Assembly: GCA_902628645.1 (NCBI GenBank) | Contig: CACONS010000006.1 | Location: 1,731 to 65,730, forward strand | DNA: 64,000 nt | Reading direction: 5' to 3' | From: an uncultured Alphaproteobacteria bacterium | GTDB taxonomy: Bacteria > Pseudomonadota > Alphaproteobacteria > HIMB59 > GCA-002718135 | Shown: positions 1 to 64,000 of the stretch, piece after piece | How positions within the stretch are numbered: the stretch's first letter is position 1 | Layout of the letters: every line of letters starts with the position of its first letter | Program-made: the position numbers and the translations under genes | The notes under the pieces: generated by a model | Seen by the model: only the letters and a program-made list of their open reading frames with translations | Databases searched by the model: none | What the model was told of the DNA's origin: nothing

Positions 1-2
1 AT

Positions 3-2516
3 ACAATTGATGAAGTAAAAAAAATTACATCAAAAACACAAAAAACTTTTCCAGAGAATGTTGAAATTTCTTTTGGTAATGATCAATCAAAAGGTATTAA
101 AACTATGTTAAATAGTCTGCAAAATAACGTCATTGCAGCTATAATACTTGTTTTAATTATAATCTTAGGAGCATTAGGAGTTAGATCAGGTTTATTAGTT
201 GGTGTATCTATACCAGGGTCTTTTTTATCAGGTTTGTTGGCACTTTCTGTAATGGGTTTTACAATTAATATAGTAGTATTATTTGCACTTATTTTATCTG
301 TTGGACTTTTGGTTGATGGGGCCATTGTTGTTGTGGAATATGCTGATAGAAAAATGAAAGAAGGGTTAAGTGTAAAAGAAGCTTTTGCTAATGCATCAAA
401 AAAGATGTCACTCCCAATAATATCATCAACGGCAACTACACTTGCAGCTTTTCTACCACTAATATTCTGGCCAGGAATTGCTGGTGAGTTTATGAAATAC
501 CTACCAATAACACTTATATGCGTTCTTATTTCTTCTTTGTTTATGGCACTACTTTTTGTTCCAGTTTTAGGATCAATTTTAAACACAGTATCAAGAATAC
601 TACTTCAATTTATTGTACCATTATTGATATCACTAATTTTTTATAATCTAATATCTTATGGATTTGGATTATTAGATCTTCAGAGATTTAGTTTATTTAT
701 TACAATTGGAAAATATTTACTCAGCTTTGCTTTATTTATATTTGTATTTATAAGAATAATACCAAGAGTTTATAAAATTTCAGAAAGTGTAAATTCTACA
801 GATAAATTAGTTAGTAAAAATGCTAAAATCTTATCTTCAGAGTCAAATGAACCTGTTTTAAATGTAACTGGTTTCGTAGGTTTTTATGCTAAATTATTAA
901 ACTTTTTATTATTTCATCCTCTAAAAGTGATGATTAGTGCCTTAGTGATACTAGTTGCAGTAAATTATACCTATACTCAAGTAGGAGAAGGTGTTGAATT
1001 TTTCCCAGATGTTGAACCAGATCTTGCAAAAATTGTTGTTTTTGCAAGAGGTAATCTTTCTGTTGAAGAAAAAAAAGATTATGTGTCAAGAGTTGAGAAT
1101 ATAATTTTAAAATTACAGTCAGAAAGACAGGAATTTAAAAATATTTACTCTTTAAGTGGAAATGTTAGTGAACAATCAGAAGCCTCTGAAGACTTTATTG
1201 GATCAATAAGTTTGGAATATACAGATTGGGATAAAAGAAGAAAATCTAAAGTAATTCTAGCAGAAATTTTGGAAGCCACAAAAAGTATAAATGGAATCAA
1301 AGTAGAATCAAGAGAGCAACAAGGTGGTCCTGGTGAAGGTAAGCCAATTAATATTAAATTAACTAGTGATAATAAAAAACTTTTAATTACTGAAGGTATT
1401 AAGCTTAAAAAATTTATGGATAATTATCCTAAATTAATGAACGTCGAAGATAATTTACCAGCTCCTGGGATAGAATGGGAAATAAATGTAGATAGAAAAC
1501 AAGCTTCTAAATTTGGAGCTAACATTTCATCTATAGGAAATGTTATAAAACTAGCAACTAATGGTCTTAAACTTGGGGAGTACAGACCAGATGATAGTAA
1601 TGAAAGTATTCCACTTTTTCTTCGCTACCCTAATGAAGGAAGAACACTTGATAGAATTGATAATTTAAGAGTAACTACTTCAAATGGTTTAGTTCCAATA
1701 TCCAATTTTGTTGAAATTGTTCCAAATAACAGAACAGGAAATATAATTAGAGTAGATTCAAAAAATGCTATAAATATTCAGGCAGATGTAGAGCCTGGAA
1801 CTTATCCTGATGGAAAAGTTAAAGAACTTGAGTATGTATTAGGAATTTCAGATACTGCTCCGTCTTGGAGGGGAAGAACACTAGATTTACCTCGTTATGA
1901 ATTAGATAACAAAGTAAGGGCTGAGCTTATTGGGGAAAATGAAGACCAAAAAGAAGCTCAAGAATTTTTAACAGGAGCTTTTGGTGTAGCTTTATTTTTA
2001 ATGCTAATGATACTTCTTTTACAGTTTAACAGTTTTTACAGTGCGTTTTTAATTCTTTTTGCAGTTGTAATGTCAACTGCTGGTGTATTTATAGGCTTAA
2101 TAGTTACAGCACAACCATTTGGTATTGTGATGTCAGGAGTTGGTGTAATTGCTCTCGCTGGTATAGTTGTAAATAATAATATCATATTGATTGATACATT
2201 TGATTTTTTAAAGACTAAAACATCAAATATAAGAGAAGCTATTATTAAAACAGGTGCACAGAGACTTAGACCAGTTTTACTTACAACAACCACAACAGTA
2301 CTAGGTTTACTACCTATGGTAACAATGACAAATGTTGACTTTATATCAAGAGAAATAACTAGAGGATCACCAGATACTCAGTGGTGGGTTCAATTATCAA
2401 CAGCTATAGTATTTGGACTACTATTTGCAACATTTCTTACATTAGTTGTAACACCATCAGCTTTAATGTTTAGAGAAAATATTAAAAATTGGTATAAGAA
2501 AAAAATTTCTAGTTAA
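3..2516 (+). CDS. RND-family efflux permease (AcrB/CzcA superfamily), C-terminal ~2/3; 5' end cut by window edge
   Basis: Reading frame is open from the window edge, so the ATG at 105 is internal. Has the RND TM4-type signature GLLVDGAIVVVE, a large soluble loop between TM blocks, and a C-terminal TM bundle with LRPVLLTTTTTVLGLLP. Confidence 0.85.
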   Translation, partial: TIDEVKKITSKTQKTFPENVEISFGNDQSKGIKTMLNSLQNNVIAAIILVLIIILGALGVRSGLLVGVSIPGSFLSGLLALSVMGFTINIVVLFALILSVGLLVDGAIVVVEYADRKMKEGLSVKEAFANASKKMSLPIISSTATTLAAFLPLIFWPGIAGEFMKYLPITLICVLISSLFMALLFVPVLGSILNTVSRILLQFIVPLLISLIFYNLISYGFGLLDLQRFSLFITIGKYLLSFALFIFVFIRIIPRVYKISESVNSTDKLVSKNAKILSSESNEPVLNVTGFVGFYAKLLNFLLFHPLKVMISALVILVAVNYTYTQVGEGVEFFPDVEPDLAKIVVFARGNLSVEEKKDYVSRVENIILKLQSERQEFKNIYSLSGNVSEQSEASEDFIGSISLEYTDWDKRRKSKVILAEILEATKSINGIKVESREQQGGPGEGKPINIKLTSDNKKLLITEGIKLKKFMDNYPKLMNVEDNLPAPGIEWEINVDRKQASKFGANISSIGNVIKLATNGLKLGEYRPDDSNESIPLFLRYPNEGRTLDRIDNLRVTTSNGLVPISNFVEIVPNNRTGNIIRVDSKNAINIQADVEPGTYPDGKVKELEYVLGISDTAPSWRGRTLDLPRYELDNKVRAELIGENEDQKEAQEFLTGAFGVALFLMLMILLLQFNSFYSAFLILFAVVMSTAGVFIGLIVTAQPFGIVMSGVGVIALAGIVVNNNIILIDTFDFLKTKTSNIREAIIKTGAQRLRPVLLTTTTTVLGLLPMVTMTNVDFISREITRGSPDTQWWVQLSTAIVFGLLFATFLTLVVTPSALMFRENIKNWYKKKISS

Positions 2517-2542
2517 ATTTTTTCTAATTATATTTTAAATAT

Positions 2543-3094
2543 ATGATTGTTAATTCTATTACTGTATATTGCTCATCTTCAGATAAATTGAGTAATAAAT
2601 ATTATAAAGATGCTGAAGAAATTAGCAAACTAATATCATCATTTAAAATAAATATTGTCTATGGTGGAGCAAAAGTTGGTATTATGGGTGTAGTTGCTAA
2701 GACTGCAATAGAGTCTAAAAATAAAGTAACTGGTGTAATACCAAATTTTTTATCTGAGAGAGAAATAATTTTTGAAAAAATAGATGAATTAAAAATAGTT
2801 GATAATATGTCTGAAAGAAAAAAATTACTCTTTGAGCTAGGTGATGCCTATTTAGCCTTACCAGGAGGAACTGGAACTTTAGAAGAAATAGTAGAAGTTG
2901 TATCTTGGAAAATAATGGGGATTCATAATAAGCCAATAATATTTTTTAATAAAAATAATTTCTGGGATAATCTATTTAAGCAATTTAAAATTTTTGAAGA
3001 TGAAAAATTTTCAAATAAAAATTTACAAAACAGTTTTCACATTATAGATACAGTTGATCAATTAAAAAATATATTTATTGAATGGCAAAAATAA
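2543..3094 (+). CDS. LOG-family (TIGR00730) nucleotide phosphoribohydrolase, often mis-annotated as lysine decarboxylase
   Basis: GGAKVGIMG and PGGTGTLEE motifs diagnostic of the LOG family; 183 aa. Confidence 0.85.
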
Positions 3095-4290
3095 AAGTTA
3101 AAAATCCTGTAGTTGAAATGGATGGAGATGAAATGACCAGGATTATCTGGGAATACATCAAAGAACAATTAATTTTGCCCTATCTTGATATAGATATCAA
3201 ATATTTTGATCTTGGAGTGATTAAAAGAGATGAAACAAATGATCAAATAACAATAGATGCTGCTGAGGCGGTGAAAAAATATGGTGTAGGAATAAAATGT
3301 GCAACAATTACTCCTGATGAAAATCGTGTAGAGGAATTCAAATTAAAACAAATGTGGCGTTCTCCCAATGGAACAATAAGAAATATACTGGGAGGAACAA
3401 TATTTAGACAACCAATTATATGCGAAAATGTTCCAAGAATAATAACAAACTGGAATCATCCAATTGTAGTTGCTAGACATGCCTTTGGTGATCAATATAG
3501 AGCGACTGACACATTAATTAATAAACCAGGGACACTTAAAATGGTTTTTGAACCTAAAGATGGATCTGAAGGATTTACAAAAAATGTATATGAATTTGAA
3601 AAATCTGGCGTAGCCCTATCAATGTATAACTTAGATAATTCAATTAAAGACTTTGCTAGAGCTTGTTTTAATTATGGACTTAACCTTGGTTGGCCAGTTT
3701 ACCTTTCTACTAAAAATACTATTTTAAAAGTCTACGATGGAAGATTTAAAGATTTATTTCAGGATGTATTTGATACTGAATTTAAAAATAAGTTTAAAGA
3801 AAAAGACATAGTTTATGAGCATAGATTAATCGATGATATGGTGGCCTCAGCTTTAAAATGGGAGGGTAATTTTATTTGGGCTTGTAAAAATTATGATGGA
3901 GATGTTCAATCAGATTCTGTTGCTCAAGGATTTGGATCACTAGGTTTAATGACAAGTGTGTTAATGACCCCAGATGGTAAAACAGTAGAAGCTGAGGCTG
4001 CACATGGAACTGTTACAAGACATTATAGAAATCATCAGAAAGGTATAGAAACTTCAACTAATCCTATAGCATCAATCTTTGCTTGGACAAGAGGTTTAAG
4101 TTTTAGAGGAGAATTTGATGGTAATAATGAATTAATAGATTTTGCTAAAAAATTAGAAGAAACGTGTATCAAAACTGTAGAAAGTGGTGAAATGACAAAA
4201 GATCTAGCAATATTAATTAACAAAGATCAGAAATGGTTAAACACTCAAGATTTTTTAAGCGCAATAAAAAACAATTTTCAAATTAACTAA
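3082..4290 (+). CDS. icd: NADP-dependent isocitrate dehydrogenase, eukaryote-like homodimeric type
   Basis: 402 aa. N-terminus [23 protein letters not shown], plus [13 protein letters not shown] and HGTVTRHYR, are typical of IDH1/2-type enzymes of Alphaproteobacteria. Overlaps the LOG gene by 13 nt. Confidence 0.92.
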
Positions 4291-6955
4291 TAGAATTTAA
4301 TCTATCTTCTACGTATTTTATACTCTCATTAATTTGACTAACATTCGATCCTCCTCCTTGAGCAAGATCTTTTCTACCACCCCCACCCTTGCCGCCTAGA
4401 ATAATCGAAATTTCTCTTATTTCTTTTGAAGCATCAAAAAGGTCTGTAATATCTTCTGTAACTCCTAACACTATAGATAGTTTGTTATCATTATTTGAAA
4501 TTATTAACGAAACACTATTTTTGTTATATTGTTTTTTTTGCTCATCAATAAATGTTTTCAAAAATTTATTAGGGTAGTCTTCGGCAACCAGGTATATAAA
4601 ATTTAATTCTTTGATTTTTTTTACAACAATATTATCAATATTTTTTGATATAGAGATATTTTGTTTTAATTTTTCGTGTATCTGAATTAATTCTTTAATT
4701 AAAAAACCTTTGTCTTCAGATAGATTTTTAAAATTATAATCAGCATTAATATTTTTAATTTTATTCTTTAAATCTTCAATTTGATTATCTTGGTTTTTAT
4801 TTTTTTCTAATAAATTTCTTTCTATTTCTTTAATATATTTATCCACTGCAACATTAGATACAGCTTCTATTCTTCTTATTCCAGACGCAACACTAGATTG
4901 ATTAGTTATTTTAAATTTACTTATTTCCCCTAATTTAACAACATGAGTTCCTCCGCATAATTCTTTTGAAAAGAATGATTCATTTTCTCGACCCATTGTT
5001 ACTACTCTTACTTCATCGCTATATTTTTCTCCAAACAATGCCATCGCACCTTCTTCAATAGCTTTTTTTTGATCAACAACCTTAATTTCAACAATTCCAT
5101 CTTTTTGAATTTGATCATTTACAATTTCCTCAACATTTTTGAGTTGATCTTTTTCAATTGGATTATTGTGGCTAAAATCAAATCTGAGTTTTTCTGAATT
5201 TACAAGTGAACCTTTCTGCGTGACATGCTTGCCCAGTATTTTTCTAAGAGCAGCATGTAATAAATGAGTTGATGAATGATTATATTTAATAAAATCTCTA
5301 TTCACTGTATTAATGCTTGCTTTAATTGTATCTTCAATTTCGCATTCACCTCTAATTACTTTACCTTTGTGAAGAAAATAGTTTCCAAATATTTTTGTAG
5401 TATTCATAACTTCAAACTTAAAGTTATCATTTTCAAAAAAACCTTGGTCACCCACCTGACCACCACTTTCTCCATAAAAAGGTGTTTGATTTAATAATAT
5501 AATTGCTTCTTGATCTTTTTTAATTTTATCTACTGACTTACTTTCTGATATGATTGAAATTATTTTACAATCAGCTTCCATTTCTGAATATCCTAAAAAT
5601 TCTGTAGACTCTATTTTAGAAGTTATTTCAAACCAAATGCTGTCATCCTGAATGTCTCCTGTACCTTTCCAGCTTTGTCTTGCTCTTTCCTTCTGATCTA
5701 ACATTTTTTGCTCAAATGTTTTTATATCGACTTCAATATTTTTACTTTTTAAATAATCTTGTGTTAAATCTAATGGAAATCCATATGTATCATATAATTT
5801 GAATGCTACTTCTCCATTAAAAATATTTGTTGAGTTAGAAATTTCCTCATCTAAAATTTTTATACCTTTTTCAACTGTTTCTTTGAATTTTGTTTCTTCA
5901 TTAATCAATGTATTCATAATGAGATCTTTTGCCCTGTCTAATTCAGGATATGAATTTTTAATTCCATTTAGAAAAATAGGAAATAGTTTGTGAAATACAG
6001 GATCTTTATTCCCTAAAGAATGTGCATGTCGCATACCTCTTCTCATTATTCTCCTTAAAACATATCCCCTACCTTCATTTGAAGGCATTACTCCATCAGC
6101 AATTAAAAAGGAGGATGATTTTAAGTGATCTGCAATAACTCTATGACTAGGATTATTAAATGAACTTTCATTTCCACAAAGTTTTGTTGATTCATTTATT
6201 ATTGGTTGAAATAAATCTGTTGAATAATTATCGTTAGAACCTTCTAGAAGAGCAGTTATTCTCTCTAATCCCATTCCAGTATCAATAGAGGGTTTTGGTA
6301 GATTTATTCTCTCAGATTTTGATATTTGCTCAAATTGCATAAAAACTAAATTCCAAATTTCTATGAATCTATCACCATCTTCATTTGGAGATCCTGGTGG
6401 ACCTCCTTCATATTTATCACCATGATCATAAAATATTTCGGAACATGGACCACACGGGCCAGTTTCACCCATTGACCAAAAATTATCTGATGTACTTATC
6501 TTTATAATTTTACTTTCTGACAATCCGGCTATTTTTTTCCATAAATCAAAAGCTTCTTGATCCTCTGAATAAACAGTTACCAAAAGTCTATCTTTGTTTA
6601 TTGAATATTCTTTGGTAATTAGTTTCCAGGCTAATTCTATTGCAAGTTCTTTAAAGTAATCTCCAAAAGAAAAATTACCTAACATTTCAAAAAATGTATG
6701 GTGTCTTGTCGTATATCCTACATTTTCTAAATCGTTATGTTTACCACCCGCTCTTACACATTTTTGCGCAGTAGTTGCTCTATTATAATCTCTTGTCTCT
6801 TTACCTGTAAAAATATTTTTAAATTGAACCATTCCAGAATTAGCAAACATTAGAGAAGGATCATTATCTGGAACTAGAGAGCTAGAATGAATAATCTCAT
6901 GTCCATTTTTTTTAAAATAATTGAGAAATGTTGACCTAATCTGATTTGAATTCAT
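4283..6955 (-). CDS. alaS: alanine--tRNA ligase
   Basis: 890 aa. Has [18 protein letters not shown], editing-domain HSSTHLLH and CGGTH motifs, and a C-terminal GGKGGGG (DHHA1) motif. Its 3' end overlaps the icd stop by 8 nt (convergent). Confidence 0.96.
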
Positions 6956-6990
6956 GACAAGGTATTATAACTTGAAAACTATATTGTCTA

Positions 6991-7022
6991 AATAAAAAAG
7001 CGCCTATTTTGAAATAGGCGCT
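6991..7022 (-). terminator. rho-independent terminator downstream of recA
   Basis: On the minus strand: AGCGCCTATTT-CA-AAATAGGCGCT (11-bp inverted repeat) followed by TTTTTATT. Confidence 0.8.
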
Positions 7023-7041
7023 AGTCAAAAAATAATATTTA

Positions 7042-8145
7042 TTATTCTTTTATTTCTTCTGATTCTTTTTCTTTTTCTTTATTCTCAACTTTTCCTTCCA
7101 TCATAGCTTTTTCAACTATTCCAGCATTCTGAAGAATTTGATTTTCAATTTCTTTAGCTATTGTTGGGTTATCATTAAGAAAGCTTTTAACATTTTCTCT
7201 GCCTTGCCCTATTTTAGTGTTTTTGTATGCAAACCATGATCCTGATTTATCAATGATTTCTGCTTTAACACCTAAATCAACTAATTCTCCTAATTTAGAT
7301 ATACCCTCCCCATACATTATATCAAATTCAACAACTTTAAATGGAGGTGCAACTTTATTTTTAACTATTTTTACTCTAGTTTGATTTCCAATGATTTCAT
7401 CTTTATCCTTAATTGCACCAATTCTTCTAATATCCATTCTTACTGAAGAATAAAACTTTAAAGCATTACCACCTGTAGTTGTCTCAGGACTACCAAACAT
7501 AACGCCTATTTTCATTCTAAGTTGATTTATAAACACAACTAAAGTGTTTGATTGTGCAATAGAGCTTGTAAGTTTTCTTAAAGCCTGACTCATCAATCTT
7601 GCTTGCAAACCAGGCAGGGAGTCTCCCATATCACCTTCTAGTTCAGCTCTTGGTACAAGTGCAGCAACTGAATCAATAATTAGAACATCAATACCACCGG
7701 ATTTAATTAAAGAATCAGCAATTTCTAAACCCTGTTCTCCCGTATCAGGCTGAGAAATTAGTAATTCTTCCAAATTTACACCTAATTTCTTTGCATATGC
7801 TGGGTCTAAAGCATGCTCTGCATCTATAAATGCACAATTACCACCTTTTTTTTGTGACTCTGCAACAATATGAGTAGCTAAAGTAGTTTTACCAGAACTT
7901 TCTGGTCCATAAATTTCAATAATTCTACCTTTTGGAACTCCACCAATACCAAGAGCTATATCAAGCCCTAACGAACCAGTAGAGATTGCTTCAATATCTA
8001 CGTTTGTTTTAGAGCCCAATTTCATTATTGAGCCTTTTCCATAATTTTTCTCTATTAAACTTACAGCGGCTTCTAGAGATTTACTTCTGTTTTCTTTATC
8101 CATCGAATTTTCGTTATTTACTACTTTTAATTTAGCTTGAGACAT
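7042..8145 (-). CDS. recA: recombinase RecA
   Basis: Walker [38 protein letters not shown], and an acidic C-terminal tail. The start could instead be the internal Met at 8103. Confidence 0.97.
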
Positions 8146-8215
8146 TACTTTTCTCCATTAATTTCCTATGTTTTTGTTAAGATTCGTGCAAATCATGTTT
8201 ACTTGTACACGTTTT

Positions 8216-8245
8216 GTTCTACTTTTAAAAGTTCTATTTTTGTTC
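8216..8245. promoter_or_regulatory. GTTC direct repeats (GTTC-N11-GTTC-N7-GTTC) upstream of recA; candidate alphaproteobacterial LexA (SOS) box
   Basis: GTTC at 8216-8219, 8231-8234 and 8242-8245. The last two have the GTTC-N7-GTTC spacing (GAAC-N7-GAAC on the recA strand), 86-100 nt upstream of the recA start. Confidence 0.4.
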
Positions 8246-8359
8246 TTTTATGAAAATTAAGTTAATTTATTGAAAAATAATAATTATTTATATCTAATAA
8301 AACTTTAATATTGCTTGAATAAATAAAATCATTTGATAAGTCAGCACCGTTTTAAAATT

Positions 8360-8767
8360 ATGACTAAACTACCAAAAAATTATAAACCAACTCAAAAAGA
8401 AAAATTCATGAATGCCAAAATGAAAGAATATTTTAGGCAAAAATTATTAAGTTGGAAAAAAGATTTATTAAAGGAATCATCCCAAACTTTAAATAACCTC
8501 CAAAATGAGAATGAAGCAAAACCTGATATAACTGATAGAGCATCTGAAGAAATAAATAGATCTTTTGAGCTCAGAACAAGGGATAGAGAAAGAAAACTAA
8601 TTAATAAAATCGATGCAGCCCTTCAAAGAATTGAAGATGGATCATATGGGTATTGTGATGAAACAGGTGATCCGATTAGTATTAAAAGATTAGAAGCAAG
8701 ACCTGTAGCAACCTTGAGTTTAGAAGCTCAAGAGATGCATGAAAAAGCTGAAAAAAGAATTAACTAG
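8360..8767 (+). CDS. dksA: RNA polymerase-binding transcription factor DksA (single-Cys, zinc-finger-degenerate variant)
   Basis: Coiled-coil tip DITDRA (DxxDxA) and C-terminal YGYCDETGDPISIKRLEARPVATLSLEAQ, homologous to the E. coli CxxC-N17-CxxC region. The ATG at 8360 is preferred over the TTG at 8333. Confidence 0.85.
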   Translation: MTKLPKNYKPTQKEKFMNAKMKEYFRQKLLSWKKDLLKESSQTLNNLQNENEAKPDITDRASEEINRSFELRTRDRERKLINKIDAALQRIEDGSYGYCDETGDPISIKRLEARPVATLSLEAQEMHEKAEKRIN

Positions 8768-8779
8768 TTTTAGAAAATT

Positions 8780-8977
8780 ATGTCTAATATTTATATAGGC
8801 GACCTTACTCCAGGTACGTTTGTTATTAATGTAGATAAAGAAAAAGAATGGGGTATTGGACAAGTTCAATCGTCAATAGATAATAAGATAACTATTAATT
8901 TTGAAAATGTTGGAAAAAAAACTATCAACCCAAAAGAAGTTGAATTAAAATTGATTAATATTAATGGAACTGATTGA
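8780..8977 (+). CDS. small conserved hypothetical protein (65 aa; resembles DUF3553-type small proteins from memory)
   Basis: Compact ORF filling the dksA-moaA gap, with a WGIGQVQS...ITINFE core. Overlaps moaA by 14 nt. Confidence 0.45.
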   Translation: MSNIYIGDLTPGTFVINVDKEKEWGIGQVQSSIDNKITINFENVGKKTINPKEVELKLININGTD

Positions 8978-9956
8978 TCAATATTTAAGAAAAGTTAATT
9001 ATCTTAGAGTCTCCATCACTGATAGATGTGATCTAAGATGTGTTTATTGTATGAAAGAAAAAATGCAATTTCTACCGAGAAAAGATATTTTAACTTTAGA
9101 AGAGATAGAGAGAATTTGTGATAACTTTATTGATTTAGGTGTAGAAAAAATTAGACTTACTGGTGGGGAGCCTTTGGTAAGAAGAGATATACTAAAATTA
9201 ATTGAGAAACTAAATAACAAAAAAAATTTTACAAATTTAAAAGAAATAACTCTTACAACTAATGGCACACTTTTAAAAAAATATGCAAAAGAATTAAAAT
9301 TAAATGGTGTAGATAGAATTAATGTGTCTTTAGATACAATTAATTCTGAGAAGTATAATATAATAACAAGATTTGGAAATATTGAAAAAGTATTTGATGG
9401 AATAAATGAAGCTCTAGATGCTGATATTAAAATTAAAATTAATACAGTTGTAATTAAAGATTTTAATGAAAATGAAATAGAGGATTTAATCGAATGGACA
9501 GATAATAAAAAGATTGATCTTACTTTTATTGAGGTAATGCCAATGGAAGAAACAGATATTTCTAGAGAATATCAATTTGTATCACTTTCAGAAACTTTTG
9601 AAAAATTAAATAAAAAGTATAATTTTTTAATTAGTAATCATAATACTGGTGGGCCAGCAAGATATTATACAAGTAATTTATTATCTACAAAAATAGGATT
9701 TATCAGCCCCTTAACAAATAACTTTTGTGCAACATGTAATAGAGTAAGAATATCAAGCACTGGAAAACTATTTATGTGCCTTGGTCAAAATGATTATGTT
9801 GATTTTAGAGAAATTATGCGAAAAGACTTCAGCGATGATTATATTAAAGAAAAAATTAGATTTGCTTTAAATATAAAACCTAAAAATCATGATTTTATGA
9901 TTGGAACAAAAATTAACAAATATATGAAAAGACACATGAATGTTACAGGTGGATAA
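8964..9956 (+). CDS. moaA: GTP 3',8-cyclase (molybdenum cofactor biosynthesis protein A)
   Basis: Radical-SAM CDLRCVYC motif, a GGEPL motif, and a second C-terminal cluster CATCNRVRISSTGKLFMC. Confidence 0.92.
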   Translation: MELIDQYLRKVNYLRVSITDRCDLRCVYCMKEKMQFLPRKDILTLEEIERICDNFIDLGVEKIRLTGGEPLVRRDILKLIEKLNNKKNFTNLKEITLTTNGTLLKKYAKELKLNGVDRINVSLDTINSEKYNIITRFGNIEKVFDGINEALDADIKIKINTVVIKDFNENEIEDLIEWTDNKKIDLTFIEVMPMEETDISREYQFVSLSETFEKLNKKYNFLISNHNTGGPARYYTSNLLSTKIGFISPLTNNFCATCNRVRISSTGKLFMCLGQNDYVDFREIMRKDFSDDYIKEKIRFALNIKPKNHDFMIGTKINKYMKRHMNVTGG

Positions 9957-10714
9957 TGAAATTTCATTTTTTATCTTCAAATAACCCAGAGGCTAAAGAA
10001 GCCGAAAAAAAACTAATAAATATACATGGTCAAAATTCAGTTGATGAAGCTGATTATATTATACCAATTGGAGGAGATGGTTTACTTTTAAGATCTCTAC
10101 ATAGTTTTAATGAATTAAATAAGCCTTTTTTTGGAATAAATTTTGGTTCAATTGGTTTTTTAATGAATAATATTAGTGATGAAGATTTAAAAGATATGAT
10201 TAACAATGCTAAAAAATCAATTTTCAAACCTTTGAAAATGTCAGCTTTAAGCAATAATAACGAAAAATTTGAGGCATATGCCTATAATGAAGTTTCACTA
10301 ATGAGACAAACTCACTTAGCATCTAAAATTAAGATTAAAATTAACAACCAAGTAAAAATGGAAGAATTAATTTGTGATGGTGTCTTATTATCTACTTCTG
10401 CAGGTAGTACTGCGTATAATTTATCTGCTCACGGAAGTATATTGCCCTTAGATTCAAATATATTAGCCTTAACACCTATTAGTGCATTTAGACCGCGAAG
10501 ATGGAGAGGAGCACTTCTCTCAGAAATAAGTAAAATAGAATTTGAAGTTCTTGAAAATAGTGATCGTTCTTCAAGTGTAACTGCAGATAATGTAGAATTT
10601 AGAAATATAAATAAAGTAAATATTTCATCTTCTGATGAAAATAAATGCACTGTATTATTTGATAGTAAGCATTCTATTGAAGATAAAATTTTAAATGAGC
10701 AATTTAATTTTTAA
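9956..10714 (+). CDS. nadK: NAD+ kinase
   Basis: GGDGLLL and STSAGSTAYNLSAHG motifs. The start shares 1 nt with the moaA stop (TAATG). Confidence 0.9.
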   Translation: MKFHFLSSNNPEAKEAEKKLINIHGQNSVDEADYIIPIGGDGLLLRSLHSFNELNKPFFGINFGSIGFLMNNISDEDLKDMINNAKKSIFKPLKMSALSNNNEKFEAYAYNEVSLMRQTHLASKIKIKINNQVKMEELICDGVLLSTSAGSTAYNLSAHGSILPLDSNILALTPISAFRPRRWRGALLSEISKIEFEVLENSDRSSSVTADNVEFRNINKVNISSSDENKCTVLFDSKHSIEDKILNEQFNF

Positions 10715-10715
10715 A

Positions 10716-11090
10716 TCAAATTTTTTTAAAAATACAAATCTTGTTACCATCTAAATCCCTTAAATATGCATAGTAATCTTTTCCATGTCTTGGTCCTGGG
10801 ATGCCTTCATCTTTTGCTCCAAGTCTAATTCCAATTTTATAAAATTCATTAACAGTTTTTTTTGAATTAGCTTTGAAAGTAATCATAGTACCATTTCCTA
10901 TAGTTGCTTTTTTTTTATTGTGAGGTTTAATTAAGTAGAGTTCTATTTTTTTAGGAGACTCTTTTTTAGCATAACCAAAATAACGATTATGAGATAATAC
11001 TTTTTTAATTTTTAGAGGTTTTAATATCTTACTGTAAAATTCTGATGATTTTTTTAAATTATTTGTTCCAATTGTAATAAATGCAAACAT
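10716..11090 (-). CDS. VOC (glyoxalase/bleomycin-resistance/dioxygenase) superfamily protein
   Basis: 124 aa with a beta-alpha-beta-beta-beta style pattern, ending ...YYAYLRDLDGNKICIF as is typical of VOC folds. Confidence 0.6.
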   Translation of the reverse strand: MFAFITIGTNNLKKSSEFYSKILKPLKIKKVLSHNRYFGYAKKESPKKIELYLIKPHNKKKATIGNGTMITFKANSKKTVNEFYKIGIRLGAKDEGIPGPRHGKDYYAYLRDLDGNKICIFKKI

Positions 11091-11101
11091 AATTTAAAGC
11101 T

Positions 11102-11186
11102 TGGTAGCCTCGGCCGGACTTGAACCGGCACTCCCAAAAGGGCAAGGATTTTAAGTCCTTTGTGTCTACCATTCCACCACGAGGCC
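11102..11186 (-). tRNA. tRNA-Leu (anticodon UAA), class II with long variable arm, CCA encoded
   Basis: Reverse complement reads GGCCTCGTGGTGGAATGGTAGACACAAAGGACTTAAAATCCTTGCCCTTTTGGGAGTGCCGGTTCAAGTCCGGCCGAGGCTACCA. It has a 7-bp acceptor stem (G1-U72 wobble), a T-loop GGTTCAAGTCC, and an anticodon loop CT-TAA-AA. Confidence 0.92.
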
Positions 11187-11202
11187 TATTTTTGGACTAT
11201 TA

Positions 11203-11949
11203 TCAAACTATAGAACTTTTTCCACCATTTAATTCAATCATCTTAGTTATATCATCAACTATTGGTTTAATAGTTGTCATGTCCCATGATGAAACAACTA
11301 TGTTAACTCCACCTGTTTTTGCAGCAAGATTAAAATAAGGATAACTGCCAATTGATGCACTTTTATATTTGTTTTGAATATTTTTTAAATTTTTTGCTAT
11401 TTTGCTCTCGTATAAATTAGTATTAATTGTTGTTACAAGTTTTGGCTTACCTTTATTTATTTTCTTTATTAATTCTTCAAACATAACTTGCATTATTTCT
11501 GGAACACCAGGTAAAACATAAACATTTTTAATAATAAATCCTGGTGCAGCAGTCATCGGATTTAAAATAAGCTCTGAACCAAATGGCATTTTAGCCATTC
11601 TTTGCCTACTTTCATTAAATTCACCTTTTGGATAATAATTTTCAAGAATTTCAAAAGCTGTTTTATTCGTTTCATATTGTAAATTAAAAGCTTCAGATAT
11701 ACTTTCTGAAGTTATATCATCATGGGTTGGTCCAATTCCACCAGTTGTAAAAACGTAAGAGTATTTTGAGCTATATTTTAAAACGCTTTCTATTATTATT
11801 TTTTTATTATCTTGAATAACAATAACTTCTTCTAATTTGATGCCAGCTTCTAATAATTGTTTTGCAATATAATTTGAGTTTGTATCTTGAGTTCTGCCAG
11901 AAAGTATTTCATCTCCGATAATAATAACAGCTGCTGTATAAGAACTCAT
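11203..11949 (-). CDS. CinA-N-terminal / MoCF-biosynthesis (MoaB-MogA-like) domain protein
   Basis: IIIGDEILSGRTQDTNSNYIA and TTGGIGPTHDDIT motifs. Confidence 0.75.
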   Translation of the reverse strand: MSSYTAAVIIIGDEILSGRTQDTNSNYIAKQLLEAGIKLEEVIVIQDNKKIIIESVLKYSSKYSYVFTTGGIGPTHDDITSESISEAFNLQYETNKTAFEILENYYPKGEFNESRQRMAKMPFGSELILNPMTAAPGFIIKNVYVLPGVPEIMQVMFEELIKKINKGKPKLVTTINTNLYESKIAKNLKNIQNKYKSASIGSYPYFNLAAKTGGVNIVVSSWDMTTIKPIVDDITKMIELNGGKSSIV

Positions 11950-12006
11950 ATGATTAATTGATATTTTCTATATATTATTTATTAATCGTAAGTAATTATT
12001 TTTTAA

Positions 12007-12801
12007 ATGAGAAACAATAACATCCCTATACATACAAAAAAAGATTTTGAAAGAATGAGGGAAGCTGGATCTTTAGCTGCCGAAGTTCTAGATACTTTAC
12101 ATGAAAAAATTGTACCAGGTATAAGTACTCAAGAAATAAATGACATATGTCACGAAAAAATTATTAAAAATAAAGCTATACCTGCACCTTTGAATTACAA
12201 AGGTTTTCCAAAATCTATTTGTACATCTGTTAATCATGTTGTTTGTCATGGAATTCCCTCTGAAAGAAAAATTTTATATGATGGAGATATTGTAAATGTG
12301 GATGTTACAGTTATATTGAATGGCTGGCATGGTGATAGTTCAAGAATGTATGTTGCAGGAAAAACAAATAAAAAGAATTATGAATTTTTAAAAATAACTT
12401 ATGAGTCATTATTGATTGGTATTAGTGAAGCCAAACCTGGTAAACACCTTGGTGATATAGGAAATAAAATTCAGAAACTTGCAGAAGGTAACGGTTATTC
12501 TGTAGTAAGAGATTTTTGTGGTCATGGAATTGGAAAAGAATTTCATACTCCGCCTAGTGTTTTACACTTTGGTGAACCTGGCGAAGGGCCAATGTTAGAA
12601 CCCGGTATGTTTTTAACAATTGAACCAATGATAAATTTGGGTGGATGGCAAACAAAAATACTCAATGATGGGTGGACAGCAGTAACAAAAGATAAATCTT
12701 TATCTGCTCAATTCGAGCATACAATTGGAATAACAGAAGAAGGAAATGAAATATTTACATTATCTAAAAATAATACAGCTTTTCCAATAAAGGATGTATA
12801 A
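12007..12801 (+). CDS. map: type I methionine aminopeptidase
   Basis: 264 aa. VCHGIP, DIVNVDVT, GHGIGKEFH and EHT metal-ligand contexts. Confidence 0.94.
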   Translation: MRNNNIPIHTKKDFERMREAGSLAAEVLDTLHEKIVPGISTQEINDICHEKIIKNKAIPAPLNYKGFPKSICTSVNHVVCHGIPSERKILYDGDIVNVDVTVILNGWHGDSSRMYVAGKTNKKNYEFLKITYESLLIGISEAKPGKHLGDIGNKIQKLAEGNGYSVVRDFCGHGIGKEFHTPPSVLHFGEPGEGPMLEPGMFLTIEPMINLGGWQTKILNDGWTAVTKDKSLSAQFEHTIGITEEGNEIFTLSKNNTAFPIKDV

Positions 12802-12810
12802 GTAAATAAA

Positions 12811-14103
12811 ATGATACCTAGATATAATAGGCCTGAAATTGAAAAAATTTGGTCTTTAGAAAATAAATTTACAATTTGGACAGATATTGAGTGTTTAGTC
12901 GCAGAAAAACAATCTATGCTCGGTATTATTCCAAAAAAAGCAGCAAAAGAAATAAGAAAAAAAGCAAAATTTAATGTCAAAGAAATAGAAAAAATTGAAA
13001 AAGAAACCAAACATGATGTTGTTGCCTATATAAATAATGTAAGCAAATATATTGGCAACTCATCAAAATATTTTCATTTTGGTGTAACATCAAGTGATAT
13101 TATTGATACTTCATTTTCTTTACAACTTAAGCAAACTGCTGAAATAATAAGAAAAAGTTTAGTGGAATGTATTAAAAGTCTAAAAATAAAATCTAAAAAA
13201 TATAAAGACACATTAATGATTGGAAGAAGTCATGGAGTCCATGCTGAACCGATTACTTTTGGACTAAAATTATCTTCATTTTATTTTGAATTTAAAAGAA
13301 ATTTAGAAAGATTTGACCAAGCAATAAATGAAATATCTGTTTGTGCCATTTCTGGACCTGTTGGCACATTTAATTCTATAGACCCACGAATTCAGGATTA
13401 TGTAGCAAAAAAACTAAAATTAAATTCTGAAGATATATCAACTCAAGTAATACCAAGAGATAGGCACGCATATTTTTTCTCAGTATTAGGAATTTTAGCC
13501 TCCTCTATTGAGAGATTTGCTGTAGAAATTCGAAACTTACAAAAAACAGAAGTATTAGAAGTAGAAGAAAGTTTTTCTTCTAATCAAAAGGGTTCTTCTG
13601 CAATGCCTCACAAACGTAACCCTGTACTCAGTGAAAACTTAACAGGTATCTCAAGATATATTAGAAGTGGTGTAATGCCTTCACTAGAAAATGTTGTGCT
13701 TTGGCATGAAAGAGATATCAGTCATTCTAGTGTTGAAAGAATTATGGCACCAGATATTACAATTGCTACCGATTTTGCACTTAATCGTCTAAATGGCATA
13801 ATAAAAAAATTAAAAGTCTATCCACAAAACATGTTAAAAAATTTGAATATGCTAGGAGGGTTACATAGAACTCACAGTATTATGTTAAAAATGATTGAAA
13901 AAGGTTTAGAAAGACAACAAGCATATAAAATTGTTCAGGAAAGTGCCATGGAAACATGGAATAATAATAAGAATTTTTCTCAAGTTTTACAAAAGAATAA
14001 AGAATTAAACAAAATATTGAATTCAAAAGATATCAAAAAAATCATAAAAGATGATAACGAACTAAAGAATATAGATTTGATTTTTAAAAATAAAATTAAA
14101 TAG
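12811..14103 (+). CDS. purB: adenylosuccinate lyase
   Basis: N-terminus MIPRYNRPE and the fumarate-lyase signature SSAMPHKRNP. Confidence 0.94.
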   Translation: MIPRYNRPEIEKIWSLENKFTIWTDIECLVAEKQSMLGIIPKKAAKEIRKKAKFNVKEIEKIEKETKHDVVAYINNVSKYIGNSSKYFHFGVTSSDIIDTSFSLQLKQTAEIIRKSLVECIKSLKIKSKKYKDTLMIGRSHGVHAEPITFGLKLSSFYFEFKRNLERFDQAINEISVCAISGPVGTFNSIDPRIQDYVAKKLKLNSEDISTQVIPRDRHAYFFSVLGILASSIERFAVEIRNLQKTEVLEVEESFSSNQKGSSAMPHKRNPVLSENLTGISRYIRSGVMPSLENVVLWHERDISHSSVERIMAPDITIATDFALNRLNGIIKKLKVYPQNMLKNLNMLGGLHRTHSIMLKMIEKGLERQQAYKIVQESAMETWNNNKNFSQVLQKNKELNKILNSKDIKKIIKDDNELKNIDLIFKNKIK

Positions 14104-14140
14104 TCTTTATTTTTTTTAATATCTGAACTATTTTATACTT

Positions 14141-14371
14141 ATGGCTATGACTGCTGAACAAATTGAGCAATTTATTAAAGAGGCTATACCGGATGCAACT
14201 GTTGAGATTGTAGATCTTAAAGGAGATGGTGATCATTACAGCGCTACAGTAACTTCAAAATCTTTTTCTGGAAAAACAAGAGTAGAACAACATAAGATGG
14301 TTTATGATGCTTTTAATGGTAAAATGGGTAGTGATTTGCACGCACTTAAGCTAAAAACTGTATCGGAGTAA
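14141..14371 (+). CDS. BolA-family protein
   Basis: 76 aa with the pattern ...DGDHYSATVTSKSFSGKTRVEQHKMVY.... Sits immediately upstream of a monothiol glutaredoxin, the classic pairing. Confidence 0.8.
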   Translation: MAMTAEQIEQFIKEAIPDATVEIVDLKGDGDHYSATVTSKSFSGKTRVEQHKMVYDAFNGKMGSDLHALKLKTVSE

Positions 14372-14373
14372 TA

Positions 14374-14715
14374 ATGAATAATAATGACCATGTATCTCAA
14401 AATATAGAAAATGAAATTAACTCAAATGATGTAATCCTTTTCATGAAGGGTACGCCAGTATTTCCAATGTGTGGATTTTCTGCAAGAGTAGTTGAAATAT
14501 TAAACAAAGTAGGTGTTAAATTTGGAAGTGTGAATGTGTTAGAGAGTGATGAAATGAGAGAAGGTATTAAAAAATATTCTAACTGGCCAACCATACCACA
14601 ACTTTATGTTAAAAAGGAATTTATAGGCGGTTGTGATATAATAACTGAAATGTTTGAAAGTGGTGAATTATTAGAATTATTAAATACAAATGGAATAGAC
14701 GTAAACCCATCTTAG
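14374..14715 (+). CDS. grxD: monothiol glutaredoxin (Grx4 family)
   Basis: CGFS active site and WPTIPQLYV motif. Confidence 0.92.
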   Translation: MNNNDHVSQNIENEINSNDVILFMKGTPVFPMCGFSARVVEILNKVGVKFGSVNVLESDEMREGIKKYSNWPTIPQLYVKKEFIGGCDIITEMFESGELLELLNTNGIDVNPS

Positions 14716-14716
14716 T

Positions 14717-15616
14717 TTGTTAAATAATAATTATTCCAAAGGTGTTATATTCTCCTGCATTGCGGCAATTTTTTGGGGTCTCCCACAACCTCTTTTTTTT
14801 AATGAATTAAATCACGTTAAGACTATTGAGGTAGTAGCTCATAGAGGTTTCTGGTCATTTATTTTTCTTTTTTTATTATTAGTTCTAATTTCAAATTTAA
14901 ACGAATTTATAGAAATATTTAAATCAAGAAAAAGAATTTTTATTTTAACAATTACAGCATTTCTTATTGCAGGTAACTGGGCAGGCTTTATTTATTCTGT
15001 AGGACAAGAAAGGGTTCAGGATGCATCGATGGGTTATTTTATTACCCCAATGATAAGTATTATTCTTGGTTATTTTTTTTTAAATGAGAAAATAACTAAG
15101 CCTAAATTTGTATCTGTATGTCTTATGCTTTCAGGAATATTATTCCTATTTATTAATTTAAATCAATTTCCATTTCTTATAATTTGGATTGGTACCTCTT
15201 GGGCAATATATGGATTATTAAGAAAACAAATTAATGTTAATCCTTCAATTGGTTTACTTTATGAGACTTTCATAATATCTTTAATATCTATCCCATATTT
15301 AGTTTACTTATTTTCGCAGAACGAAAATAGTATTTTTAGCATTGATATTAAAACATCAGTATTTTTAATTCTAACAGGAGCAGTAACGATTTTTCCATTA
15401 TTTTTTTTTAATTTGGGTTTAAAATTTATTCAATTAGGTCTTGCTGGGGTCTTATTTTATCTAGCACCATCATTTCATTTTATAACTTCAGTATTTATTC
15501 TTAATGAAGAAATTTTACAGATTAAATTAGTGTCATTTATAATTATTTGGATAGCAATAATAATTTATATTTATGATAGTTATAAAAAAGAAATTATCTT
15601 GAATAATACTCAATAA
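14717..15616 (+). CDS. rarD: EamA/RarD-family permease (10 TM)
   Basis: TTG start. Two EamA repeats with a RarD-like N-terminus (IFWG...HRGFWSF). Confidence 0.7.
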
Positions 15617-16214
15617 CTAAATTTGGTTCCATTGTTACAGGATAAGGAACATCATGAATTAGAGGAGCTCTTAAAAATCGACCCTTCAATTCTTTAACAT
15701 CAACTTCTAGATATTCTGGAATTTCTCTTTCTTGAGAGCTGACTGATTCTACAATTAAGTTAATTTCTTTACTTTTATCTTTAATTGAGATTTCATCTCC
15801 ATCATTTACACTATATGATGGAATATTAACTCTTTTTCCATTAACTTTTACATGACCATGATTAACTAATTGTCTTGCAGAGAAGATTGTAGGTACAAAT
15901 TTCATTCTATAGACTGTTGCATCTAATCTTCTTTCTAAAAGCTCAATTAAAATCTGACTAGTATCACCTTTAATGTTAGAAGCTTTTTTAAATATATTCC
16001 TAAATTGTCTTTCAGTTAAATCGCCATAATAAAATTTAAGTTTTTGCTTAGCAAAAAGTTGATTACCATAATCTGAAAGTTTTTTTCTTTGACCTTGAAC
16101 GCCATGCTGACCAGGCTTAGAGTTTCTTCTATTAAATGGGCTTTTAGGCCTACCCCATAAGTTAACACCCAACCTTCTATCGATTTTGTACCTAGCGTTA
16201 TGTCTTTTTGTCAT
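15594..16214 (-). CDS. rpsD: 30S ribosomal protein S4
   Basis: [26 protein letters not shown] and an S4 RNA-binding domain. Its 3' end overlaps rarD by 23 nt (convergent). Confidence 0.96.
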
Positions 16215-16277
16215 AAATATGATGGGTATATAGTGATTTAAAGAACTATGTCAAATTTAATATATTCAATTTTTGGC

Positions 16278-16988
16278 TTATTTGTTAAGTTTTTTTGTAA
16301 TTCCCCATAAAGTCTGCAATTCTTTCTTTGTAAGAGGAATTTTTGTAAAAATACTATAAATATTATTTTTCATACTTTCTCTTTTTTCTCTTGGTGTAAA
16401 AAAACTCTTTTTTTCAAGATTTTCAAACAAATAATTTAAAAATTTTGATAATTGATATTTACGAATATTATCTTTTTCAATGATACTTTTACTAGTAAAT
16501 TTTAAATTATTCAATTCAAATAATTTATGACTTAAAATAGTAACTGCATGAGAAAGGTTTAATGAATTACTTTTACTACTTGTTTCAATAGTAAAAATAA
16601 TATCAGATAATCTCAAATCTTCATTTGAAAGTCCTGAACTTTCTGGACCAAAAAGTATTGCTGTTTTTTTATTAACAATAATTTTTCTTTTAATGAATTT
16701 AAAATCGTTAGTAGAATTTTTTTCCAAATATCTTTTTCTATTAGTCGTGGCCACAACATAAGAAAAATTAGAAAGTGCAATTTCTAAATCATCATAAACT
16801 TTAATATTCTTTATAATTTTCGTTGCTTTTTTTGCTGCGTTTATTGATTTATTGTTTAACCATTTATCTCTTGGCGAAACAATAATTAGATCTTTCAAAC
16901 CAAAGTTGTGCATAACACGAGCAACCATTCCAATGTTTTCAGGAAGTTGGGGTCTAACTAAAATTATGCTTGGATTTTTTGGAGTCAA
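16278..16988 (-). CDS. SpoU/TrmH-class RNA 2'-O-methyltransferase (TrmJ-like)
   Basis: N-terminal IILVRPQLPENIGMVARVMHNFG and the SPOUT knot region LFGPESSGLS...NLSHAV. Confidence 0.72.
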   Translation of the reverse strand: MTPKNPSIILVRPQLPENIGMVARVMHNFGLKDLIIVSPRDKWLNNKSINAAKKATKIIKNIKVYDDLEIALSNFSYVVATTNRKRYLEKNSTNDFKFIKRKIIVNKKTAILFGPESSGLSNEDLRLSDIIFTIETSSKSNSLNLSHAVTILSHKLFELNNLKFTSKSIIEKDNIRKYQLSKFLNYLFENLEKKSFFTPREKRESMKNNIYSIFTKIPLTKKELQTLWGITKKLNK

Positions 16989-18571
16989 TTTTTATTCTTT
17001 AAATCATTTAATAGCTTAAAAGTAATACTATCAAAAATAGCGCTATAAGATGCATCAATAATATTTGGAGATACGCCAATAGTTGTCCAATGTGTATTGG
17101 TAGAATCAGATGATTCAATTAAGACTCTAGTGATAGCGCCCGTACCTTTTTCTGATGAAAGAATCATAACTTTGTAATCGGTTAACTTTAAATCTTTGAG
17201 ACTAGGATAATAATCAATTAGAGCTTTTCTTAATGCGCTGTCAATAGCATTTACTGGACCATTTCCAGTACCCACTGTCATCATATTAGAATCTTTAACT
17301 TTTAAAAATACTGTAGCCTCTGCTTCGGTTACAATCTTACCTTTAGCATTCCACCTTCTTTCATCTGTGACTCTAAATTTTTCTAAGTTGTAAAAATCCT
17401 CAAAATGACCAAGGTGACGCCTTACTAATAATTCAAAACTAGCTAAAGCAGTATCAAATGAATATCCTTCTGATTCTTTTTCCTTGATAATCTCTAAGAT
17501 ATTGTTGATTTCATTTTTAGGCAAATTAATATTAATCTTATTTAATTGATTTAGTATATTAGACCTTCCTGCCTGATTAGAAATTACCACGTTTCTAGAA
17601 TTTCCAACTATTTCTGGCTCAATATGTTCATAAGTTGAAGAATTTTTTTCTATTGCAGATGCATGTAATCCACCTTTATGAGAGAAAGCATGATCTCCAA
17701 CATATGGAGCATTTTTTCTTGAAGGCATGTTTAGAATATCGTTTAATGTTCTAGAAATATGAATTAAATTTTTTAACTTATCTTTTGAAATGTTTGTTTT
17801 ATATTTTGTTTTTAGAACCAAAGATGGAATTAAGGAAATTAAATTAGTATTTCCACATCTTTCTCCTAAACCATTAATTGTTCCCTGTATCTGTCTTGCT
17901 CCAGCATTAATAGCTGCTAATGCATTTGCAACTGCATTGTCAGTATCATTGTGAGCATGTATACCAACATTTTGACCTGGTATAACTTTTACTACTTCTG
18001 AAACAATATTGTAAATTTCATCTGGAAGAGTCCCGCCATTTGTATCACAAAGCACAACCCATCTTGCACCAGCGTCATACGCTGCTTTAATACAATTCAA
18101 TGCAAACTCTTTATTTTCTTTAAAGCCATCAAAAAAATGTTCTGCATCAAAAATTGGCTCTTTATTTTTATTTTTTATTGATTGAATACTTTCACTGATC
18201 ATTTTTAAATTTTCATCTTCAGATATCTCTAAAGCGTTTTTTACGTGAAATGATGATGATTTACCTACAATACAAACACAACTTGCGCTTGAATTAATAA
18301 GTGCATTTAATCCTGGATCGTTATCTGCACTTCTACCTGGTCTTCTTGTCATACCAAAGGCAGTCAATTTACTTTTTGAAAATTTTGTATTTCTCGAAAA
18401 AAAATCATTATCGGTAGGATTTGCTCCCGGCCATCCACCTTCAATGTAATCTATTCCTAAATCATCAAGATGTTGGGATATATTCATTTTATCACTAACA
18501 GAAAAATTAACTCCTGTTGTTTGCTGACCATCTCTAAGTGTAGTATCGAATAAATATACTTTATCTTCCAT
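16985..18571 (-). CDS. cimA: citramalate synthase / 2-isopropylmalate synthase family enzyme (CimA-like, 528 aa)
   Basis: DRE-TIM N-terminus LFDTTLRDGQQ, an HAHND metal site, and a C-terminal LeuA-dimer-type regulatory domain. Choosing citramalate over isopropylmalate rests only on size and architecture. Confidence 0.65.
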   Translation of the reverse strand: MEDKVYLFDTTLRDGQQTTGVNFSVSDKMNISQHLDDLGIDYIEGGWPGANPTDNDFFSRNTKFSKSKLTAFGMTRRPGRSADNDPGLNALINSSASCVCIVGKSSSFHVKNALEISEDENLKMISESIQSIKNKNKEPIFDAEHFFDGFKENKEFALNCIKAAYDAGARWVVLCDTNGGTLPDEIYNIVSEVVKVIPGQNVGIHAHNDTDNAVANALAAINAGARQIQGTINGLGERCGNTNLISLIPSLVLKTKYKTNISKDKLKNLIHISRTLNDILNMPSRKNAPYVGDHAFSHKGGLHASAIEKNSSTYEHIEPEIVGNSRNVVISNQAGRSNILNQLNKININLPKNEINNILEIIKEKESEGYSFDTALASFELLVRRHLGHFEDFYNLEKFRVTDERRWNAKGKIVTEAEATVFLKVKDSNMMTVGTGNGPVNAIDSALRKALIDYYPSLKDLKLTDYKVMILSSEKGTGAITRVLIESSDSTNTHWTTIGVSPNIIDASYSAIFDSITFKLLNDLKNKN

Positions 18572-18609
18572 AATTACTAGATCGCTAATAGAGTATAAAT
18601 TTAAATTTA

Positions 18610-19944
18610 CTAGATTTTTCCAAGTTTTTGCAAGATTTCGTCTCTATCAAATAATGGTAGTAGATATTTTAATTCGGGTCCATGAGATTTTCCTGTCAAA
18701 ATCAACCTCAAAGGCATAAATAAATCTTTTCCTTTAAGCCCAGTTTTTTTGTTAATTTTTGATGTCCAATGGTCCCATGTTGTTTCATCAAAAGGATCCT
18801 CAGGTAATTCATCAACTGCCGTATTAATAAAATTATCATCAATATTTAAATCTTTAGCATTATTTATTTTTGTAATTACTTCTTCCCATTCTTTAGCTTG
18901 TTTAATAAATGAAATATTATTTTTAATAAAACGCCAAAAACTCTCTTTTTGAAAATTTGATTTTATATTTTTTAACTTATGACTAATCTCATTATAACTA
19001 AATAATTTAATGGTATTTTCATTAAGGTTTTTTAAGGTTTCAATTGAAAATTTAGCAGAAGATCTAGATAAGCTTTGAATATCAAATTTTTTTACTATTT
19101 CATTTAAATCTTTGATCGGATCAATATTACTGCTCGAACCAATAAAAAGAAAATAATTAAGTAACGATATATTTTCATATCCTTCGTCTCTAAAATTTTC
19201 AATTGAAAGACTTCCAAGTCTTTTGCTAAAACCCTTACCAGTTTCATCAACTAAGAATGGATGATGAGCAAATGAAGGAATAAAAGATTCAAGGGCCTTA
19301 AAAATTTGAATATGATAGGCAGTATTAGCTATGTGATCCTCCCCCCTAATAATATGTGTAATTTTTTCTTCAATATCATCAATGACTGAAGGTAAATGGT
19401 ATAACAATGTTCCATCAGCTCTAATTAAAACAGGATCACTCAAATTTTTTGCATCAAATGAAACATCTCCTTTAATAATATCTTTCCAACTAATATTTTC
19501 ATGATCTAATTTGAATCTCCAATGGGGTTGGATTCCAGATTCTATTTTTTTTTCTACTTCTTCATCACTTAGATTTAAAGATGATCTATCATAAATAGGT
19601 GGTCTACCAGATGATAACAAAGATTTTTTCTTTAAAGCTAATTCCTCTTCTGTTTCAAAACATGGATAAAGTCTTTTCTTTTGTTTTAGGATTTGGATTT
19701 TCTCATTGTAAATATTTTTCCTTGAGGATTGATTAAAAGTATAACTCCAATTCAATCCAAGCCATGTAAGATCATCTTTGATACTTGTCTCAAATTCTTT
19801 AGAACTCCTATTGGCATCAGTATCATCAATTCTTAGTACAAACTCACCTTGATTTTTTTGACAAAAAATCCAATTCAAAATTGCTGATCTAGCATTACCG
19901 ATATGTATTTTTCCTGTAGGGCTAGGAGCGAACCTACACTTCAT
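18610..19944 (-). CDS. gltX: glutamate--tRNA ligase
   Basis: RFAPSPTGKIHIGNAR (HIGH motif) and a GFSKRLGS (KMSKS-type) motif. Confidence 0.92.
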   Translation of the reverse strand: MKCRFAPSPTGKIHIGNARSAILNWIFCQKNQGEFVLRIDDTDANRSSKEFETSIKDDLTWLGLNWSYTFNQSSRKNIYNEKIQILKQKKRLYPCFETEEELALKKKSLLSSGRPPIYDRSSLNLSDEEVEKKIESGIQPHWRFKLDHENISWKDIIKGDVSFDAKNLSDPVLIRADGTLLYHLPSVIDDIEEKITHIIRGEDHIANTAYHIQIFKALESFIPSFAHHPFLVDETGKGFSKRLGSLSIENFRDEGYENISLLNYFLFIGSSSNIDPIKDLNEIVKKFDIQSLSRSSAKFSIETLKNLNENTIKLFSYNEISHKLKNIKSNFQKESFWRFIKNNISFIKQAKEWEEVITKINNAKDLNIDDNFINTAVDELPEDPFDETTWDHWTSKINKKTGLKGKDLFMPLRLILTGKSHGPELKYLLPLFDRDEILQKLGKI

Positions 19945-19945
19945 A

Positions 19946-20686
19946 TTATTCTTTAGGAATTTCGCAAACGGGAATAGGCTTCATCTTATGAAGATTTGGC
20001 TTTCTAATTTTTTCGTATCTACTGTAGTATTCACTAGACTTATTTTCCATTGCTTCTTCTAATTGCTTATATGAAAGACCAAGCTGGCTTTCATCATTTC
20101 TACTATCATCCCATAAACCATCTGTCGGTGCTGCGCTAATAATATCTTTTATAACCCCAATTTCTTCGGCTAATTCCCACACCTCAGTTTTAGTACAATC
20201 TGCTATTGGCGATATATCTACGCCTCCATCACCATATTTTGTATAAAATCCAACACCAAAATCTTCAACTTTATTTCCAGTACCAACAACTATACCATTA
20301 TTACTTTGAGCTATTTGGTATAGAGTTACCATTCTTAGTCTAGATCTTGAATTTGCAAAAGCTAACTCACTATCAAAATTTTGCATCGTATTTTGAAATG
20401 TTTTAAAAACATTATCTAGCTCGATTATTTTTGTTTCTACATTTGGGTAATTTTGCTCTAAATATTCTAAATGTCTTAAACTTAAATCATGTTGTGATGA
20501 ATTTTGCTTAATAGGCATTGAAACAGCTATAGTTTTTAAACCAGTTTGAGCACATAAGGTGCTAGTAAGAGCTGAATCAACTCCTCCTGACACTCCTATT
20601 ACTAGTGTAGTTGGATTATTATTTATTGATTTAGCGTAATCTTTAATCCAATTAGAAATGTATGCGATTTTATCTTTTGAATTCAT
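19946..20686 (-). CDS. nadE: ammonia-dependent NAD+ synthetase
   Basis: PP-loop GVSGGVDS; 246 aa with no glutaminase domain. Confidence 0.88.
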   Translation of the reverse strand: MNSKDKIAYISNWIKDYAKSINNNPTTLVIGVSGGVDSALTSTLCAQTGLKTIAVSMPIKQNSSQHDLSLRHLEYLEQNYPNVETKIIELDNVFKTFQNTMQNFDSELAFANSRSRLRMVTLYQIAQSNNGIVVGTGNKVEDFGVGFYTKYGDGGVDISPIADCTKTEVWELAEEIGVIKDIISAAPTDGLWDDSRNDESQLGLSYKQLEEAMENKSSEYYSRYEKIRKPNLHKMKPIPVCEIPKE

Positions 20687-20707
20687 AAGTAATATATAAA
20701 TATAAAT

Positions 20708-22081
20708 TTATAAATTTGAAGATTGCTTTGAGAGCAATTTTTCTTCTTTTAAAAAATCTGATAATAAAAAAGCCAATTCTAGAGACTGCGAGGCATTTAG
20801 TCTCGGATCACAATATGTATGATATCTATTTTTTAGATCTTCATCTGTTATTTCTTGAAGACCTCCCATACATTCTGTAACATCTTGACCAGTCATTTCT
20901 AAATGGACGCCGCCTGGATATGTTCCTTCGCTTCTGTGAATTTGAAAAAATTGCTGAATTTCAGAAATTATATCTTTTAATGGCCTAGTTTTAAAACCAG
21001 TGTTAGATTTGATAGTATTTCCATGCATGGGGTCACAAGTCCAAACAACATTTTTACCAGCTGAATTAACTGATCTAATTATTTTTGGAAGTATTCCAAT
21101 AACTTTTTCATGACCCATTCTACATATCAGCGTTATTTTTCCAGCTTCATTATTTGGATTCAACACATCTAATATCTTTAATAGTTCTTCTGTCTTTGTG
21201 CTTGGACCAACTTTAATACCTATAGGGTTCTCAATACCTCTTAAAAATTCAATATGTGCTCCATCAAGTTGTCGTGTTCTGTCACCTACCCATAACATGT
21301 GAGCTGAAACATCGTACCACTTACCTGAAGTACTATCTATTCTTGTTAATGCTTCCTCATATTGAAGAAGTAAAGCTTCATGACTTGTAAAGAAGTCTGT
21401 TTCATTTAATTGTCTTACACTGTTTCCATTTATTCCACATGCCTCCATAAAAGATAAGCATTCGTCAATTCTAGAAGATATCTCTCTAAATTTAGCAGCA
21501 TTCTCACCTTTAACAAAATTTAGGTTCCATTGATGTATTTTATTTAAATTGGCAAAACCGCCCTGAGAAAAAGCTCTTAAAAGATTAAGTGTAGATGCAG
21601 ACTGATTGTAGGCCTGAATTAATCTATCTGGATTAGGATCTCTGTCTTTTTGATTGAAGTCTATCCCATTAATTATATCGCCTTTATAAGACTCGAGTTC
21701 TAAATCATTAATAACTTCTGTTGCAGATGATCTTGGCTTTGCAAACTGTCCAGCAATTCTTCCTACTTTAACAATTGGACAAGAAGCGCCAAACGTTAAT
21801 ACAACAGCCATTTGTAAAATAACTTTAAATGTATCTCTAATATTATCTGGATGAAAATCTGCAAAACTTTCTGCACAATCTCCACCTTGTAATAAAAAAG
21901 CATTTCCGTTTGAAACTTCTCCAAGTTTCTTTTTTAATAGTCTCGCTTCTCCAGCAAAAACTAAAGGTGGATATTTAGAAATTTCATTTAGAGTTTTATT
22001 TAGATGATCTTCATTCTGATAGTTAGGCATATGAAGAGCATTTTTATTTCTCCAACTATTTGGTGACCATTTATCGCTCAT
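20708..22081 (-). CDS. class II (plant-type) 3-deoxy-7-phosphoheptulonate (DAHP) synthase
   Basis: 457 aa. SPNSWR near the N-terminus, FLLQGGDCAESF, and RIAGQFAKPRS motifs characteristic of AroA(II). Confidence 0.9.
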   Translation of the reverse strand: MSDKWSPNSWRNKNALHMPNYQNEDHLNKTLNEISKYPPLVFAGEARLLKKKLGEVSNGNAFLLQGGDCAESFADFHPDNIRDTFKVILQMAVVLTFGASCPIVKVGRIAGQFAKPRSSATEVINDLELESYKGDIINGIDFNQKDRDPNPDRLIQAYNQSASTLNLLRAFSQGGFANLNKIHQWNLNFVKGENAAKFREISSRIDECLSFMEACGINGNSVRQLNETDFFTSHEALLLQYEEALTRIDSTSGKWYDVSAHMLWVGDRTRQLDGAHIEFLRGIENPIGIKVGPSTKTEELLKILDVLNPNNEAGKITLICRMGHEKVIGILPKIIRSVNSAGKNVVWTCDPMHGNTIKSNTGFKTRPLKDIISEIQQFFQIHRSEGTYPGGVHLEMTGQDVTECMGGLQEITDEDLKNRYHTYCDPRLNASQSLELAFLLSDFLKEEKLLSKQSSNL

Positions 22082-22128
22082 AATTTGAAAAGGCTCATAA
22101 ACCCTAATATATCTTGAAACAAGGGTTA

Positions 22129-23427
22129 TTATTTAGATCTTTTATTTCTTAGAATTTTTAAAGCTGATCTTTCAATAGCAAGTGAATTTTTGGGAATATT
22201 TTTAGTGATAACACTACCTGCGCCAATTCTAGATTTAGACTCAATTACAACTGGAGCAATGAGTGATGTGTTTGAACCTATAAATACATTATCTTTTATT
22301 ATCGTTTTGTGTTTTTTCTTTCCATCATAGTTACAAGTTATAGTGCCGGCACCTATATTCACATTATTTCCTATTTCTGAATCTCCAACATATGAAAGAT
22401 GAGCAATAGAAACATTATTTCCAATTTTAGAATTTTTTATTTCAACAAAGTTACCAATCCTTGATTTTTTTCCGATTTTTGTTTTTGGTCTTAATCTAGC
22501 ACTTGGACCAATATGTGAATTTTCATCTATTGTAACCTCTTCTAAGTATGAATTACTTTTAATTATTGAACCTTTTTTTATAATTGTTTTTTCCTTTATT
22601 GTAACATTGCTTTCAATTGTAACAGTAGGTTCAATTTTGGTGTCATAGCTTAAATAACAAGTATTGGGTTTTAAAAAATTGACTCCATTTTTTATAAAAT
22701 TTTTTACGTATTTTTTTTGCAGGATATTTTGTACAACATTAAAATCATCCAATGTATTTATGCCCAACATTGTTTCTTTGTTGCACTCAATATAATTGAT
22801 AGGAATATTTTTTTTTGAAAAAATTTTGCATATATCAGGAAGATATCTTTCTTTTTTAATTTTATTTTCTTTAATATTTTTTAAATTATCAAATAATAAT
22901 TTAGTATTTGCTATCAAAATACCAGAATTACATAAATTAATTTTTTTTTGTTCAGGTTTTAAATTGATTTGCTCAATTATTTCTTCAACGTAGTTGTTAT
23001 TTAATAATAACCTACCATAACCATGTGGCTCTGAGGTATTAAATGCAATTAATGAAGCTTTCGCTTTACTTTTTTTAAATTTACTAACTAGTTTTCTTAT
23101 ATCTTTAACTTCAACTAAAGGTGTATCACCAAATAAAATTAAAATATTTTTTGATTTAACAAATTTTTTAACTTGCTCAATTGCATCAGCGGTTCCTTTT
23201 TGTTTTTTTTGAACAACTAACTTTGAGGTATTTAATATTAACTTTAATTCTTCTTTATTTTTTTCATTAGATACAACTAATATATTTTTACCAGATATTT
23301 TTTTTGCAATATTAAAAATATGTGAAACAATTGGTAACCCGCATAATGGATGAACAAGCTTTGATTTACTTGCTTTAAATCTCGTACTATTGCCTGCAGC
23401 AAGTATAACAGTTGTGATATCAGACAT
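22129..23427 (-). CDS. glmU: bifunctional GlcNAc-1-P uridyltransferase / GlcN-1-P acetyltransferase
   Basis: LAAGNSTRF nucleotidyltransferase loop and C-terminal left-handed beta-helix hexapeptide repeats. Confidence 0.9.
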   Translation of the reverse strand: MSDITTVILAAGNSTRFKASKSKLVHPLCGLPIVSHIFNIAKKISGKNILVVSNEKNKEELKLILNTSKLVVQKKQKGTADAIEQVKKFVKSKNILILFGDTPLVEVKDIRKLVSKFKKSKAKASLIAFNTSEPHGYGRLLLNNNYVEEIIEQINLKPEQKKINLCNSGILIANTKLLFDNLKNIKENKIKKERYLPDICKIFSKKNIPINYIECNKETMLGINTLDDFNVVQNILQKKYVKNFIKNGVNFLKPNTCYLSYDTKIEPTVTIESNVTIKEKTIIKKGSIIKSNSYLEEVTIDENSHIGPSARLRPKTKIGKKSRIGNFVEIKNSKIGNNVSIAHLSYVGDSEIGNNVNIGAGTITCNYDGKKKHKTIIKDNVFIGSNTSLIAPVVIESKSRIGAGSVITKNIPKNSLAIERSALKILRNKRSK

Positions 23428-23431
23428 TAAG

Positions 23432-24070
23432 TTAGAAATTTCTTAAAATTTCGTTTCCAACATTAATTATTTCTTTTGAAGCATCTGATGTAACACTTAT
23501 ATCTACTACACCCCTTCCAACTGAGAATGTTTCTGCAAATAATACTTTGCTAGACAGTCGGGAGCGAGCAATTTTAGCACCAGCGTATCTTAAACGCAAA
23601 ATCATTGCGTCAGTTAATTTTGCTCTCGGCATCACTCTATTAAGAATAATTATTGGATTTTTTCTTTCTTGTTTTGCAATTTTTAAAAAAGGAAGTGTAG
23701 CCATTAAGTCTACTGGACTTGGTTGTACTGGAACAAATACTCTATCAGAAGCTTTTACAACCTGCATTGTTTCAAAAGTTATAGATGGAGGGCTATCAAT
23801 TATTATAAAGTCGTACTTTCTTTTTATGGCTTTAATTTCATCTATTAAATTCCTTATATCAAAATTTAATTGAGTTATTCCAATATCATCTTCACCATAA
23901 TAAGATTTTCTTGCTTCAAGCCAATATGATAGACTTTTTTGTGCATCAGCATCTATAACAGCTACTTTGTAACCACTATTGCTCCACAAAACTGATAAAT
24001 TTGCTGAAAGAGTCGATTTACCTGAACCACCTTTTTGATTCGAAAATGCTATAACTTTTCCCATATACAA
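23432..24070 (-). CDS. orphan ParA/MinD-family ATPase
   Basis: Deviant Walker A NQKGGSGKST and Walker B IIIDSPP. No parB-like partner is adjacent. Confidence 0.75.
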   Translation of the reverse strand: MYMGKVIAFSNQKGGSGKSTLSANLSVLWSNSGYKVAVIDADAQKSLSYWLEARKSYYGEDDIGITQLNFDIRNLIDEIKAIKRKYDFIIIDSPPSITFETMQVVKASDRVFVPVQPSPVDLMATLPFLKIAKQERKNPIIILNRVMPRAKLTDAMILRLRYAGAKIARSRLSSKVLFAETFSVGRGVVDISVTSDASKEIINVGNEILRNF

Positions 24071-24121
24071 GTATTGATAATAACTATTTTAAAGATAGAT
24101 GGAAACATTTTATAAAAAAAT

Positions 24122-25039
24122 ATGAAAAAAAATAAGTTAGATATTGCAAAAAATTTATTAAGCAGTGGAGAACTTGTAATATTTCCCACAGAAACAGTAT
24201 TTGGTCTTGGAGCAGATGCAACAAATGATGAGGCTGTAAAATCTATTTTTAAAGTAAAAAAAAGACCAAGAAGTAATCCAATTATCTGTCACTTTAAAAG
24301 TATTAAACAAATACAAAAATATTTTATTTTAAATAAATTTGAAAAAAAATTAGGTTCAAAATTCTGGCCTGGTCCTTTGACAATAATATTAAAAAAAAAG
24401 AAAAATTCTAAAATATCAAAATTAGTCTCTAATAACTCAACTTTAGTTGGCTGCAGAATTCCTGGTAATAAATTGGCTAAAAAATTAATTACTTTATTTG
24501 ACCTACCTATTGCAGCCCCTAGTGCTAATCTGTCAGAAAGAACTTCCGTAACCAATATTATGGATATTGATCCTATTCTAGTAAAAAAAATATTTGTTTT
24601 AAAAGATAATCAGTCTTCTCATGGATTAGAGTCCACAGTTGTTAGAATTGATACCAATAATGAAATTGAAGTATTAAGATATGGCAGCATAACTGTTGAA
24701 GAGCTAAATAAATATGCAAAAGTAAAAATTAAAAAGAAATCATCTATTTCTCCTGGTAATTTAAAAAAACATTATTCAACTTTAAAGCCAATAAGAATGA
24801 ATGCTAAGAGAATACTAAAAAATGAAGGTTTATTAAATTTTGGTAATAATAAATTAAAGTCTAAAATAATTAATTTAAATTTGAGTAATAAAAAAAATTT
24901 AAATGAAGCAGCAAAAAATTTTTATCATTATCTTCATAAATTAGATCAAAGTAGATGCAAAAAAATTGCTGTAGTAGAAATACCTGATAAAGGGCTTGGC
25001 AAAACTATAAATGACAGATTAAGAAGAGCAATTAAGTAA
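24122..25039 (+). CDS. tsaC: L-threonylcarbamoyladenylate synthase (Sua5/YrdC/TsaC family, with Sua5 C-terminal domain)
   Basis: YrdC-domain motifs FPTETVFGLGADA, KKRPRSNPI and APSANLS; 305 aa. Confidence 0.85.
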   Translation: MKKNKLDIAKNLLSSGELVIFPTETVFGLGADATNDEAVKSIFKVKKRPRSNPIICHFKSIKQIQKYFILNKFEKKLGSKFWPGPLTIILKKKKNSKISKLVSNNSTLVGCRIPGNKLAKKLITLFDLPIAAPSANLSERTSVTNIMDIDPILVKKIFVLKDNQSSHGLESTVVRIDTNNEIEVLRYGSITVEELNKYAKVKIKKKSSISPGNLKKHYSTLKPIRMNAKRILKNEGLLNFGNNKLKSKIINLNLSNKKNLNEAAKNFYHYLHKLDQSRCKKIAVVEIPDKGLGKTINDRLRRAIK

Positions 25040-26362
25040 TTACAATCTATTTAAATAATCCATTAACCTATAATAAATAATGGCTGAAGAATACAATGGT
25101 CTTCTAAACATGTTGCCACCTGGAATTTTAAAATGATTAATTTGCTCAAACATATCAAAATTATTTGATTTATTTAAAATTTTTTCAGCTACCATTTTTC
25201 CTCCCATAATACTCATAGCTAAACCATGCCCAGAGTAAGCATGAGCATAATATAACTTTTGATTCATTATAGTTCCAAAAATAGGCAATCTATTAATCGA
25301 TATTGCCAAGGTACCTCCCCAAGAAAATTCAATTTTAAATTTTTTTAATTCAGGAAAAACTTTATACATTCGTTTAGAGACAAAACTCTTTGCATCTTTT
25401 ACAAAATGAGATGTAATTGTCTCAGGTCCTCCAAAAAGAAGTCTGTAGTCTTCTGAAAATCTATAATAATCAATCATAAATCTAGAATCTATTACACCAC
25501 AATTTCTTTTAATCAATTTACTTGCCAGATCTTTTCCGAGAGGTTCAGTTGCAATAATATAATTATTTATAGGCATAAAATAATTTCTTTTTGATCCTAA
25601 AAGATTATCAAGATAACCATTGCAACCAATAATTACTTTCTTTGCTTTAATAATATTTTTTCCAGAATGAATTATAACTTCTTTTTGATTATCAACAATT
25701 TTATCAGCTGGAGAATTTTCATATATCTTTATACCATTTGCTAAACACTGTTCTGCTAAGCCATATGTCAGTTTTAATGGGTTTAAATGATAAGAATCTT
25801 TTAAAAGCATTCCAGAAAAATATCTGTCACTATTAACTTCATCTCTAATTGAGCTGTGGTCAAAGTATTCATAGTTATTATAATTATAATTCTTCTGCAT
25901 ATGCTCAATTTCATCTTGAAAATATTTATAATCTTTTTTTGTGTTACCTACATGAAGAACACCTTGTCTAAGCGCACAATCAATTTTGTATTTTTCAATT
26001 AAATTAACTACATTTGAAACAGCATCTAATCCAATTTTCCAAAAAAATTTTGCTTTTTCAATACCAAATTTTTTTTCTAAGTAGAATTGATCTTTTCTCA
26101 TTCCAATTCCTAGTTGACCACCATTCCTACCAGAAGCACCAGATCCAACTTTATTTGCTTCCAAAATTGTTATTGATAAACCTTGATTAGATAAATTTAA
26201 TGCTGAAGAAATACCTGTTAACCCACCTCCAATAATACATACATCAGTTGAAATATTCTCATTTAATTTAATTTGATTAGGAAAATTAGGTGCTGAAAAT
26301 TTATAAAAACTCTCTTTTTCATTATCATGTTGATTAAAGGTCCTTTTTTTTGTAGTAAACAT
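25040..26362 (-). CDS. FAD-dependent oxidoreductase, gamma-glutamylputrescine oxidase (PuuB)-like
   Basis: DVCIIGGGLTGISSAL dinucleotide fold followed by GSGASGRNGGQL, very close to the remembered E. coli PuuB N-terminus. Confidence 0.75.
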   Translation of the reverse strand: MFTTKKRTFNQHDNEKESFYKFSAPNFPNQIKLNENISTDVCIIGGGLTGISSALNLSNQGLSITILEANKVGSGASGRNGGQLGIGMRKDQFYLEKKFGIEKAKFFWKIGLDAVSNVVNLIEKYKIDCALRQGVLHVGNTKKDYKYFQDEIEHMQKNYNYNNYEYFDHSSIRDEVNSDRYFSGMLLKDSYHLNPLKLTYGLAEQCLANGIKIYENSPADKIVDNQKEVIIHSGKNIIKAKKVIIGCNGYLDNLLGSKRNYFMPINNYIIATEPLGKDLASKLIKRNCGVIDSRFMIDYYRFSEDYRLLFGGPETITSHFVKDAKSFVSKRMYKVFPELKKFKIEFSWGGTLAISINRLPIFGTIMNQKLYYAHAYSGHGLAMSIMGGKMVAEKILNKSNNFDMFEQINHFKIPGGNMFRRPLYSSAIIYYRLMDYLNRL

Positions 26363-26412
26363 TAACTTATCTTTAATGGTTTAATAATAATTAGTAAACA
26401 AACAGTCTCAAT

Positions 26413-27780
26413 ATGATTGAAAAATTTCAAAATTGGTTTCAAGAAAACTCTATTACAGAAGTTGAATGTTTAGTTCCAGACCTTGGAGGTATAGCAAGGG
26501 GGAAAATTTTACCAACAAATAAATTTTTAAAAGGATTAGAAGATGAAAGTCACAGATTACCACAGTCAACTTTTATTCAAACGATATCAGGAGATTACGC
26601 TACAGAGGACTCTGCTGGTGCTTTACCAAGAAGTGTTTACAATCCAACTGACATTGATGTAATTTTAAAACCAGATTTTGATACAATGAGAGTTGTGCCA
26701 TGGTACGACGATCCTACTGCACAAATTATCTGTGATGCAATAAATCTTAATGGTGATGACGTTATAAATTCAAGCAGGAATGCTTTAAAAAATATTCTTA
26801 AACTTTATAAGAAAGAAAAACTAACTCCTATTGTTTCACCAGAATTAGAATTTTATTTAGTCAAACCAAATGCTGATTCAGATTATCCTCTTGAAGTTCC
26901 AGTTGGACAATCAGGTAGACAAGAAACAGGTAAACAAGCACTGGGTATAGATGCTGTTAACGAATTCGACCACCTTTTTGAGGATGTATATAATTATTGT
27001 GAAGCACAAAATATTGAAATTGATACTATTAATCATGAATCAGGTTCAGCTCAAATGGAAATTAATTTTCAACATGGCAATCCATTAGATCTAGCAGATC
27101 AGGTATTTTTATTTAAACGAACTCTAAGACAGTCAGCTTTGAAACATAAACTTCATGCAACTTTTATGGCAAAACCTATGGAGAACCAACCGGGTAGCGC
27201 AATGCACATACATCAATCAATATATAATGAAAAAAATAAAAATATTTTTTTTAACAAATCATCTAAAATTTCAAAAAAAATGAAAAACTATTTAGGTGGG
27301 TTGGAAAAATATACTCCATTATTAATGCCAATATATGCTCCAAATATAAATTCATTTAGAAGATTGTTTGCAACTTGGGGTACTCCTAAAAATATTAAAT
27401 GGGGAATAGGCAACAGAAGTTGTGGTTTTAGAATTCCATCAATTGAAGAAAGAAATATACGTATTGAAAATAGAATTCCTGGATCTGATACAAATCCTTA
27501 TCTAGTTTTTGCAGCAAATTTAGCTTCAGGATATTTAGGAATGAAAAATAATTTAAAACCAAATCCAGAAACAAAAGATAGTGCATTTAAAGATAAAAAT
27601 TCTAATTTACCTAAAAATATGGATGAATCATTAGCTCTATTTGAAAATGATGAAGATATAAAATCGATATTTAATGAAAAATTTGTAAGGTCAATTGCTG
27701 CAATAAGAAGAGTTGAGTATCAAGCCTATTTATCAGTAATAAGTTCTTGGGAGCGAGAATATTTATTACTTAATGTTTAA
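26413..27780 (+). CDS. glutamine-synthetase-family gamma-glutamyl-amine ligase (PuuA/GmaS-like)
   Basis: GS catalytic-domain motifs (ELEFYL, HESGSAQMEINF, PGSAMHIHQS, NRSCGFRIP). Divergent from the puuB-like gene. Confidence 0.78.
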   Translation: MIEKFQNWFQENSITEVECLVPDLGGIARGKILPTNKFLKGLEDESHRLPQSTFIQTISGDYATEDSAGALPRSVYNPTDIDVILKPDFDTMRVVPWYDDPTAQIICDAINLNGDDVINSSRNALKNILKLYKKEKLTPIVSPELEFYLVKPNADSDYPLEVPVGQSGRQETGKQALGIDAVNEFDHLFEDVYNYCEAQNIEIDTINHESGSAQMEINFQHGNPLDLADQVFLFKRTLRQSALKHKLHATFMAKPMENQPGSAMHIHQSIYNEKNKNIFFNKSSKISKKMKNYLGGLEKYTPLLMPIYAPNINSFRRLFATWGTPKNIKWGIGNRSCGFRIPSIEERNIRIENRIPGSDTNPYLVFAANLASGYLGMKNNLKPNPETKDSAFKDKNSNLPKNMDESLALFENDEDIKSIFNEKFVRSIAAIRRVEYQAYLSVISSWEREYLLLNV

Positions 27781-28564
27781 ATTTTTTATTAAAATAAAAA
27801 TAAAATAAACCAATTATTATCAAAGCAAACATTAAAATGGCTGATAGTGCATTTACTTCAGGACTCAATCCTAATCTGACTTTAGAAAAAACTACAATTG
27901 GCAACGTATTAGCTCCGGGCCCAGTAGTAAAACTTGCAACTACTAGATCATCTAAAGAAATTGTAAAGGCTAATAACCAACCAGCAATTATAGAAGGTAA
28001 AATTATAGGCAATGTTATTTTATAAAGTACCTTGGTATAATTATAACCAAGATCCATAGCAGCTTCCTCTATATTTTTATTGAAGTCAGTTAATCTAGCC
28101 TGAATAATAATTGCGACAAATGCAATACAAAAAGTAACGTGCGATATAAAAATAGTTAATTGTCCTCTAGATGATGGAAATCCAATTACATTATTTAAGC
28201 TTATAAAAAAAAGTAGCATTGAAAGACCTAAAATTAATTCTGGTAAAACCAAAGGTGTTGAAGAAAGAAATATATAGAATGATTTAAAAGGAATTTTTCT
28301 TATTCTTACAAGTGAATATCCAATCATGACTCCTAAAATTGTAGCAAAAGTTGCAGACAAAGCTGCAATTTTTATACTAATAATAAATGCTTCAATTATT
28401 TGTTCATTATTAAATAATTCATTATACCATCTTAAAGAAAATCCTTTCCAAACCATTACTCTCTTATTTTCATTAAATGAGTAAAAAATTAAAACTAAAA
28501 TTGGAAAATATAAAAAAAATAAACCCAAAAAAATGACTGTACTTTTGATTAAACTAGATTTCAT
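27770..28564 (-). CDS. potI: putrescine/spermidine ABC transporter permease (PotI/PotC-like)
   Basis: 6-TM MetI-type permease with the EAAMDLGYN loop. Last gene of the potFGHI-order operon. Confidence 0.85.
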   Translation of the reverse strand: MKSSLIKSTVIFLGLFFLYFPILVLIFYSFNENKRVMVWKGFSLRWYNELFNNEQIIEAFIISIKIAALSATFATILGVMIGYSLVRIRKIPFKSFYIFLSSTPLVLPELILGLSMLLFFISLNNVIGFPSSRGQLTIFISHVTFCIAFVAIIIQARLTDFNKNIEEAAMDLGYNYTKVLYKITLPIILPSIIAGWLLAFTISLDDLVVASFTTGPGANTLPIVVFSKVRLGLSPEVNALSAILMFALIIIGLFYFYFNKKFKH

Positions 28565-29441
28565 TTTTTTGACTCCAACGAGAATAAAGTATTTGAAAAA
28601 TCACAATTGGTAAAACTAAAATAATAATTCCGCTAAAAGCTAAAGCACTGGCGCCAGGCCAATTTCTATTAACAAAGAATTCCTCCCATAATATTTTTCC
28701 ATAATACAATCTATCACTACCACCTAACATTTCAGGTATAATAAATTCTCCAACAACAGGTATAAAAACTAACAAAGATCCAGCAACAATTCCTGGAACA
28801 GACAAAGGAAGTATAACTTTAAAAAAAGTTTTAAAACGATTTAACCCCAAATCTTTTGATGCTTCAATTAAATTTAAATCAAATTTATTTAAGTATCCAT
28901 AAAGTGGTAAAATCATCAAAGGTAAATAAGTGTATACAATTCCCATGATGACAGCATATTGATTGTATAATAATTGAAGTGGCTCTGATGTTATGCCTAG
29001 GTTTAGAAGTATCACATTTAAAATTCCATTATTCTGTAAAATTATTTTCCATGCATATACTCTTAATAAAAATGATGACCAAAATGGAATAACTACTAAA
29101 ACTAGTAGGATATTTCTTAATCTAATATTTGAAGTCGCAATATAAAAAGCTAATGGGAACCCGATAAGTAAACAAAAAAAAGTAGATATTAGAGCTAGAA
29201 TCAAAGAATTTACAAAAGATCCAATGTAGTAATAATCACTAAATATATAAACATAGTTTTCAAAAGTAGTATTGATCTTAAATCCATTATCAAAAAGAAA
29301 AATATCTTGATAAGGAGGCATTCCCCATTCTGATACCGAAATTGATATTTTAAAAATTATAGCTAATGGAATAAAAAAAAATAGAACAAGCCAAAAGTAA
29401 GGACTAAAAACAAAATATTTTTCGAACAATTTATTTTTCAA
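28554..29441 (-). CDS. potH: putrescine/spermidine ABC transporter permease (PotH/PotB-like)
   Basis: MetI-type permease with the EASKDLGLNRF loop. Confidence 0.85.
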   Translation of the reverse strand: MKNKLFEKYFVFSPYFWLVLFFFIPLAIIFKISISVSEWGMPPYQDIFLFDNGFKINTTFENYVYIFSDYYYIGSFVNSLILALISTFFCLLIGFPLAFYIATSNIRLRNILLVLVVIPFWSSFLLRVYAWKIILQNNGILNVILLNLGITSEPLQLLYNQYAVIMGIVYTYLPLMILPLYGYLNKFDLNLIEASKDLGLNRFKTFFKVILPLSVPGIVAGSLLVFIPVVGEFIIPEMLGGSDRLYYGKILWEEFFVNRNWPGASALAFSGIIILVLPIVIFQILYSRWSQKNEI

Positions 29442-30509
29442 TTAATCCTCTAAAATCTTAATTGATTCACTTTCCCAACTACAAATAACTTTTTCCCCTT
29501 TTGGGAAATTATAATTTGAGTTAGAATTAAAATTTTGATCTAAAACTGAAATTATTATATTATTAACTTTAATTTCATAACGTGTAAAGCTCCCCAAATA
29601 TGATTTTTCTAAAATTTCTCCACTAAAGGAATTAAATGAACTTGTTTTCAAATTATTTATTGATTGTATTTTTATTTTCTCTGGTCTTAGTAAAATATTA
29701 GTTTTTGTTTTTTTTAATTCTTTGTTTAATTTAAAATTTATATCTAAATCATCAGAATAAAAATTTTCATCTTTCTTATAAATCTCAATTATATTTGCAA
29801 TTCCTATAAAATTGGCAGTATAAAGACTTTTAGGATTTTCATAAATCTCTTCAGGGCTAGAACATTCCAAAATAAGACCATTCTTCATTATTGCCATTCT
29901 ATCAGACAAGGACATTGCCTCTTCCTGATCATGGGTAACAAAAACAAAAGTAATTTTCAGTTTCTTTTGGAGTGTTGTTAACTCTAGTTGTGTTTTTGAT
30001 CTTAGTTTTTTATCTAGTGCTGCAAGAGGTTCATCTAATAATAATAGCTTTGGTTTTTTTATTAGGCACCTTCCAAGAGCAACTCTTTGTTGCTCCCCAC
30101 CTGATAGTTGCTTAATCCTTCTATTTAATAAATGTTCAATAGATAAAAGTTCAGCAATATCTCTTACATTTATTTCAATTTCTTTTTTGGTAAAATTTTC
30201 TTTTATTCCAAAAGCTAAATTATTAAATACATTTAAGTGAGGAAATAGAGCATAAGATTGGAACATATAGTTTAATGGCCTATCAAAAGGTTCAAGATTT
30301 GTTATGTCTGTTCCATCAAGGATTACGCGTCCTGTATCTGGTTTCTCAAATCCACCTAATATTCTCAGTAAAGTAGTTTTTCCTGAACCAGAGGAGCCTA
30401 AGAGACCAAAAAATTCAGATTTTGAAATATTTAAATTAATATTTTCTAAAACTTTGTTATCTCCAAAGGATTTAGAAATATTTTCAATTACAAGAAAATT
30501 ATTATCCAT
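29442..30509 (-). CDS. potG: putrescine/spermidine ABC transporter ATP-binding protein (PotG/PotA-like)
   Basis: Walker A GSSGSGKTT, signature LSGGEQQR, Walker B LLLLDEP, and a C-terminal TOBE-like domain. Confidence 0.9.
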   Translation of the reverse strand: MDNNFLVIENISKSFGDNKVLENINLNISKSEFFGLLGSSGSGKTTLLRILGGFEKPDTGRVILDGTDITNLEPFDRPLNYMFQSYALFPHLNVFNNLAFGIKENFTKKEIEINVRDIAELLSIEHLLNRRIKQLSGGEQQRVALGRCLIKKPKLLLLDEPLAALDKKLRSKTQLELTTLQKKLKITFVFVTHDQEEAMSLSDRMAIMKNGLILECSSPEEIYENPKSLYTANFIGIANIIEIYKKDENFYSDDLDINFKLNKELKKTKTNILLRPEKIKIQSINNLKTSSFNSFSGEILEKSYLGSFTRYEIKVNNIIISVLDQNFNSNSNYNFPKGEKVICSWESESIKILED

Positions 30510-30516
30510 CTTAAAT

Positions 30517-30544
30517 CAGCACTAATATTAATATATTAGTGCTG
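30517..30544 (-). terminator. intercistronic stem-loop between potF and potG (12-bp perfect stem, 4-nt loop); attenuator or mRNA-stabilising hairpin
   Basis: CAGCACTAATAT-TAAT-ATATTAGTGCTG. There is no strong U-tract, so full termination is uncertain. Confidence 0.5.
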
Positions 30545-30560
30545 AAATGAAGTATATTTT

Positions 30561-31607
30561 TTAATTTGATTTAAATTTATTAAAATATTTAGTTGATAAT
30601 TGTGCTTTTTTAGGTGAGTCAGCAGTATCAGCAAATAGCATACTTAAAGTTGCTTCATCTGGATAAATAGCTGGATCTCCTAAAATTTCTGGATCAACTA
30701 GCTCATTAGCTGCTTTGTTTGGATTAGAATACCAAACATAGTTTGTGATATCTGCAGCAACTTCTGGGCGCAAAATATAATTTATAAACTTATGTGCATT
30801 TAAAACATTTTTTGCATCAGCTGGAATTGCCATCATATCAAACCAAATTACAGTTCCCTCTGAAGGAATGGAATACCAAACTGGTTCTATTTCTTCGTAA
30901 GCAGCAATAAAAACATCACCTGACCATCCCATTGCTAGACAAATTTCACCGTTAGCAAGATCATCAATATATTGAGAGGAATCAAAATACCTAATGAAAG
31001 GTCTTATTTCCTGCAACATTGAAAGAGCAGCCTTATAATCATTTTCGTCTTCAGTGTTAGGATCTTTACCTACATATTTTAAGGCAATTTCCATTACTTC
31101 AGATGGTGCATCTAACATTGCTATACCACAATCTTCATATTTAGATGCTATAGCTGGATCAAATAAAACACTCCAACTAGTAACCTCATCTTCATCAACC
31201 TTATCAGTATTGTAACCAATACCAGTTGTGCCATACATATAGTTTACTGAATATTGACCACCCGGATCATGTGCGTCTATCTTTGATAAAACTTCTGGAT
31301 CTAAATTTCCTAAGTTGGATAATTCAGATTTATCAAGTTTTTGAAAAACTCCAGCTTTGATTTGGTTTTCTAAAAAAGAACCTGAAGGCACCACAATATC
31401 ATAGCCAGAACCACCAGCTAAAAGTTTAGCTTCAAGAACTTCGTTTGAATCAAAAACATCATAAGTTACATCAATGCCAAATTCATTTTCAAAATTTTCA
31501 ATTGTATCTTCAGCAATATAGTCAGACCAATTGTAAATAAATAATTCTTCTTTAGCCTGAGCTGAAAAAGAAATTAAAACTAATAGAGATATAAAATACT
31601 TAAGCAT
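30561..31607 (-). CDS. potF: periplasmic putrescine/polyamine-binding protein (PotF/PotD-like)
   Basis: Signal peptide, then LFIYNWSDYIAEDTIENFENEFGIDVTYDVFDSNEVLEAKLLAG, nearly colinear with the remembered E. coli PotF. Confidence 0.9.
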   Translation of the reverse strand: MLKYFISLLVLISFSAQAKEELFIYNWSDYIAEDTIENFENEFGIDVTYDVFDSNEVLEAKLLAGGSGYDIVVPSGSFLENQIKAGVFQKLDKSELSNLGNLDPEVLSKIDAHDPGGQYSVNYMYGTTGIGYNTDKVDEDEVTSWSVLFDPAIASKYEDCGIAMLDAPSEVMEIALKYVGKDPNTEDENDYKAALSMLQEIRPFIRYFDSSQYIDDLANGEICLAMGWSGDVFIAAYEEIEPVWYSIPSEGTVIWFDMMAIPADAKNVLNAHKFINYILRPEVAADITNYVWYSNPNKAANELVDPEILGDPAIYPDEATLSMLFADTADSPKKAQLSTKYFNKFKSN

Positions 31608-31647
31608 TATTCCCCTCCTAAATAAAAATTACATTAAATAAAATAAA

Positions 31648-32505
31648 TTAAAAATCGAGAATTTTTTTGTATAGATCGGGCCTTCTGTCTCTAAAATTAC
31701 CCCATAATTTTCTATATTCTCTTGAAATTAATAAATCTAAAGTTGCAGTTATTATTCCTTCATCCTTATCATTCATACGATTTATAACATTTCCAAGATG
31801 ATCCAATATAAAAGAATTGCCATAAAAATTTAATTCAATATCAGCTTCGACCTCTTTCCCTATTCTATTTGAAGTTATTATAGGGATTTGATTTGCAGCA
31901 GCATGTCCTACCATTGTATTAATCCAATGATCCTTTGAGTTTAATTCAGGCATATGTGGCTCAGAGCCAATTGCTGATGGATATAAAATTAAATCTGCAC
32001 CCTTTAATGTTAATATTCTTGCACATTCAGGAAACCACTGATCCCAACAAATTGCACAACCAACTTTTGCTATAGGGGTATCAAAAACCATAAAACCTGT
32101 ATTACCTTTTTCAAAATAATACTTCTCATTATATCCAGGCCCTTCAGGGATATGTGATTTATGATATACTTCACTTATTTTACCCAAAGAATCAATCATA
32201 ACTAAAGAATTAAAAAAATTATTTTCTTTCTTTTGAAAAAAACTAATCGGTAATGAAATCCTTTTTTCTTTACAAATATTAGATAATTTTTCAAACATTG
32301 GATTAGAAGGAAAATCAATTGCAAGATCAAAAAATTTATCATTTTTTGTTGAACAAAAATAATGATCTTGAAATAATTCCTGTAGAAGTAATATATCTAC
32401 ATTTTCTTTAGAAGCTTTTTCAACTAAACTAATTGCTTTATTTAAATTAGCATCAAAATTTCCCTTAACAGCTTTAAATTGTGATGTTGCTACTTTTACT
32501 TTCAT
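31648..32505 (-). CDS. aguB: N-carbamoylputrescine amidase (nitrilase superfamily)
   Basis: CN-hydrolase E-K-C triad context (LQELF..., CWDQWFPE). Overlaps aguA by 4 nt. Confidence 0.85.
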   Translation of the reverse strand: MKVKVATSQFKAVKGNFDANLNKAISLVEKASKENVDILLLQELFQDHYFCSTKNDKFFDLAIDFPSNPMFEKLSNICKEKRISLPISFFQKKENNFFNSLVMIDSLGKISEVYHKSHIPEGPGYNEKYYFEKGNTGFMVFDTPIAKVGCAICWDQWFPECARILTLKGADLILYPSAIGSEPHMPELNSKDHWINTMVGHAAANQIPIITSNRIGKEVEADIELNFYGNSFILDHLGNVINRMNDKDEGIITATLDLLISREYRKLWGNFRDRRPDLYKKILDF

Positions 32506-33485
32506 ATTTTAGGAACATTCATTGTTATACAATGAATATTTCCTCCACCATAATTTATATTTTCAGTTTCCAACATGATAATTTCTCGATTTGGGAATAA
32601 CTTTTGGAAAGTTAATTTAACTTCATTGTCTTCTTTAACATTGAATTGAGGTAGTATAATTTTATTTTTACTAAAATAGAAGTTTATATATGAACTAACA
32701 ATATACTTATTATTTATCTTTTTTCGTGTAGGTAAAGGAATTTCAATTAATTCAAATATCTGATTGGTGTCTTGAAAGAATTTTACTAGATTGGCTTTAT
32801 TTTTTTCTAATATTTCATAGTTAGGGTCTAATTTATGCGTAGTGGCAATTAAATATTTATTTTTTCCAATAGGACATAATAAATTATCTACATGACCATC
32901 AGTATCATCGTCCTTTAATCCATTTTCAAATAAAAAAATATGATTTAAATCAAATAAACATTTTAATTCTTTAATAATATATTCACTACCGTATTTCTGT
33001 TTTCTATTTTTATTAAATAATACATTTTTAGTACTAAATAAATTTTTTCTATCATCATAAGTGATTGCTCCACCCTCAATAACTAAATCAGAATTTTTTG
33101 TTGGAATATCTAAATGGTTTGAAATAAATTTTGATATTTTATTATCGTTAAAATAATCTGGATATTTTCCATAACCATTATAATCAAAACTAATTGATTT
33201 TAATTTTTTATCTTCATTATAAAATATTGGTGCTATATCTCGCATCCAAGAGTCATCTAACTTACACTCTATAATATCTATATTTTCAAGATTTGTTTTA
33301 TTTTCAATTTCATTAATATCTTCTTTATTTGATAAGACAATTACACGTTCAGTTTTTGCGATTTCATTAATTACGTTAGCAACCTCATCTCTAGCGTTAT
33401 TGATAATATCTCCATAAAGATCTTTGTTACATGGCCAAGCAATAAGACAATATTGATGTTCAAACCATTCAGGAATTAGTTTCAT
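32502..33485 (-). CDS. aguA: agmatine deiminase
   Basis: PAD_porph family. EWFEHQYCLIAWP, WMRDIAPIF, DGHVDN, and a C-terminal GGGNIHCIT catalytic Cys. Confidence 0.88.
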   Translation of the reverse strand: MKLIPEWFEHQYCLIAWPCNKDLYGDIINNARDEVANVINEIAKTERVIVLSNKEDINEIENKTNLENIDIIECKLDDSWMRDIAPIFYNEDKKLKSISFDYNGYGKYPDYFNDNKISKFISNHLDIPTKNSDLVIEGGAITYDDRKNLFSTKNVLFNKNRKQKYGSEYIIKELKCLFDLNHIFLFENGLKDDDTDGHVDNLLCPIGKNKYLIATTHKLDPNYEILEKNKANLVKFFQDTNQIFELIEIPLPTRKKINNKYIVSSYINFYFSKNKIILPQFNVKEDNEVKLTFQKLFPNREIIMLETENINYGGGNIHCITMNVPKI

Positions 33486-33498
33486 AAAATATAAAAAT

Positions 33499-34077
33499 AT
33501 GTATAATTATTACATGTCTAAAGATGAAGTAAAATTCACTGAAATGAAATATGGTGATAAAGAAGATTACGATCTTTTAGCAAATTTTGAAGACAAATAT
33601 ATCGAGGGAACAGCTGATAGAATTGTTAGAGTGCTTCAAGGTTTAGACAAATCAATGGGTGGATATAAGGTTTCAAGATTAGAACATTCTCTTCAAACAG
33701 CGTCACGAGCTCTAAGGGAGCAGGCTTCTGAAGAGATGGTAGTTGCCGCACTATTACATGATATTGGTGATGAAATAGCTCCATTAAATCATTCCGAACT
33801 AGCTGCAGCTGTCTTAAAACCATTTGTTTCAGAAAAAACTAGATGGATAGTAGAGCAACATGGTTTATTTCAGGCATATTATTATAACCATCACTATGGC
33901 AAAGAAAGAAATCTTCGTGACAAATTTATAGGGCATGAATTTTTTAATGATACAATAAATTTTTGTGAAAGATGGGATCAATCTTCATTTGACCCAAATT
34001 ATGATACTGTGCCTTTAAAAGAATTTGTTCCTATGGTTCAAAGAATATTTAATAGAACTCCATATAGAAATTTGTAA
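33499..34077 (+). CDS. HD-domain protein with PhnZ/TmpB-type (mixed-valent diiron oxygenase) ligand set
   Basis: RLEHSLQTA...AALLHDIGD...NHSELAA...EQHG...ERWDQ gives the H, HD, H, H, D pattern and matches remembered PhnZ (QLEHSLQCA...AALLHDLGH...QHEKVG...EGHV...AWDE). The start may be the Met at 33514. Confidence 0.6.
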   Translation: MYNYYMSKDEVKFTEMKYGDKEDYDLLANFEDKYIEGTADRIVRVLQGLDKSMGGYKVSRLEHSLQTASRALREQASEEMVVAALLHDIGDEIAPLNHSELAAAVLKPFVSEKTRWIVEQHGLFQAYYYNHHYGKERNLRDKFIGHEFFNDTINFCERWDQSSFDPNYDTVPLKEFVPMVQRIFNRTPYRNL

Positions 34078-34545
34078 TTACTTCTTCAGCTTTTGGATAA
34101 GGGTAAGTTCTCCTGGATCAAAGTTTTTTTTATTTTCTTGAATAAATTTATCTATATCTTGTTGCTTTTCTAATTCTAATTCAGAAACTTTTCTAACATT
34201 TAAATCAACATACAAAGAGCAAACCTCTGTTGTTGCTGCTCTATAACCTTCAAGCTTATGTGTCATTTCTAATTTATAAATTAATCTTTTTTTATCCCTA
34301 TCAAGAAATAACAAATTAATATCTACTTCATCACCCTCTTTAACTTCTTTGTCATAAGTAGTGTGTGATTCTACAGCAAAAGTAGTTTTTTTCTCTGTTT
34401 TAGCTGAATTCTCTCCCATATTAAATTTTTGTAAAAGAACTTCCCACCCAGCATCGAAAAGATGAATATAAAATGCCAAATTCATATGACCGTTATAATC
34501 AGTCCACTCATTTTTAACTCTTCCTGAATTTAAATATATCTTCAT
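34078..34545 (-). CDS. 4HBT/hotdog-fold acyl-CoA thioesterase (candidate betainyl-CoA thioesterase, CdhB-like)
   Basis: 155 aa hotdog-fold pattern (DYNGHMN...). Divergently paired with the BKACE and carnitine dehydrogenase genes. Confidence 0.6.
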   Translation of the reverse strand: MKIYLNSGRVKNEWTDYNGHMNLAFYIHLFDAGWEVLLQKFNMGENSAKTEKKTTFAVESHTTYDKEVKEGDEVDINLLFLDRDKKRLIYKLEMTHKLEGYRAATTEVCSLYVDLNVRKVSELELEKQQDIDKFIQENKKNFDPGELTLIQKLKK

Positions 34546-34587
34546 TGTTTCTCTTTATTAATTCAAAAAATATAGTAGTTTAAAACT

Positions 34588-35478
34588 ATGAATAATGAAG
34601 TAATAATTTCATGTGCGGTAACTGGATCTGGAGATACAGCAGGTAAACATCCTGAATTACCCATAACACCAAAACAAATTGCTGATGCTTCAATTGAAGC
34701 CGCTAAAGCAGGTGCTGCAATAGCTCATGTACATGTTAGGGAACCTGATGGCAAACCTTCTAGAAATTTAAATTATTATAAAGAAGTAGCAGACAGAATT
34801 CGTTCATCTGAAACTGATGTTGTTTTAAATTTTACAACAGGCATGGGTGGTGATTTTGAAGTAGGAACAGGTAAAGATCCTTTAAATCCAGTGGGAGCAA
34901 ATACAGATATGATCGACGCATTAAGCAGATTAGAACATGTTGAAGAATTATTACCTGAAATTTGTACGTTAGATTGCGGATCACTTAATTTTGGTGACTC
35001 AAACATGACATTTATTCATACACCGATACAACTAAGAACTGCTGCAAAAAAAATGCAGGAACTTGGAGTGAAACCAGAAATGGAAGCTTTTGAAATGGGT
35101 CATTTATGGTTTGCTAACCAACTTTATAAAGAAGGCTTAATTGATGGCCCTCCTTTTTATCAAATATGCCTTGGTATTCCCTGGGGATCACCAGCAACAA
35201 CCAGCGCAATGAAAGCAATGGCTGAAATGGTGCCTTCTGAGGGTATTTGGTCTGGATTTGGAATAGGAAGATCTCAAATGCCAATGGCTGCACAAGCAGT
35301 TATTTTGGGAGGAAATGTTCGTGTAGGACTGGAAGATAATCTTTATTTAAAGAGAGGTGTTTTTGCATCAAATGCACAGTTAGTAGAAAAGGCAAGATGC
35401 ATTGTTGAGGATATGGGGGCATCTATTTTGTCTCCACAGCAGACAAGAGAGAAATTAAAACTAAAAAAACATTTTTAA
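34588..35478 (+). CDS. beta-keto acid cleavage enzyme (BKACE/DUF849), candidate 3-dehydrocarnitine cleavage enzyme
   Basis: [23 protein letters not shown]...[15 protein letters not shown] is typical of the Kce/BKACE family. Sits immediately upstream of carnitine dehydrogenase. Confidence 0.8.
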
Positions 35479-35479
35479 T

Positions 35480-36400
35480 TTGAAAAATATTGCTGTTATT
35501 GGAACTGGTGTAATTGGTACTGGCTGGATACTTAGATTTCTCGCAAATGATATAAAAGTCAAAGCATTTGATAAAAATTCACAACAAATAAATTTTCTAA
35601 AAGAAGAAATAATAAGAACAAAGTTAATTATAAAAAAGTTATATAATACAAAAATAAATATTAAAAATTTGGAAATCGTAGAAAATATTGAGGAAGCAGT
35701 TAAAAATGCAGATTTAATACAGGAAAATGTACCTGAAAGATTAACTTTAAAAAAAGATGTTATAAAAAATATAAGCAAACATTCACCCTCAAACTCAATA
35801 ATTGCTTCAAGTTCATCTGGTTTACTTCCATCTGATTTACAGTTTAAATGTGTCAATCCAAAAAGATTAATAATAGCTCATCCTTTTAACCCTGTATATA
35901 TTCTCCCTTTGGTTGAAATTGTAAAAGGTAAAAAAACTACAAATTTATATCTTAATAAGGCAAAAAAATTTTATCAAAATATTAAAATGAAAACATTATT
36001 AGTAGAAAAAGAATTACCAGGCTTTTTATCTGATAGATTACAAGAAGCTTTGTGGAGAGAAGGATTACATATTGTAAATGATGGATTTGCTTCAACAAAA
36101 GATTTAGATGATGCGATCACTTATGGACCAGGTATGAGGTGGGCTCTAATGGGAACTTTTCTTACATTTCATCTAGCTGGGGGAGAAATGGGCATGAAAC
36201 ACATGTTAGATCAATTTGGACCAGCATTGAAACTTCCATGGACTAAACTCAAATCTCCAAAGTTAACAAAAAAACTTAAAGAAAAAATTATTAAAGGAAC
36301 AAAAAAACAATCAAATAATCATTCTATTAAAAATTTAAGTAACATAAGAGATAATTTCTTAATAGATTTGCTAGAATTAAAGAAAAAATATAAATTATAA
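35480..36400 (+). CDS. lcdH: L-carnitine 3-dehydrogenase (3-hydroxyacyl-CoA dehydrogenase fold)
   Basis: TTG start. GTGVIGTGW Rossmann motif, and HPFNPVYILPLVEIV...PGFLSDRLQEALWREGLHIVNDG...MRWALMGTFLTFHLAGGEMGMKHMLDQFGPALKLPWTKL, closely matching remembered Pseudomonas/Xanthomonas carnitine dehydrogenases. Confidence 0.85.
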   Translation: MKNIAVIGTGVIGTGWILRFLANDIKVKAFDKNSQQINFLKEEIIRTKLIIKKLYNTKINIKNLEIVENIEEAVKNADLIQENVPERLTLKKDVIKNISKHSPSNSIIASSSSGLLPSDLQFKCVNPKRLIIAHPFNPVYILPLVEIVKGKKTTNLYLNKAKKFYQNIKMKTLLVEKELPGFLSDRLQEALWREGLHIVNDGFASTKDLDDAITYGPGMRWALMGTFLTFHLAGGEMGMKHMLDQFGPALKLPWTKLKSPKLTKKLKEKIIKGTKKQSNNHSIKNLSNIRDNFLIDLLELKKKYKL

Positions 36401-36402
36401 TT

Positions 36403-37410
36403 ATGACAATAGTATCAAAATATGTAGCTCTAAAGAATTATATACCAACTGGTTTGCCCAAAAAGGATGATTTTGAAATTAAATCTAAAACCTTAGAATT
36501 AAATGATACTAATAATATTCATGTTCTTAATTCATGGATATCTGTTGATCCGTATATGAGAGCAAGAATGACAGAACGTAAAAACTATAAACCACCCTTT
36601 TTACTAGGTGAGGAAATGGAAGGTTATGCCATTGGTTCAATCCAAAAATCAAAAGATTCACAATTTAAAGAAGGAGATGTTGTATTCAGTAATTTTGGAA
36701 TGAGAGATCACTTCACTTGTAAAGGCAGCGATTTAAAAAAAATCAAAAATTCTGACCTTCCATTACAAACTTATCTAGGCCCATTAGGAATGACTGGACA
36801 AACTGCATATATTGGTCTTTTTAGTCATGGAAAAATACAAAAGGGACAAAGTATTCTTGTATCTTCAGCAGGTGGAAGTGTTGGATCAACAGTTTGTCAA
36901 ATTGCTAAAAATTTAGGATGTAAAGTTTATGCTAGTACTGGATCAGATGAAAAAGTTAATTGGTTAAAAAATGAATTAAATGTTGATGCAGCGTTTAATT
37001 ATAAAAAAATTGACAATCTTGTTCTTCACTTAAAAGAAATTTGCCCTGAAGGTTTTGACTTATACTTTGATAATGTTGGAGGTGATTTTTTAGAGTCTGC
37101 AATTTTTCGAATGAAAAATTTTGGAAGAATTATTATTTGTGGAAGAATATCTCAAATGAATTCAACTTCCACTCCTAGTGGACTAAAAAATATGGCTCAT
37201 GTATTAGTAAAAAGATTAACAATAAAAGGTTTTTTAATTTTTGATCATGAGAATGATAATGAACCATTTGAAACTGATATGCGTAATTGGCTTTTAGATG
37301 GAAAAATAAAATTTAAAGAAACAATTTATGAAAAAATAGAAAATGCTCCAAAAGCATTTATAGATTTACTTAATGGTAAAAATTTAGGTAAAATGTTAGT
37401 TAAAATCTAA
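36403..37410 (+). CDS. NADP-dependent medium-chain reductase (YncB/CurA/alkenal-reductase-like, zinc-independent MDR)
   Basis: 335 aa. SVDPYMRARM, the GLFSHGKIQKGQSILVSSAGGSVGSTVCQIAK nucleotide-binding stretch, and a C-terminal GKNLGKMLVKI. Confidence 0.8.
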   Translation: MTIVSKYVALKNYIPTGLPKKDDFEIKSKTLELNDTNNIHVLNSWISVDPYMRARMTERKNYKPPFLLGEEMEGYAIGSIQKSKDSQFKEGDVVFSNFGMRDHFTCKGSDLKKIKNSDLPLQTYLGPLGMTGQTAYIGLFSHGKIQKGQSILVSSAGGSVGSTVCQIAKNLGCKVYASTGSDEKVNWLKNELNVDAAFNYKKIDNLVLHLKEICPEGFDLYFDNVGGDFLESAIFRMKNFGRIIICGRISQMNSTSTPSGLKNMAHVLVKRLTIKGFLIFDHENDNEPFETDMRNWLLDGKIKFKETIYEKIENAPKAFIDLLNGKNLGKMLVKI

Positions 37411-38850
37411 TTAAATTGTAACGTAGGGAGAGGTGCCACGATATTTAATATCTAAACGTAACTCCTTGTCTATTGGAGGAAACGCTCTTTGTTGACATTC
37501 AGTTCTAGGACAAATTCGACATGAAACACCAATTGGCATTTGAAGTTTCTTATTATCCAAATCTATACCTTCAGAATAAACTAAATCTTTTGCATATTGC
37601 ATATCACATCCGAGACCTATGGAAACGAAACTCTTAGGCATACCGTGTTTTTCAACTCCTTTTTCAAATGCTCTAGCTATACAAAAATAAACTTTTCCAT
37701 CTGGCATTTTTGAGATTTGAGGATGAATTTTTCCAGGGTTTAAAAAAGAAGTATAAACATTCCATCTAGGACATGATCCACCATGTCTAGGAATATGAAT
37801 GCCAGATAATGAAAATCTTTTTGAAACATTGCCAGCAATATCAGTTTTTAAAAAATGAAATGGAACACCTTCATTGCCAGGTCTTTGAAGATTTGTTAAT
37901 CGATGAGTTACTTGTTCGAAGCTACATGCATAATGATGCATTAAAATTTCAACATCGTATTTATGCTGTTTAGCACTTTTTAAAAAATCATCATATGGCA
38001 TCATAAATGCAGCAGCATAATAATTAATTAATGATAATTTAAGGAGAGGTACAACTTCTTCAGATTCAATGCTATTATTTTGAATTACCTTTTCTATTAC
38101 ATCATTAGCTTCAAGATAAGCTACTTGCGAAGCTAAATGAAAATTTCTCGAAGTATATGTTAACATTTCTGAAAGATAAAAAATTTTTGATTTTTCATCA
38201 AATCTTTTGACAATTTTTTCATCTTCACTAACGGTTACAATTTTGACCTTAATTTTATGTTTTGTCTCAAGAAATTTTGTTAATTTAGAACCAGATCCTA
38301 TATTTGGTCCATTTTCTAATCCAATTTCATCTCTTAATTTTTCAGAACTCAATTCAAGCTCGTGAAAGTAATTTTTATTTTCCTGAAGTATATCTGATAC
38401 TATTTCTACTGGAAGTCTAGTTGGTTTACTTATATCACCTGAGGTAATATCCATTGTTTCTAAACGATTTTGCATATCTTCTTTAAAACTTTTAAAACTA
38501 TCGTTAATGGCTAATAAAGCTTTTGCAATGTTTGGGTTAGAACCAATAAAATTACTTGTATCGTGATTTGTAATTTTTAAATCATCAAAAATCTCATTAC
38601 TTAAAACATCCATTACATCTGATAGGAGTCTTTTATTAGATTCTGCTGAGAAATCTTTTATGGATAAATCTAGTTCATCAGCAGCTTTTATTAACAGTGA
38701 AACAGGTATTTTTCTTTTTCCACTCTCTATTAAGTTAAGATAACTAGGTGATATTCCAATTGATTTAGATAATTTAGCTTGTGAAAAACCCTTATTAATC
38801 CTTTGTTTTTTTAGTCTTGGCCCTAAATTTATTTCTGTATTAGTATGCAT
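37411..38850 (-). CDS. XRE-HTH + ImmA/IrrE-like + DUF2083 regulator (short-chain fatty acyl-CoA regulator, ScfR/RamB/PccR family)
   Basis: N-terminal LKKQRINKGFSQAKLSKSIGISPSYLNLIESGKR (HTH_3). About 470 aa architecture with a C-terminal Cys-rich segment (CPRWNV...CRICPRTEC). Confidence 0.75.
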   Translation of the reverse strand: MHTNTEINLGPRLKKQRINKGFSQAKLSKSIGISPSYLNLIESGKRKIPVSLLIKAADELDLSIKDFSAESNKRLLSDVMDVLSNEIFDDLKITNHDTSNFIGSNPNIAKALLAINDSFKSFKEDMQNRLETMDITSGDISKPTRLPVEIVSDILQENKNYFHELELSSEKLRDEIGLENGPNIGSGSKLTKFLETKHKIKVKIVTVSEDEKIVKRFDEKSKIFYLSEMLTYTSRNFHLASQVAYLEANDVIEKVIQNNSIESEEVVPLLKLSLINYYAAAFMMPYDDFLKSAKQHKYDVEILMHHYACSFEQVTHRLTNLQRPGNEGVPFHFLKTDIAGNVSKRFSLSGIHIPRHGGSCPRWNVYTSFLNPGKIHPQISKMPDGKVYFCIARAFEKGVEKHGMPKSFVSIGLGCDMQYAKDLVYSEGIDLDNKKLQMPIGVSCRICPRTECQQRAFPPIDKELRLDIKYRGTSPYVTI

Positions 38851-38866
38851 TTACAAAATTTACAAA
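38849..38866 (+). promoter_or_regulatory. exact tandem repeat ATTTACAAA x2 abutting the regulator start codon; candidate operator
   Basis: ATTTACAAAATTTACAAA read directly. It overlaps the CAT (ATG on the minus strand) of the ScfR-like gene. Confidence 0.45.
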
Positions 38867-38940
38867 ATATGTTTTTAACAAGTAATTTTGTTTACATCAA
38901 AATCAAGATAAATGCTAGTTTTTTTGAATTTATTTCTTTA

Positions 38941-38958
38941 AATGTAAATATTGTAAAT
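38941..38958 (-). promoter_or_regulatory. tandem ATTTACAWT x2 in inverted orientation, 2 nt upstream of the small-ORF ATG; candidate operator
   Basis: The plus strand reads AATGTAAATATTGTAAAT, which is ATTTACAAT-ATTTACATT on the minus strand. It has the same 9-bp register as the left pair. Confidence 0.45.
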
Positions 38959-38959
38959 T

Positions 38960-39139
38960 ATGAATAGTAAATTAACTGAAAATATTAATAATCAAAAAGA
39001 AGGTTTAGAACAGAGTTCTATTGAGAAAAAGGTTCTTGAGGGATCTATTGACTCTAACTACGATCTTAACTTGGCTGATGGCATAGAAGCCTATTATAGT
39101 GAAAGATATGGTTGGACGCTTAGAAGAAAGTCTCTGTAA
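38960..39139 (+). CDS. unlisted 59-codon ORF (MNSKLTENINNQKEGLEQSSIEKKVLEGSIDSNYDLNLADGIEAYYSERYGWTLRRKSL), hypothetical
   Basis: Hand-translated ATG...TAA ORF, just under the 60-aa track cutoff, in the only large intergenic gap. GC is higher than the flanking spacer. No SD and no recognised homology. Confidence 0.3.
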   Translation: MNSKLTENINNQKEGLEQSSIEKKVLEGSIDSNYDLNLADGIEAYYSERYGWTLRRKSL

Positions 39140-39245
39140 CTCCAATTTTATTTAAGGCCTACTTCCCTCCTTAAATTTAAATATTTCCTACCTTCCTATA
39201 AGATAAAAATAAAATCTTAGGTTTTAACCTAAGATTTTTCTTATT
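39140..39245 (+). ncRNA. candidate sRNA or structured 3' UTR: C/U-rich anti-SD hairpin plus terminator
   Basis: 8-bp stem 39150-39157/39169-39176 with the loop CCTACTTCCCT, a second CU-rich stretch TTCCTACCTTCCT, then a 13-bp terminator hairpin and U-rich tail. Confidence 0.25.
39211..39239. terminator. bidirectional rho-independent terminator (small ORF/sRNA on the plus strand, betA-like operon on the minus strand)
   Basis: AAAATCTTAGGTT-TT-AACCTAAGATTTT is a perfect 13-bp inverted repeat with T-runs on both strands. Confidence 0.8.
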
Positions 39246-39248
39246 TAA

Positions 39249-40841
39249 TTATTTAAGTAAAAGATCAGCAGCTCTTTCAGCCATCATAACAACATTAGCA
39301 TTAAGATTTGCACTCACAATATCAGGCATTATAGATGCATCAATTACTCTTAGATTCTGAATACCGTGAACCTTGGTATCTTGATCTACTACAGCATCCT
39401 TATCAAATCCCATTTTGTTTGAACATGATGGATGATAAGCAGACTCTGCAGTATTTCGTATAATTTCATCTAACTCTTCTTGAGTGGATATGTTTTTTCC
39501 TGGCCTTAATTCATAATCTACATATTCAGATAATGATTTTTGAGAGCAAATATTTTGAATAATTTTTACACTTTCACGCATTTGGTCTAAATCATCTTCG
39601 TGTTTCAAATAATTAAATTTAATTTCTGGATGTTCTATAAAATCTTTAGATGATATTTTGACATAACCTCTACTTTTGGGTCTATTAGGACAGGCATGAA
39701 ATTGAAAAGCATCAAACTTAGGATTTTCTAATCCATGATTAATTACAAGAGAAGGAAAAAAATGAAATTGAAGATTTGGATGTATATACTTATTATTTGA
39801 TTTTACAAAACCACCAAATTCTAAATGAGAATGAGAAAGCTTTCCTTTTTTAAATAAAAACCATTTAGCCCCTTCAGCGACTTGAGATATTAAATTAGTA
39901 GATAGATTGTAAAGTGTTTCTTTTTGTTTAGATTTATACTGTATATAAATTTCTAAATGATCCTGGAGATTTTTTCCGACTCCGCTTAAATTATGGATTA
40001 TCTCTATTCCTAAATCTTTTAAGTGGTCTCCATCACCAATACCTGAAAGTTGTAAAATTTTAGGCGAGTTAATAGACCCAGCACATAAAATTATTTCTTT
40101 ATTGCAAAAATATTTTTCATTTTTGTTATTTCGAATAATTTCTATTCCAATAGCTGTTTTATTTTTAAACAATATTTTCTTTACATAAGTATTTTTAATT
40201 ATTTTTAGATTTTTTCTTTTCTTAATTGGGTCTAGATATGCCTTAGCTACACTTTGCCTAACTCCTCCATCAATTGATACATCAAAAGTTCCAAAACCCT
40301 CATTATCATTACTATTAGAGTCATTGAATGATTTAAACCCTGCTTCTCTGGAAGCTTTTGAAACTGCATCAAATAACGGGAATTTCTTATCAATTATTGA
40401 TTTGTTAATCTTTAATGGACCGTCTGTCCCTCTAAAACTGTTTTTACCAGACCATGTTTCAGATTTTTTAAAGAAAGGGAGTACTTTGTCATAACTCCAT
40501 TTATCTAAACCATATGAAGCCCATCTATTAAAGTCTTCTTTGTGACCTCTAGCAAAAACCATTCCATTATGTGAAGAACATCCACCAATCATTTTACCTC
40601 TGGGGCAATACAATCTTCTGTTATTCAGATAAGGTTCAGGCTCAGAATAATACTTCCAATTATACTTTTCATCATGCATTACATACAAAAGTGCACTTGG
40701 CATATCGACTTTCCATGTATTATTTGATGGTCCTGCTTCAAATACACTAACTGTGTTTTTAGAGTGTGATGATAATCTATTGGCTAAAACACATCCAGCT
40801 GATCCTGCTCCAATTATTATATAATCAGCTTGGTTATTCAC
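39249..40841 (-). CDS. GMC-family flavoprotein, choline dehydrogenase (BetA)-like
   Basis: DYIIIGAGSAGCVLANRL, YNWKYYSEPEPYLNNRRLYCPRGK, NLQDHLEIYIQY, PNLQFHFFP, RPKSRGYVKI and AYHPSCSNKMG are colinear with remembered E. coli BetA. Confidence 0.8.
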   Translation of the reverse strand: MNNQADYIIIGAGSAGCVLANRLSSHSKNTVSVFEAGPSNNTWKVDMPSALLYVMHDEKYNWKYYSEPEPYLNNRRLYCPRGKMIGGCSSHNGMVFARGHKEDFNRWASYGLDKWSYDKVLPFFKKSETWSGKNSFRGTDGPLKINKSIIDKKFPLFDAVSKASREAGFKSFNDSNSNDNEGFGTFDVSIDGGVRQSVAKAYLDPIKKRKNLKIIKNTYVKKILFKNKTAIGIEIIRNNKNEKYFCNKEIILCAGSINSPKILQLSGIGDGDHLKDLGIEIIHNLSGVGKNLQDHLEIYIQYKSKQKETLYNLSTNLISQVAEGAKWFLFKKGKLSHSHLEFGGFVKSNNKYIHPNLQFHFFPSLVINHGLENPKFDAFQFHACPNRPKSRGYVKISSKDFIEHPEIKFNYLKHEDDLDQMRESVKIIQNICSQKSLSEYVDYELRPGKNISTQEELDEIIRNTAESAYHPSCSNKMGFDKDAVVDQDTKVHGIQNLRVIDASIMPDIVSANLNANVVMMAERAADLLLK

Positions 40842-41623
40842 TAGTTCATTCTTTCAGTATTCCCATCAACTGTCATAACTTGTCCTGAAACATTATGTGA
40901 AGCATCGCTTAATAAAAAAAGAGCCATTGATGCAATATCTTCTTTTTCAACAAATGTATTTAAAGAAACCATAGACTCTAAATCTTTTCTAACTTTTTTA
41001 TTTGAAGAATTTATTAATTTTGCTTTAGCACTTACAACTCTATCCATTCTATCTCCATTAACTGATCCAGGACAAATTGCATTAACTCTTATTTTGAATT
41101 TTCCAAGCTCCATTGCTAATGTTTTAGTCAAACCTATAATTGCCCATTTACTAGATGCATATGGGGAACGCTGAGCAAAACCATATAAACCTGCAGTTGA
41201 TGATAAATTTATTATTGATGCCTTCTTTGATTTTTTTAAAAATGGAATAGCATATTTACTAAAATAAAAATGCGAACTTAAATTGGTTTTTATTGTGTTA
41301 TCCCATTCATCTATGGAAATATTCTGAAGATACTTTGTGGGCCCTGCAATACCTATGTTATTTATTAATCCATCTATTTTCTTTAAGTTAGTTAGAGAAT
41401 TAAAATATTCTTTAATATCTTTTGGATTTGTACAGTCTAGGTGTTGAGCAAATATTTTATTACGATATTTTTTTTTTGAATTTATTTTCTCAATTTTTGA
41501 TTTATTTATATCAGATAAATATACATTACCACCTGAGCTAATTATTTTATTTGCTATAGCAAAACCTAAACCATCTGCACCAGCAGATATAACATAATTT
41601 TTTTTACTCAGATTGATTTTCAT
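40841..41623 (-). CDS. short-chain dehydrogenase/reductase (classical SDR)
   Basis: Gly-rich ISAGADGLG, NNIG, catalytic S...YASSK, and PG motifs. Its stop overlaps the betA-like start by 1 nt. Confidence 0.85.
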   Translation of the reverse strand: MKINLSKKNYVISAGADGLGFAIANKIISSGGNVYLSDINKSKIEKINSKKKYRNKIFAQHLDCTNPKDIKEYFNSLTNLKKIDGLINNIGIAGPTKYLQNISIDEWDNTIKTNLSSHFYFSKYAIPFLKKSKKASIINLSSTAGLYGFAQRSPYASSKWAIIGLTKTLAMELGKFKIRVNAICPGSVNGDRMDRVVSAKAKLINSSNKKVRKDLESMVSLNTFVEKEDIASMALFLLSDASHNVSGQVMTVDGNTERMN

Positions 41624-41890
41624 TTATTGAATATTATCTATCTCTTTTTTAGAAATATATCCAATAGTTTTACCTTTTTTGTCAGTAACTACTATTGTTA
41701 AGTTGTCTTCAAAAATTTTTTTTTTAAAATTTTTTAGTTTTATATTTTGATTTACTTTGTAAATAGAACCTAGTGTTAAATTATCTTTATTAAAATTGTT
41801 CTCACTTATCATTATATTTTGAGCTTCAATATTATCTATTCTATTTTCTTTGCTGGAAAAAATATTAAATAAAAATTTAAACATATTCAT
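41624..41890 (-). CDS. hypothetical 88-aa protein (possibly a single CBS-like motif)
   Basis: Abuts the SDR start with 0-nt spacing. The C-terminal ...LTIVVTDKKGKTIGYISKKEI resembles the end of a CBS motif. No firm homology. Confidence 0.35.
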   Translation of the reverse strand: MNMFKFLFNIFSSKENRIDNIEAQNIMISENNFNKDNLTLGSIYKVNQNIKLKNFKKKIFEDNLTIVVTDKKGKTIGYISKKEIDNIQ

Positions 41891-41909
41891 TATTTTAAAT
41901 ATAGATAGG

Positions 41910-43523
41910 CTAGGAAGATCTTTTATTCAAAAGATTGGTTAGCCAATCAGGATCCATTTCTGGGACCGAAGACAATAATAGTTCTGTATAATCAGGATAT
42001 GGTGGGTTTAAAATTTTACTTTTTAAACCTTGCTCTACTACCTCACCTTGATACATAACTACTATTTCATCTGAGATAGCTTTAACTGTTGCTATATCAT
42101 GGGTTATAAAAATGTAAGTTACACCAAGATCTTTTTGTAATTTTTGTAATAATCTTAATATTCCTTCTTGAACTATTTGATCAAGCGCTGATGTAACTTC
42201 ATCACAAATAATTAAATCTGGGTTAGCTGCTAGAGCTCTAGCAATACATATTCTCTGTTTTTGACCTCCAGATAATTCAGATGGCAATCTATCTAAAAAA
42301 GTTTCATCCAGCTCAATCATTTTTAATAACTCAATAACTTTAGATTCTCTTTCTTTACCTTTTATACCTTGATAAAATTCTATTGGTCTTCCTATTATTT
42401 CATCAACAGTTTGACGAGGATTCATTGCGGTATCTGGCATTTGAAAAATTATTTGAATTTTTCTTAATTCTTCTTTTGATCTTTGCTCAAGTTTTGGTGA
42501 TAATTTTTTTCCATCAAATATTATTTCTCCTTTTAATTGAGGAAGTAATCCTGTTATTACTCTTGCTGTTGTTGATTTTCCAGAACCACTTTCACCAACT
42601 ATAGCTACTGTTTTACCTTTAGGAATATCTATAGAAACATTGTGTAGAACCTTTGATGAACCATATGCTGCATCAATATTTTTTATTGAAAGAATATAAT
42701 CTTGATTTGTTTCTTCTGGTTTAATAAGCGATCTAACTGACCACAAAGATTTAGTATATTCCTCTTTTGGATTAGAAAGCATATCTCTTGTTTCTGCCTC
42801 TTCAACCTCTTCACCATATCGTAAAACTTTTATCCTATCGGCCATTTGTGCAACAACTGCTAAATCATGCGTAATGTAAATTGCAGCAGTATTAAATTTA
42901 TCTACTATAGATCTCATTGCAGATAAAACTTCTACTTGAGTGGTAACATCGAGAGCGGTTGTTGGTTCATCAAAAATTATTAGTTCTGGCCTTGGTGACA
43001 TAGCCATTGCAGTCATAATTCTTTGTAGTTGACCTCCAGATACTTGATGCGGGTATCTATCTCCTATATTTTCTGCATCTGGAAGCTGTAGCGATTCATA
43101 AAGTTGAACAGCATCCTTTTTTAGTACATCCGTTGGACTTATATTTAATCTGTTAGCAGCACTTATTGTTTGCTCCATTAATCTATGAGCAGGGTTAAAA
43201 GATGCTGCTGCTGATTGAGCAACATAAGAAATTTTAGTTCCCCAAATTTTTCTCTTTTCAAATTCAGTTAGTTTAGCAAGATCTATGCCGTTAAAATTGA
43301 TTTCTCCCTCTATAATCTTACAGCCTGGTTGGGTATAGCCCATTGCAGCTTTACCCATTGTTGATTTTCCAGCTCCACTCTCTCCTATTAATCCTAGTAT
43401 TTCACCTCTGTGTAAAGTCAAATCTACACCTTTTAAAATTTTATGCCATCTCTCGTCTGAAAATCCATCAATATGAATATTTTTCATTTCAAGCAGAAGT
43501 TCTTTTGATTTATTTGATGTCAT
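41910..43523 (-). CDS. fused double ATP-binding protein of a peptide/opine/nickel (PepT, DppD-DppF type) ABC importer
   Basis: Two full ABC cassettes: GESGAGKST/VSGGQLQR/IIFDEPTTALD and GESGSGKST/LSGGQKQR/ICDEVTSALD. Confidence 0.9.
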   Translation of the reverse strand: MTSNKSKELLLEMKNIHIDGFSDERWHKILKGVDLTLHRGEILGLIGESGAGKSTMGKAAMGYTQPGCKIIEGEINFNGIDLAKLTEFEKRKIWGTKISYVAQSAAASFNPAHRLMEQTISAANRLNISPTDVLKKDAVQLYESLQLPDAENIGDRYPHQVSGGQLQRIMTAMAMSPRPELIIFDEPTTALDVTTQVEVLSAMRSIVDKFNTAAIYITHDLAVVAQMADRIKVLRYGEEVEEAETRDMLSNPKEEYTKSLWSVRSLIKPEETNQDYILSIKNIDAAYGSSKVLHNVSIDIPKGKTVAIVGESGSGKSTTARVITGLLPQLKGEIIFDGKKLSPKLEQRSKEELRKIQIIFQMPDTAMNPRQTVDEIIGRPIEFYQGIKGKERESKVIELLKMIELDETFLDRLPSELSGGQKQRICIARALAANPDLIICDEVTSALDQIVQEGILRLLQKLQKDLGVTYIFITHDIATVKAISDEIVVMYQGEVVEQGLKSKILNPPYPDYTELLLSSVPEMDPDWLTNLLNKRSS

Positions 43524-44430
43524 CTTTTAATCCACTAGTAATGTAAAGATACCAATCAACAACAAAATTAATTGATACACAAAGTAAAGCAATTGCAGCA
43601 GCTGGAATTAATGGTGTTAAACCTGCTGTTATATCGTATTGAGCATATTGTATGAGTATTGCATTTTCTCTTACCATTGATGCCCAATCTGCAGAAGGCG
43701 GCTGGATTCCAATTCCTAAAAAACTTAAACTAGATATTGTAAAAATAATAAATATAAATCTTAAACCAAACTCAATAATTAATGGTGAAGCAATATTAGG
43801 AAGTATTTCTTTAAAAATAATATAAGATAAATTTTCGCCTCTTAATCTCGCAACTTCTACATATTCTAAAACAACCTGACCTACTGCAACTGATCTTGAT
43901 ATTCTAAAAAATCTAGTAGACTCTAAAATTCCTAAAATAATAATTAAATTAAAATTTGTAGGACCAAAAACTGATAGAAGAATAAAAGTAAAAATCATTA
44001 CAGGTATAGCCATAAGCGTGTCGACTACTCTACTTAATAGCTGATCTAAATACCTTCTATCTAAAGCAGCGATAATTCCAAATACTGTTCCAATTCCTAA
44101 AGCAATAAAAGTAGCCAATAAACAAATACCAATTGTATTTCTTGCAGCATAAATAATGCGAGAGAAAATATCTCTTCCAATTTGATCAGTACCAAATATG
44201 TGGCCATCACCCCAAGGAGCATAAGCAACTGGAAATATTTCTGCTTCTCCGTGTGGAGCAATTAAAGGAGCAAATATTGCAGCAAAAAAATATATAAATA
44301 GCACAAACATTCCGAACCAAGCAGATATTGGAGCTTTTGATAAAGCGATTTTCAATCTCTCTAATCGAGTTCTTCTTTTAATTAAATTAGCAACTTCACT
44401 TTTTGCAGAATAAGATAAATTTTCGCTCAT
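43510..44430 (-). CDS. ABC transporter permease (DppC/OppC-like)
   Basis: N-terminal PHGE...FGTDQIGRDIFSRIIYAARN segment typical of DppC-type permeases; 6 TM. Confidence 0.88.
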   Translation of the reverse strand: MSENLSYSAKSEVANLIKRRTRLERLKIALSKAPISAWFGMFVLFIYFFAAIFAPLIAPHGEAEIFPVAYAPWGDGHIFGTDQIGRDIFSRIIYAARNTIGICLLATFIALGIGTVFGIIAALDRRYLDQLLSRVVDTLMAIPVMIFTFILLSVFGPTNFNLIIILGILESTRFFRISRSVAVGQVVLEYVEVARLRGENLSYIIFKEILPNIASPLIIEFGLRFIFIIFTISSLSFLGIGIQPPSADWASMVRENAILIQYAQYDITAGLTPLIPAAAIALLCVSINFVVDWYLYITSGLKDDIK

Positions 44431-45389
44431 TTTGGATATAATAACCTCGGATTGGAGATAATACCGATCAAGTCAGCAATTAAGTTTAATATTACATATG
44501 TTGATGCAAAAATTAACGCGCATGCCTGTACAACAGGTAAATCTCGATTATACACTGAGCCAACCATCAACCTACCAATACCTTGATAATTAAAAACATA
44601 TTCAACAACAACTGAACCAATCAACATGTAAGCTAAATTTATTGCAATTACCTGAGAAATAGGTGCCCAAGCATTTGGAAGTGCATGCTTAACAATTACC
44701 TCATATCTTGAAGCACCTGATAATTTTGCCATTTCAATATATTCACTTGATAAAATATTTATTATAGCTGACCTTGTCATTCTCATCATGTGACCCATTG
44801 TAATTAATGTTAATGTGAAAACTGGAAGCGCGGTCCTATAAAATCTTTCAGCTAAAGATGTAGTTTCATCAACGTTAGAAATAGTTGGAAAAACTGGAAA
44901 CAAAGTCGCTAGTAGAAGAATAAAAATATATGCAGTAAAAAATTCTGGTGATGATACGGTTACTAAGCTGACTCCAGTTGCTGATCTATCATAATAAGAG
45001 TTTCTATATAAAGCTGCAGAAATACCTAAAATTAAAGACAGAGGAATAGCCAACATGGCGGCAACTCCTGTTAAAAATAAAGTATTCTTTAGCCTGGGAA
45101 TAATTAATCCAACAACTTCTCTCGATCTATCACCTTGATCTCCTTGTACTTTAGATCTTCCAGAAAAAGAGCTGCCAAAATCTCCTTGAAAAACATTCCC
45201 CAGCCAATCAAAATATCTTGTTACAGGAGGTTTATCTAAACCTAATTCTGCTCTCAGAGCTTTTACAGCAGATTTTGTAGCACTTTGTCCTAATATTTCT
45301 GTAGCAAAGTCTCCTGGTAAAAAAGAGAATGTGCTAAATATTATTACTGAGAATGCAAAAACCGTAATAAGTCCAAGACTGAGTCTCAA
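44427..45389 (-). CDS. ABC transporter permease (DppB/OppB-like); true start probably upstream at a non-canonical codon (see findings)
   Basis: FLPGDFA...LGLDKP motif typical of DppB-type permeases. The listed TTG start truncates the conserved N-terminal ...ILLRL... helix. Confidence 0.85.
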   Translation of the reverse strand: MRLSLGLITVFAFSVIIFSTFSFLPGDFATEILGQSATKSAVKALRAELGLDKPPVTRYFDWLGNVFQGDFGSSFSGRSKVQGDQGDRSREVVGLIIPRLKNTLFLTGVAAMLAIPLSLILGISAALYRNSYYDRSATGVSLVTVSSPEFFTAYIFILLLATLFPVFPTISNVDETTSLAERFYRTALPVFTLTLITMGHMMRMTRSAIINILSSEYIEMAKLSGASRYEVIVKHALPNAWAPISQVIAINLAYMLIGSVVVEYVFNYQGIGRLMVGSVYNRDLPVVQACALIFASTYVILNLIADLIGIISNPRLLYPK

Positions 45390-45413
45390 TAAAATTGTTC
45401 GAAATATTGGATG

Positions 45414-45425
45414 AATTCTAGAAAT
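45414..45425. promoter_or_regulatory. near-palindrome AATTCTAGAAAT in the divergent ABC promoter region
   Basis: Read directly. Pairs with the perfect palindrome at 45567-45580. Confidence 0.3.
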
Positions 45426-45566
45426 ATTTGCCTCCTTAAAGATACAATCTTGATTATTAAAGTTTTGTATAAATTAGGTCAACATACAAGCTAAAATAAT
45501 AATTTATACGTTGAATTAAAACGTTATATATGTTTTTATATATTAACTTAAGTTTGTTTTTTGTTA

Positions 45567-45580
45567 AATTTCTAGAAATT
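45567..45580. promoter_or_regulatory. perfect 14-bp palindrome AATTTCTAGAAATT upstream of the binding-protein gene; candidate operator
   Basis: Read directly, 46 nt upstream of the ATG at 45626. Confidence 0.35.
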
Positions 45581-45582
45581 AT

Positions 45583-45607
45583 GAACAAAAATCTTAGGTT
45601 TTTGTTC
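45583..45607 (+). promoter_or_regulatory. 5' UTR stem-loop (9-bp stem GAACAAAAA/TTTTTGTTC, loop TCTTAGG) just upstream of the SD of the binding-protein gene
   Basis: Read directly. The SD AAGGGAGG lies at 45614-45621. Confidence 0.4.
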
Positions 45608-45625
45608 AATTATAAGGGAGGACAA

Positions 45626-47254
45626 ATGAAAAATAAGAAAATAGACAAATACATTGAGGAACAGTCTTCAAAGCTAACTAAAGGGCTTATTGATAGAAGA
45701 CAGTTCATGATGTCTGTCCTTGCTACTGGGGTTACGCTACCAATTGCATTATCATTAGCAGATAAAGCAGTTGCAGCTACACCAAAAAAAGGTGGACATT
45801 TAAGATGGGGTAATAGTGCAGCAGATGCTACAGATACTCTTGATCCGGCAACTTACCAGAGCTCATTTATGCAAGCTACTGCTTGGTCATATCAAAACTG
45901 TTTAACAGTTGTTGATTCAGACCATACTATTGTTGGAGAACTTGCAGAGTCCATTGAGTCTGATGATGCTCAAACTTGGGTATACAATCTTCGTAAAGGA
46001 GTTGAATTTCATAATGGTAAATCAATGACTGCAGAAGATGTTGTACTCAATTATCAGTATCACATGAATCCAGATACTGCTTCAGCAGCAGGAGGATTGT
46101 TATCTCAGATTGAAACAGTTTCTGCTGATGGAAATAATAGAGTTATTTTTAAGCTAAAAGGTGCAAATGCCGATTGGCCTGCAATAACTACTGACTATCA
46201 CATTATGATTAAACCAACAAAAGATGGAGTTGTTGATGCTCAATCAACTATTGGTACAGGTCCATACATTATGGATGAGTTTAATCCAGGTGTTGGCGCA
46301 AAATTTGGTAAAAGAAATCCAAATTATTTCAAAGGTGATAGTGTTGCACACTTTGATTCAGTTGAAGTAATCGGAATTAATGATCCTGCTACTAGACAAG
46401 CAGCATTATTAAACGGTGAAATCGATTGGATGAATGGTGTTGATCTTAGAACTGCAAATCTACTAACTAGAAATCCTAGTGTAGAAATAACAGCAGCTTC
46501 TGGATACGCTCACTATACAGCGCCAATGAGATTAAACGTTCCACCGTTTGATAACTTTGATGTTCGTATGGCTATGAAGTTTGCAATCAAAAGACAGGAA
46601 ATTGTTGATAAGATTATGCTTGGATATGGTACTGTTGGTAACGATCATCCGATCTCTACTGCTCACCCATACCACAACAGCGCTTTAGAGCAGAGAGAAT
46701 TCGATGCTGATAAAGCTGCTTATCACTGGAAAAAATCTGGTGTAAGTGGACCAATTGAAATTAGTACTTCAGAGGTTCCTTATGCAGGATGTACAGATGC
46801 AACTAACTTGATAGCAGCATCTGCTCAAGAATGTGGTATCGATCTTCGAGTTAAAAAAGAGCCTGAAGATGGTTACTGGAGTAACGTTTGGAACACTAAA
46901 GGTTTCAGTATGAGTTCTTGGGGTGGAAGACCTACAGAAGATATGATGTGGTCTGCAGCATTCACAGATGACACTGAGTGGAACGAAGCTGCTTGGGGTA
47001 ATCTAGTTCAAACTGATTCAACGGTTCGTTTCAATGAACTTGTTAGATCTGCTAGATCTGAACTTGATGCAGAAAAAAGAAAATCAATGTACTGGGAAGC
47101 ACAAGCTCTTTGTAACTACGATGGTGGTGCAATTGTTTATGCATTTAACCAATATGTTGGTGCTGGTTCTAAAAAACTTGCTCATGGTGAAGATGTTGCT
47201 GGTAACTGGGAAAGTGACGGTAACAAACTATCTGAACGTTGGTGGTTTGCATAA
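45626..47254 (+). CDS. TAT-signal periplasmic solute-binding protein, family 5 (DppA/OppA/opine type)
   Basis: SD AAGGGAGG lies 4 nt upstream of the ATG. Twin-arginine signal LIDRRQFMMSVLATGV...AVA|ATP. SBP_bac_5-like core (GGHLRWG..., LRKGVEFHNGK). GC and codon bias are markedly higher than in neighbouring genes. Confidence 0.88.
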   Translation: MKNKKIDKYIEEQSSKLTKGLIDRRQFMMSVLATGVTLPIALSLADKAVAATPKKGGHLRWGNSAADATDTLDPATYQSSFMQATAWSYQNCLTVVDSDHTIVGELAESIESDDAQTWVYNLRKGVEFHNGKSMTAEDVVLNYQYHMNPDTASAAGGLLSQIETVSADGNNRVIFKLKGANADWPAITTDYHIMIKPTKDGVVDAQSTIGTGPYIMDEFNPGVGAKFGKRNPNYFKGDSVAHFDSVEVIGINDPATRQAALLNGEIDWMNGVDLRTANLLTRNPSVEITAASGYAHYTAPMRLNVPPFDNFDVRMAMKFAIKRQEIVDKIMLGYGTVGNDHPISTAHPYHNSALEQREFDADKAAYHWKKSGVSGPIEISTSEVPYAGCTDATNLIAASAQECGIDLRVKKEPEDGYWSNVWNTKGFSMSSWGGRPTEDMMWSAAFTDDTEWNEAAWGNLVQTDSTVRFNELVRSARSELDAEKRKSMYWEAQALCNYDGGAIVYAFNQYVGAGSKKLAHGEDVAGNWESDGNKLSERWWFA

Positions 47255-47266
47255 AATTCAAATTTC

Positions 47267-47292
47267 AAGTGGCGCATTTAGCGCCACTTTCT
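47267..47292 (+). terminator. stem-loop terminator after the binding-protein gene
   Basis: AAGTGGCGC-ATTTA-GCGCCACTT (9-bp GC-rich stem) followed by TCT. The U-tract is weak. Confidence 0.6.
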
Positions 47293-47354
47293 AGATCCAA
47301 AAAGATTATCTCCTTCTTTGTTTACTAAAATTTAGCTTTTGATTAAATATTATT

Positions 47355-48284
47355 ATGTTTCAAAAAGATAAGAAGTACATTCTTGATGGTGGTTCAGGGC
47401 AAACATTATTGGAAATGGGTTTAGAAACAACTGGAGATCTTTGGTCCGCACAAGCACTAATTGACAGTAAATATCATTCTCTGGTTTTAAAAATGCATCA
47501 AGATTTTATTAATGCCGGATCTGAAGTAATTGTTACTTCAAATTTTTCAGTTAGAAAAAGAATGTTTGCAAAACATAATTTACTAGATCATTTTGAAGAA
47601 GGCTTAACATATGCTGGAAAAATTGCACAAAAAGCAAAGAAAGAATCAAATAAAAATATTATTGTAGCTGGTTCTTTGCCAAATCAAGGTAATACTTATT
47701 CTCCAATTCAATTTGAAACAGATAAAACAATTTATGATAATTTTTTAGAAATTTGCATCATACTGAATGATTATATAGATATATTCTATTTAGATGTATT
47801 AAGTTCAATAAAAGAAATCAAGTTAGGATTAGAGGCAACAAAAAATTTTAATAAACAAACTTTAGTTGGCGTTCATTTACGATACGATGCAAGGCTTCCA
47901 TCTGGCGAAACTCTACATGAAGTTTTTAATGTAATAAAAGATTATAATTGTTGTGGAATTATTTCAGCTTGTGTATCACCTGAAATTGTTGAATTAAGTT
48001 TACAAGATTTACAAAAGCAAAAACTACCTTATGGTTACAAAATGAATTTATTTAAAGATATGCCAACTAATAATAAAAAAACTTTTTCAAAAGAAGGTTT
48101 TGATGGTGATAATAAATATGAATATGCAGATCCAGTAGAATTACTTGGCTCTAGAGCTTATGAATATAACGAAGATAAATTCAAAAATTTTGTTATTAAA
48201 ACACTAAAGGATAACGTGTCATTGATAGGTGGGTGTTGTGAAATCAAACCGAGACATATTAACAAGCTTAAAAATATCTTTTGA
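47355..48284 (+). CDS. homocysteine S-methyltransferase domain protein (MmuM/BHMT-like)
   Basis: Pfam S-methyl_trans-like layout with Zn ligands in ISACVSP and a C-terminal GGCCEIKPRHI. Confidence 0.8.
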   Translation: MFQKDKKYILDGGSGQTLLEMGLETTGDLWSAQALIDSKYHSLVLKMHQDFINAGSEVIVTSNFSVRKRMFAKHNLLDHFEEGLTYAGKIAQKAKKESNKNIIVAGSLPNQGNTYSPIQFETDKTIYDNFLEICIILNDYIDIFYLDVLSSIKEIKLGLEATKNFNKQTLVGVHLRYDARLPSGETLHEVFNVIKDYNCCGIISACVSPEIVELSLQDLQKQKLPYGYKMNLFKDMPTNNKKTFSKEGFDGDNKYEYADPVELLGSRAYEYNEDKFKNFVIKTLKDNVSLIGGCCEIKPRHINKLKNIF

Positions 48285-48322
48285 TTTTTTTATGTTTTAA
48301 GTGGATATTGTAAATTAATAAA

Positions 48323-49552
48323 ATGAATAATAATTCAAATAATTATCGCTTTGTAATTAAAGCTGTCCCAGTTGGTACTGGAAGATCAGTTGATTTAGCT
48401 AGACCGATGAAAATTCATCCTCTAAGCTACCAAGAATTACATTTAGACCCAGAATATACAAATTATGCAGATGGAAGGTTCACACTTGAAAAATTATCTC
48501 ATGCATCTGCAGATCAAATGTATTGGAAGGCTAGGCAAGCTATTATATTAAGACATACTGGAGAGCATCCTTATCAAATATCTGGTCCAGATGCAGAGAA
48601 ATTATTACAAAGAATATTTCCAAGAGATATCTCTAAGGTAAAAGTTGGAAGATGTTCATATCAATTTGCATGCTATCACGATGGGGGAATGATTTCAGAT
48701 GGATTACTTCTCAAACTAGAAGATAATAAATTTTGGTTTGCTCAAGGTGATGGTCATCTTTTTGGTTGGTATAAAGCTCATTCCACAGATTTAGATGTTG
48801 AAATTAAGGATCCTAATGTTTGGGTTAGCCAAATACAAGGTCCAAAATCTCTGGAGTTATTGAATAAAATTATTGATAAGCCATTTAAAGGAAACTTTAA
48901 ATATTTTGATTGGGAGGAAGTTTCAATTGCTTCCGAAATAGTTATTGTTAGTAGAACAGGTTTTACAAATGAACTAGGATGGGAAATTTATATATCTCCT
49001 GATAATGACGCACGAAAAATAGGAGATTTACTCTTAGAAGAAGGAGAAAAAATGGGAATGCTTCTAACAGCTTCTCCTGGATTTAGAGGAAGAAGAATTG
49101 AGGCAGGATTATTATCAGCAGGAAGAGATTTTACTAAAGATAGAAATCCGTTTTCAGTAGGTTTAGGAAAATTTATAGATTTTAATAAAGGTGATTTTAT
49201 AGGAAGAAAATTTTTACTAAATGCAGATAAAAAGTGTTTAACTTGGGGTATGAGAGTGGAAAATAGTTTTGCATTAGTTGACAGTGATATAATTTTAGAT
49301 GGAAAAAAAATTGGCATAGTAACATCAAGTACTTGGTCACCTTATCAAGAATGTGGAGTTTCAATTGTTCATTTGAATGACTCAAATTTTGGTCCTGGTA
49401 CAATAGTTGACGTTCTATGTGATAATGGCCAAAATAATAAAGGTGAAATATGTAAGCTGCCAATGTATGATGTTAATGGAGATATTCCAAGAGGCATAAA
49501 AGTTGATATACCAAAAGGCTCAGTGCCTTGGAAGGGAATCAATAAAAACTAA
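48323..49552 (+). CDS. GcvT-fold aminomethyltransferase-family protein (THF-dependent demethylase candidate), substrate unknown
   Basis: ISGPDAEKLLQRIFPRD, IQGPKSLELL, and SRTGFTNELGWEIY motifs of the GCV_T fold; 409 aa. Confidence 0.75.
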   Translation: MNNNSNNYRFVIKAVPVGTGRSVDLARPMKIHPLSYQELHLDPEYTNYADGRFTLEKLSHASADQMYWKARQAIILRHTGEHPYQISGPDAEKLLQRIFPRDISKVKVGRCSYQFACYHDGGMISDGLLLKLEDNKFWFAQGDGHLFGWYKAHSTDLDVEIKDPNVWVSQIQGPKSLELLNKIIDKPFKGNFKYFDWEEVSIASEIVIVSRTGFTNELGWEIYISPDNDARKIGDLLLEEGEKMGMLLTASPGFRGRRIEAGLLSAGRDFTKDRNPFSVGLGKFIDFNKGDFIGRKFLLNADKKCLTWGMRVENSFALVDSDIILDGKKIGIVTSSTWSPYQECGVSIVHLNDSNFGPGTIVDVLCDNGQNNKGEICKLPMYDVNGDIPRGIKVDIPKGSVPWKGINKN

Positions 49553-49600
49553 AGAATTTTATAATAGAATTATAAATTATGTTAGAATAATAATAAATTA

Positions 49601-50764
49601 ATGAATTATTATATTAATCCGAGTACAAAAATCCATACAATTGAAGATGCAATTAAATTATCTAAAAAAAGATTACCAAAATTAGTTTTTGATTTTATTG
49701 ATGGAGCATCAGGAGATGATAAACTTGCAGAAATAAATAGTAAAGCATTAGATCAAATAAGATTAGAGCCTAAAGTTTTTAGAAATGTTGAAAATAGAAA
49801 TTTAACAAAAAAAATCTTAAATTTTCAATTTGATTATCCTTTTGGTTTTGCTCCTATGGGTATGACCAATTTATCATGGCCTGAAGCAGATAAAATGATA
49901 GCTAAGGAAAGTGCACACTTAAACATACCAACATGTGTTTCTATGGCATCAAGTACCACTTTAGAAGACATGTATAGTTTTTCAGAGGGACATTCTTGGA
50001 TGCAAATATATATTTTTCAAAGTGAAGAATTTATTATGGAGCTTTTAAAAAGAGCTCAAAATATAGGATATAAAGTTTTAATTTTAACAGTTGATGTTCC
50101 AATTTTATCACGAAGAGCTAGAGATGATAGAAATGGATTTGGTTATCCATTTAAAATTGGCCCAAAACAATTTTTAGATTTTGCCCTTCATCCAAGATGG
50201 AGTTTAACAACTTTATTTAAAGGAACTCCTAAGCCAATGAATTATGTAACTTCAAATTCTGGAGAACAAGTTTTTAGAAGAAAAGAAAGTAGAGGTGCAA
50301 CTGATTGGGAAACTCTAAAAAGAATAAGAAATGCATGGAAAGATAAATTAATAATTAAAGGCGTGATGAACACGGAAGATGCAATAAAAATAAAAGAAGC
50401 CGGTGCAGATGCTATTCAAGTATCAAATCATGGTGGAAGACAATTAGATAGTGCCACAGCTGCTATTAATGCACTACCCTTAATACGAAAAGCAGTAGGA
50501 GATAATTTTCCATTAATATTTGATAGTGGAATTAGAAGTGGAAGTGATATTTTAAGAGCTTTAGCATTAGGAGCTGACTTTACTATGTTTGGTAGACCAT
50601 TAATGTATGCTATTGGTGCTGATGGAGCTAGAGGCTTAAGAAGAATAATTAACTTAATTAAAGAAGAACTAAGTACAAACCTTGGTTTAGTGGGATTAAC
50701 GGATATAAATGAAGTAGACAAAAAAATTATAGCAGAGAAAATTTTTAAGGGTATTAATTATTAA
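49601..50764 (+). CDS. FMN-dependent alpha-hydroxy acid dehydrogenase/oxidase (LldD/glycolate-oxidase family)
   Basis: FDFIDGASGDD, LTVDVPILSRRARD, and SNHGGRQLD active-site motifs. Confidence 0.88.
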   Translation: MNYYINPSTKIHTIEDAIKLSKKRLPKLVFDFIDGASGDDKLAEINSKALDQIRLEPKVFRNVENRNLTKKILNFQFDYPFGFAPMGMTNLSWPEADKMIAKESAHLNIPTCVSMASSTTLEDMYSFSEGHSWMQIYIFQSEEFIMELLKRAQNIGYKVLILTVDVPILSRRARDDRNGFGYPFKIGPKQFLDFALHPRWSLTTLFKGTPKPMNYVTSNSGEQVFRRKESRGATDWETLKRIRNAWKDKLIIKGVMNTEDAIKIKEAGADAIQVSNHGGRQLDSATAAINALPLIRKAVGDNFPLIFDSGIRSGSDILRALALGADFTMFGRPLMYAIGADGARGLRRIINLIKEELSTNLGLVGLTDINEVDKKIIAEKIFKGINY

Positions 50765-50765
50765 A

Positions 50766-52508
50766 ATGGGAGATAAAAAAATAAGAGGTGGTGCTTTAGT
50801 GGCGAGAGCATTAAAAGATAAGGGAATTGAAAATGTATTTACTCTTTCTGGTGGTTTTTGTAATCCAGCACTAGAAGGTTTCATGGAGTGTCAAATTAAT
50901 GTTATTAATTGTCCTCATGAACAAATAGCAGGCCATTTAGCTGATGGTCATACAAGGATAACAAGAAAACCATCTGTTTGTATTGTTGGTCCAGAGGGTT
51001 TTGCAAATGCTGTACCTTCTATGATGGAGGCATGGGGTGAAAGATCTCCTGTAATTTTTATAACAGGTTCAAGTAGTTTAAAAAGACAAGGTGCTGGTGG
51101 TTTCAAAGAGATTGATGATGTTACTATTGCAGCACCTTTAACGAAGTATAGTGCAAGTATAACTGAAGGCACTAGAATAAGGGAGTTTGTAGATAAAGCA
51201 TATAGAATTGCAACAAATGGCTATCCTGGTGCAGTACATTTAAGTGTACCAGTAGATATAATGTTTTCATCATTTGCAGATGATGCAGGTTTAGAAGAAA
51301 GACCTTTTACTCATCAAAAAAAACCTTTAGCCAAAGCTTGGCCAGACCCTGAGAGTTTAAATGAAATATTTGATCTAGCAATTAATGCTCAAAAACCAGT
51401 TTTTATTGGAGGGCATGGTGTTTGGTGGTCCAATGCAGAAAAAAAATTAGAGCAAGCTGGTTTTGAATTAAACATTCCAATATTTAATATACCATACCAT
51501 CAAAAGCTTTTAGGCGAAGAGGCAGATACATACATGGGTTTGGCAGATATTCATCAATATCCTCCATCAAAAATGGCACTCAATGAATCAGATTTGGTTC
51601 TTATGATTGGTGCACGTCTTGATAATCAAATGAATTTTGGCAATCCTCCACTTTTTCCAAAAAATACTAAGCTTGTATGTATTAATGGATCACACGAAGA
51701 AATAGAATTAAATAGAGCTGCTGATATTAACTTACTATGTGATCCTAGAGTTTTTTTAGACAAACTCATAGAATTAAAGAAAGATAGTAAATGGAAATTA
51801 AATAATGATTGGTTTGATAAAAATAAAAAAGAGAAAAAAAATTGGATCGATAAAACATTAGACGACTTAAACAAAGAAACTGAAGAGACAAAAAAAAATG
51901 GTGGGAAAATTCATCCTCTTCAGTTAGCTTTAGATGTTCAAGAAGTATTAACTGAAAATGATTGGTTAGTTATTGATGGTGGAAACACACATTTTTGGTC
52001 TGAGATTGCAATTAATATTGCTGGATCAAAAGGAAAAAAACTTGGTGGAATATTACATCCAGGAACATTTAGTATGTTAGGTGTTGGAGTTCCTTTTGCT
52101 GTATCAGCGAAAAACCTTAATCCTAAATCTAATGTAGTTTTAATAAGTGGAGATGGAGCATTTTTATCTGGTGGATTATCAATTGAAGCTGCTTTTCAAG
52201 AAAAAAAACCTATTGTTGTAGTTATAGATAACAATGGAGGTCTTGACTGTATTTCTCAACAACAAGAAAGGTTATTTGAAAGTGGGAAACACTTTGCAAC
52301 TGATTTTAGAGACATTCCATTTCACTCAATTTTTAAAGGTTTTGGAGGGCATGGAGAATTAGTTACTAAAAGAGAAGATTTAGGCCCCGCTTTAAAAAGA
52401 GCGTTAGAAAGTGGTAAAACTGCATGTGTAAATGTTAAGGCTAAAGGTGTTATAAGTCCAATAGTTGCTGCAGTTAGTGATAAAAGAGATAAAGCGTCTA
52501 TAGAGTAA
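50766..52508 (+). CDS. thiamine-diphosphate-dependent enzyme (acetolactate synthase / oxalyl-CoA decarboxylase / 2-hydroxyacyl-CoA lyase superfamily)
   Basis: Catalytic Glu in PHEQIAGHLADG and the ThDP-binding GDGAF...NN motif (SGDGAFLSGG...VIDNNGG); 580 aa. Confidence 0.85.
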   Translation: MGDKKIRGGALVARALKDKGIENVFTLSGGFCNPALEGFMECQINVINCPHEQIAGHLADGHTRITRKPSVCIVGPEGFANAVPSMMEAWGERSPVIFITGSSSLKRQGAGGFKEIDDVTIAAPLTKYSASITEGTRIREFVDKAYRIATNGYPGAVHLSVPVDIMFSSFADDAGLEERPFTHQKKPLAKAWPDPESLNEIFDLAINAQKPVFIGGHGVWWSNAEKKLEQAGFELNIPIFNIPYHQKLLGEEADTYMGLADIHQYPPSKMALNESDLVLMIGARLDNQMNFGNPPLFPKNTKLVCINGSHEEIELNRAADINLLCDPRVFLDKLIELKKDSKWKLNNDWFDKNKKEKKNWIDKTLDDLNKETEETKKNGGKIHPLQLALDVQEVLTENDWLVIDGGNTHFWSEIAINIAGSKGKKLGGILHPGTFSMLGVGVPFAVSAKNLNPKSNVVLISGDGAFLSGGLSIEAAFQEKKPIVVVIDNNGGLDCISQQQERLFESGKHFATDFRDIPFHSIFKGFGGHGELVTKREDLGPALKRALESGKTACVNVKAKGVISPIVAAVSDKRDKASIE

Positions 52509-52511
52509 GTT

Positions 52512-52847
52512 ATGGCAATTTTTTCTACACATTTACTAAACGCAATAGATGGTACGCATGCAAGCGATGTAGAAATTATTATTTATAAAATAAATAATAA
52601 TAACAAAATTGTATTTCTAGAAGAAAAAACAGATAGCTCTGGAAGAATGCTTAAAGAATTTGAATTAACGAAAGAAGATTGTGAAAATGATTATGAAATG
52701 ATAATTAATTCAGGTAAATTTTTTAGAAATACGAGTGAAATAATTAATTCAATAAGTGTTAAATTTAAAATGAAAGATCCTCTTAAAAAATATCATATAC
52801 CTCTAATTATTTCACCAAATGGGTACTCAATATGGTGGTCAAAATAA
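52512..52847 (+). CDS. transthyretin-like protein (HIU-hydrolase fold) with a non-canonical C-terminus
   Basis: STHLLN...G, TDSSGR, and YHIPLIISPNGYS are conserved, but the protein ends IWWSK instead of the HIU-hydrolase signature YRGS. Confidence 0.7.
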   Translation: MAIFSTHLLNAIDGTHASDVEIIIYKINNNNKIVFLEEKTDSSGRMLKEFELTKEDCENDYEMIINSGKFFRNTSEIINSISVKFKMKDPLKKYHIPLIISPNGYSIWWSK

Positions 52848-52848
52848 A

Positions 52849-53970
52849 ATGAGTAATTCAGGATTAAACATGTCCAGACGTATTAGGAGGACCCCCTATA
52901 CAGAGAAAGTAATTGAAGCTGGTGTAAGTGGTTTTACTGTAGTTAATCATATGCTTCTTCCAAAATCATATAAAGCAACTGTAGAAGAAGATTATTGGCA
53001 TTTATCTAAAGATACTCAAATTTGGGATGTTTCATGTCAACGTCAGGTTCAAATAATAGGAGAAGATGCTAAAAAATTAATACAACTCATGTCTCCAAGA
53101 TCAATAAAAGATATGCCTATTGGTAAATGTTACTATTATCCAATGATTGATGAAAATGCAGGGATTATAAATGATCCTGTACTTTTAAAATTAAGTGAAA
53201 ATAAATATTGGCTATCAGTTGCAGACTCAGATGTTCTTCTTTGGGCAAAAGGATTGGCTGTAGGAAGAAATTTTAAAGTTGATATTATAGAGCCTGATGT
53301 TTACCCTCTAGCAATTCAAGGTCCAAAATCTGAAGAATTAATGTCATCAATATTTGGTGAAAAAATTAAAAAATTAAAATTCTTTCATTTTTCTTTTTTT
53401 GAATTTGATGGAACAAAGCAAATAATTGCAAGATCAGGATATAGCAAACAAGATGGTTTTGAGATTTATCTTAAAGGTTTTAGTTTAGGAAAAAAACTTT
53501 GGGAAACTATTTGGGAAGCAGGAAAAGGTTTTAATATTTCTCCTGGATGTCCAAATTTAATTGATAGAATAGAAGGTGGTTTATTATCCTATGGTAATGA
53601 ATTTACTTTAGAAAATAATCCAATTGAATGTGGATTTGATAATTATTGTAGCAATTTATCTCATGATTTCATTGGAAAAAATGCACTAAAAAAAATATTA
53701 AAAAATGGAATAGAAAAAAAAATAAAAGGAATTACTTTTGATGGGTCACCAACTCCTCCGTGCACAATACCTTTTCCTGTATACTCAAAAAATAGATTTC
53801 AAATTGGTAATATCACCTCTGGTATTTATTCACCATTTTTAAAAACCAATATTGGGTTATCAATGGTTGATAGAGATTATTGGAATGATGGGCAGGATGT
53901 TATCGTATTAACACCAGACAATATTGAGAGAAAAGGTAAAGTTCGCTCACTACCTTTTAATTATTCTTAA
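52849..53970 (+). CDS. dmdA: DmdA-family (dimethylsulfoniopropionate demethylase-like) GcvT-fold methyltransferase
   Basis: SRRIRRTP, VVNHMLLP, IWDVSCQRQV, CYYYPMIDENAGIINDPVLLKL, IQGPKSEELM, ARSGYSKQDGFEIY, and GCPNLIDRIEGGLLSYGN are colinear with remembered Ruegeria and Pelagibacter DmdA. The ATG at 52849 lies 1 nt after the upstream stop. Confidence 0.75.
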   Translation: MSNSGLNMSRRIRRTPYTEKVIEAGVSGFTVVNHMLLPKSYKATVEEDYWHLSKDTQIWDVSCQRQVQIIGEDAKKLIQLMSPRSIKDMPIGKCYYYPMIDENAGIINDPVLLKLSENKYWLSVADSDVLLWAKGLAVGRNFKVDIIEPDVYPLAIQGPKSEELMSSIFGEKIKKLKFFHFSFFEFDGTKQIIARSGYSKQDGFEIYLKGFSLGKKLWETIWEAGKGFNISPGCPNLIDRIEGGLLSYGNEFTLENNPIECGFDNYCSNLSHDFIGKNALKKILKNGIEKKIKGITFDGSPTPPCTIPFPVYSKNRFQIGNITSGIYSPFLKTNIGLSMVDRDYWNDGQDVIVLTPDNIERKGKVRSLPFNYS

Positions 53971-53971
53971 A

Positions 53972-54418
53972 ATGAGTCATTCAATCGAATTAAAGTGGGA
54001 ATTAGGAGATCAAAAACTCGAATTTGGAAAATACTTAACTGATCACACAGTAATGCTTAACGAAAATGTATCTATTGATGCGGGATCATCTCCAGATTAT
54101 GGAGGAAGCGAAACTAATATTAATCCAGAGCAAAAACTAGCTGCAGCTGTAAGTAGTTGTTTTATGATGACGTTTTTAGCTTTAGCTGCAAAAATGAAAT
54201 GGCCAGTTATTAATTACAAAGATAAAGCAATTTCATATTTAGGAAAAAATGCAGAGGGAAGAATGTACGTCAACAAAATAGAGCTAAATCCAGCTATAGT
54301 ATTTGAAGATAATTTTAATATTTCTGATGAAGAAATGAAAAAGATGAAAGAGAGATCACATAAGTATTGTTTTATCGCTAATTCACTATCAAAAGATGTA
54401 GAAATTCAAATCAATTAA
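53972..54418 (+). CDS. OsmC/Ohr-family protein (thiol peroxidase fold)
   Basis: Both conserved Cys contexts are present (VSSCFMMTF and HKYCFIANS). The ATG at 53972 lies 1 nt after the dmdA-like stop. Confidence 0.8.
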   Translation: MSHSIELKWELGDQKLEFGKYLTDHTVMLNENVSIDAGSSPDYGGSETNINPEQKLAAAVSSCFMMTFLALAAKMKWPVINYKDKAISYLGKNAEGRMYVNKIELNPAIVFEDNFNISDEEMKKMKERSHKYCFIANSLSKDVEIQIN

Positions 54419-55210
54419 ATGAATTTTAATCTAATATTAAACGAAAAAAATAATAATATTTTTAATATTATTCTTAATGACCAGAAAAACCAAAATACTT
54501 TAAGCGAAAACATGATCAATGAATTAACATCAGCACTAGATATTGCTGATAAAGATAATGAAGTAAAAGTCATTATTTTATCATCAAAAGGTAATATTTT
54601 TTGTGCAGGACATAATTTAAAAGATTTAAATTCACAAAGATTGCAAAATGACAAAGGTGAAAGCTATTTTAAAAAAATATTTCAAATGTGCTCTCAACTT
54701 ATGCTGAAAATTAATAAAAATAATAAACCAGTTATAGCTATGGTTGATGGTATAGCTACTGCAGCAGGCTGTCAGTTAATTTCTAGCTGTGATTTAGCTT
54801 ACTCAAGTAGCAGAGCAAAATATGCAACTCCTGGTGTTAATATTGGATTATTTTGTTCTACACCAATGGTTCCATTATCAAGAACTGTAGGTAAAAAGCA
54901 AGCTATGGAAATGCTTCTCACTGGAGATCTTATAGATGCAAATAAAGCATTAAGGATTGGCTTAATAAATGATGTCTTTGAAGAAGATAGTTTAAAAGAA
55001 AATGTATTTCAAATTGCTAAAAAAATATCGTCTAAATCTTCTAATACTATTAAAATTGGTAAAGAAGCTTTTTACAAACAAAAAGATATGAAACTAGAAG
55101 ACGCATATAATTTTACTTCAAATGTAATGACGGAAAATATGTTAAATGATGATTCCAGAGAAGGTATTGAAGCTTTTTTAGAAAAGAGAGAGCCAAACTG
55201 GAAAGAATAA
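54419..55210 (+). CDS. enoyl-CoA hydratase/isomerase (crotonase) family protein, ECHDC3-like
   Basis: Oxyanion-hole region FCAGHNLKDL and MVDGIATAAGCQL. Starts at the nucleotide after the OsmC-like stop. Confidence 0.85.
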   Translation: MNFNLILNEKNNNIFNIILNDQKNQNTLSENMINELTSALDIADKDNEVKVIILSSKGNIFCAGHNLKDLNSQRLQNDKGESYFKKIFQMCSQLMLKINKNNKPVIAMVDGIATAAGCQLISSCDLAYSSSRAKYATPGVNIGLFCSTPMVPLSRTVGKKQAMEMLLTGDLIDANKALRIGLINDVFEEDSLKENVFQIAKKISSKSSNTIKIGKEAFYKQKDMKLEDAYNFTSNVMTENMLNDDSREGIEAFLEKREPNWKE

Positions 55211-55220
55211 TTACTTCTTC

Positions 55221-56693
55221 TTAAAATGGGTTTGGTTGAGATGGTTTGGTAGCTAACCATGTAGATTTAGTCTGCATGTAACTTTGCATTCCCTCCCATC
55301 CATTTTCACGACCGTATCCTGATTGCTTGAAACCTCCAACTGGAGATTGAGTAGAAGCATTAAAATAATTATTTATATAAACAGTTCCAGCCTCTATCTT
55401 ATCTGCTAAACGTATAGCTTTATTGGTATCCTTAGTCCAAATACCTGCTGCAAGTCCATAAATAGTATTGTTTGCAATTTTAATTACTTCATCTTCATCA
55501 TCCCAAGATTGTATTGAGGCGACAGGTCCAAATACTTCATTTTGAGCTAAATCATCTTCATTTGGAACATTATCAAAAATAGTTGGTCCAATATAGTACC
55601 CTTCAGATTTTTGTTCTTTTCTTCCATCAATTAATAATTTTAAACCTCTTTTTTCAGCCGCTTCTATCTTAGATAAAATAAAATCATATTGCTCTTTATT
55701 TGCTATAGGTCCTATTTGTGTTGCTGTATCATTTGGGTTACCAACTTTAGCTTTTTTAACAACTTCTAATAAATTTTGAGTAAATTTATCTTTTATATCT
55801 TTATGCACTAATATTCTTGATCCTGAAATACAGCTATGACCTGAAACTGGAAAGATTCCTGAAACAACTCCATTAACTGATAAAGTTAAATCAGCATCTT
55901 TAAATATAATTTGTGGTGATTTTCCTCCTAGCTCCATAATAATAGGTTTAACGTTTTTGGATGCACTTAAACTAGCTGCACGCCCCCCTTTTGTTCCGCC
56001 TGTAAAACTTATCATTCTAACATCTTGGTGTTCAATAAGAGGTGCACCAGTGGTAGGGCCAAAACCAGTAACAACATTAATCAAGCCTTCAGGAAGATCG
56101 GCTTCTTCTAAAATTTTCATTAACTCTAATGTAGAGCACGATGCTCTTTCTGAAGGTTTAATTACAACAGTATTGCCTGCTGCAATTGCTGGTGCCAATT
56201 TCCAGATTAATGTTCCAATTGGTGAGTTCCAAGGTAGAATTAGTGCAACAACTCCAAATGGTTCCCATTTTAAATAATTATGCATATTTGGAACCTCTGA
56301 AGGTATCAATCTACCTTCATACTTGTCACACATACCTGCATAATAATAAAAACTCTCAGTCTGCCAGCTAGTTAAAGAAGGAGTGATATTTTTTGGAAGT
56401 TTGCCGTTGTCTTTAGTTTCTATTTTTCCAATGCGTTCAGCATTTTTAGCAATAATATCTCCAATTCTAGTTAATGTTCTTCCTCTTTCTGCTGGATACA
56501 TTTTAGCATAAGGACCATCATAATAAGCACGTTTAGCAGATGATACTGCAAGATTAATATCTTTTTGATTACAGTCAGGGACCTTTGCCCATACTTTACC
56601 TATAGATGGATCCTCACTTTCAAAATATTTTTCAGATGAAGGGTCATGCCATTTATTTCCCGCATAAAATTTGTAGGTTTGAATTTCAGACAT
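55221..56693 (-). CDS. NAD(P)+-dependent aldehyde dehydrogenase (BetB-like size and class)
   Basis: ELGGKSP and catalytic Cys in GHSCISGSR; 490 aa. Confidence 0.88.
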   Translation of the reverse strand: MSEIQTYKFYAGNKWHDPSSEKYFESEDPSIGKVWAKVPDCNQKDINLAVSSAKRAYYDGPYAKMYPAERGRTLTRIGDIIAKNAERIGKIETKDNGKLPKNITPSLTSWQTESFYYYAGMCDKYEGRLIPSEVPNMHNYLKWEPFGVVALILPWNSPIGTLIWKLAPAIAAGNTVVIKPSERASCSTLELMKILEEADLPEGLINVVTGFGPTTGAPLIEHQDVRMISFTGGTKGGRAASLSASKNVKPIIMELGGKSPQIIFKDADLTLSVNGVVSGIFPVSGHSCISGSRILVHKDIKDKFTQNLLEVVKKAKVGNPNDTATQIGPIANKEQYDFILSKIEAAEKRGLKLLIDGRKEQKSEGYYIGPTIFDNVPNEDDLAQNEVFGPVASIQSWDDEDEVIKIANNTIYGLAAGIWTKDTNKAIRLADKIEAGTVYINNYFNASTQSPVGGFKQSGYGRENGWEGMQSYMQTKSTWLATKPSQPNPF

Positions 56694-56738
56694 AATTTAT
56701 TTAAACTTAAATATTTTCATTGGTCAACTTATTTGTGA

Positions 56739-58379
56739 TTAATTAATTTTTAATATCATATCTGATGCTTTTTCTGCTAACATAATTACAGATGCATTTA
56801 TATTTCCACTTATCATATCTGGGAAAGAAGATGCATCTACTACTCTCAGATTGTCTATTCCTCTAACTTTAAGCTGATTATCAAGTACAGCCATTTTGTT
56901 ATTACTGGAACCCATTGCGCAAGTAGATGCAGGATGATGGCCTGTTTGTACATGATTTCGAACTGACTCTTTTAAATCCTGATCACTTTTTATTTTTTTT
57001 CCTGGAAGTAATTCTTCCGAAACAATTTTTGCTAAACTGGGTTTTGACAATACTTCTCTTGTATGCTTCATCCCCTCTATCATATCTTCCATATCAGATG
57101 GATCGATGAACCAATTTGGATTTATATTAAGTTCATCATTAGGATTTGAGCTTTTAAGTTTTACACTTCCTGTGCTCTTTGGTCTTAATAAATTAATTTG
57201 AAAGTGTAATCCTGGAAAAGCTTTTTTACCTCTAGAAAAAAATAATGAACCAAAATTTAATAAATTATCTAAACTCATAGACCAGTTATCTTTTTCTTCT
57301 TTAAAACACATAGGTGTCATGAACACTTGTATTTCAGGCATATCTTTTTCTCTTATTGCATGAAATAGATTTGTTGACCAAAAAGGAGCTGCAGCTAATC
57401 CTTGTTTAAATAAAATATATTTTAATCCTACAATAATAGCTCTATCGATCCTTTGATATTTAGAGAAACTTAAATTGTTGTTTTGAAAAGCCCAATTCAT
57501 TGGCATAACAGGATGATCGTGAAGGTTTTCACCTACTCCAGGTAAGTTAATTAATAATTCTATATTTTTTTCTTTTAAATGTTCTTCTGGACCAATTCCT
57601 GACAACATTAAACATTTGGGACTACCGAATGCTCCTAAAGATAATATTACCTCTGATGATGCATAAACTTCACCATTTGATAAAAGTAATCCTTTAGCTT
57701 TATTTTTCTCAATTAAAATTTTTATTACAGATGTATTTTTATAAATTGTTAAGTTGCTAGGTTTAAATTTCAAATAAGCTTCTGCAGATGATTGTCTTTT
57801 TCCCTTCCATACTTTAACATCATATCGGCCTACTCCATTTAGATTGCCGTTGTAAAAATCATTATTAATTTCTGCCCCAGCTTCAACACATGCATCAATA
57901 AATGCTTTATCGATAGAATTGTAATTACCAGCTGGTGTAAGTTTTAAAGGACCTGAATGTGAGTGATATTCATTTTTTTCTCTATGAAAAGCTGAGGCAG
58001 ATTTTTTGAAATATGGCAGTACTTCATTAAAAGACCAACCCTCTAAGCCCTTTTGTCTCCATCTGTTAAAATCACCTGATGCACCTCTCATGTAAATCAT
58101 ACCGTTTAAAAGAGAAGATCCTCCTAGTCCTTTACCTCTAGGATACAAAATTTTTCTATTATCTAAAGAAGGTTGAGGTATTGACTCAAAACCCCAATCA
58201 AATTTAGGGTTTCCAAAAATGTATCCGTTACCACCGGGCATTTGAGTGAATAAACTTTTTCCTGACCCCCCTGCTTCTATTAGTAATACCTTTATATCTT
58301 TATTTTCAGATAATCTTGAGGCTAATGTACAGCCAGCAGAACCTCCTCCTGCTATTATATAGTCAAATGTTTTTTTCAT
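56739..58379 (-). CDS. GMC-family flavin oxidoreductase (alcohol/choline dehydrogenase-like, more divergent than the one at 39249)
   Basis: DYIIAGGGSAGCTLASRL, GKGLGGSSLLNG, NLHDHP, and GHHPASTCAMG motifs. Confidence 0.85.
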   Translation of the reverse strand: MKKTFDYIIAGGGSAGCTLASRLSENKDIKVLLIEAGGSGKSLFTQMPGGNGYIFGNPKFDWGFESIPQPSLDNRKILYPRGKGLGGSSLLNGMIYMRGASGDFNRWRQKGLEGWSFNEVLPYFKKSASAFHREKNEYHSHSGPLKLTPAGNYNSIDKAFIDACVEAGAEINNDFYNGNLNGVGRYDVKVWKGKRQSSAEAYLKFKPSNLTIYKNTSVIKILIEKNKAKGLLLSNGEVYASSEVILSLGAFGSPKCLMLSGIGPEEHLKEKNIELLINLPGVGENLHDHPVMPMNWAFQNNNLSFSKYQRIDRAIIVGLKYILFKQGLAAAPFWSTNLFHAIREKDMPEIQVFMTPMCFKEEKDNWSMSLDNLLNFGSLFFSRGKKAFPGLHFQINLLRPKSTGSVKLKSSNPNDELNINPNWFIDPSDMEDMIEGMKHTREVLSKPSLAKIVSEELLPGKKIKSDQDLKESVRNHVQTGHHPASTCAMGSSNNKMAVLDNQLKVRGIDNLRVVDASSFPDMISGNINASVIMLAEKASDMILKIN

Positions 58380-58409
58380 TTATTTAAATTAAAAAGAAAT
58401 AATTTTTTA

Positions 58410-59270
58410 TTAGTTATTTTTTCTTTCTCTATAAGCTATAAAAATTCCTGTACTAATTATTATTGTTCCTCCTAGATAAATACTTAAAGTTGGTACTTCT
58501 GCATAAATTAAATAACCCATTACTCCAACAAAAATAAAAGATGAGTATTCGAATGGAGAAGTAATTGCAACATCAGCATATTTAGCTGCCTGTGACATAA
58601 ACAAATGCCCAAGTGAGCCCATTATGCCTAAACTCATAGCAAAAATTAATTGTACCATACTAGGCATAATAAAATTTTCAGGGAAAAATATAATTGACGT
58701 AATTAATAATGCAAAAGAATAATAAAATACAATTGCAACACTAGAATCAGTACTCATTACAGATCTAGTTGATAAATAAACAGAAGCCATAAAAGCTGCA
58801 GATATTAAAGGATAGAGTGTTTCTAATTTGAACAAGTCAGTACCGGGCTTAACAATTATTAATACACCTATGAAACCAATTAATATTGCAGTGGTTCTAA
58901 ATATGCCAATTCTCTCTCCAAGTATTGGTACAGCAAGAAAGGCAGCAATGATTGGTGCAGAATGTGCTATAGCAATATTTTCTGAAAGCATTAAATGATT
59001 AATTCCATAAATATAGAATACAACACAAGCAGAAGCAGAAAGAGCTCGTATAGCATGCCCAAATGGTTTTTTAGTTTTTAATTTATCAAATCCAAAATAC
59101 ATTGCCATGAAAGTTGCAATGATACTTCCACTGAGTGCTCGAAAAAATATTGATTCCCATACAGGAAAATGAAAACTTAAATATTTATAAGTGATATCAT
59201 TTATACTAAGACAAAACATGGACAGCAACATGAAAGAAATTCCCAAGAGACTATTATTTTTCGATTTCAT
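58410..59270 (-). CDS. EamA/DMT-family permease
   Basis: 10 predicted TM helices in two EamA repeats. First gene of the EamA-GMC-ALDH minus-strand array. Confidence 0.8.
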   Translation of the reverse strand: MKSKNNSLLGISFMLLSMFCLSINDITYKYLSFHFPVWESIFFRALSGSIIATFMAMYFGFDKLKTKKPFGHAIRALSASACVVFYIYGINHLMLSENIAIAHSAPIIAAFLAVPILGERIGIFRTTAILIGFIGVLIIVKPGTDLFKLETLYPLISAAFMASVYLSTRSVMSTDSSVAIVFYYSFALLITSIIFFPENFIMPSMVQLIFAMSLGIMGSLGHLFMSQAAKYADVAITSPFEYSSFIFVGVMGYLIYAEVPTLSIYLGGTIIISTGIFIAYRERKNN

Positions 59271-59320
59271 TAATTAATTAAATATACTAAGATAATTTAT
59301 TCAGATATAAATATTTCAAA

Positions 59321-60460
59321 ATGAATAACAAATATCATGTAAAAAAAATAGAAAAAAAGAATGATCATTTAAGTATTTTATGGAAAGATAATTTTGAAAG
59401 TAAATTTCATTTTATGTGGTTAAGAGATAATTGTCCAACAGCAATACATCCTACTGCAAATATGCGAGTCTTTAATATTTTAACTGTTAGTAAAAATATA
59501 TTTCCTAAAAATTATAAAATTGAAAAAAATAAACTCAATATTGATTGGAGTGAAGGTGATCATAGTAGCAAATTCAATTTAAAATGGTTAAGAGATCATT
59601 GTTATACTGAAATAAATAATCGAAAATATAAATCACCTTATGTTTTTTGGGATGGTAAATTAAAAAAAAATTTAAAGAAAATTATTGTTGATCATAATAG
59701 TGTAATAAAAAATGACAAACATTTAAGTAAATGGTTAAATCTACTTCATACTTATGGTTTTGCATTAATCAAAAATGCGCCAACTAGAAAAAAATCAGCA
59801 TTCAAAATATTAAATAGAATAAGCCATCATAGAGAAACATTTTTTGGTACACCATTTGAAGTAATTAATATTCCAAAACCAAATAATACAGCTTATACGG
59901 CAGATGCTCTGAGAAATCATACTGACTTACCTTATTTTGAATATGCACCTGGATATCAGTTTCTTCATTGTTTAGTAAATGATGCTTATGGCGGATTATC
60001 ATCTGTTGTAGATGGTTTTACAGTAGCAAATTATTTAAAAAAAAATGAAAAAGATGTTTTTAATATTTTAACTAAAACTCACGTTAAATTCAAAGATACT
60101 GATTATACTCAAAAAGCTATCAGAATTCTTCACTCACCAATTATAACACTTACAAAAGATAATGATTTCAATGATATTAGATTTAGTATGGCTGCAATGG
60201 GAGCAGTTGATGTTGATCCAAAAAAAATGAAAAAATTTTATGAAGCCTACCTATATTTTGCATCATTGCTTCAAAATAATAAATTTAAAATTGATTTTAG
60301 ATTAGAGGCAGGTGATATATTTTGTTTTAATAATAGAAGAGTATTACATGGGAGGACTGAATTTGATCCAAACTCTGGAAATAGACATCTTCAAGGATAT
60401 TATATTGAAAGAGATGAAATAATAGGAAGATTAAATTATTTTAATAATATTAAAGTTTAG
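59321..60460 (+). CDS. Fe(II)/2-oxoglutarate dioxygenase of the gamma-butyrobetaine hydroxylase / TMLH / TmpA family
   Basis: N-terminal DUF971-like WLRDNCP... domain, NNTAYTADALRNHTDLPYF...GYQFLHC (HxD), and VLHGRTEF (distal His). Colinear with remembered human BBOX1. Confidence 0.8.
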   Translation: MNNKYHVKKIEKKNDHLSILWKDNFESKFHFMWLRDNCPTAIHPTANMRVFNILTVSKNIFPKNYKIEKNKLNIDWSEGDHSSKFNLKWLRDHCYTEINNRKYKSPYVFWDGKLKKNLKKIIVDHNSVIKNDKHLSKWLNLLHTYGFALIKNAPTRKKSAFKILNRISHHRETFFGTPFEVINIPKPNNTAYTADALRNHTDLPYFEYAPGYQFLHCLVNDAYGGLSSVVDGFTVANYLKKNEKDVFNILTKTHVKFKDTDYTQKAIRILHSPIITLTKDNDFNDIRFSMAAMGAVDVDPKKMKKFYEAYLYFASLLQNNKFKIDFRLEAGDIFCFNNRRVLHGRTEFDPNSGNRHLQGYYIERDEIIGRLNYFNNIKV

Positions 60461-60461
60461 A

Positions 60462-61892
60462 TCATTCCCATCCGCAGATAGTTTTAATTTCTAAATATTC
60501 TTCTAGACCCCAATCACCTCCCTCTCTTCCATTACCAGATTGTCTATAACCACCAAAGGGAGTTCCTGGATCAGCACTATTTCCATTTATATAAACACCT
60601 CCTGATCTAAATTTTCTTGCAACTCTTTTGGCTTTTTCTTTATCTTGAGTTTGAACATAGTTTCCTAGACCATAGGATGTATCGTTGACAATTGATATAG
60701 CTTCATCTTCATCTTCAAATGGAATTATAGATAATACTGGTCCAAAAATCTCTTCTTTTGCAATTCTCATATTATTAGTTACATCTGTGAAAATTGTTGG
60801 CTTAACAAAATAACCCTTTTCTAGACCATTTGGCTTTTCAGGACCTCCAGCCACGAGTGTAGCGCCCTCATTTATACCACTATTAATTAGATCAATAATT
60901 TTATCATATTGTGTTTTAGAAATAACTGGACCGATATGATTTCCATTCTTAGAAGCAATATCAACTTTAATTTTATTTGCTTCATCAGCCGCCTCCTCTA
61001 CTGCTCTTTTATAGATTGATTTTTCAACTAGCATTCTTGTTGGTGCATCACAGGATTGACCCGAATTACTCATAATATTCCTAACACCTTCTCTTACTGC
61101 TTCTGGATGTGAGTCACTAAAAACAATATTACCCCCCTTACCTCCTAATTCTAAACATACTCTTTTAATTGTATCTGCTGCGTTTTTAGAAATAAGTTTT
61201 CCTGCTCTTGTTGATCCAGTAAAAGATATCATATCAATATCTTTATGAGATGATAGATCTGTACCTACACCCTCTCCATCTCCATTCACTAAATTAAAAA
61301 CACCAGGAGGGAAACCTGCTTCATGAATTATTTCCGCAAAAATGATCCCTGACATGGGTGCAATTTCTGAAGGTTTTAATATCATAGTGCAGCCAGTGGC
61401 TAAAGCAGGTATTACTTTCAATGTGATTTGATTGATAGGCCAATTCCACGGTGTAATAAGACCGCATACTCCAATCGGTTCATAAACAATATAATTATTG
61501 GAATTTTTATTAAATCTTTTTTCAAATTCAAAATTTTTTAATCTCAAAATGAAATCATTAATATGATCTGCTCCTGAAGAAGTTTGCGCTGATGAAGACC
61601 AATCTAATGGCGCTCCCATTTCCTCAGACATTATTTGTGTTATTTCATCCCATCTACTTTTATAAATTTTAAGTAATTTTTCTAATAAACTAATCTTTTC
61701 TCTTTTATCTACCTGACTCCACGTAATGAATGCTTTTTTTGCTACATTGACTGCTAGATCTACATCTTCCTTAGATCCTAAAGAAATAAAAGCGTATGGT
61801 TGTTCATTAGAGGGATTAATAACCTCAAAATCATTCTTTATAATTGGATTAATCCAAGAACCATTTATATAAAATTTACGTTTATCAATCAT
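60462..61892 (-). CDS. NAD(P)+-dependent aldehyde dehydrogenase
   Basis: ELGGKGG and catalytic Cys in GQSCDAPTR; 476 aa. Convergent with the dioxygenase (1-nt gap). Confidence 0.88.
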   Translation of the reverse strand: MIDKRKFYINGSWINPIIKNDFEVINPSNEQPYAFISLGSKEDVDLAVNVAKKAFITWSQVDKREKISLLEKLLKIYKSRWDEITQIMSEEMGAPLDWSSSAQTSSGADHINDFILRLKNFEFEKRFNKNSNNYIVYEPIGVCGLITPWNWPINQITLKVIPALATGCTMILKPSEIAPMSGIIFAEIIHEAGFPPGVFNLVNGDGEGVGTDLSSHKDIDMISFTGSTRAGKLISKNAADTIKRVCLELGGKGGNIVFSDSHPEAVREGVRNIMSNSGQSCDAPTRMLVEKSIYKRAVEEAADEANKIKVDIASKNGNHIGPVISKTQYDKIIDLINSGINEGATLVAGGPEKPNGLEKGYFVKPTIFTDVTNNMRIAKEEIFGPVLSIIPFEDEDEAISIVNDTSYGLGNYVQTQDKEKAKRVARKFRSGGVYINGNSADPGTPFGGYRQSGNGREGGDWGLEEYLEIKTICGWE

Positions 61893-61971
61893 TATTGAAA
61901 ATATATTTAAATAAAATATACATTTATTTTTATCTATATTAGAATAAAATAATACACAATAAGAGGTAAAA

Positions 61972-63222
61972 TTGACAATAGAAAATATTAAACTTGATAT
62001 AGACTACGTAAGATCGCAATTCCCAGCATTTAAAGATCCTCTTTCAAAAGAATGGTCTTTTTTTGAAAATGCTGGAGGGAGCTATGTTCCACAAAATGTA
62101 ATTGATAAATTATCTGAATTTATGACATCGACAAAGGTTCAACCTTATGCAGAATATCCTATGTCTAAAATAGCTGGTGAAAACATGGATAAAGCTACTG
62201 AATTGTTTGCTCAAATGATAAATGCAAAAAAGAATGAAATTTTAATCGGCGGATCAACTTCTATAAATTTATATGTTTTATCTAATGCTTTAAGGAAGTA
62301 CTTAAATCCAGGAGATGAGATCATTGTAACTAATCAAGATCATGAAGCAAATATTAGTCCTTGGAGAAGATTAAAGGAAATTGATGCAAAAATTATTGAA
62401 TGGAAATTTGATTTAAATAGTCATGAACTTAAAATATCTGATTTAGAAAGTTTAATTACAAAAAGAACAAAAATATTAGCTGTAACACACTGTTCAAATA
62501 TTATTGGATCAATAAATAATTTAAAAAAAATTTCCGAAATAGCTCATAAAAATAATATTATAGTTATTGGAGATGGCGTTTCCTATGCTCCACATGGTTT
62601 CCCTGATGTTAAAAAACTTGATGTAGATTTTTATACATTTAGTCTCTATAAAACATACGGACCTCATCTTGCACTTTTGTATGGTAAAGAAGAAATTTTA
62701 AAAGATCTGCCTAATCAAAATCATGAGTTTCTAGAAAATAACTATCCTTACACTATAAATCCAGGAGGTCCTAATCATGAGGAATTAGTGTCATTGATTG
62801 GTATACATGAATATTTTGAAAATTTGTATAAACATCATTTTAATAATACTAATTTGTCAACAAGGGAAAAAATGGAAAAAATTAATGAAATTATCTCATT
62901 ACATGAAGAGGAAGTTGGTAATCCTATATTAGAATATATATCAAATAGAGATGATTTAAAATTAATTGGCAAAAATAAAATCTTTGATAAGAACAGGGCG
63001 CCAACAATTTCTTTCATTTCTAACAAATTAACTTCTAAAAAGATAAGTGAGATATTAGTTAAGAATAAAATTGCAACAAGAAATGACAATTTTTATGCTT
63101 GGAGATGTCTTGATGCTCTAAAAATAGATACCTCGGATGGAGTTGTAAGATTAAGCTTAACACACTATAACTCTAAAGATGATGTAAATAAGTTACTATT
63201 TGCTTTAAATAAGATTAATTAA
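61972..63222 (+). CDS. class V aminotransferase-fold PLP enzyme (cysteine desulfurase/SufS-like subfamily), function unknown
   Basis: TTG start. HEANISPW and a PLP-lysine context FYTFSLYKTYGPH. Confidence 0.75.
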   Translation: MTIENIKLDIDYVRSQFPAFKDPLSKEWSFFENAGGSYVPQNVIDKLSEFMTSTKVQPYAEYPMSKIAGENMDKATELFAQMINAKKNEILIGGSTSINLYVLSNALRKYLNPGDEIIVTNQDHEANISPWRRLKEIDAKIIEWKFDLNSHELKISDLESLITKRTKILAVTHCSNIIGSINNLKKISEIAHKNNIIVIGDGVSYAPHGFPDVKKLDVDFYTFSLYKTYGPHLALLYGKEEILKDLPNQNHEFLENNYPYTINPGGPNHEELVSLIGIHEYFENLYKHHFNNTNLSTREKMEKINEIISLHEEEVGNPILEYISNRDDLKLIGKNKIFDKNRAPTISFISNKLTSKKISEILVKNKIATRNDNFYAWRCLDALKIDTSDGVVRLSLTHYNSKDDVNKLLFALNKIN

Positions 63223-64000
63223 TTTTTTTATAACCTTCCACGTTATCTATTAAAAAATTAATAATCGAATCAGAATTATTTTTTTGGATCAAATTTTTTA
63301 ATTCATTTATTTTATTTTCAATAAACTCAAAATTTTCACTTACCTCATCAACTAAAAAAATTTTATCATTATAGGTTTTTTTTATTTTATCTGTTAAGTA
63401 TAATTCTTCATGTAATTTTTCACCTTCTCTTAGTCCAATATATTTAATTTCGATTTCTCCAGCATTAATATTTTTTCCAACTTTAAATCCATACATGTTT
63501 ATCATTTTTTTTGCTAAATCTACAATCTTGATAGGTTTACCCATATCCAACATGTAAATTAAACCAGATTTATATTTTTTAGAAATTATTGAAGTTTCTA
63601 ATATAAGTTTAACTGCATCAGGTATAGTCATTAGATATCTTGTAACTTCAGGATGTGTTACTGTCACTGGCCCTCTATTTCTTATCTGCTTATTAAATAA
63701 AGGTACAACTGATCCATTAGAATTAATTACATTACCAAATCTTACAATGGAAATATTCATATCTTTAATTTCATCAGCAAGCGATGAAAAAATTTTTTCT
63801 GAAATTCTTTTAGTAGCCCCCATTATATTAGTTGGATTTACTGCTTTGTCTGTAGAAACTAATAATAAATTTTTCACATGATATTTTTTTGATAAGATTG
63901 CTAAGTTATAACTTCCAATTATATTATTCCTTAATGATGAAATTATATTCTTCTCAATTAGAGGTACATGTTTATAAGCAGCTGCATGAAAAACATAATC
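63215..64000 (-). CDS. CapD/PglF/WbpM-type polysaccharide biosynthesis nucleotide-sugar 4,6-dehydratase, C-terminal part (5' end beyond window)
   Basis: Frame is open to the window edge. Hand translation of 63878-64000 gives DYVFHAAAYKHVPLIEKN..., followed by LVSTDKAVNPTNIMGATKR. Confidence 0.85.
   Translation of the reverse strand, partial: DYVFHAAAYKHVPLIEKNIISSLRNNIIGSYNLAILSKKYHVKNLLLVSTDKAVNPTNIMGATKRISEKIFSSLADEIKDMNISIVRFGNVINSNGSVVPLFNKQIRNRGPVTVTHPEVTRYLMTIPDAVKLILETSIISKKYKSGLIYMLDMGKPIKIVDLAKKMINMYGFKVGKNINAGEIEIKYIGLREGEKLHEELYLTDKIKKTYNDKIFLVDEVSENFEFIENKINELKNLIQKNNSDSIINFLIDNVEGYKKIN

Follow-up and report, generated by a model that had tools for sequence, protein, structure and literature searches.

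Gene content of the island backbone

The window, a 64,000-nucleotide stretch of DNA, comes from a bacterium of order HIMB59, family GCA-002718135, genus AG-337-I02, a taxonomy that corrects its earlier placement in Pelagibacterales proper; the host is abundant in the open ocean. The assembly measures 983 kb and is 64% complete, meaning that a gene described below as an only copy is the only copy detected. The 30-kb segment of interest (positions 33499 to 63222 of the window) accounts for 3% of it. All families named in a previous sequence-only reading of this segment were recovered at their positions with Pfam and NCBIfam, but that reading had treated the segment as a unified block and omitted eight genes from families with no stated link to methylated compounds. 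The omitted genes are those of the MDR reductase, SDR, FMN 2-hydroxyacid dehydrogenase, ThDP enzyme, transthyretin-like protein, OsmC, crotonase and class-V PLP enzyme. Nearly all proteins scored under the NCBIfam equivalog cut-offs, and curated cut-offs were passed by three only: the DmdA-like protein, GMC1 (as "choline dehydrogenase subfamily") and the crotonase.

The island backbone consists of two parts, 33499 to 41623 and 58410 to 63222, with the order HD, thioesterase, BKACE, carnitine dehydrogenase, MDR, ScfR, GMC and SDR in the first and EamA, GBBH, ALDH and class-V PLP enzyme in the second. The left border is formed by an HD-domain protein with a PhnZ/TmpB-like fold (33499 to 34077, plus strand; Pfam HD), which scored 41 to 42 bits in NCBIfam against cut-offs of 214 (PhnZ) and 300 (TmpB). 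Its residues H63, H87, D88, H98, H121 and D160 were invariant in 10 homologues, and its AlphaFold model (pLDDT 86) matched PhnZ best (TM 0.65 to 0.69) and TmpB next, with all later matches at E >0.05. The HD gene adjoins the thioesterase gene in the examined GCA-002718135 loci, one short contig excepted. The thioesterase itself, of the hotdog (4HBT) type (34078 to 34545, minus strand; Pfam 4HBT_2), is a candidate betainyl-CoA thioesterase and aligned with the C-terminal thioesterase part (residues 345 to 481) of the fused carnitine 3-dehydrogenase model PRK07531. Next come a BKACE protein (34588 to 35478, plus strand; Pfam BKACE, 323 bits), which fell under every NCBIfam equivalog cut-off, and an L-carnitine dehydrogenase-like 3-hydroxyacyl dehydrogenase (3HCDH; here CDH; 35480 to 36400, plus strand). 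CDH scored 342 bits against the L-carnitine dehydrogenase model PRK07066 (cut-off, 414), and orthologues were present in 134 of the 187 genomes of the order. In most backbone versions its gene is followed, as here, by that of an MDR-family protein resembling NADPH enone/alkenal reductases (36403 to 37410, plus strand; Pfam ADH_N_2 and ADH_zinc_N), of the curcumin-reductase/LTB4-dehydrogenase type and under cut-off.

The regulator of the set is of the ScfR/RamB type, with HTH, M78 and ScfRs domains (37411 to 38850, minus strand; Pfam ScfRs, 209 bits; NCBIfam RamB, 418 bits versus a cut-off of 700), and its position is kept in most examined GCA-002718135 backbones. A 12-bp bidirectional hairpin at 39211 to 39238, terminator-like on both strands and overlain by a weak sRNA-like Rfam match (33.9 bits versus a gathering score of 64), lies directly downstream of GMC1 and is likely the terminator closing the minus-strand unit. 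GMC1 (39249 to 40841, minus strand) passed the choline-dehydrogenase-subfamily model PRK02106 (696 bits versus 605) and failed the BetA equivalog (625 versus 732); it was just 73 to 75% identical to the copy of six congeners that are otherwise 92 to 100% identical. The SDR oxidoreductase gene (40841 to 41623, minus strand; Pfam adh_short_C2) completes this half and is always found immediately downstream of the island importer genes.

The right half starts with an EamA/DMT permease (58410 to 59270, minus strand; two Pfam EamA domains), divergent from and in most examined GCA-002718135 backbones adjoining the gene of an Fe/2-oxoglutarate dioxygenase of the gamma-butyrobetaine hydroxylase family (GBBH; 59321 to 60460, plus strand; Pfam TauD and GBBH-like_N). 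This enzyme scored 320 bits against the gamma-butyrobetaine dioxygenase model (cut-off, 415) and 282 against TmpA (cut-off, 400), and its best structural relative was human BBOX1 (191 bits), ahead of TmpA (166 bits). Aligned with BBOX1, it retains the HxD...H iron triad, NN.AYT and an aromatic cage (Y to F, W to F), and lacks both the Zn Cys triad and the carboxylate-binding Asn292, the latter counting against a gamma-butyrobetaine substrate. In 35 genomes its orthologue and CDH are separated by just 53 bp, which points to a gamma-butyrobetaine hydroxylase. ALDH2 (60462 to 61892, minus strand; Pfam Aldedh; 421 bits against the BADH model, cut-off 669) is convergent with the dioxygenase gene. 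A cysteine-desulfurase-like class-V PLP enzyme (61972 to 63222, plus strand; Pfam Aminotran_5; TIGR01976, 319 bits versus 352) forms the right border and adjoins polysaccharide genes; it occupies the island end within the genus only, and congener identity there drops to 73 to 80% before the alignment ends.

A 16.8-kb cassette between the SDR and EamA genes

Between SDR and EamA lies a lineage-specific cassette of 16.8 kb (41624 to 58409), in place of proXWV. It begins with an Opp/Dpp/Nik-type ABC importer (41910 to 45389, minus strand; Pfam ABC_tran twice with oligo_HPY, and BPD_transp_1), composed of a fused double ATPase (41910 to 43523), permease C (43510 to 44430) and permease B (44427 to 45389). 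The importer gave nickel/oligopeptide-type NCBIfam matches and is 96 to 99% identical among congeners. The associated family-5 solute-binding protein (45530 to 47254, plus strand; Pfam SBP_bac_5, 229 bits) carries a twin-arginine (RRQF) signal, is 98 to 100% identical in six congeners, and reached at most 106 bits with its best NCBIfam and PDB relatives, of the NikA, AppA and GsiB type. A stem-loop (47266 to 47311) follows its stop codon.

Downstream is a protein with a homocysteine S-methyltransferase domain (47355 to 48284, plus strand; Pfam S-methyl_trans, 132 bits), well under the MmuM and BHMT cut-offs, with the Cys motifs SACVSP and GGCCE. It is the sole PF02574 match in the 64%-complete assembly, and each listed genome of the genus had one such match, either the cassette type or a 41 to 46% type elsewhere. 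The gene is hypervariable among close relatives, with allele classes of 96, 78, 72 and 63 to 69% identity where the neighbouring binding protein is 98 to 100% identical. The next gene encodes a GcvT-fold aminomethyltransferase paralogue (48323 to 49552, plus strand; Pfam GCV_T and GCV_T_C), 76 to 79% identical among congeners and 26% identical to P. ubique DmdA. Its assignment as DmdA or GcvT was rejected, as the best NCBIfam matches (the C-terminal part of TMAO demethylase, DmdA and GcvT) were all under cut-off.

A tightly packed operon of six genes follows (49601 to 55210, plus strand), in which neighbours overlap by as much as 47 bases or stand at most 3 bases apart. It encodes an FMN 2-hydroxyacid dehydrogenase/oxidase (49601 to 50764; best PDB matches, L-lactate oxidase/mandelate dehydrogenase), a ThDP enzyme like HACL and oxalyl-CoA decarboxylase (50766 to 52508; best PDB match to 2-hydroxyacyl-CoA lyase/oxalyl-CoA decarboxylase, 194 bits), a transthyretin-like protein (52512 to 52847; Pfam, NCBIfam), a GcvT-fold DmdA paralogue (52819 to 53970), an OsmC-like protein (53924 to 54418; Pfam, NCBIfam) and the crotonase (54419 to 55210). 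For the FMN dehydrogenase, ThDP, transthyretin-like, OsmC and crotonase families, no connection with methylated compounds is stated. The description "DmdA-like" held insofar as the protein passed the DmdA model (528 bits versus 410), but it is a diverged paralogue that shares 48% identity with DmdA of P. ubique (3TFH) and 51% with the closest of 1.84 billion representatives at full length; judged by sequence, the canonical DmdA is the copy on contig C1, outside the window (65% identity with the P. ubique protein). On the opposite strand, a second alcohol-to-acid pair (55221 to 58379, minus strand) consists of GMC2 (56739 to 58379; Pfam GMC_oxred; choline dehydrogenase, 515 bits versus 605) and, downstream of it, ALDH1 (55221 to 56693; Pfam Aldedh; BADH, 465 bits versus 669). 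Two genes found between GMC2 and EamA in relatives, for a 272-aa protein of unknown family and an MmgE/PrpD protein, are missing from the window. No regulator was found inside the cassette, nor any CoA ligase or acyl-CoA dehydrogenase to supply its crotonase and HACL-like enzyme.

Conservation and exchange at fixed borders

The backbone was collinear in at least five genera of family GCA-002718135, and the entire block in seven congeners. The backbone shares homology with the Arctic SAR11 genomic island, a published type converting carnitine- and choline-type compounds to glycine betaine (mBio 2025, PMC12421898), with identities, measured against protein fragments of about the first 130 residues, of 71% for GMC1, 68% for BKACE, 61% for the thioesterase, 53% for CDH, 52% for ALDH2, 47% for GBBH and 40% for SDR. 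The Arctic island likewise terminates with a DMT transporter (PMC12421898) but lacks the cassette. In compact islands of several genera (G001, G006, G067, G124 and G131/L114; 55 to 80% protein identity), ProV-ProW-ProX, with the OpuAC domain of ProX confirmed, lies between SDR and EamA; the importer gene next to SDR is thus ProV there and the Opp-type ATPase here. Two genomes (G006 and L110) share the aguA flank of the window, yet have the compact form. The CDH-to-GBBH distance fell into three classes, 53 bp (50 to 62 bp; n = 35), 8.7 to 10.6 kb (n = 12) and 22.9 to 26.7 kb (n = 34), and all 34 genomes of the last carry the cassette ThDP gene. By that gene, the cassette occurs in 68 of 104 species of one genus and in none of 82 elsewhere in the order. 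The right end is also exchanged: G001, G006 and G019 have, where ALDH2 lies here, an ALDH that is not its orthologue together with a class II aldolase. Identity dips at 37.4 to 41.2 kb and 47.3 to 50.7 kb mark the locus as a recombination mosaic.

These comparisons bear out the proposal that the segment is a genuine island and not a random collection of genes, supported by backbone collinearity in several genera and the match to the published SAR11 island; the synteny check suggested with it found gene order conserved while protein identity fell to 55 to 80%. "Modular" also proved apt, in that transporter, right-end and middle modules are exchanged between lineages at fixed borders. Clustering was evident within the assembly as well, where 11 of 19 selected-family genes lie inside the 30 kb versus ∼0.6 expected, in a rough, post-hoc count. 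They include 2/3 GMC, 2/4 ALDH and 2/7 GcvT-fold genes and the only copies, in this 64%-complete assembly, of the BKACE, carnitine-dehydrogenase-type, GBBH, PhnZ-like HD and S-methyl_trans genes. Synteny is the stronger evidence for an island.

Proposed function and alternative readings

The segment is probably a two-layer catabolic island, a quaternary-amine backbone joined by a methyl-stripping cassette, and we infer its substrates and reaction steps throughout. In the backbone, the Fe/2-oxoglutarate dioxygenase would convert gamma-butyrobetaine to L-carnitine by hydroxylation, and the carnitine-dehydrogenase-like enzyme would oxidise carnitine; the BKACE enzyme would then cleave oxidised carnitine with acetyl-CoA to betainyl-CoA and acetoacetate, and the hotdog thioesterase would release glycine betaine. 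Choline-type alcohols would reach glycine betaine via GMC1 and an ALDH. The ScfR/RamB-type regulator, EamA permease, SDR, MDR reductase and PhnZ/TmpB-fold HD oxygenase would accompany these arms. In one lineage of the genus, the cassette has taken the place of the ProXWV betaine-type importer; most likely, it imports and demethylates one or more further methylated osmolytes. Its methyltransferase is the strongest candidate for removing the first methyl group from glycine betaine, after which dimethylglycine and sarcosine may be oxidised by contig C4 genes; SoxA (1324 bits versus 1164) and FAO_M dehydrogenases are encoded on contigs C4 and C20. Several features speak against this reading: the sub-cut-off scores of nearly all proteins, the resemblance, such as it is, of the family-5 binding protein to nickel and peptide binders, the five operon families noted above, the missing CoA ligase and acyl-CoA dehydrogenase, and the loss of Asn292 from the dioxygenase.

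It is possible, if doubtful, that only the backbone functions in this way and that the cassette is an unrelated passenger which landed at a site where this streamlined genome readily recombines. The cassette would then hold a peptide or nickel importer, a lactate/2-hydroxyacid oxidase, acetolactate-synthase-like and hydroxyisourate-hydrolase-like proteins, a peroxiredoxin and a beta-oxidation crotonase, along with GcvT, DmdA and methyltransferase paralogues acting on substrates unrelated to the island. Consistent with this, its proteins miss every specific family cut-off apart from the DmdA-like protein and crotonase, the binding protein comes closest in structure searches to nickel and peptide binders, and the cassette has no regulator of its own, is missing from all compact islands and the Arctic island, and sits in a mosaic locus. 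However, the betaine importer was replaced exactly, retaining the layout importer genes-SDR-GMC1, and the cassette was inherited as a single block in 34/34 measurable genomes. It also adds three C1-transfer enzymes and a second choline-dehydrogenase-like/ALDH pair, enzyme kinds as in the backbone, and holds the sole detected homocysteine methyltransferase of the cell.

The sequence-only reading in full, in which choline, carnitine, gamma-butyrobetaine and trimethylaminoethylphosphonate (TMAEP) routes are all encoded, with the dioxygenase in the role of TmpA and the HD protein in that of TmpB, and all modules lead to glycine betaine, methyl-THF or methionine, appears improbable. The six-ligand pattern and fold of the HD protein agree with a TMAEP route, as does the dioxygenase score on the TmpA model, and in G026, which belongs to another family of the order, as well as in the Pelagibacteraceae MAG L117, the HD orthologue directly adjoins a GBBH-like gene. 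That neighbour, the usual TmpA-like partner of the HD protein, is, however, a different paralogue, 31 to 36% identical to the window dioxygenase, and none was seen in the 64%-complete assembly. The orthologue of the window dioxygenase itself pairs closely with CDH. The HD and dioxygenase genes lie 25 kb apart at opposite island ends, the TmpA and TmpB cut-offs were missed widely, and the stretch has no phosphonate transporter or phosphate-regulon gene. Convergence on glycine betaine stays plausible for the gamma-butyrobetaine/carnitine and choline arms but is not supported for TMAEP.

Eukaryotic carnitine biosynthesis proceeds by hydroxylation, aldol cleavage and aldehyde oxidation to gamma-butyrobetaine. 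The right-end enzymes of the backbone, namely the dioxygenase, the ALDH and the class-V PLP enzyme, joined in relatives by an Aldolase_II or a second TauD-type dioxygenase, parallel these steps, with an ALDH always adjoining the dioxygenase even if non-orthologous and a score of 221 bits on the trimethyllysine dioxygenase model (cut-off, 268); yet degradation of trimethyllysine into the carnitine arm is very unlikely, since with one dioxygenase in the window both hydroxylations would fall to it, the PLP enzyme is of the cysteine-desulfurase and not the threonine-aldolase/SHMT type, and the pairing with CDH already explains the dioxygenase.

For the two-layer island, the suggestion of undescribed chemistry may apply to the 16.8-kb cassette but not to the rest of the stretch. 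The kind of island is already known; the novelty of this lineage is the replacement of the usual betaine importer by a putative transport/demethylation block of ∼17 kb.

Gene content and the two forms of the island

The window corresponds to G000:C6:1731-65730, on contig C6 of an assembly of 983 kb in 47 contigs (64% complete), and its GC content is flat over the region at ~29%. When the ORFs were listed and scanned with Pfam and NCBIfam models, all the families that the sequence-only reading had named between 33499 and 63222 were recovered where it had placed them, together with eight genes that it had not mentioned: an MDR reductase, an SDR, an FMN-dependent 2-hydroxyacid dehydrogenase, a ThDP enzyme, a transthyretin-like protein, OsmC, a crotonase, and a class-V PLP enzyme. 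Curated NCBIfam cut-offs were passed by three proteins only, namely the DmdA-like protein, the first choline-dehydrogenase-type flavoenzyme (GMC1, "choline dehydrogenase subfamily"), and the crotonase; all other protein names used here are best matches under the cut-off, and every reaction step of the island pathways is a predicted one. The 30 kb amount to 3% of the assembly, yet they hold two of its three GMC, two of its four ALDH, and two of its seven GcvT-fold genes (a post hoc count), as well as the sole copies, in an assembly 64% complete, of the BKACE, carnitine-dehydrogenase-type, gamma-butyrobetaine hydroxylase (GBBH)-family, PhnZ-like HD, and S-methyl_trans genes. Conservation of gene order is stronger evidence than this enrichment. 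The proposal of an island was right in outline, the order of the backbone being conserved among relatives, and was corrected as to a trimethylaminoethylphosphonate (TMAEP) route, the identity of the DmdA-like protein, and the host. Promoter and terminator scans gave counts at or below the shuffled expectation, with only the hairpin at 39211-39238 usable, and an Rfam search of 30-64 kb at a permissive threshold found no riboswitch (SAM, glycine, or other); the two sub-threshold matches both lay over hairpins.

Seven congeners (G003, G007, G009, G017, G018, G021, and G119) shared the gene order of the window, from the polyamine genes on its left side as far as the class-V PLP enzyme. Two forms of the island were distinguished: an expanded form, seen in the window, in which a backbone (33499-41623 and 58410-63222) encloses a cassette (41624-58409), and a compact form, in which the backbone encloses proXWV. 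The compact form was found in the same GTDB genus (G001, G006, G019, and G067) and in other genera of the family (G041, G123, G124, and G131). In order, it encodes the HD protein, thioesterase, BKACE, carnitine dehydrogenase (CDH), MDR reductase, ScfR, (an aldo-keto reductase), GMC1, SDR, ProV, ProW, ProX (an OpuAC-family binding protein), EamA, the GBBH dioxygenase, and ALDH, followed by a class II aldolase, class-V PLP enzyme, or TauD-type dioxygenase. ProXWV occupied the equivalent place in G001, G006, G067, G124, and G131 and was not found within the window; contig C16 of the window's own genome carries a ProX homologue with 73% identity. The agmatine-deiminase flank of the window is common to G006 and to locus L110, both of the compact form, and therefore the 16,786 bp at 41624-58409 in the window's lineage sit exactly at the place of proXWV in the others. 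The importer genes are still followed by SDR and then by GMC1, with Opp-type permease and ATPase genes now at the proW and proV positions.

The relatives retrieved with the HD protein were GORG single-cell genomes and MarineAlpha5 MAGs. Single-cell relatives with the expanded and with the compact form are classified as o__HIMB59; f__GCA-002718135; g__AG-337-I02 (PMC10734472, Table S1), so that the host, taken at first for a member of Pelagibacterales proper, is placed in the order HIMB59. The genomes with the expanded island are "genus 1, genomospecies A" of that study, described as the more widespread genomospecies, and AG-313-N13, of the compact form, is its "genus 3" (PMC10734472). Genes for carnitine, betaine, choline, or DMSP go unmentioned both there and in the AEGEAN-169 paper (PMC10308909), the two principal genomic studies of the group.

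Across 187 species genomes of the order, orthologues of CDH were present in 134 and of the GBBH dioxygenase in 130, while the cassette ThDP enzyme was found in 68 of 104 genomes of one genus and in none elsewhere. In the 81 genomes with CDH and dioxygenase on one contig, the distance between them fell into three discrete classes: 50 to 62 bp (35 genomes, all in the order's other family), 8.7 to 10.6 kb (12 genomes), and 22.9 to 26.7 kb (34 genomes, every one with the ThDP gene). Both forms of the island occur within genus AG-337-I02, and in a HIMB59-family genus CDH and GBBH showed presence/absence polymorphism (38/71 and 35/71 species, respectively). G025 and G026, both lacking CDH, were rejected as proxies for the whole second family, as half of their genus has the gene. 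Because the compact form with ProXWV occurs in several genera, and ProXWV also directly precedes the SDR gene in the SAR11 island, the compact form is likelier to be ancestral; by parsimony, the cassette would be a derived replacement.

The possibility that the cassette is a mobile element was rejected, as the family scans revealed no integrase, transposase, or tRNA border and the GC profile is flat; integrase and transposase families were absent from the Pfam/NCBIfam scans. The phosphate/phosphonate islands of HIMB59, from the same order and family, similarly hold alternative gene sets inside conserved borders, in versions that follow lineages, and are likewise without integrase or mobility genes (PMC10734472), although their content is phosphorus-related and that of the window concerns osmolyte and C1 metabolism. 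The lack of mobility genes at HIMB59 islands fits replacement by homologous recombination. In a tiled nucleotide comparison of the island with six congeners, identity was mostly 88 to 98%, with three troughs: from ScfR to GMC1 (37.4-41.2 kb; 73 to 86%, with the spacer unalignable), from the methyltransferase to the FMN dehydrogenase (47.3-50.7 kb; 67 to 86%), and at the class-V PLP enzyme and beyond (62000-63300). The troughs were sharp; at the protein level, the binding protein was 98 to 100% identical and the methyltransferase, 100 bp downstream, 62 to 68%. Allele classes of the methyltransferase across the genus stood at 96, 78, 72, and 63 to 69%, and G119 carried the window's alleles over the whole block, with 95 to 99% protein identity for most genes. 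This pattern would fit allele replacement by homologous recombination.

Other variation was observed within and beside the island. Most expanded relatives have two extra genes between GMC2, the second flavoenzyme, and EamA (L010:8306-10446 in G018, corresponding to window 58379/58410), which encode a 272-aa protein of no Pfam family and a 441-aa MmgE/PrpD-family protein; the pair is absent from the window, from G119, and, by distance class, from G118, hence a distance of 22.9 kb versus 24.6 to 26.7 kb. In G021 (L007:9273-10694), a 1.7-kb insertion between the MDR reductase and the regulator contains two small ORFs of 211 and 156 aa, one with a signal-like N terminus. The ALDH gene convergent with the dioxygenase gene is non-orthologous between versions (G001, G006, and G019 versus G067, G124, and the window): ALDH2, 78 to 88% identical, is present in some, and a 38%-identical ALDH with a class II aldolase in others. 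G124 adds a TauD-type dioxygenase that is 76% identical to the second dioxygenase of an Arctic SAR11 island. To the left, window 27770-33485 holds genes for a polyamine-type ABC importer (PotA-like, with a PotF-like binding protein) and N-carbamoylputrescine amidase-like and agmatine deiminase-like proteins, the start of the last lying 13 bp from that of the divergent HD gene. To the right (63215-64000), a polysaccharide-biosynthesis gene starts at the border, where the congener alignment ends; the hypervariable cell-surface island reported in HIMB59 probably has its edge here.

The backbone and predicted routes to glycine betaine

A glycine betaine island of 17 to 20 genes has been described in 8 of 16 Arctic SAR11 Ia.1 isolates, with ProXWV, SDR, carnitine dehydrogenase, BKACE, class II aldolase, thioesterase, two dioxygenases, choline dehydrogenase, ALDH, and a DMT permease, and its authors interpreted it as adapting the cells to take up and produce glycine betaine (PMC12421898). 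The gene fragments in Table S4 of that paper (uisw_090) were translated and compared with the window proteins, giving identities of 71% for GMC1, 68% for BKACE, 61% for the thioesterase, 53% for CDH, 52% for ALDH2, 47% for GBBH, and 40% for SDR. The enzymes in common (choline dehydrogenase, SDR, CDH, BKACE, thioesterase, GBBH, ALDH, and DMT/EamA) are all eight co-located in the window, and ProXWV and the class II aldolase are also shared with its relatives. Like the HIMB59 version, the Arctic island is presence/absence polymorphic within its lineage and lacks mobility genes. The window differs in belonging to HIMB59 rather than Pelagibacter, in gene order, in its additional HD oxygenase, MDR reductase, and ScfR regulator, in its lack of SMR, VOC, GPDP, and HADH genes, and in having at the place of ProXWV a 16.8-kb cassette that is absent there; its relatives are tropical/subtropical single-cell genomes, whereas the Arctic genomes are from polar isolates. 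The island concept is thus already published, and the backbone belongs to a known island type, here found in a second order of abundant marine bacteria. Novelty lies in the nested cassette, which displaces the betaine importer.

Bacterial conversion of carnitine to glycine betaine is represented by the cdhCAB genes of Pseudomonas aeruginosa and the carnitine/bco genes of Sinorhizobium meliloti. The same steps are predicted for the window, with a carnitine dehydrogenase, BKACE cleavage with acetyl-CoA, and release of glycine betaine by a thioesterase, although here dehydrogenase and thioesterase are separate genes with scores under the equivalog cut-offs. The thioesterase, BKACE, and CDH genes are adjacent, with spacers of 42 bp and 1 bp, and their order was conserved in the GCA-002718135-family loci examined. 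CDH scored 342 bits against the L-carnitine dehydrogenase equivalog PRK07066, its best-scoring family, and 332 bits against PRK07531, reaching neither cut-off (414 and 592, respectively), while the thioesterase aligned with the terminal thioesterase part of the model for the fused carnitine 3-dehydrogenase. Conservation of the trio across the family supports, as a prediction, the known route from carnitine via betainyl-CoA to glycine betaine.

The best solved relative of the dioxygenase (59321) was human BBOX1 (191 bits; TmpA, 166 bits), and its score against the gamma-butyrobetaine dioxygenase equivalog TIGR02409 was 320 bits, with a cut-off of 415. The HxD...H iron triad is kept and the cage is still aromatic, and the zinc Cys triad is lost; in human BBOX1 numbering, Y177 and W181 are both replaced by F, Y194 and N191 are kept, and N292 is not. 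An orthologue, 54 to 55% identical, lies 50 to 62 bp (~53 bp) downstream of CDH in 35 genomes, and this pairing provides good contextual evidence that the enzyme may hydroxylate gamma-butyrobetaine and so feed CDH. Such an oxygen-dependent entry differs from the CoA-dependent Bco route, and bco-like genes lie directly upstream of the HD gene in compact-type relatives. In these genomes (L022:12126-19154 of G001; G067, L112, L114, and L115), the HD gene ends a same-strand run of acyl-CoA dehydrogenase, NDP-forming acyl-CoA synthetase, crotonase, class-III aminotransferase, MFS transporter, and GNAT genes, the first three of which resemble the Sinorhizobium CoA-dependent gamma-butyrobetaine (bco) genes; the window has agmatine deiminase/polyamine genes instead. 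For the choline arm, the BetA equivalog cut-off of 732 was failed by GMC1 (625 bits) and GMC2 (450 bits), and the BADH cut-off of 669 by ALDH1 (465 bits), the partner of GMC2, and by ALDH2 (421 bits); GMC1 passed the looser "choline dehydrogenase subfamily" model (696 bits, cut-off 605).

The likeness of the HD protein (33499) to PhnZ and TmpB in sequence is limited to ~40 residues. Its ligand pattern is H...HD...H...H...D, with H63, H87, D88, H98, H121, and D160 invariant, and its predicted model (pLDDT 86) aligned in Foldseek with PhnZ at TM 0.65 to 0.69 and with TmpB at about 0.6; other HD proteins followed at a clear distance. With six ligands and a PhnZ-like predicted fold, it is a candidate diiron oxygenase of the PhnZ/TmpB/MIOX kind. 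Eleven residues separate the second and third ligand positions, compared with 22 in PhnZ.

A TMAEP route had been counted among those ending in glycine betaine, and the dioxygenase does belong to the family of TmpA (TmpA/TmpB; PDB 6NPB, 6NPA). In contrast to TmpA and TmpB, however, the dioxygenase (59321) and HD (33499) genes are separated by 25 kb, one at each end of the island, and the orthologues of the dioxygenase pair with CDH. The dioxygenase scored 282 bits with the TmpA model (cut-off 400) and the HD protein 41 bits with the TmpB model (cut-off 300), each falling far short. Where an HD orthologue adjoins a dioxygenase gene, in G026 and L117, the partner is another paralogue, 31 to 36% identical to the window's, of which none was seen in the window's assembly (64% complete). 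Since the usual partner of the HD protein is thus a different paralogue, not seen here, the TMAEP route was not borne out. The two adjacent pairs are in a HIMB59-family genome (L006 at about 8300-10000, G026:C1:308299-310009; HD orthologue 48% identical) and in a Pelagibacteraceae MAG (L117:1121-2867; 75% identical), with GBBH-like paralogues that are 34 to 36% identical to the window's dioxygenase; these TmpA/TmpB-like pairs could pass as phnZ in surveys.

Enzymes of the cassette

The label "DmdA-like" held insofar as the protein passed the NCBIfam equivalog cut-off (PRK12486; 528 bits versus 410), but it is a divergent paralogue, 48% identical to P. ubique DmdA, and a closer copy (65%) lies at C1:68048-69160. 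Its nearest full-length relative among 1.84 billion representatives was 51% identical, and it formed a 50% cluster of its own. By sequence comparison, it represents a branch of the DmdA family restricted to the lineage and is not the genome's orthologue of the P. ubique enzyme. It matches P. ubique DmdA (SAR11_0246; PDB 3TFH) over the full length, with the GcvT fold. No DmdB or DmdC gene is adjacent, and the gene is set amid those for a 2-hydroxyacid oxidase and a HACL-like enzyme; the crotonase encoded two genes downstream could act like AcuH/DmdD (PMC5395565). DmdA-like paralogues of unknown substrate have already been described in SAR11 (PMC3160333). The copy on C1 (G000:C1:68048-69160) is followed by an EamA-type permease gene.

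The methyltransferase matched PF02574 (S-methyl_trans) at 132 bits and contains the Cys motifs SACVSP and GGCCE, with scores of 65 bits against the BHMT model (cut-off 338) and 86 bits against MmuM (cut-off 215). It was the only PF02574 gene seen in the assembly (64% complete), and among the congeneric genomes listed there was one match each, either of the cassette type or of a 41 to 46%-identical type located elsewhere. SoxA and FAO_M dehydrogenases, which represent later steps of glycine betaine breakdown, are encoded on contigs C4 and C20. On these grounds, and by analogy with the SAR11 pathway (PMC3160333), the methyltransferase is the best candidate to catalyse the initial reaction in breaking down glycine betaine.

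As for the remaining cassette proteins, the ThDP enzyme was nearest to 2-hydroxyacyl-CoA lyases and oxalyl-CoA decarboxylases, its listed homologue matches being filled by 97 to 99%-identical ocean sequences, and the closest matches of the FMN enzyme were lactate oxidase and mandelate dehydrogenase. For the binding protein and the methyltransferase, all solved relatives were remote. The transthyretin-like protein (52512-52847) ends in ...YSIWWSK, at the place where hydroxyisourate hydrolases have a C-terminal YRGS signature, and scored 69 bits against the hydrolase model (cut-off 87), so that it is probably not a hydroxyisourate hydrolase. An adjacent OsmC-crotonase pair, 54 to 59% identical, was observed elsewhere in three cassette-free genomes examined (G019:C1:62901-64138, G025:C1:149077-150351, and G026:C1:292002-293263); in the window's assembly the pair was seen in the cassette copy only, and the methyltransferase follows the same either/or pattern.

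Possible role of the cassette and significance of the island

A tentative reading, which we hold to be doubtful, is that the cassette encodes an undescribed route for a methylated osmolyte other than glycine betaine, choline, carnitine, or DMSP itself. Candidate substrates would be 2-hydroxy acids or alcohols bearing a sulfonium or quaternary-ammonium group. Import would have been taken over by a binding protein of the peptide/opine type (family 5), displacing the classical ProXWV; methyl groups would be removed by the divergent DmdA, GcvT paralogues, and the hypervariable homocysteine methyltransferase; and the carbon skeleton would be handled by GMC2/ALDH1 and the 2-hydroxyacid oxidase/HACL-like pair. 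The divergence of methyltransferase and GcvT-paralogue alleles among near-identical genomes might then reflect different substrates per population.

The abundant streamlined heterotrophs of open-ocean waters include HIMB59/AEGEAN-169 bacteria, and within family GCA-002718135 the relatives with the expanded island come from the most widespread genomospecies (PMC10734472). A quaternary-amine island previously described from polar SAR11 alone is also widespread in a second order, and its presence in tropical/subtropical populations weakens a reading of it as cold adaptation. The cassette offers three targets: a family-5 binding protein at the former place of the betaine importer; a DmdA paralogue that ocean gene surveys would count as dmdA but that is probably not its host's DMSP demethylase; and a methyltransferase, the sole candidate in these cells for the initial step in breaking down glycine betaine.

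Follow-up and report, generated by a model that had tools for sequence, protein, structure and literature searches.

Two recurrent gene modules appear to share a DmdA-clade demethylase gene in an alphaproteobacterial gene array

In a SAR11-type genome, six same-strand genes form an array at positions 49601-55210 of the window, the whole stretch of 64,000 nucleotides that was analyzed. As judged from gene order, the array is a composite of module A (FMN_dh, ThDP enzyme and transthyretin-like protein) and module B (OsmC and crotonase), with a DmdA-clade demethylase gene common to both. Thus, the first-pass annotation, which had treated the array as one six-gene unit, was not upheld on this point. 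We tentatively favor the explanation that these genes make up a composite operon for organosulfur catabolism, centered on a genuine DmdA-clade demethylase, in which module A would resemble the mandelate pathway and module B would act on a CoA thioester. The genes of the array and its flanks are as follows.

45530-47254, plus strand: ABC transporter substrate-binding protein (SBP_bac_5; PF00496)
47355-48284, plus strand: homocysteine S-methyltransferase-family protein, BHMT/MmuM-like (PF02574; all NCBIfam equivalogs below cutoff)
48323-49552, plus strand: AMT2, a second GcvT-family aminomethyltransferase (GCV_T and GCV_T_C domains)
49601-50764, plus strand: FMN-dependent (S)-2-hydroxy-acid dehydrogenase of the LldD/mandelate-dehydrogenase type (FMN_dh; PF01070, 392 bits)
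50766-52508, plus strand: ThDP enzyme of a narrow, highly conserved family (three TPP domains; all NCBIfam models below cutoff)
52512-52847, plus strand: transthyretin/HIUase-like protein (PF00576)
52849-53970, plus strand: DmdA-clade THF-dependent demethylase, DMSP demethylase family (NF009133, 528 bits, cutoff 410)
53972-54418, plus strand: OsmC-family two-cysteine protein of the VCA0330 type (PF02566; best PDB match 2d7v)
54419-55210, plus strand: ECHDC3-type crotonase of the PRK08139 family (NF006008, 369 bits, cutoff 313)
55221-56693, minus strand: aldehyde dehydrogenase (ALDH), betaine-aldehyde-dehydrogenase-like, convergent (PF00171)

The ORF coordinates gave gaps of 1, 3, 1, 1 and 0 nt within the array, and the Pfam and NCBIfam models, PDB relatives and motifs agreed with all six family assignments; both had been proposed before. 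Outside the six array genes, 10/35 same-strand neighbor pairs in the window also lie within 3 nt of each other (15/40 in the whole window), and genes on opposite strands abut too, at 0-1 nt. Five gaps of 3 nt or less in a row, the longest series in the window, have a roughly estimated expectation below 0.1. Tight spacing by itself is poor evidence of coupling in this genome. Indeed, the six genes might be unrelated neighbors, squeezed by SAR11 streamlining and held by the generally conserved SAR11 order. The close packing elsewhere in the window is in line with this, as are promoter and terminator scans, which were uninformative in AT-rich DNA, and the downstream end of the array, which varies among SAR11 lineages. 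However, the four-gene core, from FMN_dh to the demethylase, occurs in Gammaproteobacteria and other Alphaproteobacteria of 45-65% GC with unrelated flanks, and a DmdA-family/OsmC/crotonase trio is found on Roseobacter plasmids. This cross-class synteny largely refutes an absence of coupling for the four-gene core, and we regard that explanation as very improbable. Since SAR11 gene order as a whole is highly syntenic, synteny within SAR11 alone carries little weight; the real support for a meaningful linkage comes from gene order in other taxa.

Module A was kept in all SAR11 loci examined (n=82), and was also detected in Arenicellales, Pelagibius and many metagenome contigs. The counts outside SAR11 refer to 80 further metagenome loci (GC 0.30-0.69), with denominators that differ by gene pair. 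FMN_dh immediately precedes the ThDP gene in 75/75 SAR11 loci and 33/35 other loci, and three high-GC lineages show a 4-nt overlap between the two. The transthyretin-like gene comes after the ThDP gene in 82/82 SAR11 loci and is preceded by that gene in 49/50 other loci; by this measure, it is the obligate and most faithful partner of the ThDP gene. A DmdA-clade gene directly follows the transthyretin-like gene in 76/77 SAR11 loci and in 43/57 others. The same four-gene order was observed in Arenicellales nBUS_48, Pelagibius sp. Alg239-R121 and a 2.6-Mb contig (63% GC), and the flanks differ in each. Within SAR11, the cassette is present in more than 500 species. The linkage of demethylase, 2-hydroxy-acid flavoenzyme, ThDP enzyme and transthyretin-like protein is thereby supported as something other than an accident of SAR11 gene packing. 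A literature search found no published description of the link between module A and a demethylase, in agreement with the earlier statement that no described pathway was known to join DmdA with a 2-hydroxyacid oxidase and a ThDP enzyme. The trio itself appears to be undescribed.

The surroundings of the trio vary among lineages. At locus L095, a PF02574 homocysteine S-methyltransferase takes the place of DmdA; it belongs to a different subfamily from the window's 47355-48284 protein (29% identity). Several lineages (L086, L096, L118 and L143) hold the trio without an adjoining demethylase. In a low-GC lineage, the ThDP and transthyretin-like genes are accompanied by genes for a PhyH-family dioxygenase, a class III CoA-transferase and a thiolase, not by FMN_dh. 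D-specific 2-hydroxy/2-oxo-acid reductases recur beside the trio, of the 2-Hacid_dh family in Arenicellales and of the ApbA/PanE family in L105, L118, L143 and near Pelagibius. Genes for carboxylate transporters and LysR regulators also adjoin the trio, with TRAP systems in L084, L086, L096 and L146, and SBP_bac_5 ABC systems lie near the cassette in the window, L085 and L095.

The demethylase is a GcvT-family protein that passes NCBI's DmdA equivalog NF009133. Cassette copies scored 528-580 bits, canonical DmdAs 600-637 bits, and non-DmdA paralogues 359-379 bits, below the cutoff. The protein is 49% identical to the HTCC1062 DmdA (3TFH) and 44-46% identical to Roseobacter DmdA. A neighbor-joining tree with AMT2 as the outgroup had the topology ((cassette clade 89%, Roseobacter DmdA) 77%, HTCC1062 DmdA) 100%, the percentages being bootstrap values. 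The cassette clade thus nests between two biochemically validated DmdA lineages, and the demethylase is not the outlier that the label "DmdA-like" had implied. Because it passes the DmdA model and falls inside this clade, DMSP is the likeliest substrate on sequence grounds. For this reason the order proposed earlier, demethylation followed by oxidation, is not favored over the reverse. Although the ORF can be extended back to 52819, the ATG at 52849 gives MSNSGLNMSRR, which agrees with the N-termini of homologues.

AMT2 was rejected as a DmdA (175 bits for NF009133 against the cutoff of 410; 26% identity to the HTCC1062 DmdA). It lies upstream of the cassette in 65/67 SAR11 loci and is retained there in SAR11 only. 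The homocysteine S-methyltransferase at 47355-48284 shares just 63-68% identity with its counterparts in relatives, although the flanking genes there match at 97-100%. The SBP_bac_5 gene opens the longer same-strand series to which the six genes belong, and its permeases and ATPase (41910-45389) are divergent.

FMN_dh contains the SNHGGRQLD motif and has lactate oxidase, (S)-mandelate dehydrogenase and glycolate oxidase as PDB neighbors; it scored under the NCBIfam cutoffs for LldD and lactate oxidase. Its catalytic set is intact, with His277/Arg280, Lys253, Asp165, Arg172 and Tyr137 invariant among cassette orthologues. The architecture is of the long, LldD/mandelate-dehydrogenase type, not the oxidase type.

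The ThDP enzyme retains the catalytic Glu52 in a PHEQ motif. Its PDB neighbors 8vzc, 7pt2 and 2ag0 are about 30% identical, and among characterized proteins it is closest to HACL/OXC and benzaldehyde lyase. Identity between orthologues from different classes is 63-84%, and only three other full-length 50%-identity clusters among 1.84 billion representatives exceed 35% identity to it. The kinship with HACL and OXC suggested a CoA-dependent alpha-oxidation, in which a HACL-like enzyme would split a 2-hydroxy (onium) acyl-CoA into formyl-CoA and an aldehyde one carbon shorter, the lineage-varying crotonase, thiolase or class III CoA-transferase would handle thioesters, and DmdA would act on the shortened product or the precursor. 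HACL/S, HICL and OXC are the closest solved and curated relatives. Directly upstream of the ThDP gene, the low-GC lineage has a gene for a class III CoA-transferase or PhyH-family dioxygenase, with a thiolase gene adjoining; Arenicellales have a CoA_transf_3 gene five genes upstream, and SAR11 cassettes finish with a crotonase or thiolase gene. Class III CoA-transferases act on onium carboxylates (CaiB, DddD), which also counts for this route. However, in two independent alignments the cassette family lacks the two arginines with which HACL/S binds acyl-CoA: an invariant Asp stands at the position of R260, and Glu or an aliphatic residue at that of R400. Of the two arginines that bind ADP, one is replaced by Tyr. 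All HACL and OXC models scored far under cutoff (242 vs 600 and 207 vs 557). Moreover, FMN_dh needs a free 2-hydroxy acid and would be without a role in a CoA route, and the cassette has no conserved CoA ligase or transferase. We therefore consider alpha-oxidation unlikely.

The trio might instead oxidize a 2-hydroxy acid of central metabolism or algal exudates, of the glycolate or lactate type, and then condense or decarboxylate the 2-oxo product, like glycolate oxidase with glyoxylate carboligase. DmdA would then be nearby for the joint use of DMSP C1 and glyoxylate C2 in glycine and serine supply, not for a common substrate. FMN_dh is about equally like glycolate, lactate and mandelate oxidoreductases, and partner families in some lineages include glyoxylate/hydroxypyruvate reductase (2-Hacid_dh) and tartronate-semialdehyde reductase (NAD_binding_2). 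L086 and L096 have the trio without any demethylase. In favor, too, the ureide route, to which HIUase-type proteins belong, has glyoxylate as its end product, and SAR11 can use glycolate in place of glycine. Against this, the absence of the catalytic Glu is characteristic of glyoxylate carboligase, but the residue is present in the ThDP enzyme, whose match to Gcl is weak and partial (99 bits, residues 11-364). A generic pyruvate enzyme would belong to a broader and less conserved family, and glycolate or lactate is not usually carried by TRAP and Dpp-type ABC transporters. Since methyl-removing enzymes of two unrelated families fill the same position in most lineages, loose metabolic convenience is improbable, and we give a general 2-hydroxy-acid module slightly less credence than alpha-oxidation.

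The transthyretin-like protein scored 68.8 against the HIUase model TIGR02962, below the cutoff of 87.45. All cassette copies retain His7, Arg45 and His95, and the C-terminal HIUase motif YRGS is replaced by YS[IV]WWS. The protein may be catalytic, or it may serve the ThDP enzyme as a small subunit.

Module B has a different distribution. The recurrence of the six-gene order raised in the first-pass annotation held for the four-gene core, whereas the OsmC and crotonase end is restricted, among SAR11, to the window's own lineage (38 loci); another SAR11 lineage (33 loci) has a thiolase gene in that position. On at least six Roseobacter plasmids, the order Lrp, GcvT-like, OsmC, ECH and acyl-CoA synthetase lies inside a mobile island. 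The island proteins are 47-52% (OsmC) and 51-52% (ECH) identical to those of the window, and the synthetase, a DmdB-like ligase, is 47-50% identical to DmdB. These plasmids carry a DmdA-family paralogue and no flavoenzyme; therefore, OsmC is not tied to the flavoenzyme. This finding and the dehydrogenase-type architecture of FMN_dh contradict the earlier suggestion that OsmC scavenges peroxide from a flavin oxidase. OsmC has both Cys (SSCF, KYCF), and all peroxiredoxin subfamily models were below cutoff. The best PDB match of the crotonase was human ECHDC3 (2vx2, 235 bits), and chain 5xzd, which we take to be AcuH, gave 116 bits; identity to P. inhibens DmdD is 23%. As stated earlier for dmdB and dmdC, no homologue of these genes or of dmdD was detected in the window by tblastn at 1e-8 or among its long ORFs by Pfam. 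Module B probably acts on the CoA thioester of the demethylated product, and could release methanethiol from MMPA-CoA or MTA-CoA.

For module A, the intact FMN_dh set, the neighboring reductases and the lost acyl-CoA arginines argue for a 2-oxo acid intermediate. As in the mandelate pathway, FMN_dh would convert an L-2-hydroxy acid to a 2-oxo acid, the ThDP enzyme would remove C1 to give an aldehyde, and a dehydrogenase would form the acid one carbon shorter. The convergent ALDH at 55221-56693, already reported and confirmed here, is a candidate for the last step; it scored 465 bits against BADH TIGR01804 (cutoff 669) and was found only in the window's SAR11 lineage. Module A is nearly always followed by an enzyme that removes methyl groups (DmdA, once homocysteine S-methyltransferase); its substrate is therefore probably a DMSP-related 2-hydroxy acid with a methyl-sulfonium (onium) group. 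DMSHB or MTHB, raised in the first-pass annotation, remains the most economical chemical idea, plausible but unproven, and gains some support from the S-methyltransferase swap in L095, the nearby D-specific reductases and the adjoining carboxylate transporters. DMSHB is the committed intermediate of DMSP synthesis, and algae decarboxylate it oxidatively to DMSP (PMC10989797). The favored route would run from DMSHB through 4-dimethylsulfonio-2-oxobutyrate and DMSP-aldehyde to DMSP, from which DmdA would form MMPA and 5-methyl-THF. In the mirror order, DMSHB would give MTHB and MTOB, and then methional, MMPA or methionine.

Several points stand against this composite operon. FMN_dh enzymes are L-specific, whereas Summers et al. 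1998 reportedly gave algal DMSHB and MTHB as D-enantiomers. DMSHB is also a minor metabolite, which fits awkwardly with so widespread a cassette. No aldehyde dehydrogenase is conserved in it; ALDH, SDR and NAD_binding_2 occur in some lineages only. The scheme gives the transthyretin-like protein no role, and the trios without an adjoining demethylase count against it. Furthermore, the closest ThDP relatives are acyl-CoA lyases and decarboxylases, not 2-oxo-acid decarboxylases, and the low-GC arrangement looks like alpha-oxidation. Our best reading is still that one-carbon shortening of a DMSP-related 2-hydroxy acid would feed, or follow, demethylation. The trio, which recurs with a demethylase in many marine bacteria, hints at an as yet undescribed branch of organosulfur metabolism in the sea.

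The window has a GC content of 29.4% with densely packed genes. Single-cell and metagenome genomes of Pelagibacterales are most closely related to it. The array consists of six ORFs on the same strand:

49601-50764, +, flavoenzyme (ORF 1)
50766-52508, +, ThDP enzyme (ORF 2)
52512-52847, +, transthyretin-like protein (ORF 3)
52849-53970, +, DmdA-clade demethylase (ORF 4)
53972-54418, +, OsmC (ORF 5)
54419-55210, +, crotonase (ORF 6)

The six ORFs and their spacers of 1, 3, 1, 1 and 0 nt are present as described in the first-pass annotation, and its six family calls were correct at the family level according to family models and solved relatives. The five consecutive gaps of 3 nt or less form the longest such run in the window. 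However, 15 of the 40 same-strand neighbour pairs in the window are 3 nt or less apart, and convergent genes abut at 0-1 nt. Since tight spacing is common across the window, spacing by itself is weak evidence of coupling. The demethylase ORF can be extended back to position 52819, and public gene calls in close relatives use that upstream ATG (383 aa), which results in a 29-nt overlap with the transthyretin-like gene (52819-52847). The ATG at 52849 (373-aa protein) gives the N-terminus MSNSGLNMSRRIRRTPY, which is alignable with homologues of four other taxa. This alignment supports 52849 rather than 52819 as the probable start. When the whole window was compared with Rfam in search of SAM or other riboswitches, only a single tRNA was detected, and site matches in promoter and terminator scans were no more numerous than in shuffled sequence.

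The demethylase scored 528 bits on the DmdA model NF009133 (cutoff, 410 bits), and the other copies in the same gene setting scored 536-580 bits. On this model, the DmdA proteins of HTCC1062 and P. inhibens scored 637 and 600 bits, and non-DmdA paralogues 359-379 bits. The window protein shares 49% of its residues with the characterised enzyme of HTCC1062 (3TFH). With Roseobacter DmdA, for which the dmdC-dmdD-dmdB-dmdA cluster of Phaeobacter inhibens pPGA1_262 served as the reference, it shares 44-46%. The corresponding demethylases of Arenicellales, Pelagibius and a 63%-GC contig are 52-72% identical to one another. In a small distance tree (neighbour joining rather than full maximum likelihood; 356 columns, 100 bootstraps), the DmdA clade was supported at 100%, with HTCC1062 DmdA inside it, the group of cassette and Roseobacter DmdA at 77%, and the cassette clade at 89%. 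Judged by sequence, the window demethylase is a true member of the DmdA clade, within the clade bounded by validated DmdAs. Since it is placed between validated enzymes (phylogenetic bracketing), DMSP would be its likeliest substrate. Both folate-contact residues, Glu and Tyr, are retained in the motif GFEIY (E204 and Y206 in 3TFH; contact residues from PMC7487153, in which W171 corresponds to W197 in 3TFH). The W197 position is Tyr in the window protein. This Tyr was considered as a mark of non-DMSP specificity and dropped, since P. inhibens DmdA carries the same residue and the change thus has no diagnostic value. Two SAR11-type dmdA clades, C/2 and D, occur in different genotypes (PMC7370799).

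A one-genome-per-species scan yielded at least 532 loci encoding relatives of the ThDP enzyme, the best 80 of which (82-97% identity) all belong to Pelagibacterales. Gene adjacency in SAR11 was counted in these best 80 of at least 532 loci together with two metagenome loci (82). Exact-sequence matches to the window's DmdA and ThDP enzyme were not found, and their SAR11 context was read from 97%-identical relatives. The transthyretin-like gene directly follows the ThDP gene in 82/82 loci, and the flavoenzyme gene directly precedes it in 75/75. A DmdA gene comes directly after the transthyretin-like gene in 76/77, and AMT2, a second GcvT-family gene that is not DmdA (48323-49552 in the window), is upstream of this cassette in 65/67. 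The downstream ends vary in SAR11. OsmC and crotonase follow in the window's own lineage (38 loci). In a Pelagibacteraceae lineage including HIMB1709 and Uisw_090 (33 loci), a thiolase is found instead, in some cases with a class IV aminotransferase after it. In the Pelagibacteraceae cassette, AMT2 and the flavoenzyme gene are separated by the gene for an S51 peptidase of the dipeptidase E / cyanophycinase family (35 loci; for example, L061 8156-8845 and L072 8148-8843). Thus, of the six-gene order whose recurrence the first-pass annotation had proposed to check, the part from the flavoenzyme to DmdA recurs widely, whereas OsmC and crotonase are lineage-restricted in SAR11.

Just upstream of the cassette (47355-49552), the homocysteine S-methyltransferase gene is only 63-68% and AMT2 ~78% identical in the relatives compared (L001-L046), whereas the flanking genes for the ABC transporter substrate-binding protein, ThDP enzyme, DmdA and OsmC are 97-100% identical in the same relatives. 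Only one relative, L033, matches at 96%. The segment looks like a localised allelic replacement or a recombination hot spot. PDB searches with the transporter binding proteins gave no clue to a ligand. Further upstream, at 37411-38850 (-) and 39249-41623 (-), the region preceding the ABC transporter genes encodes a short-chain acyl-CoA regulator (HTH, M78 and ScfRs domains), with a second GMC oxidoreductase and an SDR nearby. Downstream of the array, a neighbourhood of quaternary-amine type (55221-61892) is kept only in the window's SAR11 lineage. It comprises genes for a BADH-like ALDH (-), a choline-dehydrogenase-like GMC oxidoreductase (-), an EamA transporter (-), a gamma-butyrobetaine-hydroxylase-like dioxygenase (GBBH-like_N and TauD, +) and a second ALDH (-).

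On sequence comparison, the decisive evidence is the conservation of the cassette outside SAR11. The order flavoenzyme, ThDP enzyme, transthyretin-like protein, DmdA was found in Arenicellales nBUS_48, in Pelagibius sp. Alg239-R121 and on a 2.6-Mb contig, with unrelated flanks. A TauD-family gene is also close to the Arenicellales cassette. In two further lineages, the first three genes (the trio) lie beside a TRAP transporter and a LysR regulator, and the demethylase is absent. In one lineage (L095), a PF02574 homocysteine S-methyltransferase and a beta-hydroxyacid-dehydrogenase-family gene occupy the DmdA position. A small Cupin_2 protein is encoded just upstream of this cassette (L095 7148-7519); the cupin fold class includes several DMSP lyases. 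In a high-GC lineage, the place of DmdA is taken by the gene for a 379-aa protein that matches no Pfam family and has an N-terminus of signal/TM-like character (L086 12179-13318).

We also scanned metagenomes for the WW-type C-terminus of the transthyretin-like protein, excluding the SAR11 variants. At least 80 loci with GC contents of 0.30-0.69 were obtained. Among the metagenome loci listed, the ThDP gene is directly before the transthyretin-like gene in 49/50, the flavoenzyme gene is before the ThDP gene in 33/35, and a DmdA-clade gene is directly after the transthyretin-like gene in 43/57. The exceptions form two groups. In the first, an ApbA/PanE-type 2-oxo-acid reductase is in the DmdA position. 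In the second, a lineage of ~31% GC, the ThDP enzyme and WW-transthyretin pair is present without flavoenzyme or DmdA (L133 53-9309 and L157 43-9724; also L132, L150, L154, L159 and L167). Its flanks encode a class III CoA-transferase or PhyH-family dioxygenase, a thiolase, a 139-aa protein without a Pfam match, a sulfatase, two TauD dioxygenases, a TauE sulfite exporter and TctAB, a context of organosulfonate or sulfate-ester type.

The ThDP orthologues are 63-84% identical across classes, and the family was narrow in a representative library. This library, together with a search seeded with a 48%-identical relative, provided the diversity, as the first protein search had returned only near-identical SAR11 sequences. 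The distant relatives P0272 (53%) and P0123 (48%) lack the cassette; thus, the boundary of the ThDP family is at ~60% identity. Neither a ThDP orthologue nor a WWS-type transthyretin was found in the plasmid collection searched.

The flavoenzyme matched PF01070 with 392 bits. Its His277 and Arg280 (HGGRQ), Lys253, Asp165, Arg172 and Tyr137 are invariant across eight cassette orthologues, and the position matching Tyr40 of lactate oxidase is mostly Phe. The scores fell below the curated cutoffs for LldD, L-lactate oxidase, glycolate oxidase and related enzymes (LldD, 219 against 550; PRK11197, 263 against 376; L-lactate oxidase, 165 against 646). The protein is colinear with the full-length membrane-type (S)-mandelate dehydrogenase.

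The ThDP enzyme scored below every NCBIfam cutoff. Its best solved relatives, at ~30% identity, are 2-hydroxyacyl-CoA lyases/synthases (HACL/S), oxalyl-CoA decarboxylase (OXC) and benzaldehyde lyase. It was not assigned to AHAS (274 on the best AHAS-type model, against a cutoff of 587), nor to glyoxylate carboligase (Gcl), whose chains cover only residues 11-364 with 99 bits. Gcl characteristically lacks the catalytic Glu (Glu-to-Val), and Glu52 is retained in the window protein. Since its closest characterised relatives act in alpha-oxidation (PhyH with HACL/S, or oxalyl-CoA decarboxylase with formyl-CoA transferase), a CoA-dependent reaction of this kind has to be weighed. The net chemistry, C1 loss from a 2-hydroxy acid, would be equal, and this reading would suit the PhyH-family, class III CoA-transferase and thiolase genes around the ThDP and transthyretin-like pair in the ~31%-GC lineage, as well as the crotonase or thiolase of SAR11. 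However, the scores on the HACL (242 against 600) and OXC (207 against 557) models are far below the cutoffs, and in the majority of cassettes PhyH is replaced by an FMN dehydrogenase that would act on the free acid. In HACL/S, the acyl-CoA is bound by R260 and R400 (PMC11271303). In the cassette ThDP family, R260 is replaced by an invariant Asp in the strictly conserved GLAD[IV]HQY and R400 by Glu or I/L/V, and in the ADP-binding pair R156 is replaced by Tyr and R276 is kept; this mapping is moderately uncertain, as it comes from ~30%-identity alignments near indels. We therefore consider CoA-dependent alpha-oxidation unlikely.

The transthyretin-like protein shares the PF00576 fold family and the His/Arg/His of the HIUase site (His7, Arg45 and His95) with 5-hydroxyisourate hydrolase (PucM, HiuH). 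In contrast, it ends with YSIWWSK instead of YRGS, has no purine-catabolic context, and is always encoded immediately downstream of a ThDP gene. WWS is conserved in all cassette copies. An assignment as HIUase was rejected on the score with the model TIGR02962 (68.8 bits, cutoff 87.45) and on the replacement of YRGS by WWS. The protein may have a catalytic role of its own, as a hydrolase-type enzyme whose site (WWS) is new, or it may serve the ThDP enzyme as a small subunit, as is found in AHAS.

OsmC matched its Pfam family with 57.6 bits and has both Cys, whereas on peroxiredoxin subfamily models it scored 38, 35 and 30 against cutoffs of 166, 89 and 86. The closest structure is the uncharacterised VCA0330. 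The crotonase exceeded the cutoff of PRK08139 (369 against 313), and its closest relative is human ECHDC3 (235 bits). It is not an orthologue of DmdD or AcuH: identity to P. inhibens DmdD is 23%, and the score against the solved chain 5xzd ('Enoyl-CoA hydratase'), which we take to be AcuH, was 116 bits. Nevertheless, it may work like DmdD.

A plasmid search with the window's DmdA and OsmC detected an island on at least six Roseobacter plasmids (L. salsilacus plas1; P. inhibens P30, P51, P88 and others), comprising genes for Lrp, a GcvT-like paralogue, OsmC, enoyl-CoA hydratase and acyl-CoA synthetase (L091 6001-10148; L092 6992-11078; L093 7001-11099; L099 5823-9901). The hosts are Loktanella salsilacus and several strains of Phaeobacter inhibens. 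The order DmdA-family protein, OsmC, ECHDC3-type hydratase is shared with the window, at identities of 47-52% for OsmC and 51-52% for the hydratase. However, the GcvT-like protein of the island is a non-DmdA paralogue (379 bits, cutoff 410), whereas that of the window is DmdA, and the island adds a DmdB-like ligase (47-50% identical to DmdB) and the Lrp/AsnC regulator and lacks the trio. Integrases or IS elements often flank the islands, and acyl-CoA dehydrogenase is absent from them. We found no description of their function in the literature; they may represent an alternative, DmdC-independent demethylation route for some methyl donor. Because OsmC and crotonase recur on these plasmids, they are to be grouped with the demethylase/CoA branch rather than with the flavoenzyme. 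The earlier idea that OsmC serves the flavoenzyme by removing its peroxide was thus not borne out. By gene order, the six genes of the window are the junction of two recurrent modules, the trio and the OsmC-crotonase pair, with the DmdA gene in common.

The known dmdABCD clusters are arranged as dmdC-dmdD-dmdB-dmdA (P. inhibens pPGA1_262) and dmdA-mhpC-dmdB-dmdC (HTCC1062). The window shares with them a DmdA-clade gene and, downstream, a crotonase-superfamily gene, as for the DmdD/AcuH step of the known pathway, but the crotonase is of ECHDC3 type, and dmdB and dmdC are absent. No homologues of DmdB, DmdC or DmdD were detected in the window or the 82 SAR11 loci by tblastn (P. inhibens queries, 1e-8). 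AMP-binding and acyl-CoA dehydrogenase Pfam domains were not detected in the 30 window ORFs scanned, which included all those of at least 430 aa except the two largest, of 803 and 890 aa; shorter ones were covered by tblastn only. The absence of dmdB and dmdC from the window, already noticed in the first-pass annotation, was thereby confirmed and extends to a dmdD homologue. The described DMSP demethylation pathway has no place for an FMN dehydrogenase, a ThDP enzyme, a transthyretin-like protein or OsmC (PMC6850173, PMC3160333).

The trio resembles the mandelate pathway, in which MdlB is an FMN-dependent (S)-mandelate dehydrogenase, MdlC a ThDP-dependent benzoylformate decarboxylase, MdlD an aldehyde dehydrogenase and MdlA a racemase. 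A membrane-type FMN 2-hydroxy-acid dehydrogenase beside a ThDP enzyme, with an aldehyde dehydrogenase nearby, follows the same logic and pairing; the solved structures closest to the cassette enzymes include those of (S)-mandelate dehydrogenase and benzaldehyde lyase, and at one locus (L085) an MR_MLE-family gene is downstream of the cassette. In contrast to the mandelate pathway, the ThDP enzyme is not a benzoylformate decarboxylase orthologue, there is no sign of an aromatic substrate, and the cassette has firm links with a sulfonium demethylase and with a transthyretin-like protein. The robust part of our interpretation, by analogy, is that an FMN dehydrogenase for a free (S)-2-hydroxy acid and its constant ThDP partner would follow this mandelate-pathway logic. 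The 2-hydroxy acid would be converted into the 2-oxo acid by the dehydrogenase and then into an aldehyde one carbon shorter by the ThDP enzyme, and the aldehyde would be oxidised to the acid. D-specific 2-hydroxy/2-oxo-acid reductases recur beside the trio, which supports a central position of a 2-oxo acid. The neighbouring transporters, which are TRAP or Dpp-type ABC systems, indicate that the substrate is a carboxylate, and a methyl-removing enzyme of either of two unrelated families after the trio implies a methyl-onium group in most hosts. A generic glycolate/glyoxylate or lactate module is an unlikely alternative.

The compound DMSHB (4-dimethylsulfonio-2-hydroxybutyrate), one of two candidate 2-hydroxy acids of the first-pass annotation, would satisfy the carboxylate, 2-hydroxy-acid and methyl-onium demands. 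In the main pathway of DMSP biosynthesis, it is the committed intermediate (PMC10989797). In so specific a form, the assignment is tentative and rather doubtful. In the favoured route, DMSHB would be converted through the 2-oxo acid and DMSP-aldehyde into DMSP, and DmdA would then form MMPA. In the alternative order, demethylation would come first, followed by the conversion of MTHB, the other candidate, to 4-methylthio-2-oxobutyrate (MTOB). The DMSHB-first route is favoured because DmdA stays on its known substrate and the steps match the gene order. The convergent BADH-like ALDH (55221-56693), which is not conserved across lineages, could oxidise the aldehyde, and OsmC and crotonase may process MMPA-CoA or MTA-CoA. 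We know of no assigned gene for the 'oxidative decarboxylation' of DMSHB to DMSP. That the trio is the enzyme set for this step, run catabolically in SAR11 and other marine Proteobacteria to feed sulfonium hydroxy-acids of DMSHB type to DmdA, is a proposal we think has only a slim chance of being correct. Several points do not fit the DMSHB scheme. The transthyretin-like protein has no role in it, though it is the most faithful partner of the ThDP gene. FMN_dh enzymes are L-specific, whereas algal DMSHB is reported as D. Finally, no aldehyde dehydrogenase is conserved in the cassette, and some lineages have no adjacent demethylase.

A literature search for the gene combination gave nothing relevant, in agreement with the earlier remark that no described pathway couples DmdA to a 2-hydroxyacid oxidase and a ThDP enzyme. 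In the papers on SAR11 C1 and sulfur metabolism cited here, dmdA is treated only alongside dmdB, dmdC and mhpC, or OsmC only alongside bhmT (PMC3160333, PMC5069961). We regard the locus as a DMSP-demethylase operon to which two undescribed parts are joined, a three-gene module of wide conservation and the OsmC-crotonase pair. Besides several hundred SAR11 species representatives, unrelated marine Alpha- and Gammaproteobacteria also carry the cassette. For the main fate of DMSP in bacteria, a central marine sulfur flux, dmdA serves as the standard marker, and SAR11 accounts for much of this gene pool. Since a DmdA clade is embedded in a conserved, undescribed three-enzyme cassette, the dmdABCD scheme of the textbooks does not fully account for a large share of marine dmdA genes. 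The cassette also offers new enzymology, namely a HACL-like ThDP family without the CoA site and a transthyretin/HIUase subfamily with a new C-terminal signature, and the OsmC-crotonase pair may substitute for DmdC/DmdD. DMSHB and MTHB are the first candidate substrates, and HIMB1709, Uisw_090 and Pelagibius sp. Alg239-R121 are culturable hosts. If the DMSHB proposal is true, the cassette would be a new, globally abundant organosulfur sink, with the transthyretin-like protein as a new partner or subunit of a ThDP enzyme. If the substrate of the demethylase is other than DMSP, environmental surveys based on dmdA would need to be reinterpreted.
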